This document shows, piece by piece, positions 1-64,000 of a stretch of DNA of 64,000 bases. The notes beneath the pieces are model-generated. The model saw nothing but the letters and a program-made list of their open reading frames with translations. It searched no databases and was not told where the DNA came from. Source of the stretch: Rhizaria sp. SCN 62-66 (taxonomy: Eukaryota); assembly GCA_001724265.1 (NCBI GenBank), contig MEDY01000171.1:1-64000 (forward strand). The letters run 5' to 3'. Within the stretch, counting starts at the first letter, position 1, and each line of letters begins with the position of its first letter. Position numbers and translations under genes: made by a program.

Positions 1-1
1 G

Positions 2-3000
2 GCGGGCGAAGACGCGTGCCGCGCGCGCGACGCCGCCGTGAGCGAGCTCAACGACTCCGTGGCGGCCTGGGCGCGCGAGCGCTCGTCGCTGCAGCGTGAC
101 GTGGCGGGGCTCGAGGCCGCCGCGGAGCAGGCACGCGAGCGTGCGCGCAAGGCGACCACACTTGAGGCCGCGTCGTCGGCCGCCGAGCAGGAGGCCGTGA
201 CGCGCGCGCGGCGGGCCGAGGCCGCGCTTGCCGCCGCGGGGAGTGAGGTCGACGCGATGCTGGGCGAAGACGCGGCCGCCGCCGGGGCGCGCGGCGGTGT
301 CGCGGAGCCCAGCGGACTCAACAGTGCCTGGGGCCAGGCTGCGGCGGCCGCGCTGGAAGACGTGCGTATCGCCGCTGTCGCCGTCGCTGCAGCGGCCGCG
401 TGTGCCACGCAGCTGCCTGCCGCGGCATCGTCGTCCGGTGCCGACAGCAGCTCTGCAGCGCTGACTCGCGTGAGCCACGAGCTCGCCGCGCTGGCGAACG
501 CGCCCATTGTATTCGCTTCCGCTTCGGCCGCGGCCGCGCGCACGCCGGCCTCGCCCTCGGGCTTTGCGCCCGTCGCGCCGGCGCCGCCCGCGCTGCGCGA
601 GCGCCTGCTGGAGTTGTGCTCACGCCGCGCAACCACGGCCGAGGCCATCGCGGCCCGTGCGGCGGCCGTCCGCGGCGGAGTGCAGCAGCTGGCGCGCCAC
701 CTCTCCGCTGCCACCGCGACCGCGCAAGCCTGTCAGGGCGCGCTCGAAGCTGCGAACACGCGCGCGGAGACGGAGACGCGTCGCGCGGACGATGCCGACG
801 TGCGTGCCGCGGCCGCTTCTGCCCGCGCGCAACAGGTGGCCGCGCTCGCCGCTGACGCCGACGAGGCTGGACGCGCGCGCGAGCGCGAGCTGTCTTTCGC
901 GCGCGAGGCTCTGCTGGCGGGCGCTGCGGGCGTTGAAGCGCTCGCGCAGACGGTGGAGCGCGTGGCTGCCCGCGCTGACGCTGTGAGTTCACACCTCGCG
1001 CGCGCAGTCTCTCAAACCGCGGACAGCCCCACCAAGTCGTACGAACCCGCGGTGGGCGCGGGCACTGTATCGGGACTGCTCGTCAAGTGCTACCAGGACG
1101 CCGCGGCGACGGACCGTTCTGTGACGGTGGAGATGCTTGCAGGCGTCGTTGCTGCCGCACTGGCCACGGTCGATAAGACGCTCACAGCCGCGGAGACCAC
1201 GGCGGAGGCTGCTGCGCGCGGCGCTGCTGAGGCCACGCGCGCCCGCTCTGGGGCGGCGGCGGATATTGCTGCCCTTGAAGCCGAGTCCAGCGCCGCCTCT
1301 GCTGCCGCTACGGCTGCGTCCGCGCGCGCTTCGTCTGCTGAGGAGCAGCTGGCCGCAGCGTCGGCCATGCTCGCAGTGCGCGAGGCCGAAGCTGCGGCGA
1401 CGCGCCAGCGGCTGCAGCAGTTGGCGCCAGTGCTCGGCAACGCCATGTCAAGCGCCGTCGCCGCAACCAAGCGCGAGGCCGCGGGAGCGGCGCGTGCCGG
1501 TGCGATGCTGCTGTTGGTGGCGGGCGGCTGGCGCATTGCGCTCACTGCTGCGCGCGAGCTGGGCCTGCAAAGGCGCTTTCTCGAGCTCGAGCTGCGCCAC
1601 GAGCGCGCGCGTGCTCGCGACCGCGACGCTGCCGCGGCGGCACAGGTCGCTGCGGTGGCTGCTGCAGCTGAGAAGCAGGCGGAGAGTGAAGGCGACCAGG
1701 AAAACTCCGCTGCCGCCGCTCCCTTTGAGCAGGCGGCGTTTGACGCTGCCACTGGCGCTTCCTCTGCGAAGAAGGGCTCCTCGTCCGCGTCCACGACTTA
1801 CAGTCTGTTTATGGCGTCCTCTTATGCGCCTAACACTTACAGTGTCGCCGCTACTGCCGCTGCACCGCGCTCGCGTGGTCTGGCCTTGTTCCGCGTGGCG
1901 GGCGTTGCTGCGCTGGCTGCAGTGCGGCTAGCGAGCTTTGTCGGTCAGTCGCTCACTTCACGTGGGCCTCAAAACCCGACTCTAGTCGGTGGAAAACACA
2001 CGAAGTACACGTACGGGTTGCACTACGGCTACTGCCCCTTCACGTCCGTGCCGCGCGGCTCCGTGGCGGCGCTGGGCCGGCCCGCCATGCTCCCGATGCC
2101 TGCGCCGCTGTGCGCGCTGGTGAGCGCGCCCTCGCGCACGGCTGATCCCGCGCTCGCGGCCCAGCGCGCGGGCGCGGAGGCCGCGCACATTGTCCAGGCT
2201 GCACTGCGCCTGGCCGTCACCTCGTCTAGCTCTGTGCCTTTCGACGCTGACGCGGCCGCTGCGGCGTCGATGGTCGACGAGCATGTTGAGTCGACCGAGG
2301 CCGCATATGCTGCCGCGCTGCGCCGCGTGACGGAGACCGTCACCGGGCTTGTCGGAAACGGCGTTGCGAACAACAGCGGCATTGGGTTCCCCTCCCTCTC
2401 TGGGACGGATGCCGACGACGCGGCCGCGCAGGCGTGGGGCGATGGCGCGGATACGAGCCAGCTCTGGAACCGCCTGCCCACGCTGGAGTGGTCGCCTTCC
2501 GGAGGCGGCTTTAACTCCGCGCAGACGGCCGCCGCCTTTGAGGGCATGCTCGCGTGGTTCGACTCTGTTTTCACCGCGGCGGGCTCTGCGCCGCTCCCGC
2601 TGCTCACTCCTTCCGCGTCGCATCTCGCTGTCACGGGCCGGAGCACCATGGGCGCGCTGTTGCTGGGCGGCGCCCACGCGCGCGCGCGGTCTGTTACGCG
2701 CCGCGCGCAGCTGCAGCTGCCGCACGCAGCCGCGTCGCGCTCTGCGCCGGGTCCTCGCCTCGCTGCCGCACTGGCTGACTCGTCCACGCGCGTGACGGCC
2801 GCCATTGACGCGCTCTCGCGTCGCGCCGGCGCTGCTGTGCGCACGATGCGCGCCGCGACCGACGCTGCGCAGAACGCCGCTGCGGAGGCTGTTGCGACCG
2901 CGGGCTCCGCGGAGGCTGCCGCGCGCACCGCGCGCGAGGCTGAGATGGTGGCGCGCACTGCGGCGACGGCGGCGGAACGCGAACGTCACTTGACTGACGA

Positions 3001-4216
3001 GCGTCTTCGTGATACCGAGGCGAATCTGCGCGCGGCTGAGGCCGACGCGACGTCGGCGGCGGCGCTGGCAGCGGCACGCGACAAGGACGCGGAGCAGCTG
3101 CGGCGCGCGCTCGAGGCTCGCGGTGCGGACATCACTGCGCTGCACGAGTACTTGCGCGGCAAGGCGGCTGCGCTGGCCGAGTCGCAAGCCCAGGCGCGCG
3201 AGGCGGGTGAGCATGTATCGCGGCTCGACTTCGAGCTTGCGGCGTGCGCGGGCAAGAACGCAGCCGCCGTGGCGCGTGTGCAGGAGCTCGAGGAGCAGCT
3301 GGGCGAGGCGCACTTGCGCGCAGAGGCGATTGCCGCGCGCGCCCGTGAAATTGAGGCAGAGGCCGAGGCGGGCCGCCGCGAGTCCATCTCGCTGGCGCAG
3401 CAGCTGCAAGCTAAGACTGAAATGTTGGCGAAGTCGCGCGACGCTATGGCCTACTTGCAGGACGAGGCGCTCTCAGCTCAGGCCCGTGCACTGCAGTCAG
3501 CGCAGCAGCTCTCTAACACGCGTGCCGCCGTGTCCCTGCTGTCCTCGCAGGTGACCGGCAACGCTGCGGCCACACCCACTGTTGCCCCTTCCGCGGGGCA
3601 CGAGAGTCGCGCTGGCACTGACGCATACGCGCCTCCAGCAGCACCTGGCTCGCCCACGCTGAAGCGCGGACTGATGCGCGCGTTTAACGCAGTGGTGCGT
3701 GGTGATGTTGCCGACCGGTCCGCTGCGGACCGCTCTGCACTCGGACTCGACCGCAGCTTTGCAGCCGACGCGAGCACCACGCAGCGCGCGACTGGCAGTG
3801 CAACGGCTGCGCAGCGCGCAGCTGAGATCGGCACGCGTGCTGGTCAAGCCGCCGCTGCTGCCGCTGCAGCCGCTGCCGCAGCCATGAACCGCGCTGGTGG
3901 CTCTAGCGCCGCGCATAGTGCATCGTTTGCTGCCGACGGCGCATCCTCGTCCGCGGGCTTTGCGGCGCAGACAGCGTCGTCTCTGGCGAAGCATGTTGAC
4001 CGCCACGATCGTGCGCAGACCACGGTTAAGACGCGCACGACTGTCAGCAAGACCACTGCCGCAGCACCCGCGAACGCGGTTGTGAGTACGGCTGGCACGC
4101 GGATGCTTCCTAGCACAGCACTCCCTACCCCATCTCTTGGCCGTAGTGCGCTCGACGACGCACTGGCAGAGGCGCGCGCCACTCACCAGTGGATTACCGA
4201 CCTCGACCGCGAGTAA
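2..4216 (+). CDS. Long coiled-coil protein, CCDC171-like; 5' end lies outside the window
   Basis: Frame is open from position 2 to TAA at 4214-4216, followed by an abrupt switch to AT-rich sequence. Heptad-like A/E/R-rich segments. 'LGLQRRFLELEL' and 'LFRVAGVAALAAVRL' resemble motifs I recall from CCDC171-family proteins (family call tentative). Confidence 0.7.
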   Translation, partial: AGEDACRARDAAVSELNDSVAAWARERSSLQRDVAGLEAAAEQARERARKATTLEAASSAAEQEAVTRARRAEAALAAAGSEVDAMLGEDAAAAGARGGVAEPSGLNSAWGQAAAAALEDVRIAAVAVAAAAACATQLPAAASSSGADSSSAALTRVSHELAALANAPIVFASASAAAARTPASPSGFAPVAPAPPALRERLLELCSRRATTAEAIAARAAAVRGGVQQLARHLSAATATAQACQGALEAANTRAETETRRADDADVRAAAASARAQQVAALAADADEAGRARERELSFAREALLAGAAGVEALAQTVERVAARADAVSSHLARAVSQTADSPTKSYEPAVGAGTVSGLLVKCYQDAAATDRSVTVEMLAGVVAAALATVDKTLTAAETTAEAAARGAAEATRARSGAAADIAALEAESSAASAAATAASARASSAEEQLAAASAMLAVREAEAAATRQRLQQLAPVLGNAMSSAVAATKREAAGAARAGAMLLLVAGGWRIALTAARELGLQRRFLELELRHERARARDRDAAAAAQVAAVAAAAEKQAESEGDQENSAAAAPFEQAAFDAATGASSAKKGSSSASTTYSLFMASSYAPNTYSVAATAAAPRSRGLALFRVAGVAALAAVRLASFVGQSLTSRGPQNPTLVGGKHTKYTYGLHYGYCPFTSVPRGSVAALGRPAMLPMPAPLCALVSAPSRTADPALAAQRAGAEAAHIVQAALRLAVTSSSSVPFDADAAAAASMVDEHVESTEAAYAAALRRVTETVTGLVGNGVANNSGIGFPSLSGTDADDAAAQAWGDGADTSQLWNRLPTLEWSPSGGGFNSAQTAAAFEGMLAWFDSVFTAAGSAPLPLLTPSASHLAVTGRSTMGALLLGGAHARARSVTRRAQLQLPHAAASRSAPGPRLAAALADSSTRVTAAIDALSRRAGAAVRTMRAATDAAQNAAAEAVATAGSAEAAARTAREAEMVARTAATAAERERHLTDERLRDTEANLRAAEADATSAAALAAARDKDAEQLRRALEARGADITALHEYLRGKAAALAESQAQAREAGEHVSRLDFELAACAGKNAAAVARVQELEEQLGEAHLRAEAIAARAREIEAEAEAGRRESISLAQQLQAKTEMLAKSRDAMAYLQDEALSAQARALQSAQQLSNTRAAVSLLSSQVTGNAAATPTVAPSAGHESRAGTDAYAPPAAPGSPTLKRGLMRAFNAVVRGDVADRSAADRSALGLDRSFAADASTTQRATGSATAAQRAAEIGTRAGQAAAAAAAAAAAAMNRAGGSSAAHSASFAADGASSSAGFAAQTASSLAKHVDRHDRAQTTVKTRTTVSKTTAAAPANAVVSTAGTRMLPSTALPTPSLGRSALDDALAEARATHQWITDLDRE

Positions 4217-4426
4217 ATGTATTATTAGTATTTGATTAATGTACAGTGTACGCGAAATTTAGTTGATTTATTGTTTATAATCATGCAGATATATGTGAGT
4301 TAATACATCATGCTGTTTTGAAATACGTAAAGTATGGACTAATGTAAGATACAAAGTGTGGCCCTGAGCGAGTTGTAATCACTGGACCCAAAACTGTCTT
4401 GAGAAAGAAAAGAACACTGCAAAGCA

Positions 4427-7400
4427 TCATGTGCGCTTGAGCATCTCGTCGCGAATCTTATAGAAAGCCGCAATGTCCGCGTCGGCCTGCTTATTCCCCG
4501 TGGAGACAAACTGAGCGACACCCGCCGCCGGGGCCGGCGCCGCCGCAGGCACAGGGCTGGGCGCTGCGCCATACGCGCCCGCCGAGACCGTCGGCGTGGG
4601 CGGCTTGTACACCGGCGCTGACACCGGCACGGGCGAGGGCGCCGTGTTCTGGCCGTAGCCGTACGCGCCGTTGCCGTAGGCGTGCGCGGCGGGAACCTGG
4701 GTCTGCGCAGGCGCGGGCGCGGGCGCTGGCGCAGCGGGCATGGGCGTGGGCGCTGCGGAGGCGCGGCCGGGCACGGACTTGACCTTCGCCTGCTCTGTCG
4801 CAAACCAGTTGTCGAAGTCGCTCTGCATCTTGCGGCGCTGCTTCTCCATCATATGCTGCAGCGACTCGATCTGTGTGCGCAGGTCTTTGAGGCGCAGGAA
4901 GCCGTCGCGGTACAAGCGCTTCTCGTGCTCCATACGGTCCAGCAACGCAATCTATAGAAACAATATTAAATAATATGTTAACAGCAAATGTAGACCAAAA
5001 ATGAGGATAAAGACCAAAAGAATAGTGAGGATCATGAAAGTGCACTCGTTTCAAGTGCAAGCATCGTACCTCCTCCTCTGTAGGTGCGCCAGCAGAGGGA
5101 TCCTCTGCGCCATCAGCAGCAGCGCGCACGTCGTTGGTGAGGCGCTCTTGGCGCACGCGCGCAAGCTGCTCTTTAGCCGAGCCGACCGCAGTACGCGCAG
5201 CGTTGACGCTCTCGCCAACAGCCTTGGCCTCCTCGATGCTGGCGCGCAGGGCGCTCTTGTTGCTCTCGATCGCGTCGCGGTCCGGGTACGTGGCCTTGTA
5301 GGCTTCGAAAGCGCTCGCGCGGTCAACCAGCTCCTGCTGCTCGCCGCGCGAGAGCCCGCTGGCCGTGTCGGGGGCCGCGCCGCCGCCAACGCGCGCCTGC
5401 AGCTGCGCGGCGCCGGCCTCGACACGCTGCAACACAGCCGCCGACGGTAGCGGACGGCCCTCAAGCACAGCGCGCAGCTTCGCGTCGTCGGCCAGCGCGG
5501 CCGCGCGACCGGGCGCCGCGCCGTCGCGCTGCTGCAGCATGCCCGCCAGGATTGCGATCTCGTTGTCGCGCGCATGAAGCTGCAGCCGCAGCCGGCGGAC
5601 CTCCTCCTGGTACGCCGCAGCCTCCGCAGCCGCGGCCGCAGACGCGCCCGCGCCGCCGGGCCCGCGCGCAGAGGCCAGCTCACCCAGACCCGCGGCCGCA
5701 TCGCCATCGCCAGCACCCGCGCCAGTGGCCCCTACAGCGCCAGCAGCGCCAGCGCCGCTCGCGCCACCCGGAGAGCGGTTGTACATAGCCTTGAGCTGCT
5801 CGAGGAAGAAGCCGACCTTGGTGGAGTTGACAAAAAGCGGCCGCAGCGAGCCGCCCCACACCAGGTGCTCGTTGCCGGGTGCCGTGGTGATCGCGGCGTT
5901 GCCGCCCGCGGCTGCAGCGGCCGCAGCGGCCGAGGCGGCGGCGGACTCGGCCAGGAACTCGCGCAGCGCGCGGAGACAGCGCTCGCGCTCGTCGGGCGTG
6001 AGCGGGCCGGGCGGCGGCGCCTTGCCCTGCAGCGCAAGCAGCTGCTCGCGCGTCTCGCGCAACTGCGACTTAAGCTTGCCGACTAAGATGCGCGGGTCAA
6101 CCTCTTCGTTGACGTACGTCTCGTTGCGAATCAGTGACACGCGCTGCGCAAAGCGGGCAGTACTGAGAGTGAAAAGCAATGTTCGAGAAATTAAGGAATA
6201 TAGATGAATATGTTAGCAGAGAGACATTAAGATACGACATATAAAAAATAGAGGGCAAAAAAAAGGAAGCGACAAAGCTGGCGTGTGAGCGTACCTGACC
6301 GTCTCGTCGAGGTGGTTCTGCTCCATGGACATTGTCGCAAGCATGGCTGTGCGGCAGTTACCACCAAGCGAGTCCTGGAGAACGAGCGTGAGCAGCGAGT
6401 TGCGGTAGGGCACGTGCGAGCGTTTGCCGCGACCGCGCTCCTGCAGCGCAACAATGACCTGCTCGAGGTAATGCAGCGAGAGGTTAATGTACTTGGCCTC
6501 GGTGAGGTTCTTGCCCTTGATGTCCGTCTTCTTGACGCGCTCTGAACCGGCGAGATCGACCAAGTGCAGCTTCGAGCGGCGCACACGGCCCGAGGCCAGG
6601 TCCTTCATCTCGAGTGCGATGGTGAAGACGCAGTGCGAGCGCGTCGACACGTCGTTGGACGGCGTCTCGCAGATGATGCGGTTCGTGTCACCGACGAAGA
6701 GCAGGTTCAGCGCCTCGTCGACGGTCGAGCACGTGAACTCGCCCAGATTGCGCAGCGACACGTTGCCCTGCTCGTCGTGCACGACGCCAACCTTGGGCAG
6801 GTCCTCCAGCGCCTTGGAGTCGTGCGAAGGGTCGAGCAAGTCGTAACCGTTGAGGTTGTAGATCTCCAGATAGCTCACGCGCACTGTGGCCTGCACGCCC
6901 GTGCGCTTTTCCAGTTCGGCAAAGATGTGCGCCAGCGCGCGCGGGATAATACCGCGCTGCTCGTACTGCGCAGTGCCGCCCGTGATGGAGAAAGTCTTGC
7001 CGGAACCGGTTTGGCCGTACGCGAACACTGTGCCGTTGTAGCCCGCCAGAACGGACTGCACGATCGGCAGCGCCAGCGTCTCAAACACGTGTGCCTGCGT
7101 CGCGTCCGTGTCAAAAATGTGCGCGAACTTAAACGTGTGCTGCTCGCGCGTGTTGTTCACAAACCCGCCTGCTTCTGAAACAGGCACGCGAACGTCAACC
7201 TACAGACATCATAGCGAAACAGTGTGTTCGAGAAGTCAGACCAAGTACATGTGATGAATGATGGTAATGTGAGTCAACACTTCGATATATTTAAACGAAC
7301 CTTTCCTGTAGTCTTGTCAATGTCGCAGAGAGCGCGTGCGGGGTTGCGAGTAGGGCGGAAGCGGCAGTAAATCTCAATCTTGTCCGTTGTTACCACAGGC

Positions 7401-7558
7401 TTCTGCTCCCCGTCGTCACCTAACTCGTCTGCGTTGTTGCTGTTGTCGCCACCCGGACCGGAAGGCGACAAAGCAGAGTCAGGAGGCACAACAGAAGCAC
7501 GGCCTGTTGACGGATCATCGCTGATGCGGGCAGAAGTCACCTCGCGCGGTGTGTACAT
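4427..7558 (-). CDS. KIF6: Kinesin-9 family motor (KIF6-like), 4 exons: 7558-7301, 7199-6295, 6162-5070, 4951-4427 (926 aa)
   Basis: P-loop FAYGQTGSGKT, switch I NDVSTRSH, switch II LVDLAGSER, HVPYRNSLLT, and C-terminal 'TGNKQADADIAAFYKIRD' typical of KIF6. Three GT-AG introns (7300-7200, 6294-6163, 5069-4952) keep the frame (e.g. ETVS|TARF). Ends in TGA. Confidence 0.9.
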
Positions 7559-8108
7559 TGCCTTCTTCTCGAACAAGGAGCCTTTGAACTTCGAGGTTGT
7601 CTAGAAGAGAAAAATCCCATGGAAATAAAACTATCTTGGGTTAGCAAAACGTTAATGAAATTAAATGTATGCTTTTTTTCTCATGTCTCAGCCTCATTCC
7701 TTTTGACGATCGAAAACTGGCACAGTAACCTTTTTCTATACGAATGCTCTGGTCGCCTCGTGCGACCCGTTGGCTCGCGTGCGACAGAGGAGTAACTCAC
7801 AACATGCGCAAAACTGATGATATCTCCGTGTATTGGATTGATACCAAGCTGAAAAGTGGTGCGTCGCTGCGTTAAATCAAAAATATATATTTATTCAAGT
7901 TGAATTTCTCATTAAAACATATGTGACGCTCCACACTCGAGTCTAAGTTCGGTGATCGACCTCGCCACAAACTAGTAAAATTCGTAATCACTCCATCCTT
8001 TCACTATGAAATCAACACTGCCACGCTGCACTTTCATTAAAATAAATCACTTGAGGTAGTTGATTTGCATAAGATGCCGTCTGCAGACAAAAACACTCGG
8101 TTATAGCC

Positions 8109-11100
8109 TCAGTTGTCCTCTTCCTCATCTTCATCATCAACACTACCGTCATCGTCGACGGAGTCCTCGGCGTCGTCACTGCACCTGACAAGCTCCTCGG
8201 TGGCAGCAGCCTCCTGTGCAGCAGCCTGCAGCACAGCGCTCAGCCCGGTGGCCCAGACTTTGCACTCAAGCTCGGTATCGAACACAACGTGCAGCAGTTT
8301 CGCCGACGGCGCGCCTGCGACGCCCGCGGGCGCGGGAGAGCCGAGTCCGCCAGTCGGTGATAGCAGCCCCGCGGGGCCCGCCGCGGCCGGCGCCGCCGCC
8401 ACTGTCACGATTGTCATGCACCGGTTCATCTGACTATCGCTCGCATACGACTGTGAGCCTTCCGATGAGACAAGAGGCTCGTCCTCTAAATCCTTGCCAG
8501 CGCTGAGACGTGCCAGGGCCGCGACAGGGCTGGCGGCCGTGAGCATGCGTTTCGCAACCACGGAGTCGCCGCCCACAAGCACGGCCTTGACGGTGGTCAG
8601 CGGCGTCTGCAGTGCGCGCGAGCCGTCGGCGGGCTCGAACGAAAGGAACTCGGCCCCGCCGTCGGGCAGACGCAGCCGTGCGCGGTGCGCAGAGGCACAC
8701 ATTGTCGATGCAGATGGTGCTGAGGTAAAGTGCACCAGTGCCACAGAGGTTGCTGTGCTTAGTAAAGAAGTAAAGACAGAGCTCGTAGCATCTTTACGTT
8801 CTGAGGAATGAAGAAAAACATGAATCGATTTCGGGCGATAAAAAAAGCGATCGTCAGAAATGAGAATGAATAAACACAAAAACTAAAATCTTATTCAAAA
8901 GATAAATTTAAAATTTAATACATTAAATACAAATAAAGTGATTATTGAAATATTATACTTTAATTTGACTCATATCATGCGTAGATATGTCTGTTTTCGT
9001 ACCTTGCTTGCCGACCTGACCCTCGTGCATAAGGTAGTTGGCCCACATCATAGCCGCCTCGCGCGTCGTCACGTCGCTGCGCTGCCCGGGTGACATCAAC
9101 CCGCCTGCAGCCGCGCCGTGCGCAATTGAATGCCGGTCCGGACTCACCATCACGCTCATATCACCTAGAGCCAGCGATGACCGGCCCTTATTTGCCCCAG
9201 TAGCAGCGGAGAAGCTCAGCCGCCGCGTTACAGCAGCTGCGCTGCCGCGCGCGCTGAGCGCGGGCATGTCGCCCAACGCGTCACCGTCCTCGTCTCTAGG
9301 AGCATTAGCCTCGGTCTGACCAGCGCTGTCGTCGCAATCATCGTCTTCGTCTTCGCCGTCGTCGACCACCGGCGCCAGCGCGCCTGACGCGAGACTCATG
9401 CGGCCGCGTCCAGCGCCGGCGCGGCCCTGCAGCGCCTCACGGACCTCGATGCCCGTGCCATCAAGGCTCAGCCGTCCGTTGGGACCTAGTGATAGGCGCG
9501 GCAGCAGCCGCACCGCGCCCGGCGCCGCCAGCGACTGCCGGCGCGACGCTGCAGAGGCGGCGCCAGACTGACGCCGAGAGCTTGCTGCCGACTGCTTGCT
9601 GACATCCTTGTTACAAGAGGCGTCGTTCACGTCGTCATCATCGTCCTCGTCCTCTTCCTCGGCGCCCTCAAGCGTCTCGTAGACGACGTCGAGCAGTGAC
9701 ATGCCGGTGCCCGCACCCGCTCCCCAGTCATCGCCCGCGTCGCACTGCTGGATCAAGATAGAGCGCCCGCGCCGCGCCGTGCGCCGCGCCTCCTGGCGCA
9801 GGTCGTGGTACTCGACGTCGGTGACGTGGCCGTCGGCAAAGAGCTGCGCCAGCGGCACGATTTGCGCCGTGACGCACCCGTCGGCGCCTACGTGCTGCAC
9901 GATCACATCGTCGTCGCCGTCGTCGCAGGAGTCCTCGAACACGATCTCTCCGCGCACGACCTCGAGCGGGCCGTTCTCCGTTGCCACGGACGCCTGCTGA
10001 GGCGGCTGCGCACGCACGTTCACGGCGCTAATGCTGATTCGACGCGCAGTGGCGATAGGCACACCCGCGTCGTTGTTGATGACCTCAACGACCTGGTCCT
10101 CGTCATCCCAGTCTTCTGTGATCACGTCCATCGCCAGTACTTGCGGCTGCTGCTGTTGCGATGTCTGCTTCTGCAACTGAGAACGCGCTTGCTCGTGCTC
10201 AGAGGGAGAATACTCGTCGATCTCAACGATCTCGACCTCTTCACCAAAGCTCTCACCGTTGACAAGCTCAGCCAGCGCTGCCGCGTCAGTCATCACGTAC
10301 TCTGAGCCGTCGGCCGTGCGTCGGATCACCTGCACCTCGACGCCCTCGTCCGCCTCCAGGTCGTCGCCCTCGTACATCAGACGTATCTCACCGCGCACAA
10401 CCTGCAGCGAGCGGCGCCGCGCGCCTGCCGCGCCGCCGAGGCTCGGCCGGCCCATACCGAGGGCGCTGCCACCGATGCTGGGTCCGCGCAGACGGCGCAC
10501 GTGCTGCTGCATCCCCGGAGACGCGCACAGACTGACGCGACGCGACGCCACCAGCAGCGGCGATCCGGGCGCAGAGTCGCCCGCTGCAGTCGCCAGCGTG
10601 GGCACTGCCGCGCTGTCGGTGCCGCCGGGTGTGGAGCCCGCATCTGCAGCCACACCGGTCTTGATGGGCGACAAGTGCTGCGCTGCAACGGCAGCCGCAA
10701 CGTTTGCGGACACAACGGTATTAGGTGCGGCAGCAAAGCCAGAGGCGGGTGCAGTCTGCTTGGGCGCAATCACAATAATCTTCTTGGCCTTGTTAGCCAC
10801 AGCTGCAATGGCAGGTGCGGCCATATTGGCAACGCGCGGCAGGGCGGTTTGCGTGACGCTGGGCACGAGACTAGCCCGGCCGGCAGTGCGCTGAGCGGAT
10901 ACTGGTGAGAAGAGCCCGCCTGAGGTGGCAACAGACGCGCGCGCAGCCCGCGGCTGGGCCCGTGCCGCACCGGGGCCGGTCACCGTGGACAGCCGACGGA
11001 AGCCGCCGGCACCAATGCCCGCACCCGCGGCAAGCGAGAGGCGCGACGAGCTCAGGATGATGGACGCCCGGTGCGCCACTGCGCTGCTGCGGTCGCGGCT

Positions 11101-14100
11101 CGGCGTCACACTCGCGGCCACAGCGGCCAGCGACGGCAGCGGCAGTGCAGGCACGGGCTCAGCGGGCGCGGAGAAGACGTCTCTGAAGGCGCCGGGCAAC
11201 AGGTCTGCCACAGACACGCGTGATGCGCGCAGTGGGCGCTCGCACGAAGCAGGCGCCACACTGTCGAACGAGTCGCCAGCAAGCGTACTACGTGCGCCCA
11301 CGGGCGTCTTAGGAGGCAAACCAACGACGCGTGCTGCGGCGGGGGGCGCAGGCGCTGCAAACAAGCTCGGGCGCGCCCCACCGCTGGCGGTCACGGCAGC
11401 GTTGGCAGCAGCACTGGGCGTGCGCGGGCCGCGTGGCGTAACGCAGGAAGCGACAAACGAGTGCGCGTTTGTCATGTCGCCACCAGCGGATGGCGGCGGC
11501 GGCGAGAGCATACCGCGCGGCGTTGCGGCAGCAACAGCAGGCGTGGCGTTGGCACCAAATGTAAACACGGTGTTTTGGCGGCGACCAGCGCCTGTGCCCT
11601 CACTGCTGGCGTCGCTGCCCGCGCTCGAGGTTGACTCGGGGGGCGGCAGGCGCGTTGAGGACAGCGGGACGTGCACCATGCCAGCGCTCGCGGCGGCAGC
11701 AGCGCCAGCAGCCGCGGCAACGTTGCCAGCGCACACAAAGGAAGGCGTCGCGGCGGCGGCCTGCGCTGCGTGCAGGAAGGTGGCAAGAGCGACGTCAGTC
11801 GAAGAGGTAGAGCGCTTGTGGCGTGAAGTCGCGTTTTCAGCGGGCACACCAAGGCTGCGTGTCGAATGCGGACCCGTAGCGGCAGTTTCTGTGGTGGGAC
11901 CAGCGTGACTAAAGACGTGCGAGGTATCCAAGTCAACACGCAGTGCGGCGCGTCCACTGCCCGCGTCATCGCTCCCACAGCTGTCCCCCTCGCCTTCGCC
12001 ATTGTCGCTCGCGTGCGCGCAGCCGACAAGGTCGAGCTTGCGCGCAACGTTCTTGCGCGAGGCCGCAGCGGCCGCCTCGGCAGCCGAGGGCAGAGTCGAC
12101 ACCGACGACGCACTGGGCGACGCAAAGCAGCTGCCAGCGGCGGGCGCGGCGCCGTCAGCGTGCGAGATGAGCGTCGCGCGCGACGCCGCGGGCCGCAGCA
12201 GACGCTGGTGGCCGCCGCTCATGGGCGGCGATGAGGCGCCCAGCGCGCCCGCCGTTTGAGGCGCGTGCGATGGCGTCTGCGGGAGCCGGCCAGGAGACGC
12301 AAAGGCCGGCGAGAACGGGTTTGCAACAGGACTACCGCCCGCGCCAACCGCCAGCGCCATGCGCGCGGGCGTGCCGACAGGCCGCGTCGAGGGGCTCTTG
12401 AGCGGGCTGCCGAGTTTGCTGGGGCTGCCCATCGCGCCAGCAGCAGCAGAGGCGACAATTTGGGCGGGTGTAGCACGCTCAGGCGAGGTCATGAGCAGAA
12501 GCTTGCGCTTACCGGGGCTCGAAAGCACCATGACACTCTGCGCAGCTGCAACACCAGCTGCCGCGCGCGTTGGGCTGCCAAGAGCGCCGGCCGCAGAGGC
12601 CGCGTTTGCGCTAGCAGCGGCGGTGGCAGCAGCAGCCGCGGTGGGTGCGAGCTGGCGCAGTGCGTTGATGGACATCGTTGACCACTTGGGGGCGTCGTCG
12701 CGCGCACCCACGGACCCGCAGCCGACGCCAACACTGCCGCCGCCGCCAAGCAGCACCATGGGGCCCGCGTGCGCGGCGTCGCTCGCAAGCTGGAACACCG
12801 CGGCAACATCACTCGCTGCGCGCGTACTTGCGCTGGCGCTGGCGCTAGCGCATGCGGCGGCCGCTGCGGCGCTGGCGGGCGTGGCGGCGGCGGTGCGGCG
12901 CTGCTGTTCGCGGATGGCGTCCGTGAGGCCTAGCGAGGCAGTGCGGGGCAGCGCGCCGGGCACCGCGTCGCTGCCCGCAGCAGCGGCCGCAACAATGGCG
13001 CTGGCGTTGGCGATGATGGCCTTATTATCATTGTCGATCGTGGTCTGCAACAGCGGTGCAAGTGTCGACAGCGAGCCCGCGAGCCGCGCATAGTGATGCT
13101 GGTGCGCTAAAAGCATTGACAGCCGCGGCGTCAGGATGCGCGGCGTCGCAGGCGTCGGCGCAGTGGCGGCGGAGGCCGAGGACGGCGTGCACGGCAGCCC
13201 GATCTGGCGTGCCTCCGCCTCGGCTTCGGCAACGGCCGCAGCCAAAGACATCTCAATACCAGTCAAGGTCGATTTCTGTGAAGCAAAGAGAAAAGAAATA
13301 GGAACGGCAAGGTGAGTTTTGGCTTTAAGTTAGTCGGAGAAGAATTGATGTTAAGCTTGTGAATTATCAACGTACAAATGTTTCAGCAAGGCGCATAAGT
13401 GCTTGCGCCTGCAGTTGCAGACGTTCAAAGCACGTGACGTCGCCGCCGACGGCGTCCTGGAGCACCGCTGACACGGGCGCCGGCGCCGGCGCCGCGCGCG
13501 GAGCTGCCGTGCCCGCCGCAGGCGCTGCGGGCTCGGCATGCGTGTGGCCGTGGTGCGCAACGACGCTAAGGCGCGTGTTTTGCGGGAAGTTAAGCCGCTT
13601 GACCGAGCGCGCTGCCTTGCCCACAGAGCCCAGCGCATTGTCGGCAACCGACGCAGCCGTGTGGCAATCATCGGAGTCAACAAGTCCAGCTGCCGTGGTG
13701 GAGGCGGAGGCAATCGAGTGGCGCACGGGCGTCAGCGAGGCGCGGGACGGCGCCAGAGACAGCTTCTTGGCGGGCGTCTTGCCTCCCGCCGCAGCAGCGG
13801 CGGCAGACGCAGCGCTCGTGGGCGCGGCGCTCGACGCAGCGGCTGCTGTGGGTCCGTTGATAAAGCACCACTTGCCTTTGCTCGCGCTGCCAGGCGCTGC
13901 CGCCGCGCCCGAAAGCACGGAGCGGCGCGTGCGGGCCGCGGGTGAGGCAAAGCCCCCCGTGGGCGCGTGCGCGGCCGCATTGGCATGCGCGTCGGCCACG
14001 GAGTCGGACGTGTGCAGAGTCAGGCGCGCGCTCTTGGAGCCTGCGAGACTGGGCGCGCGCGTGAGGCGTCGCGGCGCGCGGCTGCCGGAGCCCGGCGTGG

Positions 14101-14908
14101 GCAGGGGAGCGGTGCGCGCAAAGCCCTGCAACGCGGCGGTCGCGATCGCAGCGGTGGCCGTTGAGGCGGTGGCGGCGGAGGACTCGACAGCTGTAGGGGC
14201 CGAGGCGGCGCTGTCGGCCGAGGCGAAGACCGCCGAGTCGTCGTCCTGCGCGGCCGCGGAAGAGGTGAGCGCGGGAGTATGCAGCGGAGTAAGTGCCGGC
14301 ATGCGTGCGGCGGACATCATGGGCGAACAGGCGGGCGAGAGAGCGGCGTCCGCTTCCGCATCGGTCGCGGTGGCGGCAGCGGTTGCGGAGCCTTGCTGCG
14401 ACTGCAGCGAGTCTGTCGAGGAGGTGTGGGCCAGCGCACGCTCTGAGTCGGCGGCGGGCGCAGTGCCGGGCAGCGGCGGGAGCGCAATCTGACCGGATGC
14501 GGTAAGTCCGGCGCCGTCGTCATCGTCGTAGTCCTCAACGTCATCGGCATCATTGTCGACAGCTTTGTTGGCGTCGGCGTGTCCATCGGTGTCAGGTAGG
14601 ATATCGATGCTGTGAAGCGCAGACTCATCGTCGTCGCTGCCAGCGCTAGCAAAAGCAAAACGCAAACCGGGGTTGCGGGTGGCCTGCGTGGCGCGGCCCA
14701 TGTTCTGGGGCGTCGCGGTAACGTTCTTGCCGCTGCGGGCACGCGTGCTGAGTGGGGAGCGGATCTGGGCCGGAGACGACGGCGTCGCGTTCAGACGGAG
14801 GTGCAGCAGCGGCGAGCCCATATCTGAAACATGGGCTGTGTGTTTTGTTGTAGCCGGTGAAGTCGCTAGGCATAGAGAGTTCTCCATGCCGAGATCGACT
14901 TGACTCAT
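8109..14908 (-). CDS. Large Ala/Ser/Pro-rich protein with C-terminal PH-like domain, 3 exons: 14908-13376, 13275-9003, 8800-8109 (2165 aa)
   Basis: Three ORFs are joined in frame by AT-rich GTACG...CAG introns (13375-13276, 9002-8801). The last exon has PH-like elements 'RCMTIV' and 'LLHVVFDTELECKVWATGLSAVL'. Ends in TGA. Confidence 0.75.
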
Positions 14909-15640
14909 TCTGAGTGGCAGTTGTCTTGGACTCGAGTGTGAGGAGGGGATTCTTTCTGTCGAGATTCTGACCTATAAACCAAGCGCAATAGAATAAAGTT
15001 TTCAAAAATGAGTATTAAATAAATATTAAAATCAGGACCCATCAATAAATATCTTATTCACGATGAGATTACGACACACAAAAGGATGAAACATCGTGCG
15101 CCTGCGTCGCTTCTCCCAACGGCTAGTGGACCTGAACCTGCCTGGTGACCATATGGTGACCGCAACGGACACCTCTTCTATCTCGGTTATATTCTTGTGT
15201 CGACAGAACCGTAGTCAAGATAAATTGCAATGATATCAAGACCTGCACATATAAAGTGATTTATAATATATTTTTATTCAAGTTATTTTTCCAAAGCTCG
15301 ACATTTTCCAGAGCCAATCATGAAAGTGTTGAAAGATGGCGATACTATTTTTAGAACAAAGTTTGAACAGCTAAGCAATGTCTCTGAGGTCCTCTTATTA
15401 AAATAGTCATCAACTTGTATAATGAAAGGTGCAGACGCGCACAAGAAGTATAAATGCATAAAAACTATGTATTGTTGCATATGTCAAACATATGTCACGT
15501 AATATCCGCCCTTGAAACACACGCGTCGAGCGTGACACACTGGCCACACTCGCGTTCACCCAAACGGCTGGAGTAACTGAGCAGCTGCTCACCTCAACGC
15601 ACCGCGTCGCACCGCGTCGCGTCGCGTCGCGTCGTGCTGC

Positions 15641-16905
15641 TCACAGCAGCTTGTACACGGAGCGGTCCGCCATGAACTTGGCGTCGTCGAGCGCGAAGGA
15701 CCAGAGCAGGTACGTAGACACGGGCGTGGCGGCGTGCCACACGGCGTGCGCATCGAGCAGCCCCCATAGCGGCGGGAAGTCGAACACCTCGAACGCGGCA
15801 AAGACCAGGATAATCAGATTCGCGAGCGCAACCTTCCAGGCGTAGGTGACGCGCCCGCCGCGCTGGCGCAGCGCCCACGCCCACCACAGCGCCACGTAGG
15901 CCAGCCCCAGCGCGACGGACACGGTCATGTTGTACCCGTAGTCGAAGTGCACGAAGTGCAGGTAGCCGCAGTGGTAGCACAGGAACAGCGCACCCGCGGT
16001 GCCCAGCGCGGCCCACGCGCGCCGGTCGCGCAGCTCAAAGACGCGCACGAGCGCGATGAGCAGCATGACGCAGATGGAGATCGTGGCGCAAAAGTAGTCG
16101 AGCCGCTCCGTCAGCACCGTGTCACGCGCGTGGAACGCCGTGGACCACACCCACGTGTTCATCGCGCTCACTGCGTAGCCCACCCACAGCGGCTTCATGA
16201 AGTACGAGTCGGGCGCCTGCGCGCGCCACGTCAGCAATGCCTGTGCGAACGGCACAGCGTTGGCCACGGAGAAGAGCGTTGAGAAGAGCTCCTGCATGCC
16301 GAGCACGCGCGTAAACGGCCACTTGCCGTAGTACTTGACGGTCGGCAAGCCGCGTGACGCGCGCGCGAGCACGTCCGCGTGCATCGTCGTGTATTGACCT
16401 GCGTCAGAACGTATCCAACAAATCGGGAAGAGATGCGATGAGAGACAATAAGAGCCACATTACATACAGCACAGGCACGAGACAAGAAAGCGTAAGGATG
16501 CAAAGAGAAGAGCAAAAGCGGCGGTGAACACATATGACGAGATATGGAGCTGATAACATGGAGAGTATGAGTGTAGCGCGCATGGTGATCAACGAGGAGC
16601 AACGTACAGTTTTCCTCGCAGGTCCAGCGGAAGAAGGCAAGATCCCACGTGCGCCAGGCCTGAAGCCCCGCAAGCTGCTCCTTGAGTTCGACAAGCGTTA
16701 GTCCCGCCGCAGGAGTCTCGCTCCCGTTCTCGACGGCGGCGATGTGACTCTCGAGCCGCGTCGCGCGCGTGCAACTCTGGCGGCATGACATGAGCGCGCT
16801 ATAGTACGCCATGCTCTGGTCACCCTCAGAAGCGCTGACTGGCAATAAAAGCAGCGACAACGCAAACAAAATCGCAACAGTGACAATTCTGATGACGCCG
16901 CGCAT
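15641..16905 (-). CDS. PGAP3: Post-GPI attachment to proteins factor 3 (Per1 family), 2 exons: 16905-16608, 16398-15641 (351 aa)
   Basis: Signal peptide followed by ASEGD; WTCEENC|QY across intron 16607-16399; YYGKWPFTRVLGMQE, WSTAFHARD, TERLDYF, FDFPP, LDAHAVWH. Ends in TGA. Confidence 0.95.
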
Positions 16906-17371
16906 CTTGACAGTCTGATTTAACAGTGTGACAATCTCCGAAAAGTAAACCTGGACCACGACGAAAGCAAAGGAGTTCGATGAGTTTAGATACAACAGAT
17001 TCTCTGTGGTAAGCGTTTTAAGTGATACTTGAATTTAAAATTTATGCTGTAAAGTGGTGCTTGCTTTCGATACAATGCGTGGATTTCGTATCAACGGACT
17101 CCTGATGGCAGGGCTTTGATGTTGAGTCAGCCTTCTAGATTGACCACGAGCAAAGGATCTTTGCATTGTGTGCTTAACAGATTCCAACAGGATTGTACAG
17201 CGTATACATCGACGGTACACAGTTTAACAAAAAGAGAGGAGTGTATTAGGTATTAAACACGTTGATAAAGACTATTGTAACAATATGATTGGAGTATATA
17301 GATTTCATGCCTGCCAAGCAGACTTAAGGATAATAAGTTTGTGCTTTTGAGAGTAACACTTTGCCATTGAC

Positions 17372-20300
17372 TCAGGACTGACTGGTTCGGTTCTCGAATA
17401 ACGCGGGAACGCGCATGAAGGAGTCCATCGCCCTCGCAAATACAATAGGAACGGACTCGTCGACGTTCTCGCCCAGCTGGTCGTTAAGACAGACGTACGT
17501 ATGCCGGTCCGCGCCGAGGAAGTACTCGCGCACCTGCGTCAGCGTCGACCGCCAGCCCTGCGGCCCGCGGTAGTTGAGCCCGGTGAAGAGGACGTCGTTC
17601 TCGCCCTGCCGCGTTCGGTACAGCGGGCGCGTCTCCAGGTGCGTTTGCTCCAGCAGCGCCATCGCTACCGGCCACGCTGTGAACTCATCCAGCGTCATCC
17701 GTACATCAGCAGTGCTCTTACCAGAGTCAGTGGGCTCGGCGTCAGTGTTGGCGCCAGTGTCGGCGCCGGTGTCGGTGCGGGCGTCGGTGTTGAGGCGCCA
17801 GGGCTGAGCGCGCAGCAGCGCAGCGCAGTCGTCTGCGCACAGCACGGCCACTGCGGCGCCGTCGGGCAGCACCGCGGTCGCCGCCGCGCGCAGAGTGCGC
17901 ACGCGCAGCGGGTCCCCGGCCAGTGCGGCCGCCGCGGCGGCGTCAGCGAGCAGCGCACCCGTGCGTGGCGGGACCGAGAACGCGGGCGAAGTGATCTGGC
18001 GCACTGCGGCCGCCGCGGTAGCGTTCACGTTCACGGGGTCTAGTTCGCCGTCGTCATCCTCGTGCAACGCTGTCGTCGTCATGGTCGTGGTCGTCGCCTT
18101 CCTCGCCGCCGCAGTGCGGGCGGCCGCCAGACGCTGCTTCGGGGAGCTCGCTGTCGCTGTCGCCGTCGCTGTCGCCGTCGCGGTCGCCGACTCAGCACCA
18201 GCAGATGAGGTCGCAGCCGTCGTTGTTGTCGCTGTTGCTGCAGTTTTGAGCGGCTGCGTGCGGGCAACGCGGTCCACGGTCAGCGGGACTGCGAAAGGGT
18301 GGCGCACAGTGCCGCGTAGACGGTGCGTTTCACGCGGCGGCGGCGGCGCGGGCGCGGCGACGAGCGCGGCCAGCAGCACCCGCACCTCGAGCTCCGAGTC
18401 TAGCGTTCCACTGCAGTCCAGGTCCGCGTCCGAGAAAAAGGCCTCAGCGAGCGTGACCGTGCTTGCGTGGCGAGCGAGCGCCTGGAACGACTGCAGCAGC
18501 GTCGTGTGCTGGATGTCGACGGACCGGCGGAACGGCGTCGCCTCGACGGTCGCATACTCCTCGGGCAGCAGCGCGTGCGCGTGCGCGATGACGTGGCGGC
18601 TCGACAGCACCTGCGCGTGCGCCGGGTCCAGCTCCAGCGCGCTGCCCGTCGCCTTAACCGCCAGCGCGTGCGCGCGCATCTTGTACTCCGGGTACGGCGC
18701 GCGGTTCGGGTCCTTAGGCTGCAGCGGAAACTTGAAGTCGCCGCGCACGCGCCGCGCCCACGCCTGCCGCAGCACGGGCGCCTGCGCGCGCGCCGCGAAC
18801 GCCTCGGCCCCGCTCGCCGCGGCCCAGCGTTCGAACTGCAGCGGCTCCACCTCGTGTGCGCGGCCCGCCAAGTCGTCCGGCGCGCGCGCGTAGCCGTGGT
18901 CGAAGTCGTGCCGGAAGCCCACGGGCCGCTGCCAGAAGGACTCGGCGAAGAAGCTCCGCAGCGCGCCCGCTAAGTGCTTGCGGAACGCCGCGCCGGGTAC
19001 CGCCGCCGCACGGGAGAGTGACGGAAGCGCGGCAAGCGGCGCATAGGAGAGTGAGAGCGCGAGCGCCGTGCACGCGCGCGCTGCGACGCATGCGCTGGGC
19101 GCGGCCACGGCGGCGGGCACGAACGCGATGCGGTCGCGCTGCGCGCTAGCGATGTCGTCGGCCGCGGCGTCCAGCTCGCCCGCTGACACCGCTAGCGCTT
19201 CGGGCGGCGCGGCGAGACGGCGCAGCGCGGCGTGCGCGGCGCGGGCGAGGAGCGACTCCGCCAGCGCCTGCTTTGCCTGCAGCCGCGCATGGCGCGAGAC
19301 TTGCTCCTCGGCGGGGAGCTGCGAGAGGCGCAGCGCACAGTCGCCGCCGTCGAAGGCGCAGGCGGGCACGTCGCACGCGTGGTCGCACACGCCGTCGCCG
19401 CGCCAGACAGTGAAGCACCCGGGCGCGCATGATAGCGCGGCTTCGGCGCCCCGGGGCGCGGGCTCCTCCGCAGGCGTGGAATCCTCCGCAGAGTTCGCGG
19501 CGGCGTTATTTGCGGCTGTGTTGTTTGCGGCTGCAGGCGGGTGCTGCCAGTCGGGCGCGGCGACAAGGACGCGCGCAAGGACGACGAGCGGTGCGGACGC
19601 CGCGGGGGAAACGGCAGCTGGCGAGTCAACCGCTGCGGCCGCAGCGAGATAGTCCTCCGTGGACAGAAAGGGCGCAAAAACGCCCGGAAGCGTCCTGTCC
19701 GCGTCAAACGCGGCGTACGAAAGCTGGGCAACGTGCGCGGCGTTGGTGGCGAAGGTACCCAGGAACGAGAAGAGCGCGGCGTAGGCCGTGGCTTCGGTGG
19801 GCGCGGCGACATAGTTGCGCTCGCAGTCGCCCAAGTCGAAGTCGCACATCTCGTTCATACAGCGCTGGTCGCACACGCCGTCGCCGAGCATGGTGAAGAG
19901 ACAGCCCGGCGAGCAGGGGTGCGGCGGCAGCGGAACGTACATCTGCGTCACGCCCAACGCGTGCTCCACCAGCGCCCGCTGCGGCAACATCTTGGCCATG
20001 AACAGGTCGTCGTTGGAGTAAAACAGGTAGTCGGCGAGCCCCGGCACGCGCTGCAGCGTCGTCTCAATCGCGTTGGAAGAGAACGTCGGCAGACTGCTGT
20101 TGCGCACGAACACCGTCGCGTGGGGCGCCACAGTCACCTTGGCGGGCGCGGCGTCCCAGTTCGCCACTGCGGCAAGGGCCGTGGCGGGCGAGGGCGCGGC
20201 CGAGGCGGGCAGCCACGCGGGGACTTGATCGAAAGTGAGCAGAAACGCGTGGCGCACCCACGGGTTGTACTGGTACGCGGACCGCAGCGCGTATTTGATC

Positions 20301-21400
20301 TCGTTCATCGACCGGAACCGGTCCTTTTTCACACCCGCGCGGCTCAGCGGCGCGGACGGTTTGCTCGGCGGCGGCGGAACATACTCGCCACTGTCATCAT
20401 TGCCGTCATCTGCCTCGCTGTCACCCTTGCTGCTGCTGTCGATGTTAGAGTTAGAGACAGAAGTGTCCGCAAGTGGGCCGTCACTCCTGTCCACACCGAG
20501 CACCGCTGCTAGCGCCTCGTCAGCGTCAGCCACCGCTAACACAGCAGCCTGTGCCGTAAAGCTGCCCGTGGCATTCGCAGAGGCAGCAGCAGCAGCAGCA
20601 GCGGCGGCATCGTCGATGAGCTGTTTCTTGCGCTGAGCCATGGCAGCCAGCAGCACGGGGTCGGAACCGTTGACCCACGTGTACACCATGTCCACGCGTT
20701 CCACGCACTCATGCAGCGGGTAGCGCGCGCCGCGCCAGCTCTCCCACGCCGTCTCGTCCGACACGCCCGCGCCGTCGGCAGCGACGCGCGCGGTGGCGCA
20801 GAACTTGCACACGGGCTGCTGCAGCTACTGGCCGAGAGTGTGCAGGTACGGCGTGCGGCGGTTGCGCGCGTCAAAAAAGCGCCCTGCTGGGAAGGCAGAG
20901 TGCGTGTCGTAGGCGTGCTCGCGCTGCAGCGGCGGGTGCGCGGCCATGAAGGCCGGCGGCGCGCGGTAGAGACCGGGGGTGTTCTCGAGCAGCGAGCCCT
21001 CGGACGCGAGGCCGGTCCAGAAGCCCGCCGCGCGCGCGAGCGCCGAGGACAAGGCGTACGACAACACCGCGGCAGACTCCGATGCAAGCCACTCCGCGGG
21101 CGTGGTGCGCGGTGCTGCGACGAAAGGGGTGTGCGACAAGCGGAATGACATCGATTTGACAGGCTCGACGGATGGTTGGGCTCTGGGGTCGCCGCCTGTG
21201 AGGTTGAGCCACGTGGCGTACGCAAGCAGAGAAAGGCTAAGAATGGCGAGAGTGAAGACCGTTCGGCGGGTGACGCGGTTGCGGTCTCTGCTCGACACAT
21301 AGGCGACAGGGTCTGGGTCGGTGAGCGGGGAGCGGGGCGAGGACGGAGCAGTCGGCACGGCGATGGGCTAGTACTGCGACCTTCCTCGGAAGCTCCTCAT
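17372..21400 (-). CDS. GNPTAB: Stealth-family GlcNAc-1-phosphotransferase alpha/beta-like protein with 2 LNR repeats; 1342 aa if the in-frame TAGs at 21368-21370 and 20825-20827 are sense
   Basis: ATG at 21400, N-terminal TM 'VFTLAILSLSLLAYATWL', CR1 VDMVYTWVNGSDP, CR2 EIKYALRS...PTFSSNAIE...YSNDDLF, two LNR repeats (CSPGC..LGDGVCD..C..CDFDLGDC), EF-hand-like DADLDCSGTLD, CR4 YVCLND. One continuous frame apart from the two TAGs. Ends in TGA. Confidence 0.85.
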
Positions 21401-22281
21401 GTCGTTCTGAGAGGATCAAACCAATATTGGTCCAATAAAAAGTTCACTACTCCAAGTGGTTGTCGGACTAACAAATATGGATCGCACAGTAATCGGAAAA
21501 ATGGTGTAATGAGCAATGTGAAACGCAACGCCATCGACTGTCCAAGCAGGCATCCTTCAAATGAAGCTAATAAGACTTATCAAACGAATCGAACAGTAAA
21601 TTTTCAAAAGCACTTTTAAAACAAGTAGCTTCACCCCATTGTCCTTTAATATATCACGTTGACGATCCGTCTGGTTCAGAATCGGCTCAGTTTAAATGTG
21701 AGCTCGGAACAGAGCGACGCCCCTGCGAGACAGTTAGGAGACAGTGATGACGACCGGAGCTTAAGTCTTTTCAAGATAGATTCACGTATATCCCACACAG
21801 TGGCGCAACAATTCGCAGATATCGTTGATAAAATAAACACCTGTGTATATGCTTTGTGTTCTACTCAGTGGGGCACATTTAGTAAGAGATAATGCGGCGT
21901 GGAGTACGAACAGTGACGATGCGTTTGTGTGTCACTCAAACGCAAGTTAAGTTTGATGTCGGTGCATGACGCAGATTAAAGAAAAAGTAAACAGAGGTTC
22001 ATTAATAAAAGAGAGAGAGATATATATATACGATATTTTTTTGATAAGACTAGTTCAAATCCATCACGAACAAATCGCGACAGACGGTTTTTGAGTTATA
22101 CACATGAGAGTTACACACCGATCCTTGAAACAAACAGAAAAGAACAGGTGCGTGCGTCCACCACCACTTTCACATTGTACGGCCGCATCACGCCAAAGCA
22201 CAGTACTACACACATACAGTCGTGCTACACCAATCACAGAGCCCCCCACAGAACAATGGCAGTCAAAGCAGACCGGCCCGT

Positions 22282-25200
22282 TTACTGGTTGAGACCCTGG
22301 AAGATGCCGCCATTCTTCTGGTGCTTCTTGGCCTTCTTGATCGCGTCCGCGAGCGGCTTGTTGCCCACGCTGAGCGCGACGTCGTACGCCTTGCGCCCCA
22401 CACCGTTCTTGACGGAGAACGACCCGCCTGCGAAGATGAGCGCGTCGAGGATCTCCCACCGGCCCGCCGCGGCGGCGATGTGCACGGCGTTCTGCTGCCC
22501 CGCCGCCAGCGCGTTCGGGTCCGCCTTGGCCTTGAGCAGGCTCTCCACCGTCACCAGCGCAGGATCGCGCGCCGCCTCGGCCGCGGCGGACGCGGCGGCC
22601 GCGGCCACGGTGCGCGTCGCTGCCGTGACACTGCCGCGGGGGCCGGATTCCTCCGCGCCCGCGCCAGCGGCGATAGCGGCGCCGGCGGCCGACGGCATAG
22701 GGGCCGAGATGTTTGTCGCCGCAGCGCCCGCCGCAGTGGCAGCGGCCGCGGTGGCAGCGGCAGCGCCCGAGGGCTGGACGGAAGCCGCAGGCGCGGCGGG
22801 CACGGCCGAGTGCGTCATACTGGCCGCCGCGAGAGAGAGCGCCGTGTTTCCGATCGCATCGGCGAGCCCCACGGCGGCGTTGGCCTCGAGCAGCGTCTTG
22901 GTCGTGTCGGCGTTGCCCTCGGCCGCGGCCAGCATCAGCGCCGTGGACCGCCGCGCCGCGCTCCGCAGGTCCACCGTGGCTTTTGACGCGAGCAGAAAGC
23001 TCACGATGTCGGTCCGCCCGCGGCGCGCCGCCCAGTGCAGCGGCGCCAAGTCACCGGAGGGCCCCGTGGCGTCGACGTCGGCCTTGGCGGCAATAAGCGC
23101 GCGCGCCACGGAGAGATGCCCGCGCTGCACGGCGTACAGCAGCGGGGTCGCACCGCTGCGGCCCGGCGCGTTGACGTCGGCCTTGAGCCGCAACAGCGCC
23201 GTCGCCACGGCCGTGTGGCCCGCGTACGCGGCGAGGATCAGCGGCGTCTCGCGAGTGTCACTGGCCGCGTTGGGGTCCATGTGCGCGTCGGCGACGAGGA
23301 TCTGCACCAAGTCGCTCAACCCCTTTTGCGCCGCGTCGTGGAGCGCGGTGAAGCCATTGCGGTATGATAAATGCAATGGGGCGCGCGCGGAGACGAGCGC
23401 GCGCACGATCACGTCGCTCTCAGTCGCCACGGACCGCGCATTCGCGGTGGCCAGCGCTGACGCTGCAGCGGCGGACATGCGCGCGCCGTCGGAGCCCGCG
23501 GCCGGAGCAGCAGCAGCGCCGCTGGCACCAGCCGAGCCGGCGGCAGGCGCGGCGGCGGCAGCAGCAGACGCGCCTGCTCCGGCCCCTGGCGCAGATGCAG
23601 ACGCGGACGCGCCACCGCCGCCGCTGACTGCAGCGACAGCAGAGCCCGGCACCGCAGCGGGGCCGGCGGGGGCGCGGAGGGCGCGCGCGGTGGCGCCCGG
23701 CGTGGGCAGTACGCTGGGTCCTTCACTGCCATCGCTCGGAGCCACAGCGGCCGCAGCAGCAGCAGCAGCAGCAGCAGAAGCGAACGCGCCCTTTTCCTTC
23801 TCAGCGGCCGCCGTCGCGGCCGGAGGAGCGTTAGCGGCGGCGGCCTTGCGCTCTTGCTCGACCTGCTTCTGGTGCTCCTGGAGCATCTTTTGCACGTCGT
23901 CCTTGCGGAACGTGGCCGTGGCGATCTGCACGCGCGCCTTCATGATTGCGTGCGCGATCGCCGTGTGGCCGCGCGCGCGCGCCAGCTGCAGCGGCGTCCG
24001 GTCGTGGTCGTTGGCAATGCGCACCGTGGCTTTGGCCTCGAGTAACGCGATGACCGACGGCATCTGCCCGGCGTCGGCCGCCACGTGCAGCGGAGTGTTG
24101 CCGTTGTCGTCCTTGGCGTTGACGTCGGCGCGCGCGGCCAGCAGGTGGTGAATCACGGCTTCGCGCCCGCCGTGCGCGGCCAGGTGCAGCGGCGACATGT
24201 CGTACACTGGTGTCCGCTGCGAGGGGCCCGCGCCGTATTGCAGCAGCAGCGCCGCGATGTCGCCGTGGCCCAGCGCCGCCGCGCGCTGCAGCGGCGTGAT
24301 AACCACGTCCTCCATCCCGCTCGCGCCGCCGCCGCAGTCGGCACCGCCAGCGCTGGCCACGGCGGCGGCGGTGGCGGCAGCGGAGGAAGCAGACGCGTCC
24401 GCCGCGGCGGCCTGGAGGAATCTCAGGTCGTCGCCCTCGTCCAGCCCGTCTGCAGCAGCGGTGGCAGCGGCGGCGTCCGAAGCGGCCTCGCGCGCGCCCG
24501 CGGTGATGGCGGTGACGCCCGGACGGCCCTCAGGGTCTGCGCCGAGCTCGAGCAGCGCGCGCACAGTCGCGAGCATGCCCGCCTCGGAGGCCTGCACGAG
24601 CGCAGGCTGCCCCGTCTCGTCTGACACGGCCGAGGGGTCCGCGCGGCGCCGGATCAGCGCCGCCGCGGCGTCGTCGTCGCCCGAGTCGAGCGCCGCGAAG
24701 AGCTCCGCGGTGGTCACCGTCACGGGAGTCGCCAGCGCTGCCGCGGCCGAGGGCGCGGTCAGCACGCGCTTCGGCCGCGCCGCGCTAGGAGTCGGCGGCG
24801 CTGAGCTTGAGGCTGACGCAGAGGACGCAGAGGCCGTGAGCACGGGCGCAGTGATGACGGCGCGCGAGGTCGGAGCGAGCGAGGGCGTCACGGCGGGGCT
24901 CGGGTAGGGCTCGCCCAGCTTGCGCGGCCCCGCGCTGGGCGTGGCCGCCGCGCTGCCCGGCGCGCTCGACGCCGCAGACCCCGACCCCGGCTGCGGCTGC
25001 ATGAGCGGCACGGGCACTGGTGTGGGGCCGCCGGGCGGGGTGGGCGTGGGCGACCCTTGCCCGCCACCGCCGACCTGGTCGTGGAAGGACCGGAGTGAGA
25101 CGCCGTCGACGGCCAAGGCCAGTCCGCCGAGGGCGGCGCCAGAGTCGCCGAAGCTCACGTGGCTCTGCTGGCCGTGGCCGTGACCGAGGCCGATGGCATG

Positions 25201-27540
25201 CAGCGGCAGCGGGGCGAGCACGTCGCCCTCGCCCTCGGGGTCCGCCCCGCCGCGGCGCTGGTCATCAAGTCTGGAACCAGAGGCGCCGGCTCCAGCGCCA
25301 GAGGCTGCGCCGGAGACTGAGTTGCGCCCGAAGCCGGAGCCGGCTCCCGAGGCAGCGGTAGGGCTGTCCGCGACGATGACGCCGACAACGCGCATGGAGC
25401 GCTCGGCGCCGTCCTCGCCGCGCACAAGCACGCGCTGCGGGCCCGACGGTGTCTGCTGCGGCGGCACTGTGCGCAGCGGCGAAACGCCACGCTGCGGCGA
25501 CGCCCTGCGCTGCGGCGACGCACTGCGCAGCGGCGATGCGCCACGGAGCGGCGACGCGCCGCGCGAGCCCGCAGCGGAGGCTGCGGCGGACGCGGCGCCA
25601 GAGGCCGCGGCGGAAGCAGGGCCGGAGACAGCGCCGTAGACGGGAGCGCAGAAGGGGTTCGCGCCGCGCGGGGTCTCGCAAGGACTGCCCTGCGTGGGCG
25701 CACGCACGACGCTCGCGCGAGACTGCGGCTGCGACGAGTCCGCGTAGGGCCCCGTCACCAGCGGCGCCGGACTGCGCCCGCGGCCCGCGCCCGCTCCCAC
25801 GCCCGCGGCGGCCGAGACGGAGAGCCTGCCGCGGCCGCGGCCGGGCGACGGCGAGCGCGACTGCGCATAGCCGCCACTAGTCGACGGGCGAGGCAAGTCG
25901 CGCGACGGACTCGCGTTGGGCAGCGGCGTCGCGCGGCCGGGCCCCGCGCTGGGCGAGCGGGACCGCGCGCGCGCGGCGTCGTAGTCGCCACTGGGCTTGC
26001 GCGAGTGTTGGCCGAACGAAGCGCCGGGGCTGGCGTTGGCGAAGGACGCCGCGGCAGAGTTGGTGGCAGCGACGCGTGGCGCGGGGCCCGGCGCGGGGTG
26101 CAGCACCGAGTTGATCAGCGGGTTCATGATGCGCGGCGACAGCGTGGCGGCGTGGTACGCTGGGTCCTGCGCGATCGCCTGCCGCAGGTAGCCCGTGATC
26201 GCGGTCGCACCGCCCTCGAGCGAGGCCTCGTAGGCGGAGCGGCCATGGAAGGCGGGCACGGGGAACAGCCGCTCAGGGCGCGCCGTCACGCGCCGGCTCT
26301 GCTCGAACACGGGCGCGATAGTCTTGCGAAAGCGCTCCTCGTACATCGGCCCGCGCTCGAGCGGGCGCGCGCCGTGCTGCAGCAGCAGGTGGACCATGCC
26401 CGCGTTCTGCCGCCGCACAGCCTCGACTAGCGGCAACGACGCGAAGGCCGTGGCCGAGCCCTCGGGCAGCTGCAGCAGCCGGTGCTGCACGCCGCCGTCG
26501 AACGCCGACACGGGCCGGTTGGGGTCGGCTTTGGCGGCGAGCAGCAGGCGCGCGCAGGGGATGTTGCCGCGCTGCACGGCGGCCAGCAGCGGCCACTGCA
26601 CGCCGCGCATCACGGCGCCGTCCTGCGCCGCGGGCGACGTGGCGTTGACGTCACAGCCGCCGCGCACGAGCGCCGCCACGCCCGGGGCGTCGCCCGACGC
26701 CACGGCGGCGCAGAGCAGCTCGACTTCTTCCTCGATCTGCGCGAGACAGACGGGCCGCAGCGCCTCAACGGCAAGCGCGAACTCGAGCCGGCGCGCGAGG
26801 TCAATCGGCGCCTCGCCCAGCGAGTTGACAGGGAACAGGAACGCGCGGCGCTGGACGAGCAAGTCGACGCGGTGCTGCGCTTTGCCACCCGCGCCGCCGC
26901 CCGCGGCCCACGCGCGCGCGGGGCCCGACGCCGCGACGCCAGGCTCCGAGAGCAGGAGCTGGATCATCGGCTTCGAGCCCACGCGCGCGGCCGTGTGCAG
27001 CGGCGTCTCGTGCTTGCCGCCCGCCGCGATGTCCGAGTACGCGCCCTTGTCCAGCAGCGCCTCGACAGCGTTGAAGCGGGCCGCGCGGATGGCAGAGTGC
27101 AGCGGCGTGTCTTGGTAGCGGCCCAACGCGCGGTGGATCTCCAGCGCGGGGTCGCTGTGCGTGAGCAGCGCGACCACGACCTCGGCGTTGCCGCGCTCGG
27201 CCGCCCAGTGCAGCGCGGTGTTGCCCGTGGTGTCCAGGATGAGCGGGTCTGCGCCGAAGCGCAGCAGGTGGTCCACGCAGATGTTCGCGTTCTTGATGCT
27301 CGAAAGGATGAGCGGGGTGTAGCCGTACTGGCCCTGCGCGTCTGGGTCCGCACGGTGCTGAAGCAGGGCCAGGGCGAGGTCGGCCGCATGTCGCGCGCAA
27401 ACGAGGTGAAGCAGCGTATTGTTCTGCGGGTCTCGCGTGTCGACGGGAGCGCCGTTCTTCAGCAGGCGCTCAACCGTCGACAGCTTGCCTTCGTAGCATG
27501 CATCCAGGAGAGCACCCTCTTTAGACACTGTCCCTCCCAT
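22282..27540 (-). CDS. Multi-ankyrin-repeat protein (1752 aa) with predicted N-myristoylation
   Basis: Single-exon ORF starting MGGTVS. Many ankyrin motifs (GNTALHWAAERG, TPLHSA, GNTPLHVAADAG, GFTALHDAAQKG, ETPLILAAYAGH) in three clusters separated by low-complexity linkers. Ends in TAA. Confidence 0.9.
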   Translation of the reverse strand: MGGTVSKEGALLDACYEGKLSTVERLLKNGAPVDTRDPQNNTLLHLVCARHAADLALALLQHRADPDAQGQYGYTPLILSSIKNANICVDHLLRFGADPLILDTTGNTALHWAAERGNAEVVVALLTHSDPALEIHRALGRYQDTPLHSAIRAARFNAVEALLDKGAYSDIAAGGKHETPLHTAARVGSKPMIQLLLSEPGVAASGPARAWAAGGGAGGKAQHRVDLLVQRRAFLFPVNSLGEAPIDLARRLEFALAVEALRPVCLAQIEEEVELLCAAVASGDAPGVAALVRGGCDVNATSPAAQDGAVMRGVQWPLLAAVQRGNIPCARLLLAAKADPNRPVSAFDGGVQHRLLQLPEGSATAFASLPLVEAVRRQNAGMVHLLLQHGARPLERGPMYEERFRKTIAPVFEQSRRVTARPERLFPVPAFHGRSAYEASLEGGATAITGYLRQAIAQDPAYHAATLSPRIMNPLINSVLHPAPGPAPRVAATNSAAASFANASPGASFGQHSRKPSGDYDAARARSRSPSAGPGRATPLPNASPSRDLPRPSTSGGYAQSRSPSPGRGRGRLSVSAAAGVGAGAGRGRSPAPLVTGPYADSSQPQSRASVVRAPTQGSPCETPRGANPFCAPVYGAVSGPASAAASGAASAAASAAGSRGASPLRGASPLRSASPQRRASPQRGVSPLRTVPPQQTPSGPQRVLVRGEDGAERSMRVVGVIVADSPTAASGAGSGFGRNSVSGAASGAGAGASGSRLDDQRRGGADPEGEGDVLAPLPLHAIGLGHGHGQQSHVSFGDSGAALGGLALAVDGVSLRSFHDQVGGGGQGSPTPTPPGGPTPVPVPLMQPQPGSGSAASSAPGSAAATPSAGPRKLGEPYPSPAVTPSLAPTSRAVITAPVLTASASSASASSSAPPTPSAARPKRVLTAPSAAAALATPVTVTTAELFAALDSGDDDAAAALIRRRADPSAVSDETGQPALVQASEAGMLATVRALLELGADPEGRPGVTAITAGAREAASDAAAATAAADGLDEGDDLRFLQAAAADASASSAAATAAAVASAGGADCGGGASGMEDVVITPLQRAAALGHGDIAALLLQYGAGPSQRTPVYDMSPLHLAAHGGREAVIHHLLAARADVNAKDDNGNTPLHVAADAGQMPSVIALLEAKATVRIANDHDRTPLQLARARGHTAIAHAIMKARVQIATATFRKDDVQKMLQEHQKQVEQERKAAAANAPPAATAAAEKEKGAFASAAAAAAAAAAVAPSDGSEGPSVLPTPGATARALRAPAGPAAVPGSAVAAVSGGGGASASASAPGAGAGASAAAAAAPAAGSAGASGAAAAPAAGSDGARMSAAAASALATANARSVATESDVIVRALVSARAPLHLSYRNGFTALHDAAQKGLSDLVQILVADAHMDPNAASDTRETPLILAAYAGHTAVATALLRLKADVNAPGRSGATPLLYAVQRGHLSVARALIAAKADVDATGPSGDLAPLHWAARRGRTDIVSFLLASKATVDLRSAARRSTALMLAAAEGNADTTKTLLEANAAVGLADAIGNTALSLAAASMTHSAVPAAPAASVQPSGAAAATAAAATAAGAAATNISAPMPSAAGAAIAAGAGAEESGPRGSVTAATRTVAAAAASAAAEAARDPALVTVESLLKAKADPNALAAGQQNAVHIAAAAGRWEILDALIFAGGSFSVKNGVGRKAYDVALSVGNKPLADAIKKAKKHQKNGGIFQGLNQ

Positions 27541-28199
27541 GGTGAGTTAAACGCAGGTTAGGCCACGAAATGCCGTGAATCTAACGAGTGAGATGATGGG
27601 AGGTTGCCAATGAATAGAAGCGGACAAAAGAAGGTATTCATGGCGAGTAAGAGAAACCAAAATAAAATATAATACATTTTACCAAGTATACTTACACGTT
27701 CAAACTAGTTTGTGGCTATTTATGATAGATGAGACGCATATGAGCAGTTCTGGCTACCTGCTGAGCGCTCGGTAATACAGTTTGCCTTCTTTGCAGTGAG
27801 GGCTCATTTCGCATCTAAAAATACGGTGATATGATCATAGGCCACGAAAATAGATGGAACAATGCCACAGTTCTACACATAATAACACTTTATCTTTATT
27901 AGCACTCCGTGCTGGCGCAGGTTTGGAGTTGTCTGCACAGTTTGATGTGTTGCTGCCTGACTTCATGTTCGACCTGACCTCGTGCGCTAGAAACTGCTGC
28001 TGATAAGATGCCACACACGATATTTAGGTTTAATAACACGACGAATGGGCATCTTCATAATCAACAATGCTAATTCCATGACCACACACTCAAACATTTG
28101 ATTTTGCATGCGCACACGCGAAGACAGGCAACCTTCCACAACTGCCAATTCAAATCTCTTTTCATCTTCTGGCCGCTCCAGGTCACTCAACCGTGTTCA

Positions 28200-29996
28200 A
28201 TGGGTTGTGCAGCATCGGTGTCCAGCAGTGTCGACGTGCACTCGCCACCAGAGAGCGCGCCGCGCTCCCGCAGCAGCGCCGGTCAGTCCGCTGGCCGCGC
28301 CTCCGTGTCGCCCACGCCCGCCGCGAAGCCAGCGAAGCCTCCAAAGCCAACTCCGGTGCCTCAGTTCGACTCACAGGAGATCGGCGGCCGTCCCGACACG
28401 CCGCAGAACTCGTCCTTCTACCGCTACTTTTGTCCGATCTGCTTCCACTACTTCCCGGGCGCGATCAACCTCACGTGCTGCAGCAACCACTGTTGTGCCG
28501 GATGCGCGCTGCTCCACATCCAGCGACGGGGCCTCACGCTCTCGCCCGAGGCCGTCACCGCCGTCGCCGCCGCGCGCGCGCACTACGCCCCGCTCATCAC
28601 CGCCGGCGGCGCCGCCCCGCCCGCGGGCGTGGACCCGGCCGCCTCTGCTGCAGACAACGCCTCCTCTGAACGCTCCTCTGCTGCTCCTGCTGCGGTGACA
28701 GCCGCTGGCGGCGCCGCGACAGGCGGCGTGGCGGCGCGCAGCTCCCTGCCCAGCACGCGGCGCAGCAGCGCCGGCGACGGCGGCAACACCAGCAACACCA
28801 GCAGCGGCAGCTACGCAGCGGGGTCAGTTGACGCCGCTCTGGCGACGCGGTTGATCGCTGCCGTCCCAACACCGCCGCTAGCCGTGTCGTGCCCCATGTG
28901 CAGCGCCGAGCCGGTTACCTTCGCGCCCGTGCTGCCCTCGGCCACGCCCGCCGCGCCGCCGCGCTGCTATAAGGAGTCGCCCCACACAAAGGGACTCCTC
29001 ATAGCGCGCCAACGCCGCGAGCAGCGCGAAACTGCTGGTGATGACGACAACGACGACGGCGGCAACGATGTCTGCGACGGCGACGAAGACGGCGGCGGCC
29101 CGGGGCGCCAGTCGCGCCGCGCGCGCACGACACGTCTTGGCGGCGCTGGCGTCAATGGCGCTGGCACTGGCACTGGTGCTACAGTAGCTGGTGGCCAGCG
29201 CGCGCACGAGACCGACCGCGGCGACGTGCCACGCTTTATCCTCGGCGGCACCGACCACGACGCTGCCACTGGCGCTGGCTACGGCGACGGCGATGACGAT
29301 CATGGAGCTTCAAAAGTTCGAGACGGTGTAGGGCGTGCGTTCGTGCTGGCGGAGTCGCGGTCGGCGTCGTCGTTCGCGGGCCCGAGGCTGAGCCGCCTCA
29401 TCAGCAGCGACATGCCCGACGCGCACCCCGGCGTTGCGCCGTCTGCTCCCGCCAACGACGGAGAAGGCGAGGGCCCTGTCGACGACGAAGACGCCACCGT
29501 CGCAGCCGCGATGCGTGCGGCCCACGATGACCCCGACCTGGTGGGCAGTGACAGCGACGCCGACGCTTACGCCGACGCCGACGCCGCGGCGCTCGCGGGG
29601 GGACCGCCGCTCGGCGACAACTACGACGACAGCGACGACGGCGACGGAGGACTCGTGCGCGGCGCGTCGTCCTCGGCCGTGCTGGCCGCCACGGTCCCGC
29701 GGCTAGACTTCTCTCGCGCTTTCGCGTCGGGCGCGCACCACGACGGCGCCGCGGCGCCCGCGCTGCCCGAGATGGCGGCGATGAGCGCCTTCGAGCACTC
29801 GCTGGCGGCCGTCGAGGACGAGCCCGCCGACGGCAGCATTATTGCGCGCCTCGGCCGTGCCGGTAACGACGCCTTCTTTGACGGACCCCACAAGGCGGGC
29901 GGTGGCGGCGGCAGCCAAGCGGCGGGCCCTCCGCAGGGTGAAAACGCCGTGCGCGCGCATCTTGTGGGGCTCATGGCAGACGACGACGATGAATGA
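28200..29996 (+). CDS. Putatively acylated RING-type zinc-finger protein, SIP5/DA2-like (598 aa)
   Basis: Starts MGCAAS (Gly2/Cys3 acylation signature). CPICFHYFPGAINLTCCSNHCCAGC at 28431 and a distal CPMC at 28890. Ends in TGA. Confidence 0.7.
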   Translation: MGCAASVSSSVDVHSPPESAPRSRSSAGQSAGRASVSPTPAAKPAKPPKPTPVPQFDSQEIGGRPDTPQNSSFYRYFCPICFHYFPGAINLTCCSNHCCAGCALLHIQRRGLTLSPEAVTAVAAARAHYAPLITAGGAAPPAGVDPAASAADNASSERSSAAPAAVTAAGGAATGGVAARSSLPSTRRSSAGDGGNTSNTSSGSYAAGSVDAALATRLIAAVPTPPLAVSCPMCSAEPVTFAPVLPSATPAAPPRCYKESPHTKGLLIARQRREQRETAGDDDNDDGGNDVCDGDEDGGGPGRQSRRARTTRLGGAGVNGAGTGTGATVAGGQRAHETDRGDVPRFILGGTDHDAATGAGYGDGDDDHGASKVRDGVGRAFVLAESRSASSFAGPRLSRLISSDMPDAHPGVAPSAPANDGEGEGPVDDEDATVAAAMRAAHDDPDLVGSDSDADAYADADAAALAGGPPLGDNYDDSDDGDGGLVRGASSSAVLAATVPRLDFSRAFASGAHHDGAAAPALPEMAAMSAFEHSLAAVEDEPADGSIIARLGRAGNDAFFDGPHKAGGGGGSQAAGPPQGENAVRAHLVGLMADDDDE

Positions 29997-30281
29997 GTGT
30001 TTGACTGATTCACAGAACTGCCACTCAAGCTACAAGCATGAATTTTGTAGAGACGTTTTCACAATGACATGTGTATTTCTGAACGAAAGTTCTCCCATTG
30101 TGGGGGGAACTTTGATGCCACGCGCGTATTATGAGCGATCTACAAACTAAATATTAACTTACGGCACTACGTTACATTAGCTTAATTTCTTATATAACTC
30201 TTCATAATTTTCTCTAAGTAGACACTTTTACTGATTTAAATACATTCGTTTTACATTCACGCGAATGAAATCTCCACGCGA

Positions 30282-33200
30282 TCACTTATGCATGCTCGAC
30301 TGTTGCACCTGGGCACGCGTCTGCTCTTGCTGCACCCGCGCGCGTTCACGTTCGCGCGCCATCTCCTGTCGCCACGCACGCAGCCCCCTAGAGTCAATAA
30401 CTTCGGCCGCGTAGCCGTCAGCGGGCGCACGAACAAGCTCATACACGCGCCACAGCAGCAGCCCTTCATCGAGCGCGCGCGCGCCGCGCACCGGGTCAGC
30501 GCCTAGCGCCCACGCGCACTCACTCGCGCCCCGGGGCTCACGCGCCGCATCGCCTGCATGCGTCACATCGGCCGCGTCCACCACATCGGCAGCATCGCAA
30601 GCCTCGCGCCGCCGGCGTGGCCCTGAGCCGAGCGCGACCGGGCCGATTGCGTGGAGCACCGACAGCAGCCCCACGCCCAGCGCCGCGGGCGCAGTTGGCG
30701 GGCGCGCAGCGACGCGGTGCGCACGGAGCGCGTCGGCGCCGAGCGTGTGCACCGGAACCTTATTGGTGAGCCCCGAGCGGTAGCGCCACAGCGCGTTCTT
30801 GACGAGCCCTTCGGCGTCGGTGCCCGCGGCCGCCGCAGCTGCGGCCGCCGCGACGACGGCCGGTGCGGCGCCGCGCTCGCACAGCCACTGCGCATGACCC
30901 TTGGCGACAGCATCCACGGCAGTGCGCAGCGCGGGCGTAAGGATTGTCGGCAGCATGTTGCTGCAGTGGTAGTCGATGCCACTCAGCGCGAGGTCTTCCG
31001 GCTCGACAGCGTCGAGCCCGCCCGCGCCCAGCGCGCCCAGCAGCGCGCCCGGCAGCGCCGCCGCGGGCGGAGGTCGGTGCGCCGCCGCTGCGGCCGCGGG
31101 GTCTTTGGCGGCCGCGATCGCGGTGAGGCCGGCCATAGGAAGTGGAGAGACCGAGAAGAGCGGCACCCACCGCGGCGCGGCAGTTAGCGCCAGCGCAGGG
31201 GCGACGATCGCCAAGAGCGAGCCCGCGGCGGCCTGGTCGCGCAGGAATGCGCCCGCCGTCGCCGCGCGCCCGCGGCCTGCTGCGGCGGCGGCCGCGGTCG
31301 CTGCCACGGACGCAGCGGACGCAGGCGCGGGCGCAGCCCCTAAGCCGGGGGGCAACTCGATCGTAGCAACAGCAAGGCGCGGCAGCTTGAGCTCTGCCTT
31401 AAGCTCGGGACCCGTGTTGAAGAGCAGCGTCTGCGTCTCTCGCGCCGCGGCGCTGGCGCTCAGAACGGTCACTGGGCGCAGGCCGGAGCACGGCGCGGTC
31501 ACTGCAAGCACCGGCGCTGTGGTCTCGCCGTCGGCGGAGACGGGCACAGTAACGGTGACGCCCTCGCGAGGTGGCACGGGGGTGATGCCGCCAGTACAGC
31601 AGGCGCACTGAGCCTCGGCGGAGGCAACGCGTCCGACAGGTCGCGCAACAGTAGCGCCGTAAGGCATCGCGGCGTATGCCCAGTCGACGAACGCGAGCCA
31701 GCCGCGACACGCGCAGTCACTTCCAAACGGACACGTGCTACCGCAAGAGCAGTTGCATTCACCTTCAGCGTCACTGGTAACTGCTGCAAGCGTGGGCGGC
31801 GAATCCGGAAGTGCAGCGTGGCGCCACTTTGCAGCTACAGCCTCCGTCCATTCCTCAGTGACATCGGCCTCGGCAAACGCAAGAGCTGCGACGGATGCGG
31901 TCCGCACTTGCAATGCGCGTGCAGCTGGGCTCGAGTTGGGTGACGTCGTGTGCGCAGCCGCTACACCAGCGCGCGCAAGGACGTGGAACCTCGGGGCACA
32001 GACAGCAAAGTTAATGCGGCCCTGGGCGGCCGAGAGACGCAACTTGGCAAGGACAAGCGGTGCGGCAGCAAGGGGCAAAAGAGAGGCACGAGCGATCGCG
32101 TCTACAGCACGCTTGTTGCTCAAACCTTCAGCAGCTGCAAGGGCCGCTGCGCGGGCACAAAGAGCGCCACGCCACGCGCGGTCGAGAGCATCAGCAGCAA
32201 AGCGAAGTAACCACATGTGCGCACTGCGCCGCAGCATGTACACATCTCCAGCCATGCCTCCAAGCGCACCACGGAGTAGCAGACTGCGCACGAGCGCGGC
32301 CTCATGGGGAGTCAAGTGAAACACGCCTTCAAGATCCGTCTGTAACGACAGCGATGCAAATGTGTCGTTATTTTGGCGTCGACGCTCACCGAAGCCGCGG
32401 GCGGTGGTCCCACCTGTAGGAGCATTCATAGATGCGGCACCAGTCGAGGTTGGCGAAGAAGGTGAAACAGATGTGGCGTCAGATTGGGTACGAGCAAGAG
32501 CCGCCGACGCTGACGCCGCACGCTGTGGAGTCGTGTTAGCTGCCTGCGTGAGCAACGCCGCTGCAGCCGTGGCAGACAACGATAGAGCGGGGCGCAATGT
32601 CTGGGACAACCGCTGCTAGCTTCCAGGCGTCAACGACACGTGGGCATCACCGCTAGTGCCGGAATTGTGCCGCCGACTGGAGGATGAGCCGCGTGCGCTT
32701 GCAAGTGTCGCAGCAGCGTCCTCTGTGATGGTCGTGGTATCGGCAAGTGCGTGTGCGATGTCCGCCAACAACGCAAACACCATAGCATAGCCTTGGTTGC
32801 CTGGAGTGGGAAATGCGGTGCTGTTCGTTGTCGACGCCTTGCGGGGAGGTCGCCGACCGCCACCATCACTGTCATCACCGTTGCAGCGCTGAGAACCGCT
32901 AGACATGTCATCATCACTGCCATCCATCCGCCGTTGAGCTCCACGAGCGTTTGAGGTGTGCGCAGAACGTTGGCCTCGACGTAATGACTTGCGCACCATC
33001 GGCCGCGCGTCGACCACATCGCTGTCCGCAGCGAGCCCCCAGTCGCAAAGGCTTGAATCGTTGAAGCCCGCGTCCTCGCAACCCGCGCCGTTTGCGATGG
33101 CTAACTCACCGCACGAAGCCGCATCCTGCAAAATGAGCCGCGCTGCAAAGCGCGCAGCTTTAAGCGAGAGTCGAGCGCGAACGGAACCTGCGGGAGGTAA

Positions 33201-36200
33201 ACCGGTGTTCGTAGATTCATCTGTGTGTGAACTTTCGGTGTTAATGGCCAGGTATTCGTCAAGAAAAGCATCGTACTCATCTGGCTTCAGGGCACGCTCG
33301 GCCCAGGTCAGGACGCTCTGGTTAAGCGCATCAAGCGGGCTCGTGTACACACGCCCATCACGTGCTACAACGCCGTCTACGTCGTCATCATCGTCATTTA
33401 AGATATCTGCAGCTACAGTGGCGCCGCCGCCAGCAGCAGCGTCAGCAGCTTCTCCGCCGTGCACAGCTTCCGTAGCGGCCGCCAGTGCGGTGGCGGGGTC
33501 AGCCAGCGGAAGCGGCCCCGACTCGAGGCAGTCGCGCACGGGACACATCGCGAGCTGGTACAGCACGGTCAACGCGAGCGACACCATCCAGGCCGCTGGT
33601 TCCGTCTTGGTGACCGCGACAGGTTTCGCCACGCCGGTGGCGCCCCCGGCCGGCCCGGCGCTGGCGCGCAGGACCTCGTCGCGGATGGCCGTATAGCCGC
33701 CGTCGGGCCGGATGAAGCTCGGCTTCGCGGCGCGCGCGGCGGCGTCCCACGTGCGCGTGCCGACGGTGGCGCCCGCGGACGCCGCGCCCTGGCCGAACGA
33801 GTCGCCGGGCCCGCCCACGACGCCCGCGGCGGCCCCGGCTAGCGCAGGCGGCGGCCAGTGCGTGGACGCGGCGGCGTGCACAAGCCACGGCAGCGCGGGA
33901 TGCAGCAGCGCGTCTTCGACCGCAATAATGGGCACGCGCCGCAGCAGCTCCAGCGGGCCCGCCGCAAGGCACAGCTGCCAGCCCGCGCGCACGGCCCCCA
34001 GCGGGCGCGAGAGACGGACGTTCTTTTGCAGGATCGACTTCCATTGTGACGGGGACAGCGACAACCGCAGCGGCGGCGCAGGCGCGGGCAGCGTTGCAGG
34101 CGCAGTTGTGGAGAATGCAGCCGCGATCGCGGCAGCAACTCCTGGCGCCCAGCCGCTCCAGTGACGGGCGCGCCATTCACGCAGACACAGCGAGAGCGGC
34201 GCAACGACGGACCACGGCAGCACCAGCGTGTGCATCAACTGCTGACTGAGCAGCGCCGCGAGTGTGATTGGGCCCTGCGCGTGCGCGCCCGACACGGCCT
34301 TAATCGCAAGCGACGAGACTGCGCCGCGGGCGAGCGCGAGTGGCCCCCCAATTAGGCCGACGGGCGCGGGGCTGGGCGCCGCACCTTGAGCAGCAGGTGA
34401 AGATGCAGGCAGTGGGACGAGACAGCGTTGCCACGACATGCCGCACAGCGCAGCCGAAAGTGCGGCGCGCATCGAGGCTGAGATGTGATGGGCAGCGAGC
34501 GCCATCGGCATGCGTACTGATGCAAGGCTGGTGCTGCTGCGAGCCAATCCCGAAAACGTGGCCAACACAATGGCGCCAGACTTTAGTTGTTGTGGTCCTC
34601 CGCGTGAGCTTTCTCCTGCTGGTGCGCTGGCAACGAGTGCAGCCATTTGGGCTCGAATTAAAAGCGTGGGAGCCACAACACAGGCCAAAGCTGCAAGCTT
34701 GCTGGGACTCATTGGCTCCGAAACAGGCGGGGGTTGCTGCTGGCGCTGCTGCCCCTGCGACGCAATCTCCACACGCGTGCGAGCTGCGATGGGTGCAAGC
34801 GCAGCGTCAGCCTCTTCCATCGTGACAGTGAGCGCGAGCGGAGCGCGCACCGTGGTGATGAGCGCCGTGGGCGTCACAGACGGGCCGCTCGCGGCGTTCA
34901 CAGGCGCCGTAAGCGCCATGGTCTCGCGCACCTTCATGATGCTCGCGGTGGACGCAGTCGCCGACAGACACGTCGCTGGGCTACTGTCAGCTAGAGCGAA
35001 TAAAGGCGTGCCAGGCGCTGAGAGTAAAGCGAAAATCGCTGAGTTCGCAGGATCGGGAGTTGCGGCGAACGCCTTTGAAGCTGCAGAGACTGCAGCCGGT
35101 GACGCACGCAGACTGGAATCGCCCGTGTAGACAACACGGTCTAACCGGAGCGCAACAGCAGCACCGGGCGCGGCAAACGCAAGTGCGACGGCGGGGGCCA
35201 CAGCGGGCATCACTGATGGCATATTCTCAAGCAGCGGCAACGCACACATGAAAAAGAAAAGTGGTGCTGGCAGCTGGCAAAAAGGCTTCACCCGACGCAG
35301 CGCGTGCCAAGCAAAGTTTAGCCGCTGCCAGGCGGCGCAGTCGCTGCGGAACACTTCTGCCGTCGGCGCCACTGTGAGCTCGGCTGCGTGCAGGCGCATC
35401 AGTGACGGCGCTGCAGCCTCGCGCCAGGGACCTTGGTACGCGCCACCGATGGCGACAGGGGAGCTGTTGCTTACAGCCGCAGCAGGCGCGACCGCAAGCG
35501 GGGGCAGCGCGTACAGCGAAAGCGGGTCGAAGGGGGGCCCTGCCGGCGCAGAAGATATGACTGATGTGGCCGTGCCAGCCACGCTGATAACCGGAGCGTC
35601 GTCGCGGACAGCCTTGCGCGGCGAGCGGTCTCGCGCGCCCAGCGGCAGCGCGCGCAGAGGCGACGCCACACGGCCCCCTGCAGCGTGAGCTGCAGCGCCC
35701 ACAGTGACCGCGCCGAGCGTAACCGCGGTGAGCGGCGAGGCGGGCTGTTTGGACCGCGTGCTAGGAGGCCTGCCCTTGAGCAGCGACATCACAGGCACCA
35801 CCGGGGAGTCGCTGTCGCTGAGCGCGCCGGCCCCCGCAGAAGCGCTGTCGTCGTCCGAGAGCGCGACAGTGTCGGAGTCATCGCCACCGCCGCGCGCCGC
35901 GCTGGCTTGAGCACGCGCACGCTGCGACTGGCCAAAGGGCGCCCCGCCGACAGTCATCGGCGCCAGTGGCGCAGGGGCGGGCGCGGTCTTCGTGGCTGCA
36001 CCACTGGCTGCAGCAGCGGCGGCAGCAGCGCGCTTAAGGCTAAGTGCATGCCACCCATCAGCACTCACCGTGTCAGCCGCGGCGCCCACAGTAACCTGAG
36101 CCTGCATGTCATGACGCGTCGCGGCATTGACACATTGCGCCGCACTGGTTGTGCGCGGCCGGCCAAGCGCTGAGAGAGGCAGCAGCTGCGCGTTCGCCGC

Positions 36201-38508
36201 ACCGGCGTCTCCGTCAGTCACGCACGCGCCGTCACTCTCATCAGAGTCCGAGGCGCCGAGGTCGACCGGCTCCAGCGACGACACTTGACTGGCATTGTTC
36301 TGTTTGCGCACCGCTTTGATCTCGACGGCGTCGACGCGCAGCCCCGTGAAGGGGGCAGTCGAGACCTGGGGCCGGGCGCGCGGAGGCCGCCGCTGGCCGA
36401 GCTGCAGCATCAACGAGTCGTCTTCACCGGCGCCGCGCGCGCTTGAGACCTGCGTGCCAAGCGTAACTTGGGCCGGGATAAAGCTCGACGAGCTTGAGGC
36501 AGAAGTGCGCGCTGCAGCGGCGCCAGCAGCAAGACGACGGCGCTTGACTTGCTCCATCAGTGATTCTTCCTTCGCGGCGACTGCGGCTTCGGCGACGCTC
36601 GCATCCGAGTCAGCGTCAGAGTCCGACGAGGCTGCAAGTACGACCGCACCGGACGCGCCAGCGGCCGGCGACGACGACGACGACGACTGCGACAGTAACG
36701 ACATCACAACGCTCTCGCGGGCTGGTGCGCGTCCACGGGAGGCGAGCATGTCAAAGCCGCTGCGCGCGGGCGCGGCGGCCTCGACCGTAACCGGGCCCAG
36801 CGGCGGCAGCGCGCGGGCCTTGGACAGCTGCGGCTGCAGCCTGCGCCCGATCGGCCACGCAGCTACACCAGCGTCCGCAGAGCCAACAGATCCGGGCGTA
36901 ACGCCCACGGTTACTGGCCCCATGCGGCGTGGGGCGGTCGCTGCGGCTGTAGCTCCTGTTGCGGAGGCTGAGGCTGCAGCAGGCGCGCCAGCGAAGACCG
37001 CCGCTCCGGGCACTGCGATAACGGTGGCGGTGAGCGGCGAGCTGCGCAGGCGGCGCGGCGCCCAGCCTCGCAGTTGCGTGACCACGTCGCCCGCGCGCAC
37101 CTCGCCGTCGCTGCCACTGCCGCTGGAGTCGCTGCCGACCTCGCTTGCACTGGCGCTGCTGCCACGCACACTCGCAATCGCGCTCGCACTCGCGCTGGCG
37201 CCTGCGCTGCCCGCAGTCTGCTCGCCGCTGCTGCTGTCGCGGCTGCAGCTGCTGCTCGCACTGCCGCTGCCGCTGCTACTACTGCCAGGCACCCGCGTAG
37301 CGGCGCGCCCACGCTGCCGCCGTCGCGCGCTGGCATGCGGCTTGACTTCGAGCACGACGGGCCGCAGCGCCGACGCGGCGCGGTGCCGCCGGCTCTCCTG
37401 CATAAACCCCGCACCAGCGCCCGCGCCGGTGTGTTTGTCAGCGCCGTGCGGGGCCACGGAAACCGTGACTGCGGCGCGCAGCGGCGACGGCGGGCGGGGC
37501 CCCGTGGCGGGCGCGCCGGGCCAGTCGCCGGTCTGTTTCCCGGGGGCCGCGGCAATGGCGGCGCGGGCCGACCGCGCGCCCCACGCCCCGATCACGTAGT
37601 CATCGCTGTTGCCACCGCCGCCGTCAACACCGAAGGCATCGGCAGCGGCGTCTGCGTCCGCGCTTGCATCAGCGGCGACAGCGCCTTGTCGCGTGCGTTG
37701 GCGGCGGCGCGAGCCAGAGGACGGCGCGGCGGTGATCTTGCCGGCCTCGACCGCGGACTTCATCAGCGCCAGAATGTTGCCTCGGTTACCCGCTGCAGCG
37801 CTCTGCCCCGTTGCAGCACAAGAAGCGGTGCGAGAGACTGAGCGAGCGCCTCCAGTTATAGCTGTAGTCGCGGCGGTGGGGTCGTTGGTGGGAGCCGCGG
37901 GCGCGGAGTCGGGCGTGATCAGACTGACGCCATCATCGCCGTCACTGCCGTCGTCGGAGCAGTTTTTGCGGTCATTCACAGCAACAGCGGCAACAGCGTT
38001 CTTCACGCTGGCCCCAGCAAGCGCGGACGCGGGGAACGTGCACTCGATCACTGCGGGCGACGCGCGGATCACAGGCGAGACGCGCGCCGACAGCGGCGGC
38101 GACAGCGGTGGTAACAACGCAGAGTCCATGACTTGGGCCGGTGCCGCTGTCGCCGCTGCAGTAGCGCGAGCGCTCCGAGTGCCGCGCACAGTGCGTGAGC
38201 GGGTGCGCACGAGGGTCTCGTTGTCGCCGCCGTTGCCGTTGCCGTTGATGCCATAGTCGTCGTCATTACCGTCGTCGGCAGCAAAGGCAAGTTTGCTCGA
38301 CGCGGCCGCGGCGGCGCCGGCTCGCGTGCGCGCGGCAGCAGCGCGCACGGGCCGTTTGCGCGCGGGCGACGCCTCCACGGCGGCCGCGACGGGCGGCGTC
38401 AAGCCCCCGGTTGGCGACGCAGCGGCGGCGGGGGCAGTGGCGCGGTCGCCGGCGGGGGGCATCGCAGGTGTGGGGAACACGCTTTGCGAGCGCAGCGCAG
38501 TCTCGGCC

Positions 38509-38560
<52 letters not shown>

Positions 38561-39461
38561 TTGTTGTTGTTGCTGCTGCTGCTGCTGCTGCTGTTGCGGT
38601 GTGGCCGTGCGCTGTGTCAGCGTCGCCCACCCCCCTGCCGCGCCCACGGCCTTTGCCTCCGCGACCACGGCCCCTAACCGCTGCCAGCGCCTCGGCCTCG
38701 GCAGCCTCGGCAGCGGCCTCCGCGGCGGCCTCGGCAGCCTCCTCCGCGTCGAGCGCGGCGCGCACGGCGGCCAGAGACGCCGCGTCTGACTGGGCAGCGG
38801 CGACGGCCACGCGCGCGCTGCGCCTCGTGCGCGCGGGCTTGCTGCTTACGGCGGCGCTAGTGTCACCGTCGTCGTTCGCGTTGTCGTCGTTCATGGCGTC
38901 GTTGTTTGTGGCGTCGTTGCCGAACTCGAACCCAAAGTCGAAGTTGAAGTTGTTGTGGTCAAGCGACGCAGAAGCGGCTGCTGAGGGCGCAGGAGGCACG
39001 TAGGGCGCAAACAGCGCGTCGCCGTCAAAGCCAAACGCGACCTCTGATGCAGCCGGCCCGCTGTAGCCGTCGTCAGCACCGTAAGCGCCGGCGCCGTCGT
39101 CGCCGTAATCGTCGGCGTCCGCGTCGTAGCCGAGGATAGAGCGCGAGCCCGCGTACTGCCCCGGCGTGGCGGCGCTGTCATAGTAGCCGTAGCCAGCGTC
39201 ATCGTCGTCGCCATCGCCCCCGTCGTAGCTGTCGGACATGTGGTGTGGCCGGTGCGCGCGGTGCGCGGACCCGGGTTCACCGGATAGCGTCTCTGCGACG
39301 CGAGTGGGCGAGTTGTAGATGCGCCGGGCGAACCCGGTCCCAAACACGTCACCGCCCTCGGCCACGTAAGAGTCCTGCGCAGAGTCCCACAGCGAGCGGC
39401 CGTCGCCGTCACCGGCGCCATAGTCCCGGCTGTCGTCTCCGTGGTCGTCGTCGCTGTCCAT
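30282..39461 (-). CDS. Giant protein (3059 aa if TAG at 32616-32618 is sense): disordered N-terminal half plus a conserved domain of unknown function
   Basis: ORFs 39461-32616 and 32609-30282 share a frame and are separated only by one TAG (PGS*QRLSQ). Motifs KSILQKNVR and ELLRRVPIIAVEDALLHP precede the TAG; GIDYHC and LWRYRSGLTNK follow it. Ends in TGA. Confidence 0.75.
38511..38593. repeat. Compound coding microsatellite (GCCGTT)n-(GTT)n-(GCT)n encoding poly-A, poly-T and (TA)n on the minus strand
   Basis: Directly visible tandem units. Confidence 0.9.
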
Positions 39462-39990
39462 GGCGCGCAGGCAACCAATCTGGCGATAGGACTCAACAGT
39501 TCAGTGGCTGCTGAGAGCCAAGAAAAATTCCTAGAAAGATATTATTACAGAAAAAAAAGTAAAATGTCAGTTAAAACCTGGAAAACGTATTGATAACGCA
39601 ATTGACGAAGAAATCAGCTCACTGACAAGTTGATAAAGCTGTCGACTCGAAGAGGTGGTCGGGCGGGAAGTGATGGACGGAGTGGTCGGACCGAAAAATA
39701 AAAGTCATTTGCTTCGACAGGCAAGCAAGCCCGACCATAGCCTCACGGAAAACTCTTTCGGGAGCGTGTTAAATGAGCGTCGGCAGGCTTATTTTTAAGA
39801 TAATGATTTATTTGACGCTGTGAACTGTTTTATGCTCTGATAATGCGCCCCAGAGACGGTTGTGCTCCGCCTGTGGACTTTCCTCGACGCGCATTGTTTT
39901 GCGGCGCGCTGGAGGCAAAGCATGCCGTGTGTGTTGGCATTTCGCTCATCGTTTGTTCTCTTTGTGTGTTGTCATATAGACTCGGTCCCG

Positions 39991-42195
39991 ATGCTCCGCT
40001 CGATGCGCAGCCTTACGGCCGCTGCCCGCGTGCCCGCCGTGTCTGCGGTGACGCCGCTGTCGGCCGCCCTGCGCCGCAACGCCACCGTGGCGCCGTACAT
40101 GAAGAAGATGCGCAACATCGGCGTCTCCGCCCACATCGACTCCGGCAAGACGACTCTATCTGAGCGCCTGCTGTTTCACGGCGGCCGTATCTCTGCCATC
40201 CACGACGTCAAGGGCCGCGACGGTGTCGGCGCCAAGATGGACTCGATGGAGCTGGAGCGCGAGAAGGGTATCACCATCCAGTCCGCGGCATCGCAGATCC
40301 ACTGGAAGGATTACACGATGAACCTCATTGACACGCCCGGCCACGTCGACTTCACCGTCGAGGTCGAGCGCGCGATGCGCGTGCTGGACGCCGCCATCCT
40401 CGTGCTGTGCTCCGTCGCCGGCGTGCAGTCGCAGTCGATCACGGTCGACCGCCAGATGAAGCGCTACAACGTCCCGCGCGTCGCCTTCATCAATAAGCTC
40501 GACCGCATTGGCGGCAACCCGTGGAAACCGATCAGCGACATGCGCTCCATGCTGCAGCTCAACGCCGCCGCTGTGCAGGTGCCTATCGGCGCCGAGAGCG
40601 GCTTCAAGGCCGTCGTCGACATCATCAAGCGCGAGTCCATCTACTTCGACGGCGCCTCCGGCGAGGTGCTGCGCTACGAGCCCATCCCCGAGGACCTCAA
40701 AGACCTCGTTGAGGAGAAGCGCGCCGAGCTCATCGAGCGCCTCTCCGAGGTCGACGAGGAGCTCGGCGAGATCTTCCTCAACGACGAAGTCCCCTCTGTG
40801 GAGCAGATCAAGGCCGCGATCCGCCGCGCGACGCTGGCGAACAAGTTCGTGCCCGTCTTCATGGGCACGGCGTTCAAGAACAAGGGCGTGCAGCCGCTGA
40901 TGGACGGTATCGTCGACTACCTGCCATCGCCTGACGAAGTCAACAACGTCGCGCTCGACGCCGACAAGGACGAGGAGAAGGTGATCCTGTCCCACGAGGA
41001 GAAGAAGCCCCTTGTCGCGCTCGCGTTTAAGCTCGAGGAGTCGCGTTTCGGCCAGCTTACCTACGTGCGCATCTACCAGGGCACGATCAAGAAGGGCGAC
41101 ACGATCTTCAATGTGTCGACCAAGAAGAAGGTCAAGCTCCCGCGTCTGGTGCGCATGCACGCCAACGAGATGCAGGACGTGACTGAGGCCAAGGCCGGCG
41201 ACATTGTCGCGCTCTTTGGCGTCGACTGCCACTCCGGTACCACCTTCACCGACGGCACGCTCAACTACACACTGTCGCCGATGCGCGTCGCCGACCCCGT
41301 CATCTCGCTCGCCGTTCGCCCGAAGCTGCCCGCCGACTCGGCTAAGTTCAACAAGGCGCTCACGCGCTTCGTCAAGGAGGACCCCACGTTCCGCGTGCAC
41401 ACGGACCAGGAGAACGGTGAGACGATCATCTCGGGCATGGGCGAGCTCCACCTCGACATCTACTGCGAGCGTATCCGCCGCGAGTACGACTGCGAGGTCG
41501 TCATCGGCTTCCCACAGGTCAACTACCGCGAGGCCATCACGTCCAAGGCCGAGTTCAACTACCTGCACAAGAAGCAGTCCGGTGGTTCCGGTCAGTTCGG
41601 CCGCGTTATCGGCACCATTGAGCCGCTCCATTCGGAGGACGGCAAGAAGGACAACGAGTTCGTCAACGCCCTCTCCGGCAACAATATTCCGCCCGAGTTC
41701 GTGCCCGCCATCACCAAGGGTTTTGAGGAGGCCTTCAACAAGGGCCCGCAGACCGGCTGCCCGCTCCAGGGTGTCAAGGTCACGCTCACGGATGGTGCGT
41801 CGCACGCGGTCGACTCGAACGAACTCGCCTTCCGTCTCGCCGCGATTGGCGCGTTCAAGCAGGCGTACGCCAAGGCCAACCCCGTTGTGCTGGAGCCGTG
41901 CATGTCGGTGCAGATCGAGATCCCCGAGGAGTTCCAGGGCACGGTCGTAGGCGAGATCACGCGCCGCAAGGGCTCGATCGTCAACGTCGACTCGCGCGGC
42001 GACGGCTACTGCGTCATCGACGCCGAGGTCGCGCTGGCCAAGATGTTCGGCTACTCGACCGACCTGCGCTCCGCCACTCAGGGCAAGGGCGAGTTCACCA
42101 TGACTTACAAGGAGCACGCGCCCATGACCCAGGAGGAGGCTGCCGTCGTCTCCAAGGCCTACCAGGCCACTCTCCGCGCCGACCCCGACGAGTAA
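39991..42195 (+). CDS. GFM1: Mitochondrial elongation factor G1 (734 aa)
   Basis: Arg/Ser/Ala-rich transit peptide [94 protein letters not shown]. Ends in TAA. Confidence 0.97.
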
Positions 42196-42345
42196 GCGCA
42201 CCGACTGGCTTGGGTTTGCTGTGTGTGGGGGGGCACGCCAGCAGTGACGGTCACTCACTTATTTATCGACCGTTACTGTTGCGCGCTCATGCCACTCACG
42301 TTTATTTGTTTTGTCTTTTAGTAATCATTTATGAAGTTTTACTCG

Positions 42346-42347
<2 letters not shown>

Positions 42348-42399
<52 letters not shown>
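42348..42399. repeat. (AC)26 microsatellite
   Basis: Perfect dinucleotide run downstream of the EF-G stop. Confidence 0.97.
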
Positions 42400-42401
<2 letters not shown>

Positions 42402-42888
42402 TCCGTAACTTGTTGTGCAATGTCATGTTCCGCAATACATTTCACAATCTTACAACTCGACATCACTTTCAAGTACTTCGTGCGGGTTTCAAGTACTTCG
42501 GGCGGATAGTGTTTTTATCTTAAATTGTATTTTTATTGTTAAGGCTTTGGAGATGATAGGGACGTTCTACGTAGGAATGCCGACAACAGCATTCATACGA
42601 TATTAGAATCCGCTCTTATCACCGGTGCTAATATAAGGGACGCATGCATGTACAGAGTTAACGCAATTTTCGTGTGGCTTTTTGATCACTTGATCAGGAC
42701 AAGGTGAGAAGACTAAAGAGAACTGTGCAACCCACGCAGAATAGCAGCAACAGCAGCAGACACAGAGCAGAGAGAATCACAAGATGCTTCTGCTGAGGTG
42801 CTTAGCAGCGCTGAGGAGGCGTGAGGAGTGAGGGCGCGAGAGCGCGCGCGCGACGGCGCCGACAACGACGGCGGTGCGTGCAGCGCGC

Positions 42889-43719
42889 TTACTTGCTGCC
42901 GTTGACGAGCTCGTCAGCGAGCGAGTGCGCGGCCGAGGTCCAGTTCATGGGCATCTTGTTGAGGGGCAGCGCACGGCGCATCGCCTTGAAGGTCTGATGA
43001 TGCATGTCGATGTACATTTTCTCGAGACTCGCCTGCCACTCGGTCTCGATCTTCTCCAGCGCGGCCACGACGGCGTCGCCATCGCCTGAGACGGTCACGG
43101 GCGGCGCGGCGAAGGCGGCGTTGAGTTGCACGTTGCCGTCCTCGAAGTAGTGCACGTTGACCTCGAGCTTCGACTCGAGCGCGCCACCCGAGACGGGGAC
43201 GCGGTATGTCGCGCGCCAGTTGCCGGTCCAGAACGCATTCAGGTTCGTGTTGATGCCCGAGACGCAGATGGTGAGGTGCGAGGCGTCGGCAAAGACGCCG
43301 TAGACGCACTTGTCCTTCTTGTAATGGGTCGACGTGTACTTCTTCATGGCGGCCGAGGCGGCGGCGCGGAGAGACTCGTTGGGGCCCGCGGAGTAGCCCG
43401 ACGCGGCGCCGGTGACGGTCTTCTGCACGTGGTCGATGGTCCACGACTTGCCGGTCTCGGGGTCGTAGAAGACGTCGTGCGAAAGCTCGTTAAAGGGCGT
43501 GAGGAGGAACTTGGCGCCGGAGGGGTCCTCGACGTGGACGAGCTGCGCGGCGTTGTAGTCGTGCAGAACCTTAGACTTGACGTCGTTGTTCAGAACGGAA
43601 GGGTCCGCCACAAGCTTCTCAACGTCGGCAAGCGCGAACTTGACCTCATTGATCGGCGCCGACTTGATGAAGTAGTTGGCGATGTTAAGCTTCTGCTGCG
43701 GGGTCGCGGAGTCGGACAT
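42889..43719 (-). CDS. CAPZA: F-actin capping protein subunit alpha (276 aa)
   Basis: IANYFIKSAPINE, NAFWTGNWR, VNVHYFEDGNVQL, FKAMRRALP..K.PMNW. Ends in TAA. Confidence 0.95.
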   Translation of the reverse strand: MSDSATPQQKLNIANYFIKSAPINEVKFALADVEKLVADPSVLNNDVKSKVLHDYNAAQLVHVEDPSGAKFLLTPFNELSHDVFYDPETGKSWTIDHVQKTVTGAASGYSAGPNESLRAAASAAMKKYTSTHYKKDKCVYGVFADASHLTICVSGINTNLNAFWTGNWRATYRVPVSGGALESKLEVNVHYFEDGNVQLNAAFAAPPVTVSGDGDAVVAALEKIETEWQASLEKMYIDMHHQTFKAMRRALPLNKMPMNWTSAAHSLADELVNGSK

Positions 43720-44573
43720 CCTGCTAGGGTCTGCGAGGGCAAAAGACGAGTGAGGGGAGGTAGTGGACACAAGTATGTCATGTAAGCACGCGTGTTATAG
43801 CATAAAACATGTAAGGATTGCATTAGATATTCTTGAGAAGTGCTGTTAGCGTGTTCGTGAAGGGGCGGTGCGAAGGATCGTTGAGGCAGAGAGCGACGTC
43901 GATAGAAGGAAACGAGCGGATATGAAGCAATCACGCAAAGTGAATTGAGCTCTCGCAGCGCCTTGGCGTAAAAAAACAGGATGACATAATAGCCGTCAAC
44001 AAGAGACCATCTGGAGAGGCGGATATCGCGAGCACAACCGTCTGTGAGGCATGCGAGAGAGAGGGGGGACACACGCTCGGGTTGACACAAGCTTAGCACT
44101 GAATTGCACCGTGGCTATGCAGCCAAACGAAAAGAAAATAAGATGCAGCAATAGCCACATCGATGCTATTCCCATACAAAATGCTACAAAAGTATAAGGC
44201 AAACAACTCCCGCCCAGGAGAACGAGATATTGACGTCAAGATCAGCGCTTAGTCATTGGTCGGAGAAGAATCACACGCGCCGCCCGCCCGCCAATTCTGG
44301 ACCGAAAAAGTCGTCCCGAGCAGGTATCTTTGAACTCGAATTAAGGTCACTCAACGTCCGACGTGGGAGTTCATACCACTATGGCTGGGGCTATTTTGCT
44401 GTTTTTTGTGTGTGCTTTTAATTATCAATGTGCCGATGGCCCCTGTCGCTTTGTAGCCCTCCCCTCACCGTGAGCCCATTCACCTTACGCCCCCTTTGCT
44501 CTCCGACTTGAAGTTCCCTTCGCCCAACTGTAATGCAGAGAAGCCCGAAGCATTAAGCCTTGAACCTGGGTAC

Positions 44574-46864
44574 ATGGATGACATTGACGGCCACGGCGCG
44601 CGACTTGCGCGAGCCACGGCCGCCCTTGTGCTCGACCCGCGATACCGAGCGTTATTGCTCGATGACGACGCCGACGGCCCCCTCGGACAACTTACCGCCG
44701 ACGGCGCCCGCGCCTGGGTCGGGCCCAGCTCTCTCCGCGCCGCCGCGCTGTCGGCACCCGTTGCAGCGGACTGGGTACGCGCCACGATCGGTCCGGTGCT
44801 GCCCCACGCCACTGCGCGGCCCCTGCCGCCGACTGCGCGCATAGCAGCACCCGCCGCTCATCTCGCGAACAACTACACCGGGACGCCCCGCGCGGTTGCT
44901 GCTGCGGCCGGCACCGCTGCGCTGGAGTTTCTCGCCGCGCCAGACGCCGCCGCGTTTGAGCGCGCGCTGGGCCACGCCCCCGCAGCGCGCCCCGTGGCCC
45001 CTGCGGCGTCGTCCGGAGCAGTGCTCGCCCGTTACGCCCACTTGCTATCCGACGCGGACGACGCAGACGCCGACTTCCCACACAGAGGCGCGCACGCGGG
45101 CGCCGACGCAGACTTGGGTGGCACCGAGCAGTTTATCCCGTACGCAGTGGGCGCCGGCGCTAGTGCCCGGAACGGCTACGGCTCCAACGGCTTCAGCTCT
45201 CTACAAAGCTCACGCGCTGTTACGGCTGCTACTGCAACGGCGTACCCCGCAACGAGTGGCGGTGCCGGTGTCCTTTCGCGTTATGCGCACCTGATGCGCG
45301 ACGCACCGGAGCACGACGCAGCGCAGCATGACGTAACGCAGCATCAGGATGCGCATCAGCAGAGTGGCACTGCGAACCCCACATCCACAGGATTCTCTGG
45401 CGCTGGCGCGGAGTCTTTCGCTGGCGCAGCGAGAGGCTTGGGCGCTGGAGCTGGCTTTGTAGCTGATTCTGGCACTGGCTTGGGCACTGCTGGCAGTGCG
45501 TCTGTTATTGGTGCGACCGCCGCTGAGAATAATACGGCCGGAAGTGCAAGCGCAACAGTGGAAACTGCGACTGCTGCGGAGGCCGCAGCGAAGGACTCGA
45601 CTACTGCTGAAGCCTCTCAATCCGCCGCGGCCGCTGTCGCACGCGCATCTGATTCTGCCTCAGCCTCTGCCTCGGAGTCGCACATTCCAGCGGCGGCCGA
45701 GCTTTTGAACGCCTACGCGGCCGTGGCCGACGCGCCCGCGCGCGCCTACTCGCTGCTGCGCGCACCGCCCCCCGCAGCTGCACCACCCGCGCCGCGCCAG
45801 GCGCACGCGCTGCGGCGCCAGCCCGGCGTGCCGTTGTCATCGCCCGCGGCTTCTGCGTTGGCGCAGGCGTCAGCGATGCTCAACGACGCCGACGCGCTTG
45901 CACGCGCGCTTGGCATCGCTGACGACGATAATGACGACGCCGATGGTGATTGCAAGAGCAACGACACACGCAATGCTGCTGAAGTTGCGTGCAATGCTGG
46001 GTTGCCCCTGCGCGCGCAGCGCTACACGCTGGCGCCGCGCCTTAATTTCGCGCCCCCGCGCGTCTCTGCAGTCGCCACCGCGCCGCCCCCGAAGTCGCCC
46101 GCGAGCCGCCGCGCGCCCCGCGGACCCGTCAGCAACAGCGCCTCTACTGCGAGTAGTGTGAGCGCGGCTGCTGCGGGCGCGGCCGCGCTGGCGGCGTCTT
46201 CCCGCGTCGCAGCGATGGCTGTGGTGGCGTCCGCGCTCGTCGCCAACGGCGTCGCGCCGCGCTTTCCCACGCCGCCACTGCCCGCGACTGCAAACGCGAC
46301 CGAAACTGCGGATGTGCAACGCCCAGAGTCTCCCGGGCCCGCCACTCCGGTCGCAATCCCTGCGACGATCGCTTTGAAGGCTGAGGCCGAGACTAAGACA
46401 GACACTGTGCATGAGACAGGTGCTAAGGCGGCCACTGAGACGCTGGCAAGACCTAGAGTTGCGGCCGGCGTCAAGGTGGAGACCGGGTCTGCGGACCAGC
46501 AGGAGGTTGACGCGGAGTGGTACTCAGTCACACCCGTCGCCGGCAGCGATAACGGCTCACCTGCGGTACGCTCGCTCCAGGCCTCGCCCTCCGGCGCACG
46601 CCCCGCCACCGCGGCCGGAGTGCGGCCACAGTCGCCGCTGTGGCCGCCGCTGCCCGTGCCCGCGCGTCTCGGCCCCGCGCAGTCGCCGCAGCAATCTCCG
46701 CTGCAGTCCCAGCTGCCGTCGCCGCTGCAATCGCCGCCGCGGTCGCCGTCGCACTCGTCCGTGCTGTCGCTGCCCCGCGCGCACTCGCGCGCGCACTCAG
46801 GGTCGCTCTCCCAGTCCGCCTCACCCGACTCACGGCCGCTGTCGCGCTCGCTGTCGCGCTCGCC

Positions 46865-46897
<33 letters not shown>

Positions 46898-49800
46898 ACA
46901 GTCGAAGTCGCTCGCAAACTCGCCGTCACGCTCGCCGTCGCCGTCGCCGTTCCAGGCGCCGTCGCCTCTCGTGTCAATGGTGTCGATGCCGTCGCCCGCG
47001 TTTGCACCGCTGTCGCCCCCGGCCTCGCGCCCCGTCTCTCGCCTCATTGCGCGCTCGACGTCGCGCCCCGTGTCACGGTCTGTGTCGCGGCCGGCGTCGC
47101 GCCCGCGCTCGCAGACGCGCGAACACCCGCCCCACGCGTTCGCGCACCTGCAGCTGCACGTGTCGGGCTTCGCGCCGCCCGCGTCACAGTCCGAGCCCAG
47201 CGGCGCCGATGCGCCAATTGCAGGCGCGCGCTCCACGGCCTGGCCCGCAGACGCCGTCGCCGCCGCGCGCGCCGCGGCCGCTGCAGCGGGCTTGCCGGGG
47301 ACTCCCCCGCGCGACTCCGCCTCTGACCACGCGTCCGCTGAAGAAGACCCTGGACAGAAGATGCGCCAGCGCAGTACAGAGAGGAAGAGTGACGCGCGCA
47401 GCGGCGCCAACGCCGAGGAAGAGCTTCTGCGTCTGGCGGCCGCGTTTGACCCCGTGCGCATCCTCGCGTCGCTCGCGGCGCAACGCTCACCTCAACAGCA
47501 GAAACAGCAACCGACGCGCACACAGAAGCAGCACAGTGTCGCGCAGCCGCGCGCGCCTGCAGGTGTGCTTGCGCGTCTTGCCAGCGCATCTGCGGCGCCG
47601 GGCGCGGCCACTGCCACTGCTATCACTGCGACTGCGAACGAGGCAGGCGCTGAGCCCACGCCGCGCGCGCCACCGGTGCCGCAGTCCGTGCCGCGGTCGC
47701 TCAGCCGGCCCGCCTTCAGCTACGCGCGCGCGGACGGCGCTGGCCGCGTGCCCGTGGCCTTCGCGGCCGCGGCCTCGCTTGCGTCGCAATCCCTGCTGCC
47801 CATGCAGAGGCTTACGCCGACGACGACGCCGTCGCACTCCGCGTCAGCGACGCCCGCGCCGACGCGCACGCGCGCACGTCCAGTGTCTGCGTCAGCGCAT
47901 GGCTCGCTGGCGGGCCTGAGGTCGCGCCCGGTCCAGACCGTGGATAATGTGCACACGTTGCCTGTGGACAAACACGGCAAATTCCGGCCTAGTCCAACGC
48001 GCAGCGCAGCACCCGTCCGGCTGGAGCCCAAAGCGGCGCCCAGCGGCTACGTGCAGCGCTACCAGATGGCCCGTTGCGCCACTGCCGCGAGCGCCGCGAC
48101 GGCGGCCGTCGCTGCAGCCGGCCCGATCCCGGCCGCAGCGCTCGCCGTGTCCGCCGCCAGCGCCCCGCTCACGCCCGGGCTCTCGCCTCCGTCCGCGCCC
48201 GTGCCCAGCTCTGGCAGGGCCGCCGGCGCGCCCTCGCGGCCGCCGGTGCGCAGCGTCGCCGACCGTGACGCTGCCCCGCGCGCGCTGTCGGTCGCCGAGT
48301 CCATTCGCGCTGCGGCGGCGCTGGCGACCAAAGACGCTTCCGACGCCGATGCCGCAGAGAAGGCCGCTGTCGAGGCCGCGGCCGTGCGCGCTGCCGCCGC
48401 CGCAGCGACTGCGACCCTGAGGGCGAAGCGCCAAGCGCGGGCCGCTGCGAAGGCCGACGTTGAAGCCAAGGCCGCGGCAGCCGAGACTGAGTTCTGGTCC
48501 GAAAGTGCCCGCAACGCCAGTCGCCTCGCGCTATCTTCGATGTCTGGCTCCGGGCGGATGCACGCTGGACAAGAATCCGGCAGCCCGCACCGGCGGAGGC
48601 ACGGAGAGGATATCATCAGTGACGTGCATCTGCCGCAGCCGTCTGTGGCGCTGGCACCGGCGCCGCGGCAGCTTGTGCCGATGCTGCCCCTTGTGGGCGT
48701 CGCCGGTCTGCGCGGCGCGCACGCCGCCGGCAGCGACGATGAGAGCGCTAGTCTGGGCGCGTCGCTCAGCCCCAGCCCCAGCCCCAGCCCCAGCCCCAGC
48801 CCCAGCCCCAGCCCCAGCCCCTGCGGGAGCGGCAGCGATCGCGAGGGCGGCGGCGGCGGTGGCGCGGGCGCCGATGGCGGCGAAGACGGCGTCAGCCAGG
48901 ACGACGCCAGCGCCGTCTTCGTTGCCGCGCACATGCGCCACGGGCCCTGGCGCGGCTTGGTTGTCGGTGACGCCGCGGCCGAGGGCCAGACCGTCGCCAA
49001 CTCTAACGCAGCCGCGGACCGCGACGGCGCGAGCACCGCCACAGCACCCCCTGTCGGCGAGAGCGTGGGCGCACAAAACGCGGGCGCGCGCAGCGGGCTA
49101 GGCTACCACACGTGGGTGCGTTTGCAGGACGCAGATCTGCAGTCGCGGCCACTCTCGCTACCGGTTTCAGCGCGCTCCTCCGCGTCGTCGTCCTCGTCAT
49201 CGTCGCAGCCGTCGCCACACGCGCTGACGTCGTCGCCACGGGAGCCCGTTTCGCCGGAGGTGTCGTCAGCGTCGTCGTCGGCGTCATCATCGGCGTCCGC
49301 GGCCTCGCTGCCGCACGCGCGCATTTACGCGTCGTCGCCCGCCGCCTCCACACAGGCGTCCGCAGGTGTGGCGCCGCAGCCGCAGCCGCAGTCGCTGTCG
49401 CTGGACGATGCGCAGGCGCTGGCGCTCGAATCGCTTCCGCACCACGGTCCCGACCAGTTTCCGCCTTCCGCGCCCGCCGCGCCCGCTGAGGCCGCACAGC
49501 CGTTGCGTGCGCAGCCCTTGCGTGGACACTTGGGCTTTGACGCACACCATGGCCCCACGGCTGGCCCTGAACACGCTCACGGCCACGGCCACGGCCACGG
49601 TCATGGTTACGGGCAGGGGCACGGACAGGGGCATGGACAGGGACTAGGGCCTGACATGTTTCAACCACCCCCGCAGCAGGGCGCGCAAGGCATGTTTGCG
49701 CACTCGATGCCTCCGCTTGACGCGGGGGCACCGCTGCACGGGTCCGCTTCGCACCTGTGGCCGTCGCAGTTCGCGCCGCAACAGTACCAGCAGCACCAGC

Positions 49801-50579
49801 ACCAGCACCAGAGTCAGCAGTGGCAGCGGCAGTCCAGCTCGTGGCAACAGTCGCCGTTTCATCAAGCGCCGGTACCGCAGCCACAGCTCCAGCACCAGCA
49901 GCAGCACTGGCCCCAGCAGCAACACTGGCAGCATCCGACTCAGCCTCAGCATCAACCTCAGCTTCAACAGCAGCACCAGCCGCAGTGGGGCCTCCCGCCT
50001 GCGTTGTTGCCCCCACAGCCCCAGCCGTCCAGCGCGCCTCACAGCGGCTGGCAGCCCGCGCCGCCGCAGGGCTCGCGCAGCGTCAGTCCATTCAGCGGCG
50101 AATTCACCCTCACGCCCACTCACTCGCACCACGCGCACTCGCACAACGCCAACGCCACCACAAACACTTCTGCTGTTCCCAATGCTCAGCCACAAACGTA
50201 TACGGTGTCGCCGGTGTCTGCCGACGGCTCGCACAGCCTCGAGGGTAGTCCCGGGCTGGCGCCGATTGTGTCCGCGGCGGGCGCGGGCGCGCTGCGCCGG
50301 CCGCCGCTGCCGCCCTCTGGCGTGCGCGCGCGTGGAGGTACGCGGTCGCCGCTGCGTCTGCCGCCGCGCCCGCTGCCGCCCCTCGAGGAGGTCGACGAGG
50401 GCGCGGGCGCGGGCGCGGTCAAGGCCGCGCTGTCGCCCGTACCGGAGCTCCCCGAGTCACCGGTAAACCGCGAACAGAGCGAGATCGAGACGCTGGAACG
50501 CGTGCTGATGGCGCTCAAAGGTGGTGACTCAGACGGCGACGACCTCGACAAGGCGCTTGCAGCCCTCGAGTTCTTATGA
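44574..50579 (+). CDS. Large low-complexity, probably disordered protein (~2000 aa); start uncertain (44574, or 44436 via a TAG)
   Basis: A 6 kb GC-rich ORF bounded by AT-rich flanks, with SP repeats, HG repeats and a Q/H/W-rich tract. Ends TGA-TAA. No domain recognised. Confidence 0.75.
48767..48820 (+). repeat. (CAGCCC)9 coding hexamer repeat encoding (SP)n
   Basis: Directly visible tandem units. Confidence 0.9.
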
Positions 50580-51025
50580 TAAGTTTGAATTAATGCGCTT
50601 TCTAAGCATATAACTAGCTTAATGTTATCAAGTTACAATTCTACAATAAATAGTGCCTTTTTTTTTACTCGCGACACCTCTGCATCAGTCTTGAATGACC
50701 GTTTGCACCGACACAGAAATGCGTTTGTGGTGGGTTTGGATTTTGGTGGTCTGGGATTGATGCTTAACTTTGAGGGCGCTCAATGAATTGGATTTTGCCT
50801 CGTTTGTCGTGCCTCTATTTGAACATACGTTGTGGTTGTCATTCTTCTATGTCATTCAATTTATTATCAATCCGAGCGCTCCTTTTTCCGATGCCGTCAC
50901 TTTCATACCTGATCTAACTGACAGTGAAGAACCGTCTGGTCGTTTTGAGCATATTCCTCCTGATCTCTCACTCTCATTCACTCTCCTGCCATATTCTTTG
51001 TTTCCCTATTAGAGTAAGAGACTCA

Positions 51026-52407
51026 ATGTCTTCTACCACTCTTGCGCCCCCGGCAGCGGACCCTGCTGTTGAAGAGGTTGACGAGAAGGTCGATGATTAC
51101 GACGAGGTCCGTTCTTTCTCCCTCCCTGCACAAATCGCTGCCGTTCCTGCCCGCTCTGTGTCGACCCACGCTGTGCTCCCCGACCCATGTACATCTACTT
51201 ACTGTATTTTCTTAATTTATTTTCCTCTTTCTGCATCTCCCCGCTTGCACAGACTATTCCCCAGGACCCGCAGCTGCGTCTGGCCGAGCTTCGCCACATC
51301 TGCTCGCTCTCTGCGCCGCTCGTGTCGGCCGACGAGTCCGCAGCCGCGCTCGCCGAGGCGCTTGCACTCGTCAAGGAGCACAACATGGTCGAGTACTACA
51401 AGCTGCTTGTGCCCGCCGCGCAGCGCGACGCGGCGCTGGTGGCCGACATGACCGCCAAGAACACCGCCGCACTCGCCGCGCTCGCCGCCAAGGAGGAGGA
51501 CGCTGTCGCCAACGCAGGCGACACCGAGGTGCTCGAGATCAAGCTCAAGCGCGCCGCGCTGCTCGCGCGCTCTGCGCCCAAGAAGGACGCGCTGGAGGCC
51601 TACGAGGTCTGCTTCGGCAAGGCTGTCGGCGGCGCCGCGCGTATCGACGTCGTTATGGCGATGCTGCGCGTTGCCGTCGCGCACGGCGACGACGTGCCGC
51701 AGTGCGCCGCGCTGCTCGCGCGCTGCGACGCGCTCGTTGAGAAGGAGGGTGACTGGGAGCGCCGCAACCGCCTGGGCGTGTACAAGGCCGTGGTGGGCAT
51801 CTGGGAGCGCGGTTTCGCGGCGGCGGCCAAGCGTCTCGTCGACGCCGTGCCGACTTTCACGTGCACCGAGCTCATCTCGTTCCAGACGCTTGTGCTGCTG
51901 ACCGTGGTGACAGGCGTAGCGCAGCTGGACCGCGTGACGCTCAAGGAGAAGGTAATCGATTCGCCCGACATCATCCAGACCATTGGCGAGATTCCTGGTC
52001 TGCGCAACGTGCTGCACGCGCTGTACGACTGCAAGTACGACGTCTTCTTCCGCGGACTGCTCGACCTTGCCGCGCTCTGCAAGCGCAACCGCTTTCTGGC
52101 GCCGCACGTCGAGTTCGTGTTGCGTGAGGCGCGTCTCGTGGCCTACGTCCAGTTCCTGCGTTCGTACCAGTCCGTGACGCTGCAGTCGATGGCGGCGCTG
52201 TTTGGCGTCTCCGCGGCCTTCATCGACGATGAGATCTCGCGCTTTGTCTCTGCGGGCCGCCTTGCGTGCAAGATCGACGCCGTCGATTCTGTCGTCGAGA
52301 TGCTCCATCTGGACAAGAAGACCGCCCAGTACCAGAGCATGATCAAGGAGGGCGACGCCGTCCTTAACCGCGTCCAGAAGCTCGCGCAGAAGCTCAAATC
52401 AACCTAA
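51026..52407 (+). CDS. PSMD6: 26S proteasome regulatory subunit RPN7, 2 exons: 51026-51106, 51253-52407 (411 aa)
   Basis: NAGDTEV, GDWERRNRLGVY, PTFTCTEL, YVQFLRSYQSVTL, GRLACKID, YQSMIKEGDAVLNRVQKL. Intron 51107-51252 (GTCCGT...CAG) is in frame. Ends in TAA. Confidence 0.96.
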
Positions 52408-52838
52408 GTTTTTCGTCCCACTTTATAATCTGTTTATATACATAATTTCTCTCTTGTAATATACCCAAATCTACCCCTACATCGCTCTTTACCTATCCAC
52501 CAGACGTGCTCCTGAATCCAAAGTTTTCGTTGCGCATACAGTCGTTTTTTTCTTCTGCTCGAGTTCCCGCAGTCGGTCTGCCATCAAAGCGATTGCGAAT
52601 TGTTTGGAAGTTGTGTTTAACTCCTGATAAATGAGTCAACATTTCGATTTGCGGATATAAATTTACCGTTATCACTGCCCCATTTTTTTCATCTGTTAAA
52701 TATGTTCTTATCATGCTATAACAGTGTTTATTGTTTGATGACCCGCCCCATCAACATCTGCATCAGACCTTCTTCACTTAATACCACCTTGTATTGTGTC
52801 TCTTTGATTTTTTTTTAACAGATCAGACCGCAACACAA

Positions 52839-55800
52839 ATGCCGGGTCCACCGTGCATCGAGTGTCAAAACAAACGCTTGAAATTTGCGAGTCCTGATTG
52901 CAATCAATGTGCTCTGCGAAATCCACCTCTAGTTCCTTTTGACGATGTTCTTGCTCCCCATCGCCTCAGTCCCGGGGTTCTTAAGAGGCTTATGCCGACT
53001 CCCGAGATTGCTCTCAATGAAGCCCGCTTTGAACTCTCCCTCACGGCGTTCTAGTCTTTTGCTCATGACGCTGAGAAGGTGCTATACTCCCTCCGCGAAT
53101 CCCCCGACGCAGCTGGCTTTATCAAGCTTGACCCAACATCTCCGGCGTGCTTTCTCACGTCCACAAACTCCTTTGGCGTCTACGCCTTTATGGCCCATAT
53201 TGGCTTTTTCTTCCACAAGCACTGCCTTGTGATTCCGAAGGCCCCCGACTACATGGTGATCTCCTCCTTGGTTACTTGCCTCCGCACGAAGCGCACCGCA
53301 AAACCTAAGGATATTCCCAAGGCCTCGCTCATCAAGGCCGCCTTCGAACGCGAGCGCCCCACGCTGCTCAAGCAGGTGCCTCCTATAACTAAACTTTCCG
53401 CGGCGGCCGCCAAGGCGCCCATTAAGACCAATTTAGTGCCTTCACAGGCACCTATGTGCACAATTTCTTCCACCAAGGCTACCATTGCTGGAAAGCAATG
53501 CGCTCACCTTAGCCACTGTTACGATTTTTTCTGTGTCGGCGCGCACCCTCCGTCGCGTCCGGCGCTCTGCTCAGCGAGCCTGGCGTCCCCTCCTGTGCCG
53601 TGCAAGACCGATGACTGCCCGAAACTGCATCGGCTGGGCATGGGGCCCAACCGCGGCGTGCTGGCGTCGTCCCCGCCCTGTGATTTCTTCGACACCTGCA
53701 CCTCCTTCTACTGCACCAAGTCCCACGGGCCCAGTCGCCGCCTTACTTGCTGGGACCCCGCCTGCGCGTCGGCCAAGTGCGGTCGCGCGCACGACCTCAG
53801 GAAGATGCACGCTAACCGCGACGTGTTGTTGCGCGGCGGGCCCGCCGCCGAGGCCGCCATCGCCGAAGCCAAGGCTCGCGTCCGTGCAGAGCAGGTGTTG
53901 TACTAGCAACAGCAGGAACAGATTGCCGCCATAAGGGCCGCCTCCGCCGCCGCTGTGGAGACCAAGCCCGCGGTGACCCGGGCCGTTTCCGCGGCCGACA
54001 GCGGGCCCGCAATGCCACTGGCCGAGGCCGAACACGCGTTCGAGCTCTTCTGCCAGGAGTACTACACGTTGAATTTGCGTAATCACGCGTCGCAGGCGGG
54101 GGTGTTGACCGCGGATCTGTCCGTAATTGCGCGCAGCGAGGCCAACAAGCTCGCCGCTATCCCCGTCACCGCCTACAAGAACGGCAAGAGGGCTGTCCAC
54201 TCGAACGCCAACGCTGACGCCGAGGGCGATGGCGAGGGCATGCGCAGCGGTGGCCACGACCTCGAGGGCGACGCCGCCGCCGAGGCCGGTGCGAACGGTT
54301 ACGTGCTCTTTTTCCTGCGCATCTCGCACTTGATGATGTGCTTCGTGCTTCCGGCAGCGACGTCACCAGCGCGCCTCGTGGAGATTCTCAAGAAGCTTGA
54401 CGTGTTGCCCGACCACTGCCTGCTCGAGAACACGCGCTTTGTCGTTCTGCCGCCCAACGCCACCGCGGCGGCCGCCGCCGCCGCGGCGCTTCCGACCGCG
54501 CCCGTGCTGCAGCCCTACACCACACTGGCTGCCGCGCGCGTGGCGTCCCGCTCCACGCTGGAGCTCTCGTTCACGGGCCAAATGGCGTCGATGATGAACA
54601 ACATCATCGCGAGCCGCTTCCCGCCGACCGCGAACGAAATCGCCGTCGTTGGCGCGGTCAGTGACCCCGCGGCGTCACGGCTCCGCGCGCGCACCCCCTT
54701 CGCGCATAGCAACACCGCCGCCGCGCGCGCGCTGGGCTTCATCGCCAAGCCCGATGTGGAGCCACAGCAGCAGCCGGATGACCTGCAGGGCGTGCTGCAA
54801 GCGGCCAAGAGTAAGGCAGCGGCGGCCGCGGCGGCGACGGTCAAGGCGGGCAAGACCGTGATCGCGACTATGGGCCCCGCGGCGAACCCGCGCAAGGCCG
54901 GATTCGTCTCGGCCGCGAACCTCAAGGGCGGCAAGGCGGGCAAGGCCGGCGCCGCTGGCAATGGCGCCGACGGCGATGACGACGACGAAGAGGAGCACGA
55001 GGGCGACGGCAACGACGGCGAAGGTGATGACGGCTGGGTGCGCGTGAGCAAGTCCGGCCGCGTTGCCGCGCGCAAGCGCTCGCCGTCGCCAGGCTACAAG
55101 CTGGGTTCCATCGACGCCGACGGCTTTGAGGTCGTCCCTCAGTCCGCGCTAGAGGCCGAGAACGCGCGCGTGGCCGCGCGCCGCGCCGCGGCCGAGGCTG
55201 AGGAGGCGCGCATGTTGCGCGAGGCCCTGGCGCGTTCGCGCTACGACGTGGGCGGGCGCGTGCGCGACGAGTTCGTGGTGACCGAGCTCGAGGACGAGTA
55301 CGACGATGAGACGCGCACCGAGCTCATGAGCATCGCCGCCATGGACTTCCTGTCGCCCGAGGAGAACAAGATGATGCGCGACGCCGCCATCGCTGCCTAC
55401 GCAGACCGCGTCCGCAAGCAGAAGGAGGAGCTTGCGCGCTTTAAGGCCAACGCCGCGCGCAACGCGCCCCCGCCGCGCGCGCCCACGTCTTCTTCCGCGG
55501 CCGCGCGCACGCCCGTCGCCAGCTCCACCGCGCGTGCAAATGGCAACGGCAGCGGCGGGTCCTCTGGCGGCGCGATGCCCGTGACCGACTACGCGTCGCT
55601 GTTCGAGAAGAAGCCGCTGGTGCACGATGACCTGCCCGCTGCCCCCGCAGCGCTTGCGGCCTCCGCCTCCGTCTTGGCTCGCGCACCGCCGCTGAGCTTC
55701 GGCACCGCCACCGCAACCCCGGCCGCAGAGCGTGCACCCGCGCTGTCGTTCGGCGCCGCCTCCCCCAGTGCGCTGGACAACGCCACCTCCGGCTCCGGTC

Positions 55801-57869
55801 TCGGCCTGGGCGGCCTGGGCGGCATGGGCCTTGGCGGCCTCGGGCTTGGCGGCCTCGGGCTTGGCGGCCTCGGCGGTGGCCTCGGTAGTGGCCTCGGCGA
55901 CCTCGGCGGCCTCGGCGGCCTCGGCGCCGCCAGCCCGTCCAGTGCGGCCGACGGCGCCGCCTCCAGCCTCGGCCGCGCGCCCGCGCTGTCCTTTGGCACC
56001 GGGACCGGCGCTGCCGCCGGGTCTGCGAGCGCGCTCGACGGCGCCGCTGCCGGCTCCGGGCTTGGCCTCGGCGGCCTTGGCATGGGCGGACTCGGCATGG
56101 GTGGCCTTGGCTCCAGCGGTCTGGGCTCCAGTGGCCTCGGCCGCGCGCCTGCGCTTCCCTTCGGCACCACCACAGCCAGCGCGTCGTCGCCCAGCGCGCT
56201 CGACGGCGCCGCTGCAGGCTTCGGCATGGGCGGCCTCAGCGGCCTCGGCATGTCCGGTGGTCTCGGGCTCGCCGCCGCTTCCAGCGCGACCGCTGCCGGC
56301 GCCGCCAGCCCGGCGGCCGCCGCTGCGGACAACAACGCCGCCGCTGTGCCCAGCGCTACTGCTGTGAGGGCCGCCACTGCTGAGTCTAGCGCTGCCACTG
56401 GCCGCGCCCCCCCGCTGTCGTTCGGCATGGGCGCCGGTCTGGGCATGGGTTCTGGCATGGGCTTGAGCTCCGGACTCGGCATGGTCTCCGGCCTTGGAAT
56501 GGGCATGGGCCTGGGCGTGGGCTCGACGACGCCCCCCAGCGACATCACGCCTGCCGCCGCGACTGCGCCGGCGGCCAGCGCAGTCTCTGCCACCGACTCC
56601 GACGCCGCTGCCCCAGTGGCCACCGCGGCCGCGACCGCAACCATGACTGCGACTGCAGACAGCGCTGCCGCCGTCACTGCGCGCGCACCCCCGCTCGGTT
56701 TCCCCGCCAAGGACGCCGCCGCGGCCGCCCCCGCACCGCTCTCTTTGGGCCCCGGTCTCGGCCTCGGCATAGGCATGGGCATGGGAATGGAAATGGGAAT
56801 GGGGATGGGGATGGGGATGGGCACGACTCTGGACATGGGAGGGCTGTCGCTGCAGACCCCTGCCGTGACCGCTGCGGCCGTCGCCGCTGAGCCCGCCTCT
56901 GCGCCTGCGTCTGCGCCCATGCCTTCCCAGGACGACAAGTCCGCTGCTGCCGCCTCTGCTGCGACCTCGTCCGCGTCTGCCCCGGCCTCGAGCTCTTCGC
57001 CCGACGCTGTTCCCGCTGCCGACGCCGCCGCGAAGGCGGAGCCCACGGCGGAGACCAAAACGGAAACTGCGGCAGCTGAGACGAAGCCTGCGCTGGCCGC
57101 GGTTGCCGCCGCGCCCGTCGCCGCCTCTGCGGGCAGCAGCTCCTCGTCGTCCACCTTCGAGGACCCGGCCGTGGAGGCGTACATCGCGATGATTGTGCAG
57201 AGCAACCCCGCGGTGGCGAGCATGACTACGGAGCAGAAGCAGCAGATGTACCAGCAGTACCTGATGATGCAGCAGCAACAGCAGCAGTACATGGCGATGA
57301 TGCAGCAGCAGCAGTACATGGCCATGATGCAGATGATGCACATGCAGCAGCAAATGCAGCAGCAAATGCAGCAGCAACAGCAGCAGAGCGGCGACGTCAT
57401 CGCTAACTCCAACTCCAACACCGCGTCCAGCAGCACCGACGCGAGCGCGGGCGCCGGCATGGGCATGGGCATGGGTAGCTACGGCATGTCCGGCATGGGC
57501 ATGGGCATGGGCATGGGCGGTTTACAACCTTACATGGGCATGGGCGGCTCGAGCCAGTACATGGGCATGGGCATGGGCATGGACAACAGCATGGGCATGG
57601 GCATGGGCATGAGCGCCGGTCTGGGCATGGGCGGCATGGGCATGGGCATGGGATCCACTGGCATGGGCATGGGCATGGGCATGGACATGGGAATGGGCGC
57701 CGGGTCTTCTGACACTGCGTCTTCTGCCGCCGCCGCTCCCCTCGGTCTTTCAGGACTTACGCTTCAACTCGGCGGCGGCGGCGGCGGCCTGGGTGGCTTT
57801 GGTGCCGCGAGCGCCCCCGCAGGCACCGACAACAGCGCGGCTGCGGCGACGCAGAAGTGGGGGATGTAA
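52839..57869 (+). CDS. Zinc-finger (CxxC and CCCH-like), UIM-like and Gly/Met/Gln-rich protein; 1676 aa if the TAGs at 53052-53054 and 53904-53906 are sense
   Basis: Three track ORFs (52794-53054, 53079-53906, 53955-57869) share one frame and are separated only by single TAGs (AF*SFAH; VLY*QQQEQI). Four C-C-C-H units at ~53499-53791 and UIM-like EEARMLREALARS. Ends in TAA. Confidence 0.75.
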
Positions 57870-57940
57870 GGAAGAACGTTTGTTTCCGTTTTAATTTGCA
57901 AACGTGCGCGTTTCACATTTAACATTCACACTCTTCATTG

Positions 57941-58085
<145 letters not shown>

Positions 58086-58841
58086 CATCAATAGTCACCT
58101 GTTCTAGGTGAACCAAAAGTAACAACCAATCACACAATACAGCAACAAGTCAAGCAACATTATATTCGTGTTTGTGCTTGGTCTCATTTGTATATGATCC
58201 TATATTTTTGCTGTTTATTTCAAATGCAAATTGTCTATCTCACTCAACTTAACAGGATGTGTGATTCTGACTCCGTCAAAAAATGACACGACATTAGCTA
58301 CACTTCGAGCGCTTCTGCGCACCTGCCCTTGTCACTAGCCCCGCTTTGTTTGCAGCCGCAGCCCGAGCCCTTGTAGCAGCACCGCCTACAGCCACTGATT
58401 TGACCCTGCTCTCGCTGACCGCTGCAGAGGCAGACACGGGCACGGCAGCGCGCAGAGGCTCGGTCGCGTCAACAGCGCCAGTGGTCATACTTGCGGCAGC
58501 AGGGGAAACACTGCACTTTACCGATGCCGCCGCCGATTACGTAACTGCGTGCAGAGTTGTTAGCGCGGTGGTGTTGCCTCCCGTCGCGGTCGCCACGGTG
58601 GCCTGCTCAGCAGCATCGCTACTCTCATTCTCCAACTGCATTGCATTTTTGTATGGCTTTATTCATGGTGTGTGGCAATCACATGGATCATACGGGTTTC
58701 GCATCTAAATTGTAATGTTGAATTCTGTGTATTTTCTAATGTATCTTTGTCTTCCTTCACCAAAGAAAGAAGGGAATAATGTCAAAAAATGCGCAACCAT
58801 TCTTTAAATTTTTTTTTAAAAAAATATCGCGAGCGTCTGCG

Positions 58842-61800
58842 TTACCGCAGACCACTGAGCGATGACGTGTTCTCGTGTCCCAGCCCGGGACGCGCGGTGC
58901 TGTAAAGCCGCTTGAGCTCGGCGTCGGCCTCGGTTCCTGAGAACGTGGCGAGTTCGCCAGTCCGCGCACGCATTCCACCCGCAGCCGCCTTCGCACCCAA
59001 GGCGCTGCCGCCGCCCGGTAACGCGGCCGCTGCCGCGGCCGCAGCAGCGACGCTGACGCGCCCGCGCACATCTGACGAGGCAGCCGCGGAGGAGTTTGAC
59101 GAGCTAAGACTCAGAGTCGTCGAGGGCGTCAGCGGGTCCCAAATGCGCCAAAAGCGCAGCGTCTCGTCGGCGCTCGCGGAGCAGAGGGTCGAACCGTCGG
59201 GCGACAATGCCGACGTGATGATGCGCTCCTTGTGACCGTTGAGCGTCGTTATCGCGCGCATCGAAGGGAACTGCCAGACAGTCGCGCAGTTAGACAGGAA
59301 GCCGTGAGTCGTCACAAGCTCCTGATGCGAGCGCGACCAATGGACGCTACTGACCTGACTGCCCGTGTTGACCGTGCTCAGCAGGGAGCCCGACGTCGTG
59401 TTGTAGTAACGCAAGCAGCGGTCTGTTGTGCCCGCGCCGGTGACGAGCAGCTCAGGGTTAAACGGGCACCACGCCAGTGACTTAATAGCGGCGCGAGACT
59501 CGGTAAAGCAAAGCCTATATTGAACAAGACAGTTGAGTGAGAGTGAGTCAGAGGTGTGCACGCGGATGTAGCGCGTGAAGCGCAAAACGAAGTCACAACA
59601 GCATCGGCTAAGCAGCATAACAAATTGACGTACCGAGGTCGACTGAGGTTTGCAGCGTCCCACACCAGACAGCGGTTGTTGTTGCTGCCGACAGCAAGCG
59701 AGCGCGCGCCGTCCGACCACGAGAGGCCACATGTCTCGCGCAGCCCCGCTTCCGGCAGACGCAACACGCGTCCAGAGCTCGTCTGCAGCGACGGCGGAGC
59801 CAGCCCCGCGCTGACAGCTCCGGCGTCAAAAGACGCGGCCTCGTTGAAGCGACCACGCGTGCGAATATCAATAAGATGGACAAAGGTGTCCTTGCCTCCT
59901 GCAGTGAGAATTGAGCCCGCCCACGAAAGCGTTGAGACGCGCTTCGAACAAAGCGTGTACGTCTTGAGGAGGTTGTGTTCATCATCCATGATGATAATCT
60001 ACACAAGATAATTTTTTAAAAAATATTATAAACATGTTATAAATACGAACGCAAAACGAGCTATGCGACAAGGTGATACAACACACAACAATATCAAAGG
60101 TATGTTCGTTAAATAAAAGTGTCAATACGTACTTCACCTGAGCAGAGCCCCACGGCGACGCGGTCGCCCGCCTCGTTCCACTTGACGGAGGCAATGGAGC
60201 GGCGCTGGTCACGGGGCGTGTCGTCCTCGTTGATCGACAGCATCGGCGCAACATCCTGCGTTACGTAGTCAAGGTTGTAGATCTTGTCATTGAGTGCGAC
60301 AGACACGACGTTCTTGGACGACCAGTCGAGCGTATGGTTGTAGAAGTCGTCTCGCAGCATCGGTGCCTCGAGAATGCGCTCGGGAATCGCGGGGATCTCC
60401 TCCGCGCGCCGCTCCAACACCTCGCGCCCGCGCCGTAGCGACGTCTTGAGGATGTCCACCACAGGTGTCGGCGCGTGCGCAGCTCCATAGTCACTGCCCG
60501 CCGCGCGAATCATGCTCGCGAGTCCAAACAGCGACGCGCCTTCGTCCGCCGACACGGAATGCGCCATCAAGCCACCCGCAGCGGCCGCGGGGTCCAGAGC
60601 GGGCAGTGTCTCGCTCTCATAGCGAGCGAAAAGTGTCGCGTCAGCGCTCGCTTGGCGCACGAATGCATAGTAGTCGGCCTCCGCGGGCGTAGCGCCTCCG
60701 GACAAGTCAGTCGTGGGCATCCAGGGGCGCCCCGTGGCATCATACGCGCTCACAATGCCGCTACCCGTAAAGCCCTCGGCATCACGCGGCTCGCCTGTCT
60801 CCGCGCGCGGCAGCAGCGACTGAAAGGCGCGGCCAAGGCTCGACGAAGAGGTCGATTCTGTACAAGAAAAATAAAAGCATAAGAACAATTAGATGAGAGG
60901 ATATTGTTTGATGAAAGCTATGTGATAAAATAGGAAGCAGTGATGGTGATACAAGTGATGGCGTACCATATTCGCCACGTGCAGTCCTCGATGCGTTCCG
61001 AACAAAGTCGGCGGCGGCGGCGCCGACGTTAAAGTCGGAGCAGTCGTTGTCGCCAACTGCGTCGGCCACGTCATCGGCAGTCAGCGCGCCCGGCAACGCA
61101 ACAATCGGCGCGGCACTGGCCAGCGAAGCTAAGAACGCAGATGTGGTGGCCGCGCGCGCGCCGGCAGAAAGCTCGTTCTCATCGCCATCGCCTTCGTAGT
61201 CATCATTGTCGTCATCGTTTTGATCGGCGTCGCTGTTGTCTGTCGCGTCGCACATTACGCACGGGCGCGCATCTCCCGCGCGCGTGTCGCACTCGTCGTC
61301 GCTGTCGCTGTCGTCGCTGAACACTGGCTGCCGCGGCGACTTGAACCCCGGCCGGCCAGTCAGCACGCCCGGTGCTGCCGTAGGAGGCGTTGCTGTCGTC
61401 GCACTCTGCATCTGCAACATCTCGCCCACGGTCATCGCGCCCTGCACAGACCTCGCGCCAGCAGTCGTTGCAGTGCCAGCGGCGGCTGTGGCCGCTGCGG
61501 CTCCAGAGCGCGGGCCGCGGAAGGGCGACTGCCCGGGCGCCACATAATAAGCAGGCACTCCCCGCTGCACATCCGTCGCGTGAGCGGATGTGGTGTGCGC
61601 AGCTGCAGCGTGTGGAGACGCTAAGGGGCCGCCGTGCGCAAAGAAGTGGCTGTGCACGCTGCCCATGGGGCTGTGGAGCGCGCCCCCCGCGGAGGCCAAC
61701 GCGCCCAAGGATGTGAACGCGGCGCCGCAGTCCTTGATGCGGCGCACGGCGCCGGCTTGCACAAGCCCCGCAGCGGCGTGCGAAGCCGTCAGCAGCATCT

Positions 61801-63133
61801 GCTGCGTGCCCACGACCGTCGTGTTCTCGCTCGCGTAGCGGCTGTAGACGCTGCCGCCCGCCGCGGCGGACTTGCTCGGCGACAGCAACAGTCCGAGACC
61901 GAGTCCGTTGCCGCCGCCCGCCGCGCCGCCGCGCGCGCCCGCGCTGGGCGTGCCGGGCGGCGCCGCAGCGGTAGTCGCGGCGGCTGTGGCGGCAGCAGCG
62001 GCGCGGGGCGACCCCATGGCCGCGCCGGCCGCACTTAAGGAGCTCGAGCTGAAGCTGGAGCAAGATATCAGACTGGCGGCACTCGACGAGGATGAAGATG
62101 ATGTCGTCGTGGAATGAAACGGGGAGGCCGACAGCAGACGGCGCGGCGAGCCCATGCCGAGCGGCGAGCGCGGGCCCATCGCGCCAGCAGCCAGCCCGCC
62201 GCCGCCGCCGCCGCCACTGCCAGTGACGCCGGCGGCGGCGCAGAGCCCGCTGGCGGACATGGACGGCATGGCCATTGAAACCATGGCGGCCGCGGTGGGC
62301 GCGGGCGCAGGACCCATCCCGGCAGCGCCGCCGGCTGCTGTGATCACCGAGGACGCCGAGCGCGCGCCCGAGGGCGACATGGGCGCCGCCAGCGAGGCCT
62401 GCGGCAGACGCCGCGGGCTGCCAAGTCCGTGCTGCGCCGCGCTGATACTCTGCGACGGCGACATGAAGCCGCCGGGCGTGGCATGGGCGCGGCGCGGCGT
62501 CGAAGGAAACGCGCCGCCCGCGTGGCCCGAGCCAGCCGCGTCGGTGGCGGCAGCGGCGGCAGCGATGTGCACGGGGGACGACAGCAGGCCGCGCGATGTG
62601 GTGGCGCCGCTGTGCAAAGTCGCACATGCGGCGTGGGTGGGAGTGCCGGGGATGCGGCGCGGAGTCGCGGGCAGCAGCCGGCTTGCGCCACCGCCACCAC
62701 TGGCAAACACGGCCGCAGAGGGCGTGGCGGCATGGCGGTGCGGCGTCTGCGGCGCGGCTGCGCGGTCGGGCGACGATGCAACTGGTTGAGGCTGCACAGA
62801 CGCGGCTGCGGCGGCGCTGAGCGTGGCTGGTGCAGAGGGACTAAACCCGAGCGGGTTGGGGACAATAAAAAACGTCGCCAACGGGGCTACCGGGGAGTGT
62901 GAGTTCATTGTGAAGCGGGCTGAGGAGGAAACCGAGCTGGAGAGCTGTGCGGGCTGCAAAGGGGAGCGGTGACCAGAACCCGTCGATGGCGCGGGCGGGG
63001 TCATGACCGGAGACTTAGACCGCGTCAGGGTAGTCTCTGCTACTTGAGCAGCCGCTGGGGCTAAGGGAGCAGGCTGAAAGGCGAGGTTCTCAGCGCTTGT
63101 GGCGCTGAAAGCATACCCAGTCGAAGCTGACAT
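58842..63133 (-). CDS. CDC20: CDC20/Fizzy-family WD40 APC/C co-activator-like protein, 4 exons: 63133-60967, 60857-60133, 59998-59634, 59514-58842 (1309 aa)
   Basis: IPERILEAPMLRDDFYNHTLDWS, TCGLSWS, AAIKSLAWCP, TGAGTTDRCL, TGSQVSSVHWS, SASADETLRFW, and a C-terminal LR tail. Three GTACG...YAG introns are in frame. Ends in TAA. Confidence 0.88.
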
Positions 63134-63446
63134 CGCTGGACACGCGAGGGACCTAGACTACTTCGAACACACAAGGAAGACCGCTGTTTAAGGATGCTTT
63201 AGATACATTTTATTATATTTTAAACACAGATACCTCGTAGAAGTTCAGAAACGGCTTTATCAACGATGAATATGCAGCGTGGCTCGGCTTTCAAAGCAGC
63301 GCCACGCTCAACGGATACTGCCTCCAAGCAAGCGAGCGAGCCAGCTGTGGCGGTTCGCAAAAAAAATATCCAGCAGCAGACTAGAGGAAGTAGCAATAGA
63401 GATTACTTTGTTGGCGTTATACACTGCGCAGAACCGTCATCTCGCG

Positions 63447-63923
63447 ATGAAGTTTCCAGTGACTGTTGCACTTGCGCTCTTCGCAGCGGTTGTTGCATTT
63501 CTGTCCCACTCGGCGGATGCTGCGACAATCTATCCTCAGCCCTCCAAGGTCAAATATGATGAGAAGACGACGTACTCGATGCGCCGCGAGCAATTTAAGT
63601 TCGATGTCGCATCTGGGTCTTCTGAGATTCTGGAGTCGGCGTTCCGCCGCTATACGAACATCATTTTCGGCGACGCCAAGTCCGTGCAGCAGCGCCTCTC
63701 AGGGCTGCGCGCGCCCATGCTGGCCAACCCTTTCGCCCACACCGGCTGCAACAGCAACGCCACCGTGACGCGCCTGGTGGTGACTGTCTCGTCGACCAGC
63801 GAGGTGTTGCAGCCTGAGCAGGACGAGAGCTACATGCTCGAGACTGACAAGCCTTCGATTGCCTACCTGACTGCCCCCACCGTGTGGGGTGCCCTGCGCG
63901 GCCTCGAGTCCTTCGCCCAGCTC
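63447..63923 (+). CDS. Beta-N-acetylhexosaminidase (GH20), first exon; the gene continues beyond the window
   Basis: My translation (absent from the ORF track): signal peptide MKFPVTVALALFAAVVAFLSHSADA, IYPQP, ILESAFRRY, QDESYML, APTVWGALRGLESFAQL, followed by a GTACGT donor at 63924. Confidence 0.92.
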
Positions 63924-64000
63924 GTACGTCATCCTTTCTTTCAAGCAATGTTTCGACTGACATCCATCTCCATGTTCAAACAAATTAACCTGAAGATAAT

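Follow-up and report, generated by a model that had tools for sequence, protein, structure and literature searches.

The evidence presented here comes from a single window, the whole stretch of DNA that was analysed (64 kb), and from its 14 genes. Coding sequence has a GC content of about 70%, with a GC3 of 0.79, and the 13 intergenic spacers have a GC of 0.33–0.49. The window is best explained as nuclear DNA of a GC-rich, intron-poor microbial eukaryote. The same sequence recurs in wastewater and bioreactor metagenomes across years. Identity of the RPN7 protein to the 25 library proteins listed is 39–57%, except for one metagenomic relative at 79%. Three genes contain in-frame TAG codons, numbered here TAG1 to TAG5. 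Re-reading of the letters gives TAG at all five sites, on the strands and at the coordinates given below, as the preliminary description had claimed. Its claim that these genes (about 6,000 codons together) are free of internal TAA, TGA and frameshifts also agrees with the translations, in which TAG is the only stop found inside the frames. Over 15,810 exon codons, the in-frame stops are five TAG, no TAA and no TGA.

The first of the three genes (17372–21400, minus strand, with a TGA end at 17372–17374) is GlcNAc-1-phosphotransferase-like, with Stealth CR1/CR2 and LNR/Notch domains (Pfam: Stealth_CR2 4.2e-24, Notch 7.1e-14, and Stealth_CR1 2.9e-10). It carries TAG1 and TAG2. TAG2 (20825–20827, minus strand) is a strong site. 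The linker that holds it is not conserved and joins the N-terminal hydrophobic segment to Stealth CR1, and all catalytic domains of the enzyme lie further downstream. A hydrophobic N-terminus precedes CR1 in homologs, and here that segment sits upstream of TAG2. In the same frame, GC3 reaches 0.86 before TAG2 and 0.94 after it (150 nt), and the stretch up to the next ATG, 45 codons long, has a GC3 of 0.93 and a GC of 0.74, well above that of the intergenic spacers. TAG1 (21368–21370, minus strand) is uncertain, coming 10 codons past the ATG at 21400 and before the hydrophobic segment begins. It is followed by 72 codons with no in-frame ATG (GC 0.65, GC3 0.74).

Gene I (30282–39461, minus strand, with a TGA end at 30282–30284) is Ala-rich, has about 3059 codons, and has no match to a Pfam family. 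There are 343 library proteins that match it at E ≤ 1e-3 and 68 that do so at E ≤ 1e-10. The best named match is from the rhizarian Spongospora, a single protein that is no evidence of kinship. TAG3 (32616–32618, minus strand), another strong site, falls in a lineage-specific insertion (about 390 residues) that separates conserved blocks of a single domain. Residues 287–359, 391–440, and 436–541 of library protein P0014 are collinear with positions 25–95, 594–644, and 988–1124 of the gene I query, in which TAG3 is position 505. Among the 150 library matches listed for this query, most align in three stretches.

Gene N (52839–57869, plus strand, 1676 codons with a TAA end) has a Cys-rich N-terminus and CCCH-like fingers, followed by a Gly/Met/Gln low-complexity tail. 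No relatives of it were found in the library protein search. TAG4 (53052–53054, plus strand), a site of moderate strength, is codon 72 from the ATG at 52839. Its surroundings have a GC of 0.50–0.58 and weak periodicity, and the 71-codon open frame upstream of it carries a C-x2-C...C-x2-C motif. TAG5 (53904–53906, plus strand) is strong, positioned between the zinc-finger region and the remainder of the gene. GC3 in the same frame is 0.88 before this TAG and 0.82 after it, and there are 35 codons to the next ATG (GC3 0.80, GC 0.72, again above the spacers). A sixth in-frame TAG, absent from the list in the preliminary description, is found at 44454–44456 (plus strand), 6 codons past the ATG at 44436 of gene L (44436–50579). 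It is ambiguous, as it could be read as sense or could close a short ORF upstream of the gene.

Continuation of the frame past each TAG, as first described, holds strongly at TAG2 and TAG5 through GC3 and at TAG3 through homology, and is weaker at TAG1 and TAG4. On the basis of GC3 periodicity and homology, translation must run on through at least three of the TAGs (TAG2, TAG3, and TAG5). UAG is very infrequent, with five occurrences in 15,810 codons against 467 of CAG in a slightly larger set of 16,383 codons, making it about 90 times rarer than CAG. All of its occurrences are in low-complexity stretches or in linkers that are not conserved, and the conserved housekeeping genes of the window are without it.

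The TAGs are real sequence and are not assembly errors. Four sequencing runs were compared with positions 17300–37299, which cover TAG1 to TAG3, and none of the four had an alternative letter reported at any of the three sites. DNA run X3, from another study, has contigs over 20646–21860 (TAG1 and TAG2) and over 27213–33423 (TAG3), with 0 differences in either region. Metagenome contig L001 (6187 nt), from another collection, is identical to 27237–33423 with TAG3 included. TAG3 is identical in X3, X6, and L001, and there is base-for-base agreement of three independent assemblies at TAG3 and of two at TAG1 and TAG2. Comparison with independent DNA has reproduced TAG1 to TAG3 without differences. 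For TAG4 and TAG5, the sole support of this kind is a 238-aa product that gene callers end at TAG5 on five contigs.

The 14 gene ends span 4214–58844 and include both of the other stop types, with none being TAG. There are eight TAA terminators (4214–4216, 8953–8955, 22282–22284, 42193–42195, 42889–42891, 52405–52407, 57867–57869, and 58842–58844) and six TGA terminators (4427–4429, 15641–15643, 17372–17374, 29994–29996, 30282–30284, and 50577–50579). The total of 14 and the lack of TAG stand as initially counted; the division into seven TAA and seven TGA does not. The ends of Per1, CapZ alpha, EF-G, and RPN7 are backed by end-to-end Pfam matches. In the 150 nt downstream of the gene ends, GC is low (0.24–0.43) at 10 of the 13 ends measured, the kinesin being left out, with GC-richer DNA following the ends of ANK (0.53), EF-G (0.49), and CapZ (0.65). 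An intergenic-like spacer follows none of the TAGs. The probability of finding no TAG among 14 terminators is 0.10 to 0.002 at assumed TAG shares of 0.15 to 0.35 (P = 0.04 at 20%), and 14 ends are too few to speak for the whole genome. The missing in-frame TGA and TAA are weak evidence, since TAG is the outcome of about 65% of the one-step nonsense changes open to the codons used here. Under this mutational null, the chance that all five in-frame stops are TAG is 0.11–0.13.

The implicit premise of the preliminary description that the genes are intronless was wrong. Six spliceosomal introns were verified, which are 100–146 nt long with a GC of 0.33–0.52, five having a GTACG donor and one a GTCCGT donor. 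The GTCCGT donor is that of the first intron of RPN7 (51107–51252, plus strand, 146 nt, GC about 0.5). The verified intron of the KIF9-like kinesin (6163–6294, minus strand, GTACGC...CTAAC...CAG, 132 nt, GC 0.37) is in frame and has a TAA inside it, which shows that an in-frame stop here may belong to an intron. This is the sole in-frame TAA found; UAA and UGA are kept as terminators and are otherwise absent in frame. TAG2, TAG3, and TAG5 can be removed by no verified intron type. Over these three sites, no consensus-like intron was found that would keep the frame and also have a normal size and an intron-like GC.

The presence of the TAGs within otherwise intact genes, and the fact that none ends a gene, mean that UAG is most likely read as an amino acid. 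It is probable that UAG is translated and that UAA and UGA are the sole terminators. This core claim of the preliminary description remains the best explanation, in light of the three strong TAGs, the lack of a fitting intron, and the absence of TAG from all 14 ends. Such a code would involve a tRNA reading UAG and an eRF1 no longer efficient on UAG. The simplest tRNA of this kind would be a tRNA-Gln in which the anticodon has changed from CUG to CUA. Within the 64-kb window there are no tRNA genes, no Rfam matches, and no eRF1 gene. The rarity of UAG and its confinement to unconserved linkers and low-complexity sequence would fit a young or weakly used reassignment.

Readthrough is the alternative that survives best, and is unlikely. 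The code would then be standard or ambiguous, UAG having a dual meaning, with efficient, context-dependent readthrough at leaky UAG-C sites; eRF1 would still recognise UAG, and a near-cognate tRNA (Gln-CUG or Tyr) would decode it. UAG followed by C is the leakiest termination context. The base 3' of TAG is C at four of the five sites (P = 0.018) and is also C after the sixth TAG. After the 13 terminators listed it is G or A in nine cases and C in one only. A C in this position also fits readthrough. The scarcity of TAG and its restriction to unconserved stretches are likewise in its favour, and ambiguous stop/sense codes are described in other eukaryotes (PMC11687900). The 8-mer GTACTAGC is common to TAG1 and TAG5, which is counted against the reading of UAG as a sense codon. 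Readthrough would, however, leave the absence of TAG from the gene ends to be accounted for, and it would be needed by 3 of the 14 genes, which to our knowledge is far above its level in standard-code eukaryotes. Because TAG2 precedes all of the catalytic domains, readthrough of low efficiency would lose most of the product.

It is less likely again that the TAGs are never translated, being spliced out or located in 5' UTRs. TAG1, TAG4, and the sixth TAG would then close upstream ORFs or serve as intron acceptors, and TAG2, TAG3, and TAG5 would be in atypical GC-rich introns. Introns do exist here, one of them in frame with a stop, and three of the six TAGs are no more than 72 codons from the first ATG, where 5' UTR and upstream-ORF readings compete. 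Among the RNA contigs listed for 17300–37299, which has TAG1 to TAG3 in its range, none spans a TAG. A candidate intron of 101 nt (GTCCG...TACTAG) has its 3' end exactly at TAG1, yet no in-frame ATG was found upstream of it when the sequence was read by eye. At TAG5, a 42 nt candidate (GTCCGT...CAG, GC 0.55) is the single frame-keeping, consensus-like intron of intron-like composition and is far shorter than the verified introns (100–146 nt), the other two frame-keeping candidates being 177 and 216 nt with a GC of 0.64–0.68. All nine consensus-like GT..AG candidates spanning TAG2 shift the frame and have a GC of at least 0.69. No consensus-like donor spans TAG3 and no consensus-like intron crosses TAG4. 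The 72-nt windows containing TAG2, TAG3, or TAG5 have a GC of 0.57–0.75, in contrast to the composition of the verified introns, and GC3 periodicity in the same frame reaches TAG2 and TAG5 from either side. For the insertion of about 390 codons around TAG3, the author's base-composition estimate is that about 11 stops would be expected if it were non-coding, whereas one is seen.

That the TAGs are true premature stops is very unlikely. The three genes would then be nonsense alleles or pseudogenes, or would each consist of two parts translated independently. A set consisting entirely of TAG is expected from the spectrum of one-step nonsense changes given above, and the affected genes are all long and rich in low-complexity sequence. 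Gene callers using the standard code do split the genes at TAGs (P0011, P0161, and P0163), and public catalogues therefore contain shortened versions of the proteins. Set against this, the three genes, roughly 6,000 codons in all, have no frameshift or other stop, the codon bias and the conserved domains persist past the TAGs, and no intergenic-like spacer intervenes. The same sequence recurs in the runs of several studies, made over several years, and nonsense codons in 3 of 14 genes would be implausible in a free-living genome. An assembly or sequencing artefact, or RNA editing (for example U-to-C, giving CAG), is the most improbable explanation of all, having nothing positive in its favour, with the independent assemblies in agreement at TAG1 to TAG3 and free of alternative letters there, and we know of no nuclear mRNA editing of this kind.

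If UAG is translated, Gln is somewhat the likelier residue, with Leu, Tyr, or another residue as the alternatives. Gln is favoured weakly because no TAG is in a conserved alignment column; TAG2 is in an unaligned linker and TAG3 in an insertion that is missing from homologs. Recounting confirmed that Gln adjoins three of the five TAGs (P = 0.0028, uncorrected), and the contexts are rich in CAG and CAA. Tyr adjoins two of the five (P = 0.0069), which is comparable to the Gln adjacency. Assignment of UAG to Leu has precedents (PMC5304391, PMC11687900).

Codes that split UAG from UAA are described as rare and are debated as tests of the mechanistic coupling of both codons (PMC5304391; PMC11687900). 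In the reported nuclear code of Iotanema spirale (Fornicata), UAG is Gln and UAA and UGA are stops (PMC5304391). The likeness to the present case is that UAG alone is sense, with UAA and UGA still stops, and a change of tRNA-Gln from CUG to CUA has been proposed as the origin of that code (PMC5304391). Iotanema differs in being an anaerobic metamonad, studied through its transcriptome, for which Gln was shown by conserved columns and likelihood (PMC5304391), whereas here the eukaryote is GC-rich, UAG is very rare, and Gln is a candidate. In the rhizarian exLh (Sainouroidea), UAG is reported to be Leu, the terminators are exclusively UAA (56) and UGA (15), genes with high expression avoid UAG, and 384 in-frame UAGs are spread over 71 genes, most of them where Leu is conserved (PMC5304391). 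As in exLh, the change here would be of UAG only, UAA outnumbers UGA among the stops (8 of 14), and the conserved housekeeping genes of the window are without UAG. Unlike exLh, there are five or six in-frame UAGs in 14 genes and none at a conserved position.

In the phyllopharyngean ciliates, UAG is reported as Leu (three TARA taxa) or Gln (Hartmannula and Trochilia), UAA has become fixed as the stop of choice, and genes for tRNA-Sup(CUA) were found (PMC11687900). They resemble the present case in the preference for UAA and in the UAG-only reassignment that is proposed here and was seen repeatedly there through metagenome mining (PMC11687900). The window was judged not to be ciliate-like, in view of its coding GC of about 70%, its long multi-gene DNA, and its introns with GTACG donors. 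In ciliates with UAG reassigned, that codon is in wide use. NCBI translation table 15 (UAG = Gln) is named in the preliminary description and, for crAss-like phages, in PMC9523058; formally it would be the same code if UAG is Gln here, the table describing a code rather than a lineage.

Reassignment of UAG alone is itself already known, from Iotanema, a rhizarian, and the phyllopharyngean ciliates, and this would be a further case. It is possible, and proposed here tentatively, that UAG alone was reassigned, probably to Gln, in an independent event within a eukaryotic lineage not sampled before, and that this lineage has been caught at an early stage of the change. If true, this would be the third non-ciliate lineage in which UAA and UAG differ in meaning, and the known distribution of such codes would be widened by a GC-rich, non-ciliate eukaryote of wastewater and bioreactors. 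Since UAG is still rare here, the genome would also display an early stage of reassignment, as a natural example of the first spread of a freed stop codon.

The likeliest reading of the window is that UAG is translated while UAA and UGA terminate, and it is favoured with fair confidence. This had been claimed in the preliminary description, and it stands with unequal force at the five codons on which it was based. All five do read TAG: TAG1 (21368-21370) and TAG2 (20825-20827) in the GlcNAc-1-phosphotransferase-like gene (17372-21400), TAG3 (32616-32618) in gene I (30282-39461), all on the minus strand, and TAG4 (53052-53054) and TAG5 (53904-53906) in gene N (52839-57869) on the plus strand. 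Translation of the three gene frames gave no other stops. None of the 14 gene ends is TAG, as first described, with the count of seven TAA and seven TGA now corrected to eight and six. The chance of no TAG among 14 ends is 0.10 to 0.002, for assumed TAG shares of 0.15 to 0.35 among terminators. The base after the TAG is C in four of the five cases (P = 0.018), which is also consistent with leaky termination; a UAG of dual meaning, or one that is read through, is improbable.

The 64 kb are eukaryotic nuclear DNA, with a GC content of about 0.65-0.77 in coding stretches versus 0.33-0.49 in spacers, and an overall third-codon-position GC (GC3) of 0.79 in the genes. Pfam matches identify a KIF9-like kinesin, the Stealth/LNR GlcNAc-1-phosphotransferase-like gene, a large ankyrin-repeat protein gene, a mitochondrial-type EF-G, CapZ alpha, RPN7, CDC20 (58842-63157, minus strand), a Per1-like protein and a hexosaminidase fragment. 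Several further genes, very long and Ala-rich, match no Pfam family, and neither tRNA genes nor Rfam matches were found in the window. Pseudogene or prokaryotic origin is ruled out by the presence of introns together with eukaryotic housekeeping genes (kinesin, RPN7, CapZ, CDC20, Per1). The same DNA recurs in metagenome runs of bioreactors and wastewater, which stem from several studies and years, with contigs of the organism as long as 113 kb. Of the 25 RPN7 relatives listed from the protein library, one metagenomic sequence (P0164) has 79% identity, one has 53% and the other 23 have 39-57%; the named ones say little about taxonomy. Neither the RPN7 alignment nor a 32-nt pattern from the window gave a match when genome contigs were scanned. 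In the ankyrin gene, contigs of runs X7 and X6 show clustered differences from the window (26173-26209 and 26998-27126), which point to a strain or species related to this one, or to a paralogue, in these samples. A 257-codon open frame ending in TGA (8109-8882, minus strand), directly downstream of gene DC and without a Pfam match, is either a candidate gene or a GC-rich shadow frame.

Introns had been overlooked in the preliminary description. Six were verified through homology or a restored frame (4952-5069, 6163-6294, 13276-13375, 59515-59633 and 60858-60966 on the minus strand, 51107-51252 on the plus strand), with lengths of 100-146 nt and GC of 0.33-0.52. The donor is unusually rigid, being GTACG in five of the six and GTCCGT in the RPN7 intron, and CTAAC/CTCAC-like branch motifs lie some 30-50 nt upstream of a YAG acceptor. 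This pattern is a possible signature by which other contigs of the same organism could be recognised. CDC20 has at least three introns; simple GTACG...YAG models fail to connect its exon at about 59634-60132 in frame, and the mid-gene model is provisional. The kinesin motor is broken by an in-frame 132-nt intron (GTACGC...CTAAC...CAG) with a TAA inside it. In this genome, then, a stop found in frame need not be a coding stop, and every TAG needed its own test. That the TAGs are removed by splicing, or lie in 5' untranslated sequence, is on these tests unlikely.

For TAG2 the case for a translated codon is strong. GC3 in the same frame is 0.86 upstream and 0.94 downstream, and 0.93 over the 45 codons that precede the next ATG. 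Nine consensus-like GT..AG candidates span it; each shifts the frame, and their GC is at least 0.69. A GTACG...CAG(TAG) intron of 232-235 nt upstream of TAG2 was also rejected, having a shifted frame, a GC of 0.72 and a GC3 of 0.86. In homologs of the enzyme a hydrophobic N-terminus precedes the CR1 motif; here that segment, identified by eye from the translation, lies upstream of TAG2 and downstream of TAG1. A search with the N-terminus gave 10 matches, all at 41% identity or less. TAG1 is uncertain as a translated codon. It lies 10 codons past the first ATG, and there is no in-frame ATG over the next 72 codons. The 3' end of a 101-nt candidate intron coincides with this TAG; from the sequence read by eye, removal of that candidate would leave no in-frame start. 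On the same reading, GTACTAG as a donor at TAG1 is out, being in the wrong phase.

TAG3 also makes a strong case. Residues 1791-2990 of gene I were searched against 1.84 billion representative proteins, giving 343 matches at E <= 1e-3 and 68 at E <= 1e-10, and the majority of the 150 matches listed align in three stretches. The Spongospora subterranea protein P0014 is collinear, its residues 287-359, 391-440 and 436-541 corresponding to query positions 25-95, 594-644 and 988-1124. TAG3 is at query position 505 and is therefore inside an insertion of about 390 residues within one domain. About 11 stops would be expected there if the insertion were non-coding, as estimated from local base composition, versus the one seen. 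No consensus-like donor spans TAG3. The conserved domain itself (30531-34130, minus strand), split here by the insertion, belongs to no Pfam family and has 343 relatives in the representative library, the named example being a UBZ4-type domain protein of S. subterranea.

In gene N, the evidence that TAG5 is translated is likewise strong, with GC3 of 0.88 upstream, 0.82 downstream and 0.80 to the next ATG. Three consensus-like candidate introns are compatible with the frame. The smallest, of 42 nt (GC 0.55), is far below the length of any verified intron, and those of 177 and 216 nt have an exon-like GC of 0.64-0.68. Gene callers cut the product to 238 amino acids at TAG5 on five contigs. The case for TAG4, which is codon 72, is moderate: its surroundings are lower in GC with weak periodicity, and the 71 codons upstream are open and include a Cys-x2-Cys pair motif. 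A protein search with residues 1-420 returned only the organism's own fragment. The C-terminal half (55500-57800, plus strand) consists of long Gly-Met, Gly-Leu and Met/Gln repeats, an unusual low-complexity composition. A sixth TAG (44454-44456, plus strand), absent from the preliminary description, lies 6 codons past a well-placed ATG (44436, gccgATGg) in the 2040-codon gene L; it may equally be a sense codon or the stop of an upstream ORF.

That all in-frame stops are TAG has a probability of 0.11-0.13 by chance, and is weak evidence alone because about 65% of one-step nonsense changes from this codon usage yield TAG. The stronger argument is biological: in-frame TAGs are fixed in 3 of 14 genes in samples from different studies, and beyond the TAGs these genes keep their frames, their codon bias and conserved domains. 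True premature stops are very unlikely. An artefact or RNA editing is the least probable explanation. Contigs of the DNA run X3, from another study, match the window without differences over TAG1 to TAG3 (20646-21860 and 27213-33423), and the single locus found when metagenome contigs were scanned with the gene I C-terminus is identical over 27237-33423; assembly errors at these three sites are rejected. None of the RNA contigs listed from runs X7 (poly-A) and X4 (cDNA) over 17300-37299 spans them.

Glutamine is the leading, still unproven, meaning of the translated UAG. It adjoins three of the five TAGs (P = 0.0028), in CAG/CAA-rich surroundings. Tyrosine adjoins two (P = 0.0069), both at copies of the 8-mer GTACTAGC, which holds TAG1 (21367-21374, minus strand) and TAG5 (53900-53907, plus strand) and occurs only at these two places on both strands of the window. 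This 8-mer is similar to the GTACG donor and also to a branch site of the TACTAAC type. None of the TAGs falls in a conserved alignment column, and no close relatives over the sites were found among the proteins, metagenome contigs and viral contigs searched (no matches in the viral scan).

Reassignment of UAG only is already known, and the present organism would be a further case. It is described in Iotanema, where UAG means Gln, and in the rhizarian exLh, where it means Leu (PMC5304391), and in phyllopharyngean ciliates, as Leu or Gln (PMC11687900); in one further ciliate, UAA and UAG encode different amino acids (PMC10553269). Literature searches turned up no GC-rich eukaryote from wastewater with UAG as its only reassigned stop. 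The main interest of this organism would be as a further independent, non-ciliate case of UAG reassignment, possibly at an early stage.

Follow-up and report, generated by a model that had tools for sequence, protein, structure and literature searches.

Our analysis indicates that UAG is almost certainly a sense codon in Rhizaria sp. SCN 62-66, and that the nuclear code of this organism is probably one in which UAG specifies glutamate and UAA and UGA are kept as stops. The window, i.e., the whole stretch of 64,000 nucleotides that was analyzed, carries a GNPTAB-like Stealth phosphotransferase gene whose frame contains two TAGs. The preliminary description of the window held that both TAGs are translated and saw the need for an N-terminal membrane anchor as the strongest argument. 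Translation of the TAGs is well supported, mainly by genome-wide evidence: a tRNA with anticodon CUA, an altered eRF1 whose own gene carries a TAG, no convincing gene end at TAG in the part of the genome sampled, and TAGs located within conserved domains. The need for an anchor is a fair argument, although not the strongest one. The features of the window are the following:

21407..21409, minus strand: CAG preceded by a T-rich tract, probable 3′ splice site for a 5′-leader intron
17372..21400, minus strand: GNPTAB-like Stealth phosphotransferase gene, one frame of 1,342 codons with TAG as sense
21398..21400, minus strand: likely start ATG, where GC content and coding score go up
21368..21370, minus strand: in-frame TAG 1 (codon 11), within the predicted cytosolic tail
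21206..21262, minus strand: predicted signal-anchor helix (residues 47-65), the sole likely membrane anchor
20825..20827, minus strand: in-frame TAG 2 (codon 192), mid-exon, in the luminal stem
20621..20698, minus strand: Stealth CR1 (residues 235-260), which holds ATG 20689 (PF17101, E 2.9e-10)
19964..20320, minus strand: Stealth CR2 (residues 361-479; PF11380, E 4.2e-24)
19337..19915, minus strand: two LNR (Notch) repeats, residues ~496-529 and ~658-688 (PF00066, two stretches)
18482..18622, minus strand: Stealth CR3-like segment (PF17102, E 0.0042, under the curated cut-off)
17417..17512, minus strand: Stealth CR4-like segment with N1306 (PF17103, E 0.065, under the curated cut-off)
32616..32618, minus strand: another in-frame TAG, codon 2295 of the 3,073-codon frame 30282-39500
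53052..53054, plus strand: in-frame TAG in the frame 52782-57869
53904..53906, plus strand: in-frame TAG in the frame 52782-57869, with Gln-rich surroundings

The TAG at 32616..32618 is less sure because of the weak coding score of its flanks.

TAG behaves as a sense codon in the sampled part of the genome

The assembly (34.9 Mb in 714 contigs) is eukaryotic and contains spliceosomal introns. About 1 Mb of it was sampled, in partly overlapping segments biased to kinases and dyneins. Within 918 kb, coding-like runs end at TAA (n = 61), TGA (n = 31) or TAG (n = 19), and the open coding-like frame goes on past 12 of these TAGs compared to one TGA and no TAA. Stops flanked by coding sequence on both sides are TAG in 17 cases, compared to TAA in three and TGA in two. 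Among the coding runs that precede AT-rich DNA in the ~1 Mb sample, 61 end at TAA, 37 at TGA and five at TAG. Of the latter five, two are introns, two are sense sites and the remaining one is probably a shadow frame. Overall, no convincing TAG terminator was found in this sample of about 1 of the 34.9 Mb, compared to 98 TAA or TGA ends. Furthermore, a context-dependent use of TAG as a terminator near 3′ ends, as in Condylostoma or Blastocrithidia, was not found in the small sample; in segment L005, a TAG lies 11 codons ahead of a TGA and is followed by coding-like sequence.

Mid-exon TAGs were found in genes encoding eRF1, a Ubc6-type E2, SUV3, an SNF2 ATPase, five kinases, a Ras-like protein and two deubiquitinases. 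In total, the 170,039 codons of 316 segments include 53 TAGs, of which 37 are internal and 35 were kept. Other candidates were rejected: the TAGs of L118, L119, L121, L125, L126 (the first one), L149, L150, L177, L178, L179, L208, L211, L213 and L215 are intron ends or intron sequence, and L120, L209 and L217 are without usable frame. The TAGs of L122 and L176, which lie outside the Pfam scoring, are probably sense sites. The searches of the AAA, ABC and RRM families yielded no TAG.

A tRNA with anticodon CUA and an altered eRF1

A single tRNA gene with anticodon CUA was identified on contig C84, all 35 pattern matches having been checked. It is followed by a T-run, scores 58 bits with RF00005 and has a canonical cloverleaf. 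It is identical to the native tRNA-Glu(CUC) at 47 of 73 positions, among them those of the acceptor ends and the T stem. This is the best value among 33 native tRNA sequences for 17 amino acids (all but Ser, Tyr and Phe); the next best has 40 identities, the Lys tRNAs 39 and 34, and those for Gln 33 and 29. The same pairing with tRNA-Glu(CUC) appears, with 85% support, in a tree made without the anticodons. This tRNA would derive from tRNA-Glu(CUC) through a change of base 36 and would be charged by glutamyl-tRNA synthetase. Since C34 of its anticodon would be unable to read UAA, the latter would be kept as a stop. No tRNA with a UUA or UCA anticodon was found among 17 pattern matches (one of them only within L034), with a pattern blind to intron-containing tRNAs.

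The 34.9-Mb assembly contains only one eRF1 gene, two further matches being Pelota-like. This gene carries a TAG in the part encoding the N domain, within a gap-free alignment to human eRF1. In the corresponding column, the 116 homologs used (4 of 120 matches were excluded by length) have E (n = 105), D (n = 10) or V (n = 1), and none has Q. The same TAG is found in a metagenome contig that is identical over 1,626 nt and may share its source with the assembly. The protein also displays changes at positions that are almost invariant in these homologs. One is T32S (GTS to GSS), at a position where all 116 have Thr; the two others, G57S (Gly in 116 of 116) and T58K (Thr in 115 of 116), belong to the TASNIKS loop. 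It keeps E55, NIKS, S70 and YxCxxxF. Its closest relative, P0004 (84% identical), has T58K but kept Thr32, and has Val at the TAG column. According to the accessible part of PMC5304391, Thr32 of eRF1 makes a bond with the G of UAG, and Iotanema has Gly at this position (T32G). The altered eRF1 would bind UAG poorly.

Glutamate as the probable residue encoded by UAG

UAG is quite probably decoded as Glu. Besides the similarity of the tRNA to tRNA-Glu and the eRF1 column, Pfam scores (Pkinase being used for the kinase sites) favour this residue, although only slightly. Over 11 TAG sites, these scores sum to 613.4 bits for E, 609.2 for Q, 608.1 for K, 606.8 for D, 602.8 for S, 601.0 for A, 593.1 for Y and 590.1 for L; over 13 sites, to 649.7 for E, 646.3 for Q, 645.8 for K and 641.8 for D. 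The lead of Glu over Gln is thus 3.4 bits over 13 sites, 2.4 of which come from a kinase hinge site; E is ahead at six sites, tied at three and behind Q at four. At this hinge, 15 of 18 kinases from the same genome have E. The closest solved kinases (KSR) have Ser at this position, and RAF kinases have Gln. The TAG column corresponds to D in yeast Ubc6, to D in human SUV3 (Ser in a yeast Suv3) and to Asp in a kinase paralog.

A decoding of UAG as Gln, or as a mixture of Gln and Glu, for example if glutaminyl-tRNA synthetase (GlnRS) charges the tRNA(CUA) through U35, is unlikely but has several points in its favour. Mischarging through the anticodon is known from the amber suppressors of E. coli. 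Several TAGs lie inside Gln runs (in L185, at 53904 of the window and at 20825, where the context is GQ#LQQ, # being the TAG), and both TAGs of segment L139 take the place of a Gln found in a repeat of the same gene or in the native ubiquitin. Moreover, the residues around the 35 TAG sites are nearer to those around Gln than to those around Glu: their score is -2.6, compared to medians of +31 for matched Glu (none of 300 draws being as low) and -12.9 for matched Gln. The Gln-versus-Ser test of these contexts nevertheless fails (P 0.01). The context model, from which L069 and L165 were left out, ranks His and Ser highest and did not pick out the residue, and a home-made kinase profile (18 sequences) did not separate the residues. 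Furthermore, reassignment of a stop to Gln is the commonest one, according to the accessible part of PMC11687900. On the other hand, the tRNA(CUA) shares far fewer positions with native Gln tRNAs than with tRNA-Glu, no homolog has Q at the eRF1 column, and the columns of Ubc6, SUV3 and the kinase paralog are acidic. As for the contexts, CAG to TAG transitions would seed TAGs in Gln-rich disordered regions even with Glu decoding, and a mixture of contexts would be expected if TAG arises mostly by mutation of CAG or TCG in such regions. The preliminary description gave no amino acid; the evidence presented here favours Glu over the Gln of table 15.

A rare and clumped codon

TAG is very rare as a sense codon (35 of 170,039 codons). 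The same 316 segments contain 8,373 GAG and GAA codons, so TAG would represent ~0.4% of the Glu codons. Its sites are clumped: they occur in 26 of the 316 segments, nine of them within one gene. No sense TAG was found in dynein heavy-chain exons aligned to 150 homologs, the in-frame TAGs of these genes being intron sequence or wrong frames.

These features would fit a contested UAG, for which an eRF1 with partial UAG activity would compete with a low-copy tRNA, giving mixed full-length and truncated products and making UAG a rare regulatory codon. Such a competition would also be in line with the single CUA gene compared to tRNA-Glu(CUC) genes at seven distinct places, with the presence of a TAG in the N domain of eRF1 itself and with T32S being milder than T32G. 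However, it appears improbable given the 98 TAA or TGA ends without a convincing TAG terminator, and given the sense TAG located only 11 codons from a stop in L005. In addition, the TAGs show no 5′ bias once one gene is set aside, and one TAG is expected by chance in ~9% of genes as long as eRF1.

The Stealth gene of the window

The frame of the Stealth gene runs from ATG 21400 to the TGA at 17372-17374 on the minus strand and is open except for the two TAGs. Several statements of the preliminary description were borne out: a CAG is found at 21409-21407, 6 nt before this ATG; exactly two in-frame TAGs (codons 11 and 192) precede the catalytic region; residues 47-65, between these TAGs, form the only likely anchor; and the first ATG past TAG 2 (ATG 20689) falls in CR1, within residues 235-260. 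The ATGs of the frame are at codons 1, 84, 152 and 238. Further ATGs located upstream, at 21640, 21553 and 21534, make a short N-terminal extension of the protein possible. The 192 codons from the ATG to TAG 2 have a GC3 of 0.82 and a coding score of 0.13, compared to -0.18 to -0.75 for the other five frames, and the flanks of TAG 2 are coding-like (scores 0.43 and 0.88). At the sampled rate (35/170,039), the probability of two TAGs in 1,342 codons is ~0.03, a post hoc value. This gene is therefore slightly enriched for TAG, not extraordinarily so, and its two TAGs would be ordinary rare codons and not a special recoding signal. It would be read from ATG 21400 to the TGA through both TAGs, with Glu at positions 11 and 192, and its predicted product is a single-pass Golgi GlcNAc-1-phosphotransferase-like enzyme. 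The standard code would instead yield a peptide of 10 residues, pieces of the stem without an anchor and an enzyme begun inside CR1.

For this gene alone, the TAGs could also be spliced out, or translation could begin downstream of them, which seems very improbable. TAG is a common intron end in this genome (22 of 47 putative acceptors), and many TAGs flagged in family searches turned out to be intron ends. Moreover, the upstream ATG 21534 could in principle be joined to the AG of TAG 1, so that a removal of TAG 1 by an unusual 3′ splice site is conceivable in principle. However, only four T are found upstream of both TAGs, compared to a minimum of seven among the acceptors. The sequence before TAG 1 contains 10 G and does not fall within the range seen for the 47 putative acceptors. 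By contrast, the CAG at 21407..21409 is preceded by 11 T in 27 nt, within the range of 7-21 of these acceptors, although this comparison is partly circular because the acceptors were selected for T/C richness. Furthermore, the region has a high GC content and resembles coding sequence in frame, and such splicing would not explain the gap-free sites of eRF1, Ubc6, SUV3 and kinases.

The RNA contigs speak neither for nor against translation of the two TAGs. In run X4, a contig spanning 20648-20915 carries TAG 2 unchanged and, among the pieces listed, none covers 21339-21387, where TAG 1 lies. In the poly(A) RNA run X1, exact pieces were found across the gene body and the 3′ end; depth is zero in the bin with TAG 1 and 3.47 in that with TAG 2, the latter from pieces outside those listed, matched at 80% likeness.

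The domain content of the protein agrees with a Stealth phosphotransferase. The CR1 and CR2 matches both exceed the Pfam cut-off, and human GNPTAB (7s05) is the best solved relative (E 1.9e-33). In the alignment, residues S442, E446 and N463-D464-D465 of CR2 are spaced as human Ser385, Glu389 and Asn406-Asp408, and H928, R958 and Q964 of the CR3-like segment as His956, Arg986 and Gln992 (human numbering from the accessible part of PMC9388126). The protein terminates shortly past the CR4-like segment. Compared to GNPTAB (7s05, 7s6n; PMC9388126, accessible part), it has CR1, CR2, two LNR repeats and CR3- and CR4-like segments in the same order, catalytic residues with an equivalent spacing and a membrane helix at the N-terminal end. 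It differs from GNPTAB by long Ala-rich insertions, by CR3 and CR4 that score under the Pfam cut-offs, by an apparent Gln as the counterpart of Asn1153 and by the lack of a C-terminal helix. A PDB search with the C-terminal third of the protein gave nothing significant, and no viral relative was found for a Nudix-like segment.

Large hydrophobic residues are most concentrated at positions 47-65 of the protein (11 of 19), which have a Kyte-Doolittle mean of 1.78 and are preceded by a basic stretch. In four homologs, the hydrophobic segment ahead of CR1 is stronger in three (2.29-2.78) and reaches 1.61 in the fourth. No C-terminal helix was detected, the best mean over the final 120 residues being 1.16. 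The accessible part of PMC9388126 describes transmembrane helices at both the N- and C-terminal ends of vertebrate GNPTAB. Therefore, the view that these enzymes are type II proteins with a single N-terminal anchor suits the protein found here but not the vertebrate enzyme. No close orthologue of the gene was found. The sequence upstream of TAG 2 cannot be matched to the closest of the four homologs identified (local score of 35 compared to a shuffle mean of 39), which counts against the functional argument.

Two further explanations appear very remote. Under the standard code, the TAGs would be nonsense mutations in pseudogenes or assembly errors; L139 does resemble a decaying copy and the genome seems to be an environmental assembly, but this is hardly credible since the sole eRF1 gene carries a TAG, the same TAGs occur in other contigs (with a possible common source with the assembly), the mid-exon excess is specific to TAG, the Stealth protein has kept its catalytic residues and a cognate tRNA is present. 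Finally, the most far-fetched explanation is a UAG read as a different residue, be it Lys, pyrrolysine, the Ser of Scotinosphaera or the Leu of exLh: His and Ser come on top in the context model and K is only 3.9 bits under E over 13 sites, but the tRNA(CUA) has a variable loop of 4 nt, unlike the tRNAs for Ser and Leu, and its D and T loops are canonical, contrary to those of tRNA-Pyl (the structure of tRNA-Pyl was not found in this canonical gene, although its ARAGORN label implies pyrrolysine), Lys tRNAs match it at 39 and 34 positions only, and S and L are 10.6 and 23.3 bits under E over 11 sites.

Origin of the genome

The dynein AAA_6 domain gave 18 matches, at about a dozen loci, which indicates that the organism is probably a flagellate. 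Near-identical sequences occur in activated-sludge and wastewater runs, and the closest relatives are environmental proteins (88% identity for HSP90 and 84% for eRF1). The 18S gene is very divergent and interrupted. Ubiquitin copies begin with M-S-M-Q-I-F, which fits a single-residue insertion at the polyubiquitin junction, an insertion that the accessible part of PMC6133090 reports in Helkesimastix, Chlorarachnea and Retaria. No polyubiquitin junction was found in the assembly, and neither a Fisculla candidate, nor the eRF1 and HSP90 matches, nor the ubiquitin junction yielded a lineage placement. The organism may be a sainouroid rhizarian (Sainouroidea/Helkesida), a guess for which we see roughly equal chances of being right or wrong.

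A more detailed scenario, which we consider doubtful, is an early capture of UAG by one tRNA-Glu derivative in a flagellate (perhaps a sainouroid), the codon being still rare, clumped in certain genes, partly contested by eRF1 and used as a feedback switch in the stop-recognition domain of eRF1. If true, UAG would have been captured twice, independently and by different amino acids, in the clade that includes exLh (UAG as Leu).

Comparison with known genetic codes

UAA and UAG nearly always change meaning together, and the UAG-only codes described in the accessible literature are few, with Leu, Gln or Ser. They include exLh (Leu) and Iotanema spirale (Gln), whose UAG tRNAs are described as predicted only (PMC5304391), as well as phyllopharyngean ciliates (Leu/Gln), Protocruzia (Gln) and Scotinosphaera (Ser) (PMC11687900). 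The accessible parts of four papers (PMC11687900, PMC5304391, PMC10553269 and PMC9161772) agree in reporting UAG = Glu with UAA = Lys or as UAR = Glu, and never as a UAG-only change. Similarly, no UAG = Glu with UAA and UGA as stops was reported in the titles and beginnings of abstracts that we searched, most subscription journals being outside this search.

Such a code, if true, would be a further variant, apparently outside ciliates, in a genome that offers a candidate for each component of the mechanism, namely the tRNA and the eRF1 with its changes. Because TAG is so rare, it would allow codon capture to be tested against an ambiguous intermediate. The changes in eRF1 provide testable leads for UAG discrimination, which is relevant to the engineering of amber suppression in eukaryotes. 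It should also be emphasized that screens based on the standard code can miss such codes, since the genes for eRF1, SUV3 and the GNPTAB-like protein would then be taken for broken ones.

The code proposed here resembles the UAG-only codes by its sense UAG, its UAA and UGA stops and its CUA tRNA, and resembles that of Iotanema by a change of Thr32 in eRF1. It differs from all of them by the residue, probably Glu, which none of them uses, and by an eRF1 with T32S, G57S and T58K instead of T32G or L69A. Furthermore, TAG represents ~0.4% of the Glu codons here, compared to ~8% of the Gln codons in Iotanema (PMC5304391, accessible part). Peritrich ciliates and Blastocrithidia, in which UAR is Glu (accessible parts of PMC11687900, PMC5304391 and PMC12153298), also have Glu at UAG, but both UAA and UAG are recoded there, with context-dependent stops in Blastocrithidia, whereas no UUA tRNA was found here and TAA is not used mid-exon. 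Oligohymenophorea sp. PL0344, in which UAA is Lys and UAG is Glu, with tRNA-Glu-like CUA tRNAs (PMC10553269, accessible part), likewise reads UAG as Glu by a tRNA-Glu-like CUA tRNA. However, UAA is also a sense codon in PL0344, only UGA is a stop, UAG is abundant and there are ten CUA genes, whereas the genome analyzed here has TAA as its most frequent stop and yielded one CUA gene.

TAG as an intron end and as a sense codon

TAG is common as an intron end, closing 22 of the 47 putative acceptors (3′ splice sites chosen for their richness in T/C) across all loci sampled. Frames that read through TAG therefore often enter introns and, as a consequence, naive counts of TAG are inflated. One site of the window may be such an intron end instead of a sense codon, since the DNA upstream of it looks non-coding:

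44454-44456, plus strand: TAG near the start of frame 44334-50579, six codons past an ATG

Two further frames with TAGs lie in the sampled loci:

L180:2430-7073 (contig C44), plus strand: Nudix-like coding segment of 1,548 codons (weak Nudix match)
L139:1-2085 (contig C681), plus strand: long, internally duplicated frame that encodes a ubiquitin domain and, at its C-terminus, a tail

The first 450 codons of the Nudix-like segment carry nine TAGs, a quarter of all TAG sites sampled. Both TAGs of the L139 frame lie at Gln positions, and this frame may therefore be a decaying or mobile copy. The ubiquitin genes of loci L137, L140 and L141 begin with M-S-M-Q-I-F; L137 holds a complete copy, with three residues beyond the di-glycine, and two copies are cut by contig ends.

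Gene context

Seven neighbors in the window are ordinary genes, and those of their frames that reach the gene end are closed by TAA or TGA:

4491-7208: KIF9 kinesin
15641-16459: Per1
22282-27546: ankyrin-repeat protein
39844-42195: EF-G, probably mitochondrial
42889-43794: capping protein alpha
51097-52407: Rpn7
58842-60888: CDC20

On the minus strand upstream of the GNPTAB-like gene (21500-21740), a contig from the poly(A) run covers 21506-21736, which suggests a 5′ leader of more than 300 nt. Upstream ATGs would lie within it at 21640, 21553 and 21534 (minus strand).

The 18S rRNA gene is AT-rich and very divergent:

L116:1500-5950 (contig C706), plus strand: 18S rRNA gene, spanning about 4.4 kb

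Judged by eye, it is broken up at conserved motifs by four insertions, the first about 1 kb long, that are probably group I introns.

Environmental relatives

The closest eRF1 relative found, the environmental protein P0004, is 84% identical to the eRF1 of Rhizaria sp. SCN 62-66, and the HSP90 relatives P0275/P0395 are 88% identical to its HSP90. These proteins could provide a means to date the code change. Both eRF1s carry T58K; P0004 retains Thr32 and has Val in the column where the eRF1 studied here has its TAG.
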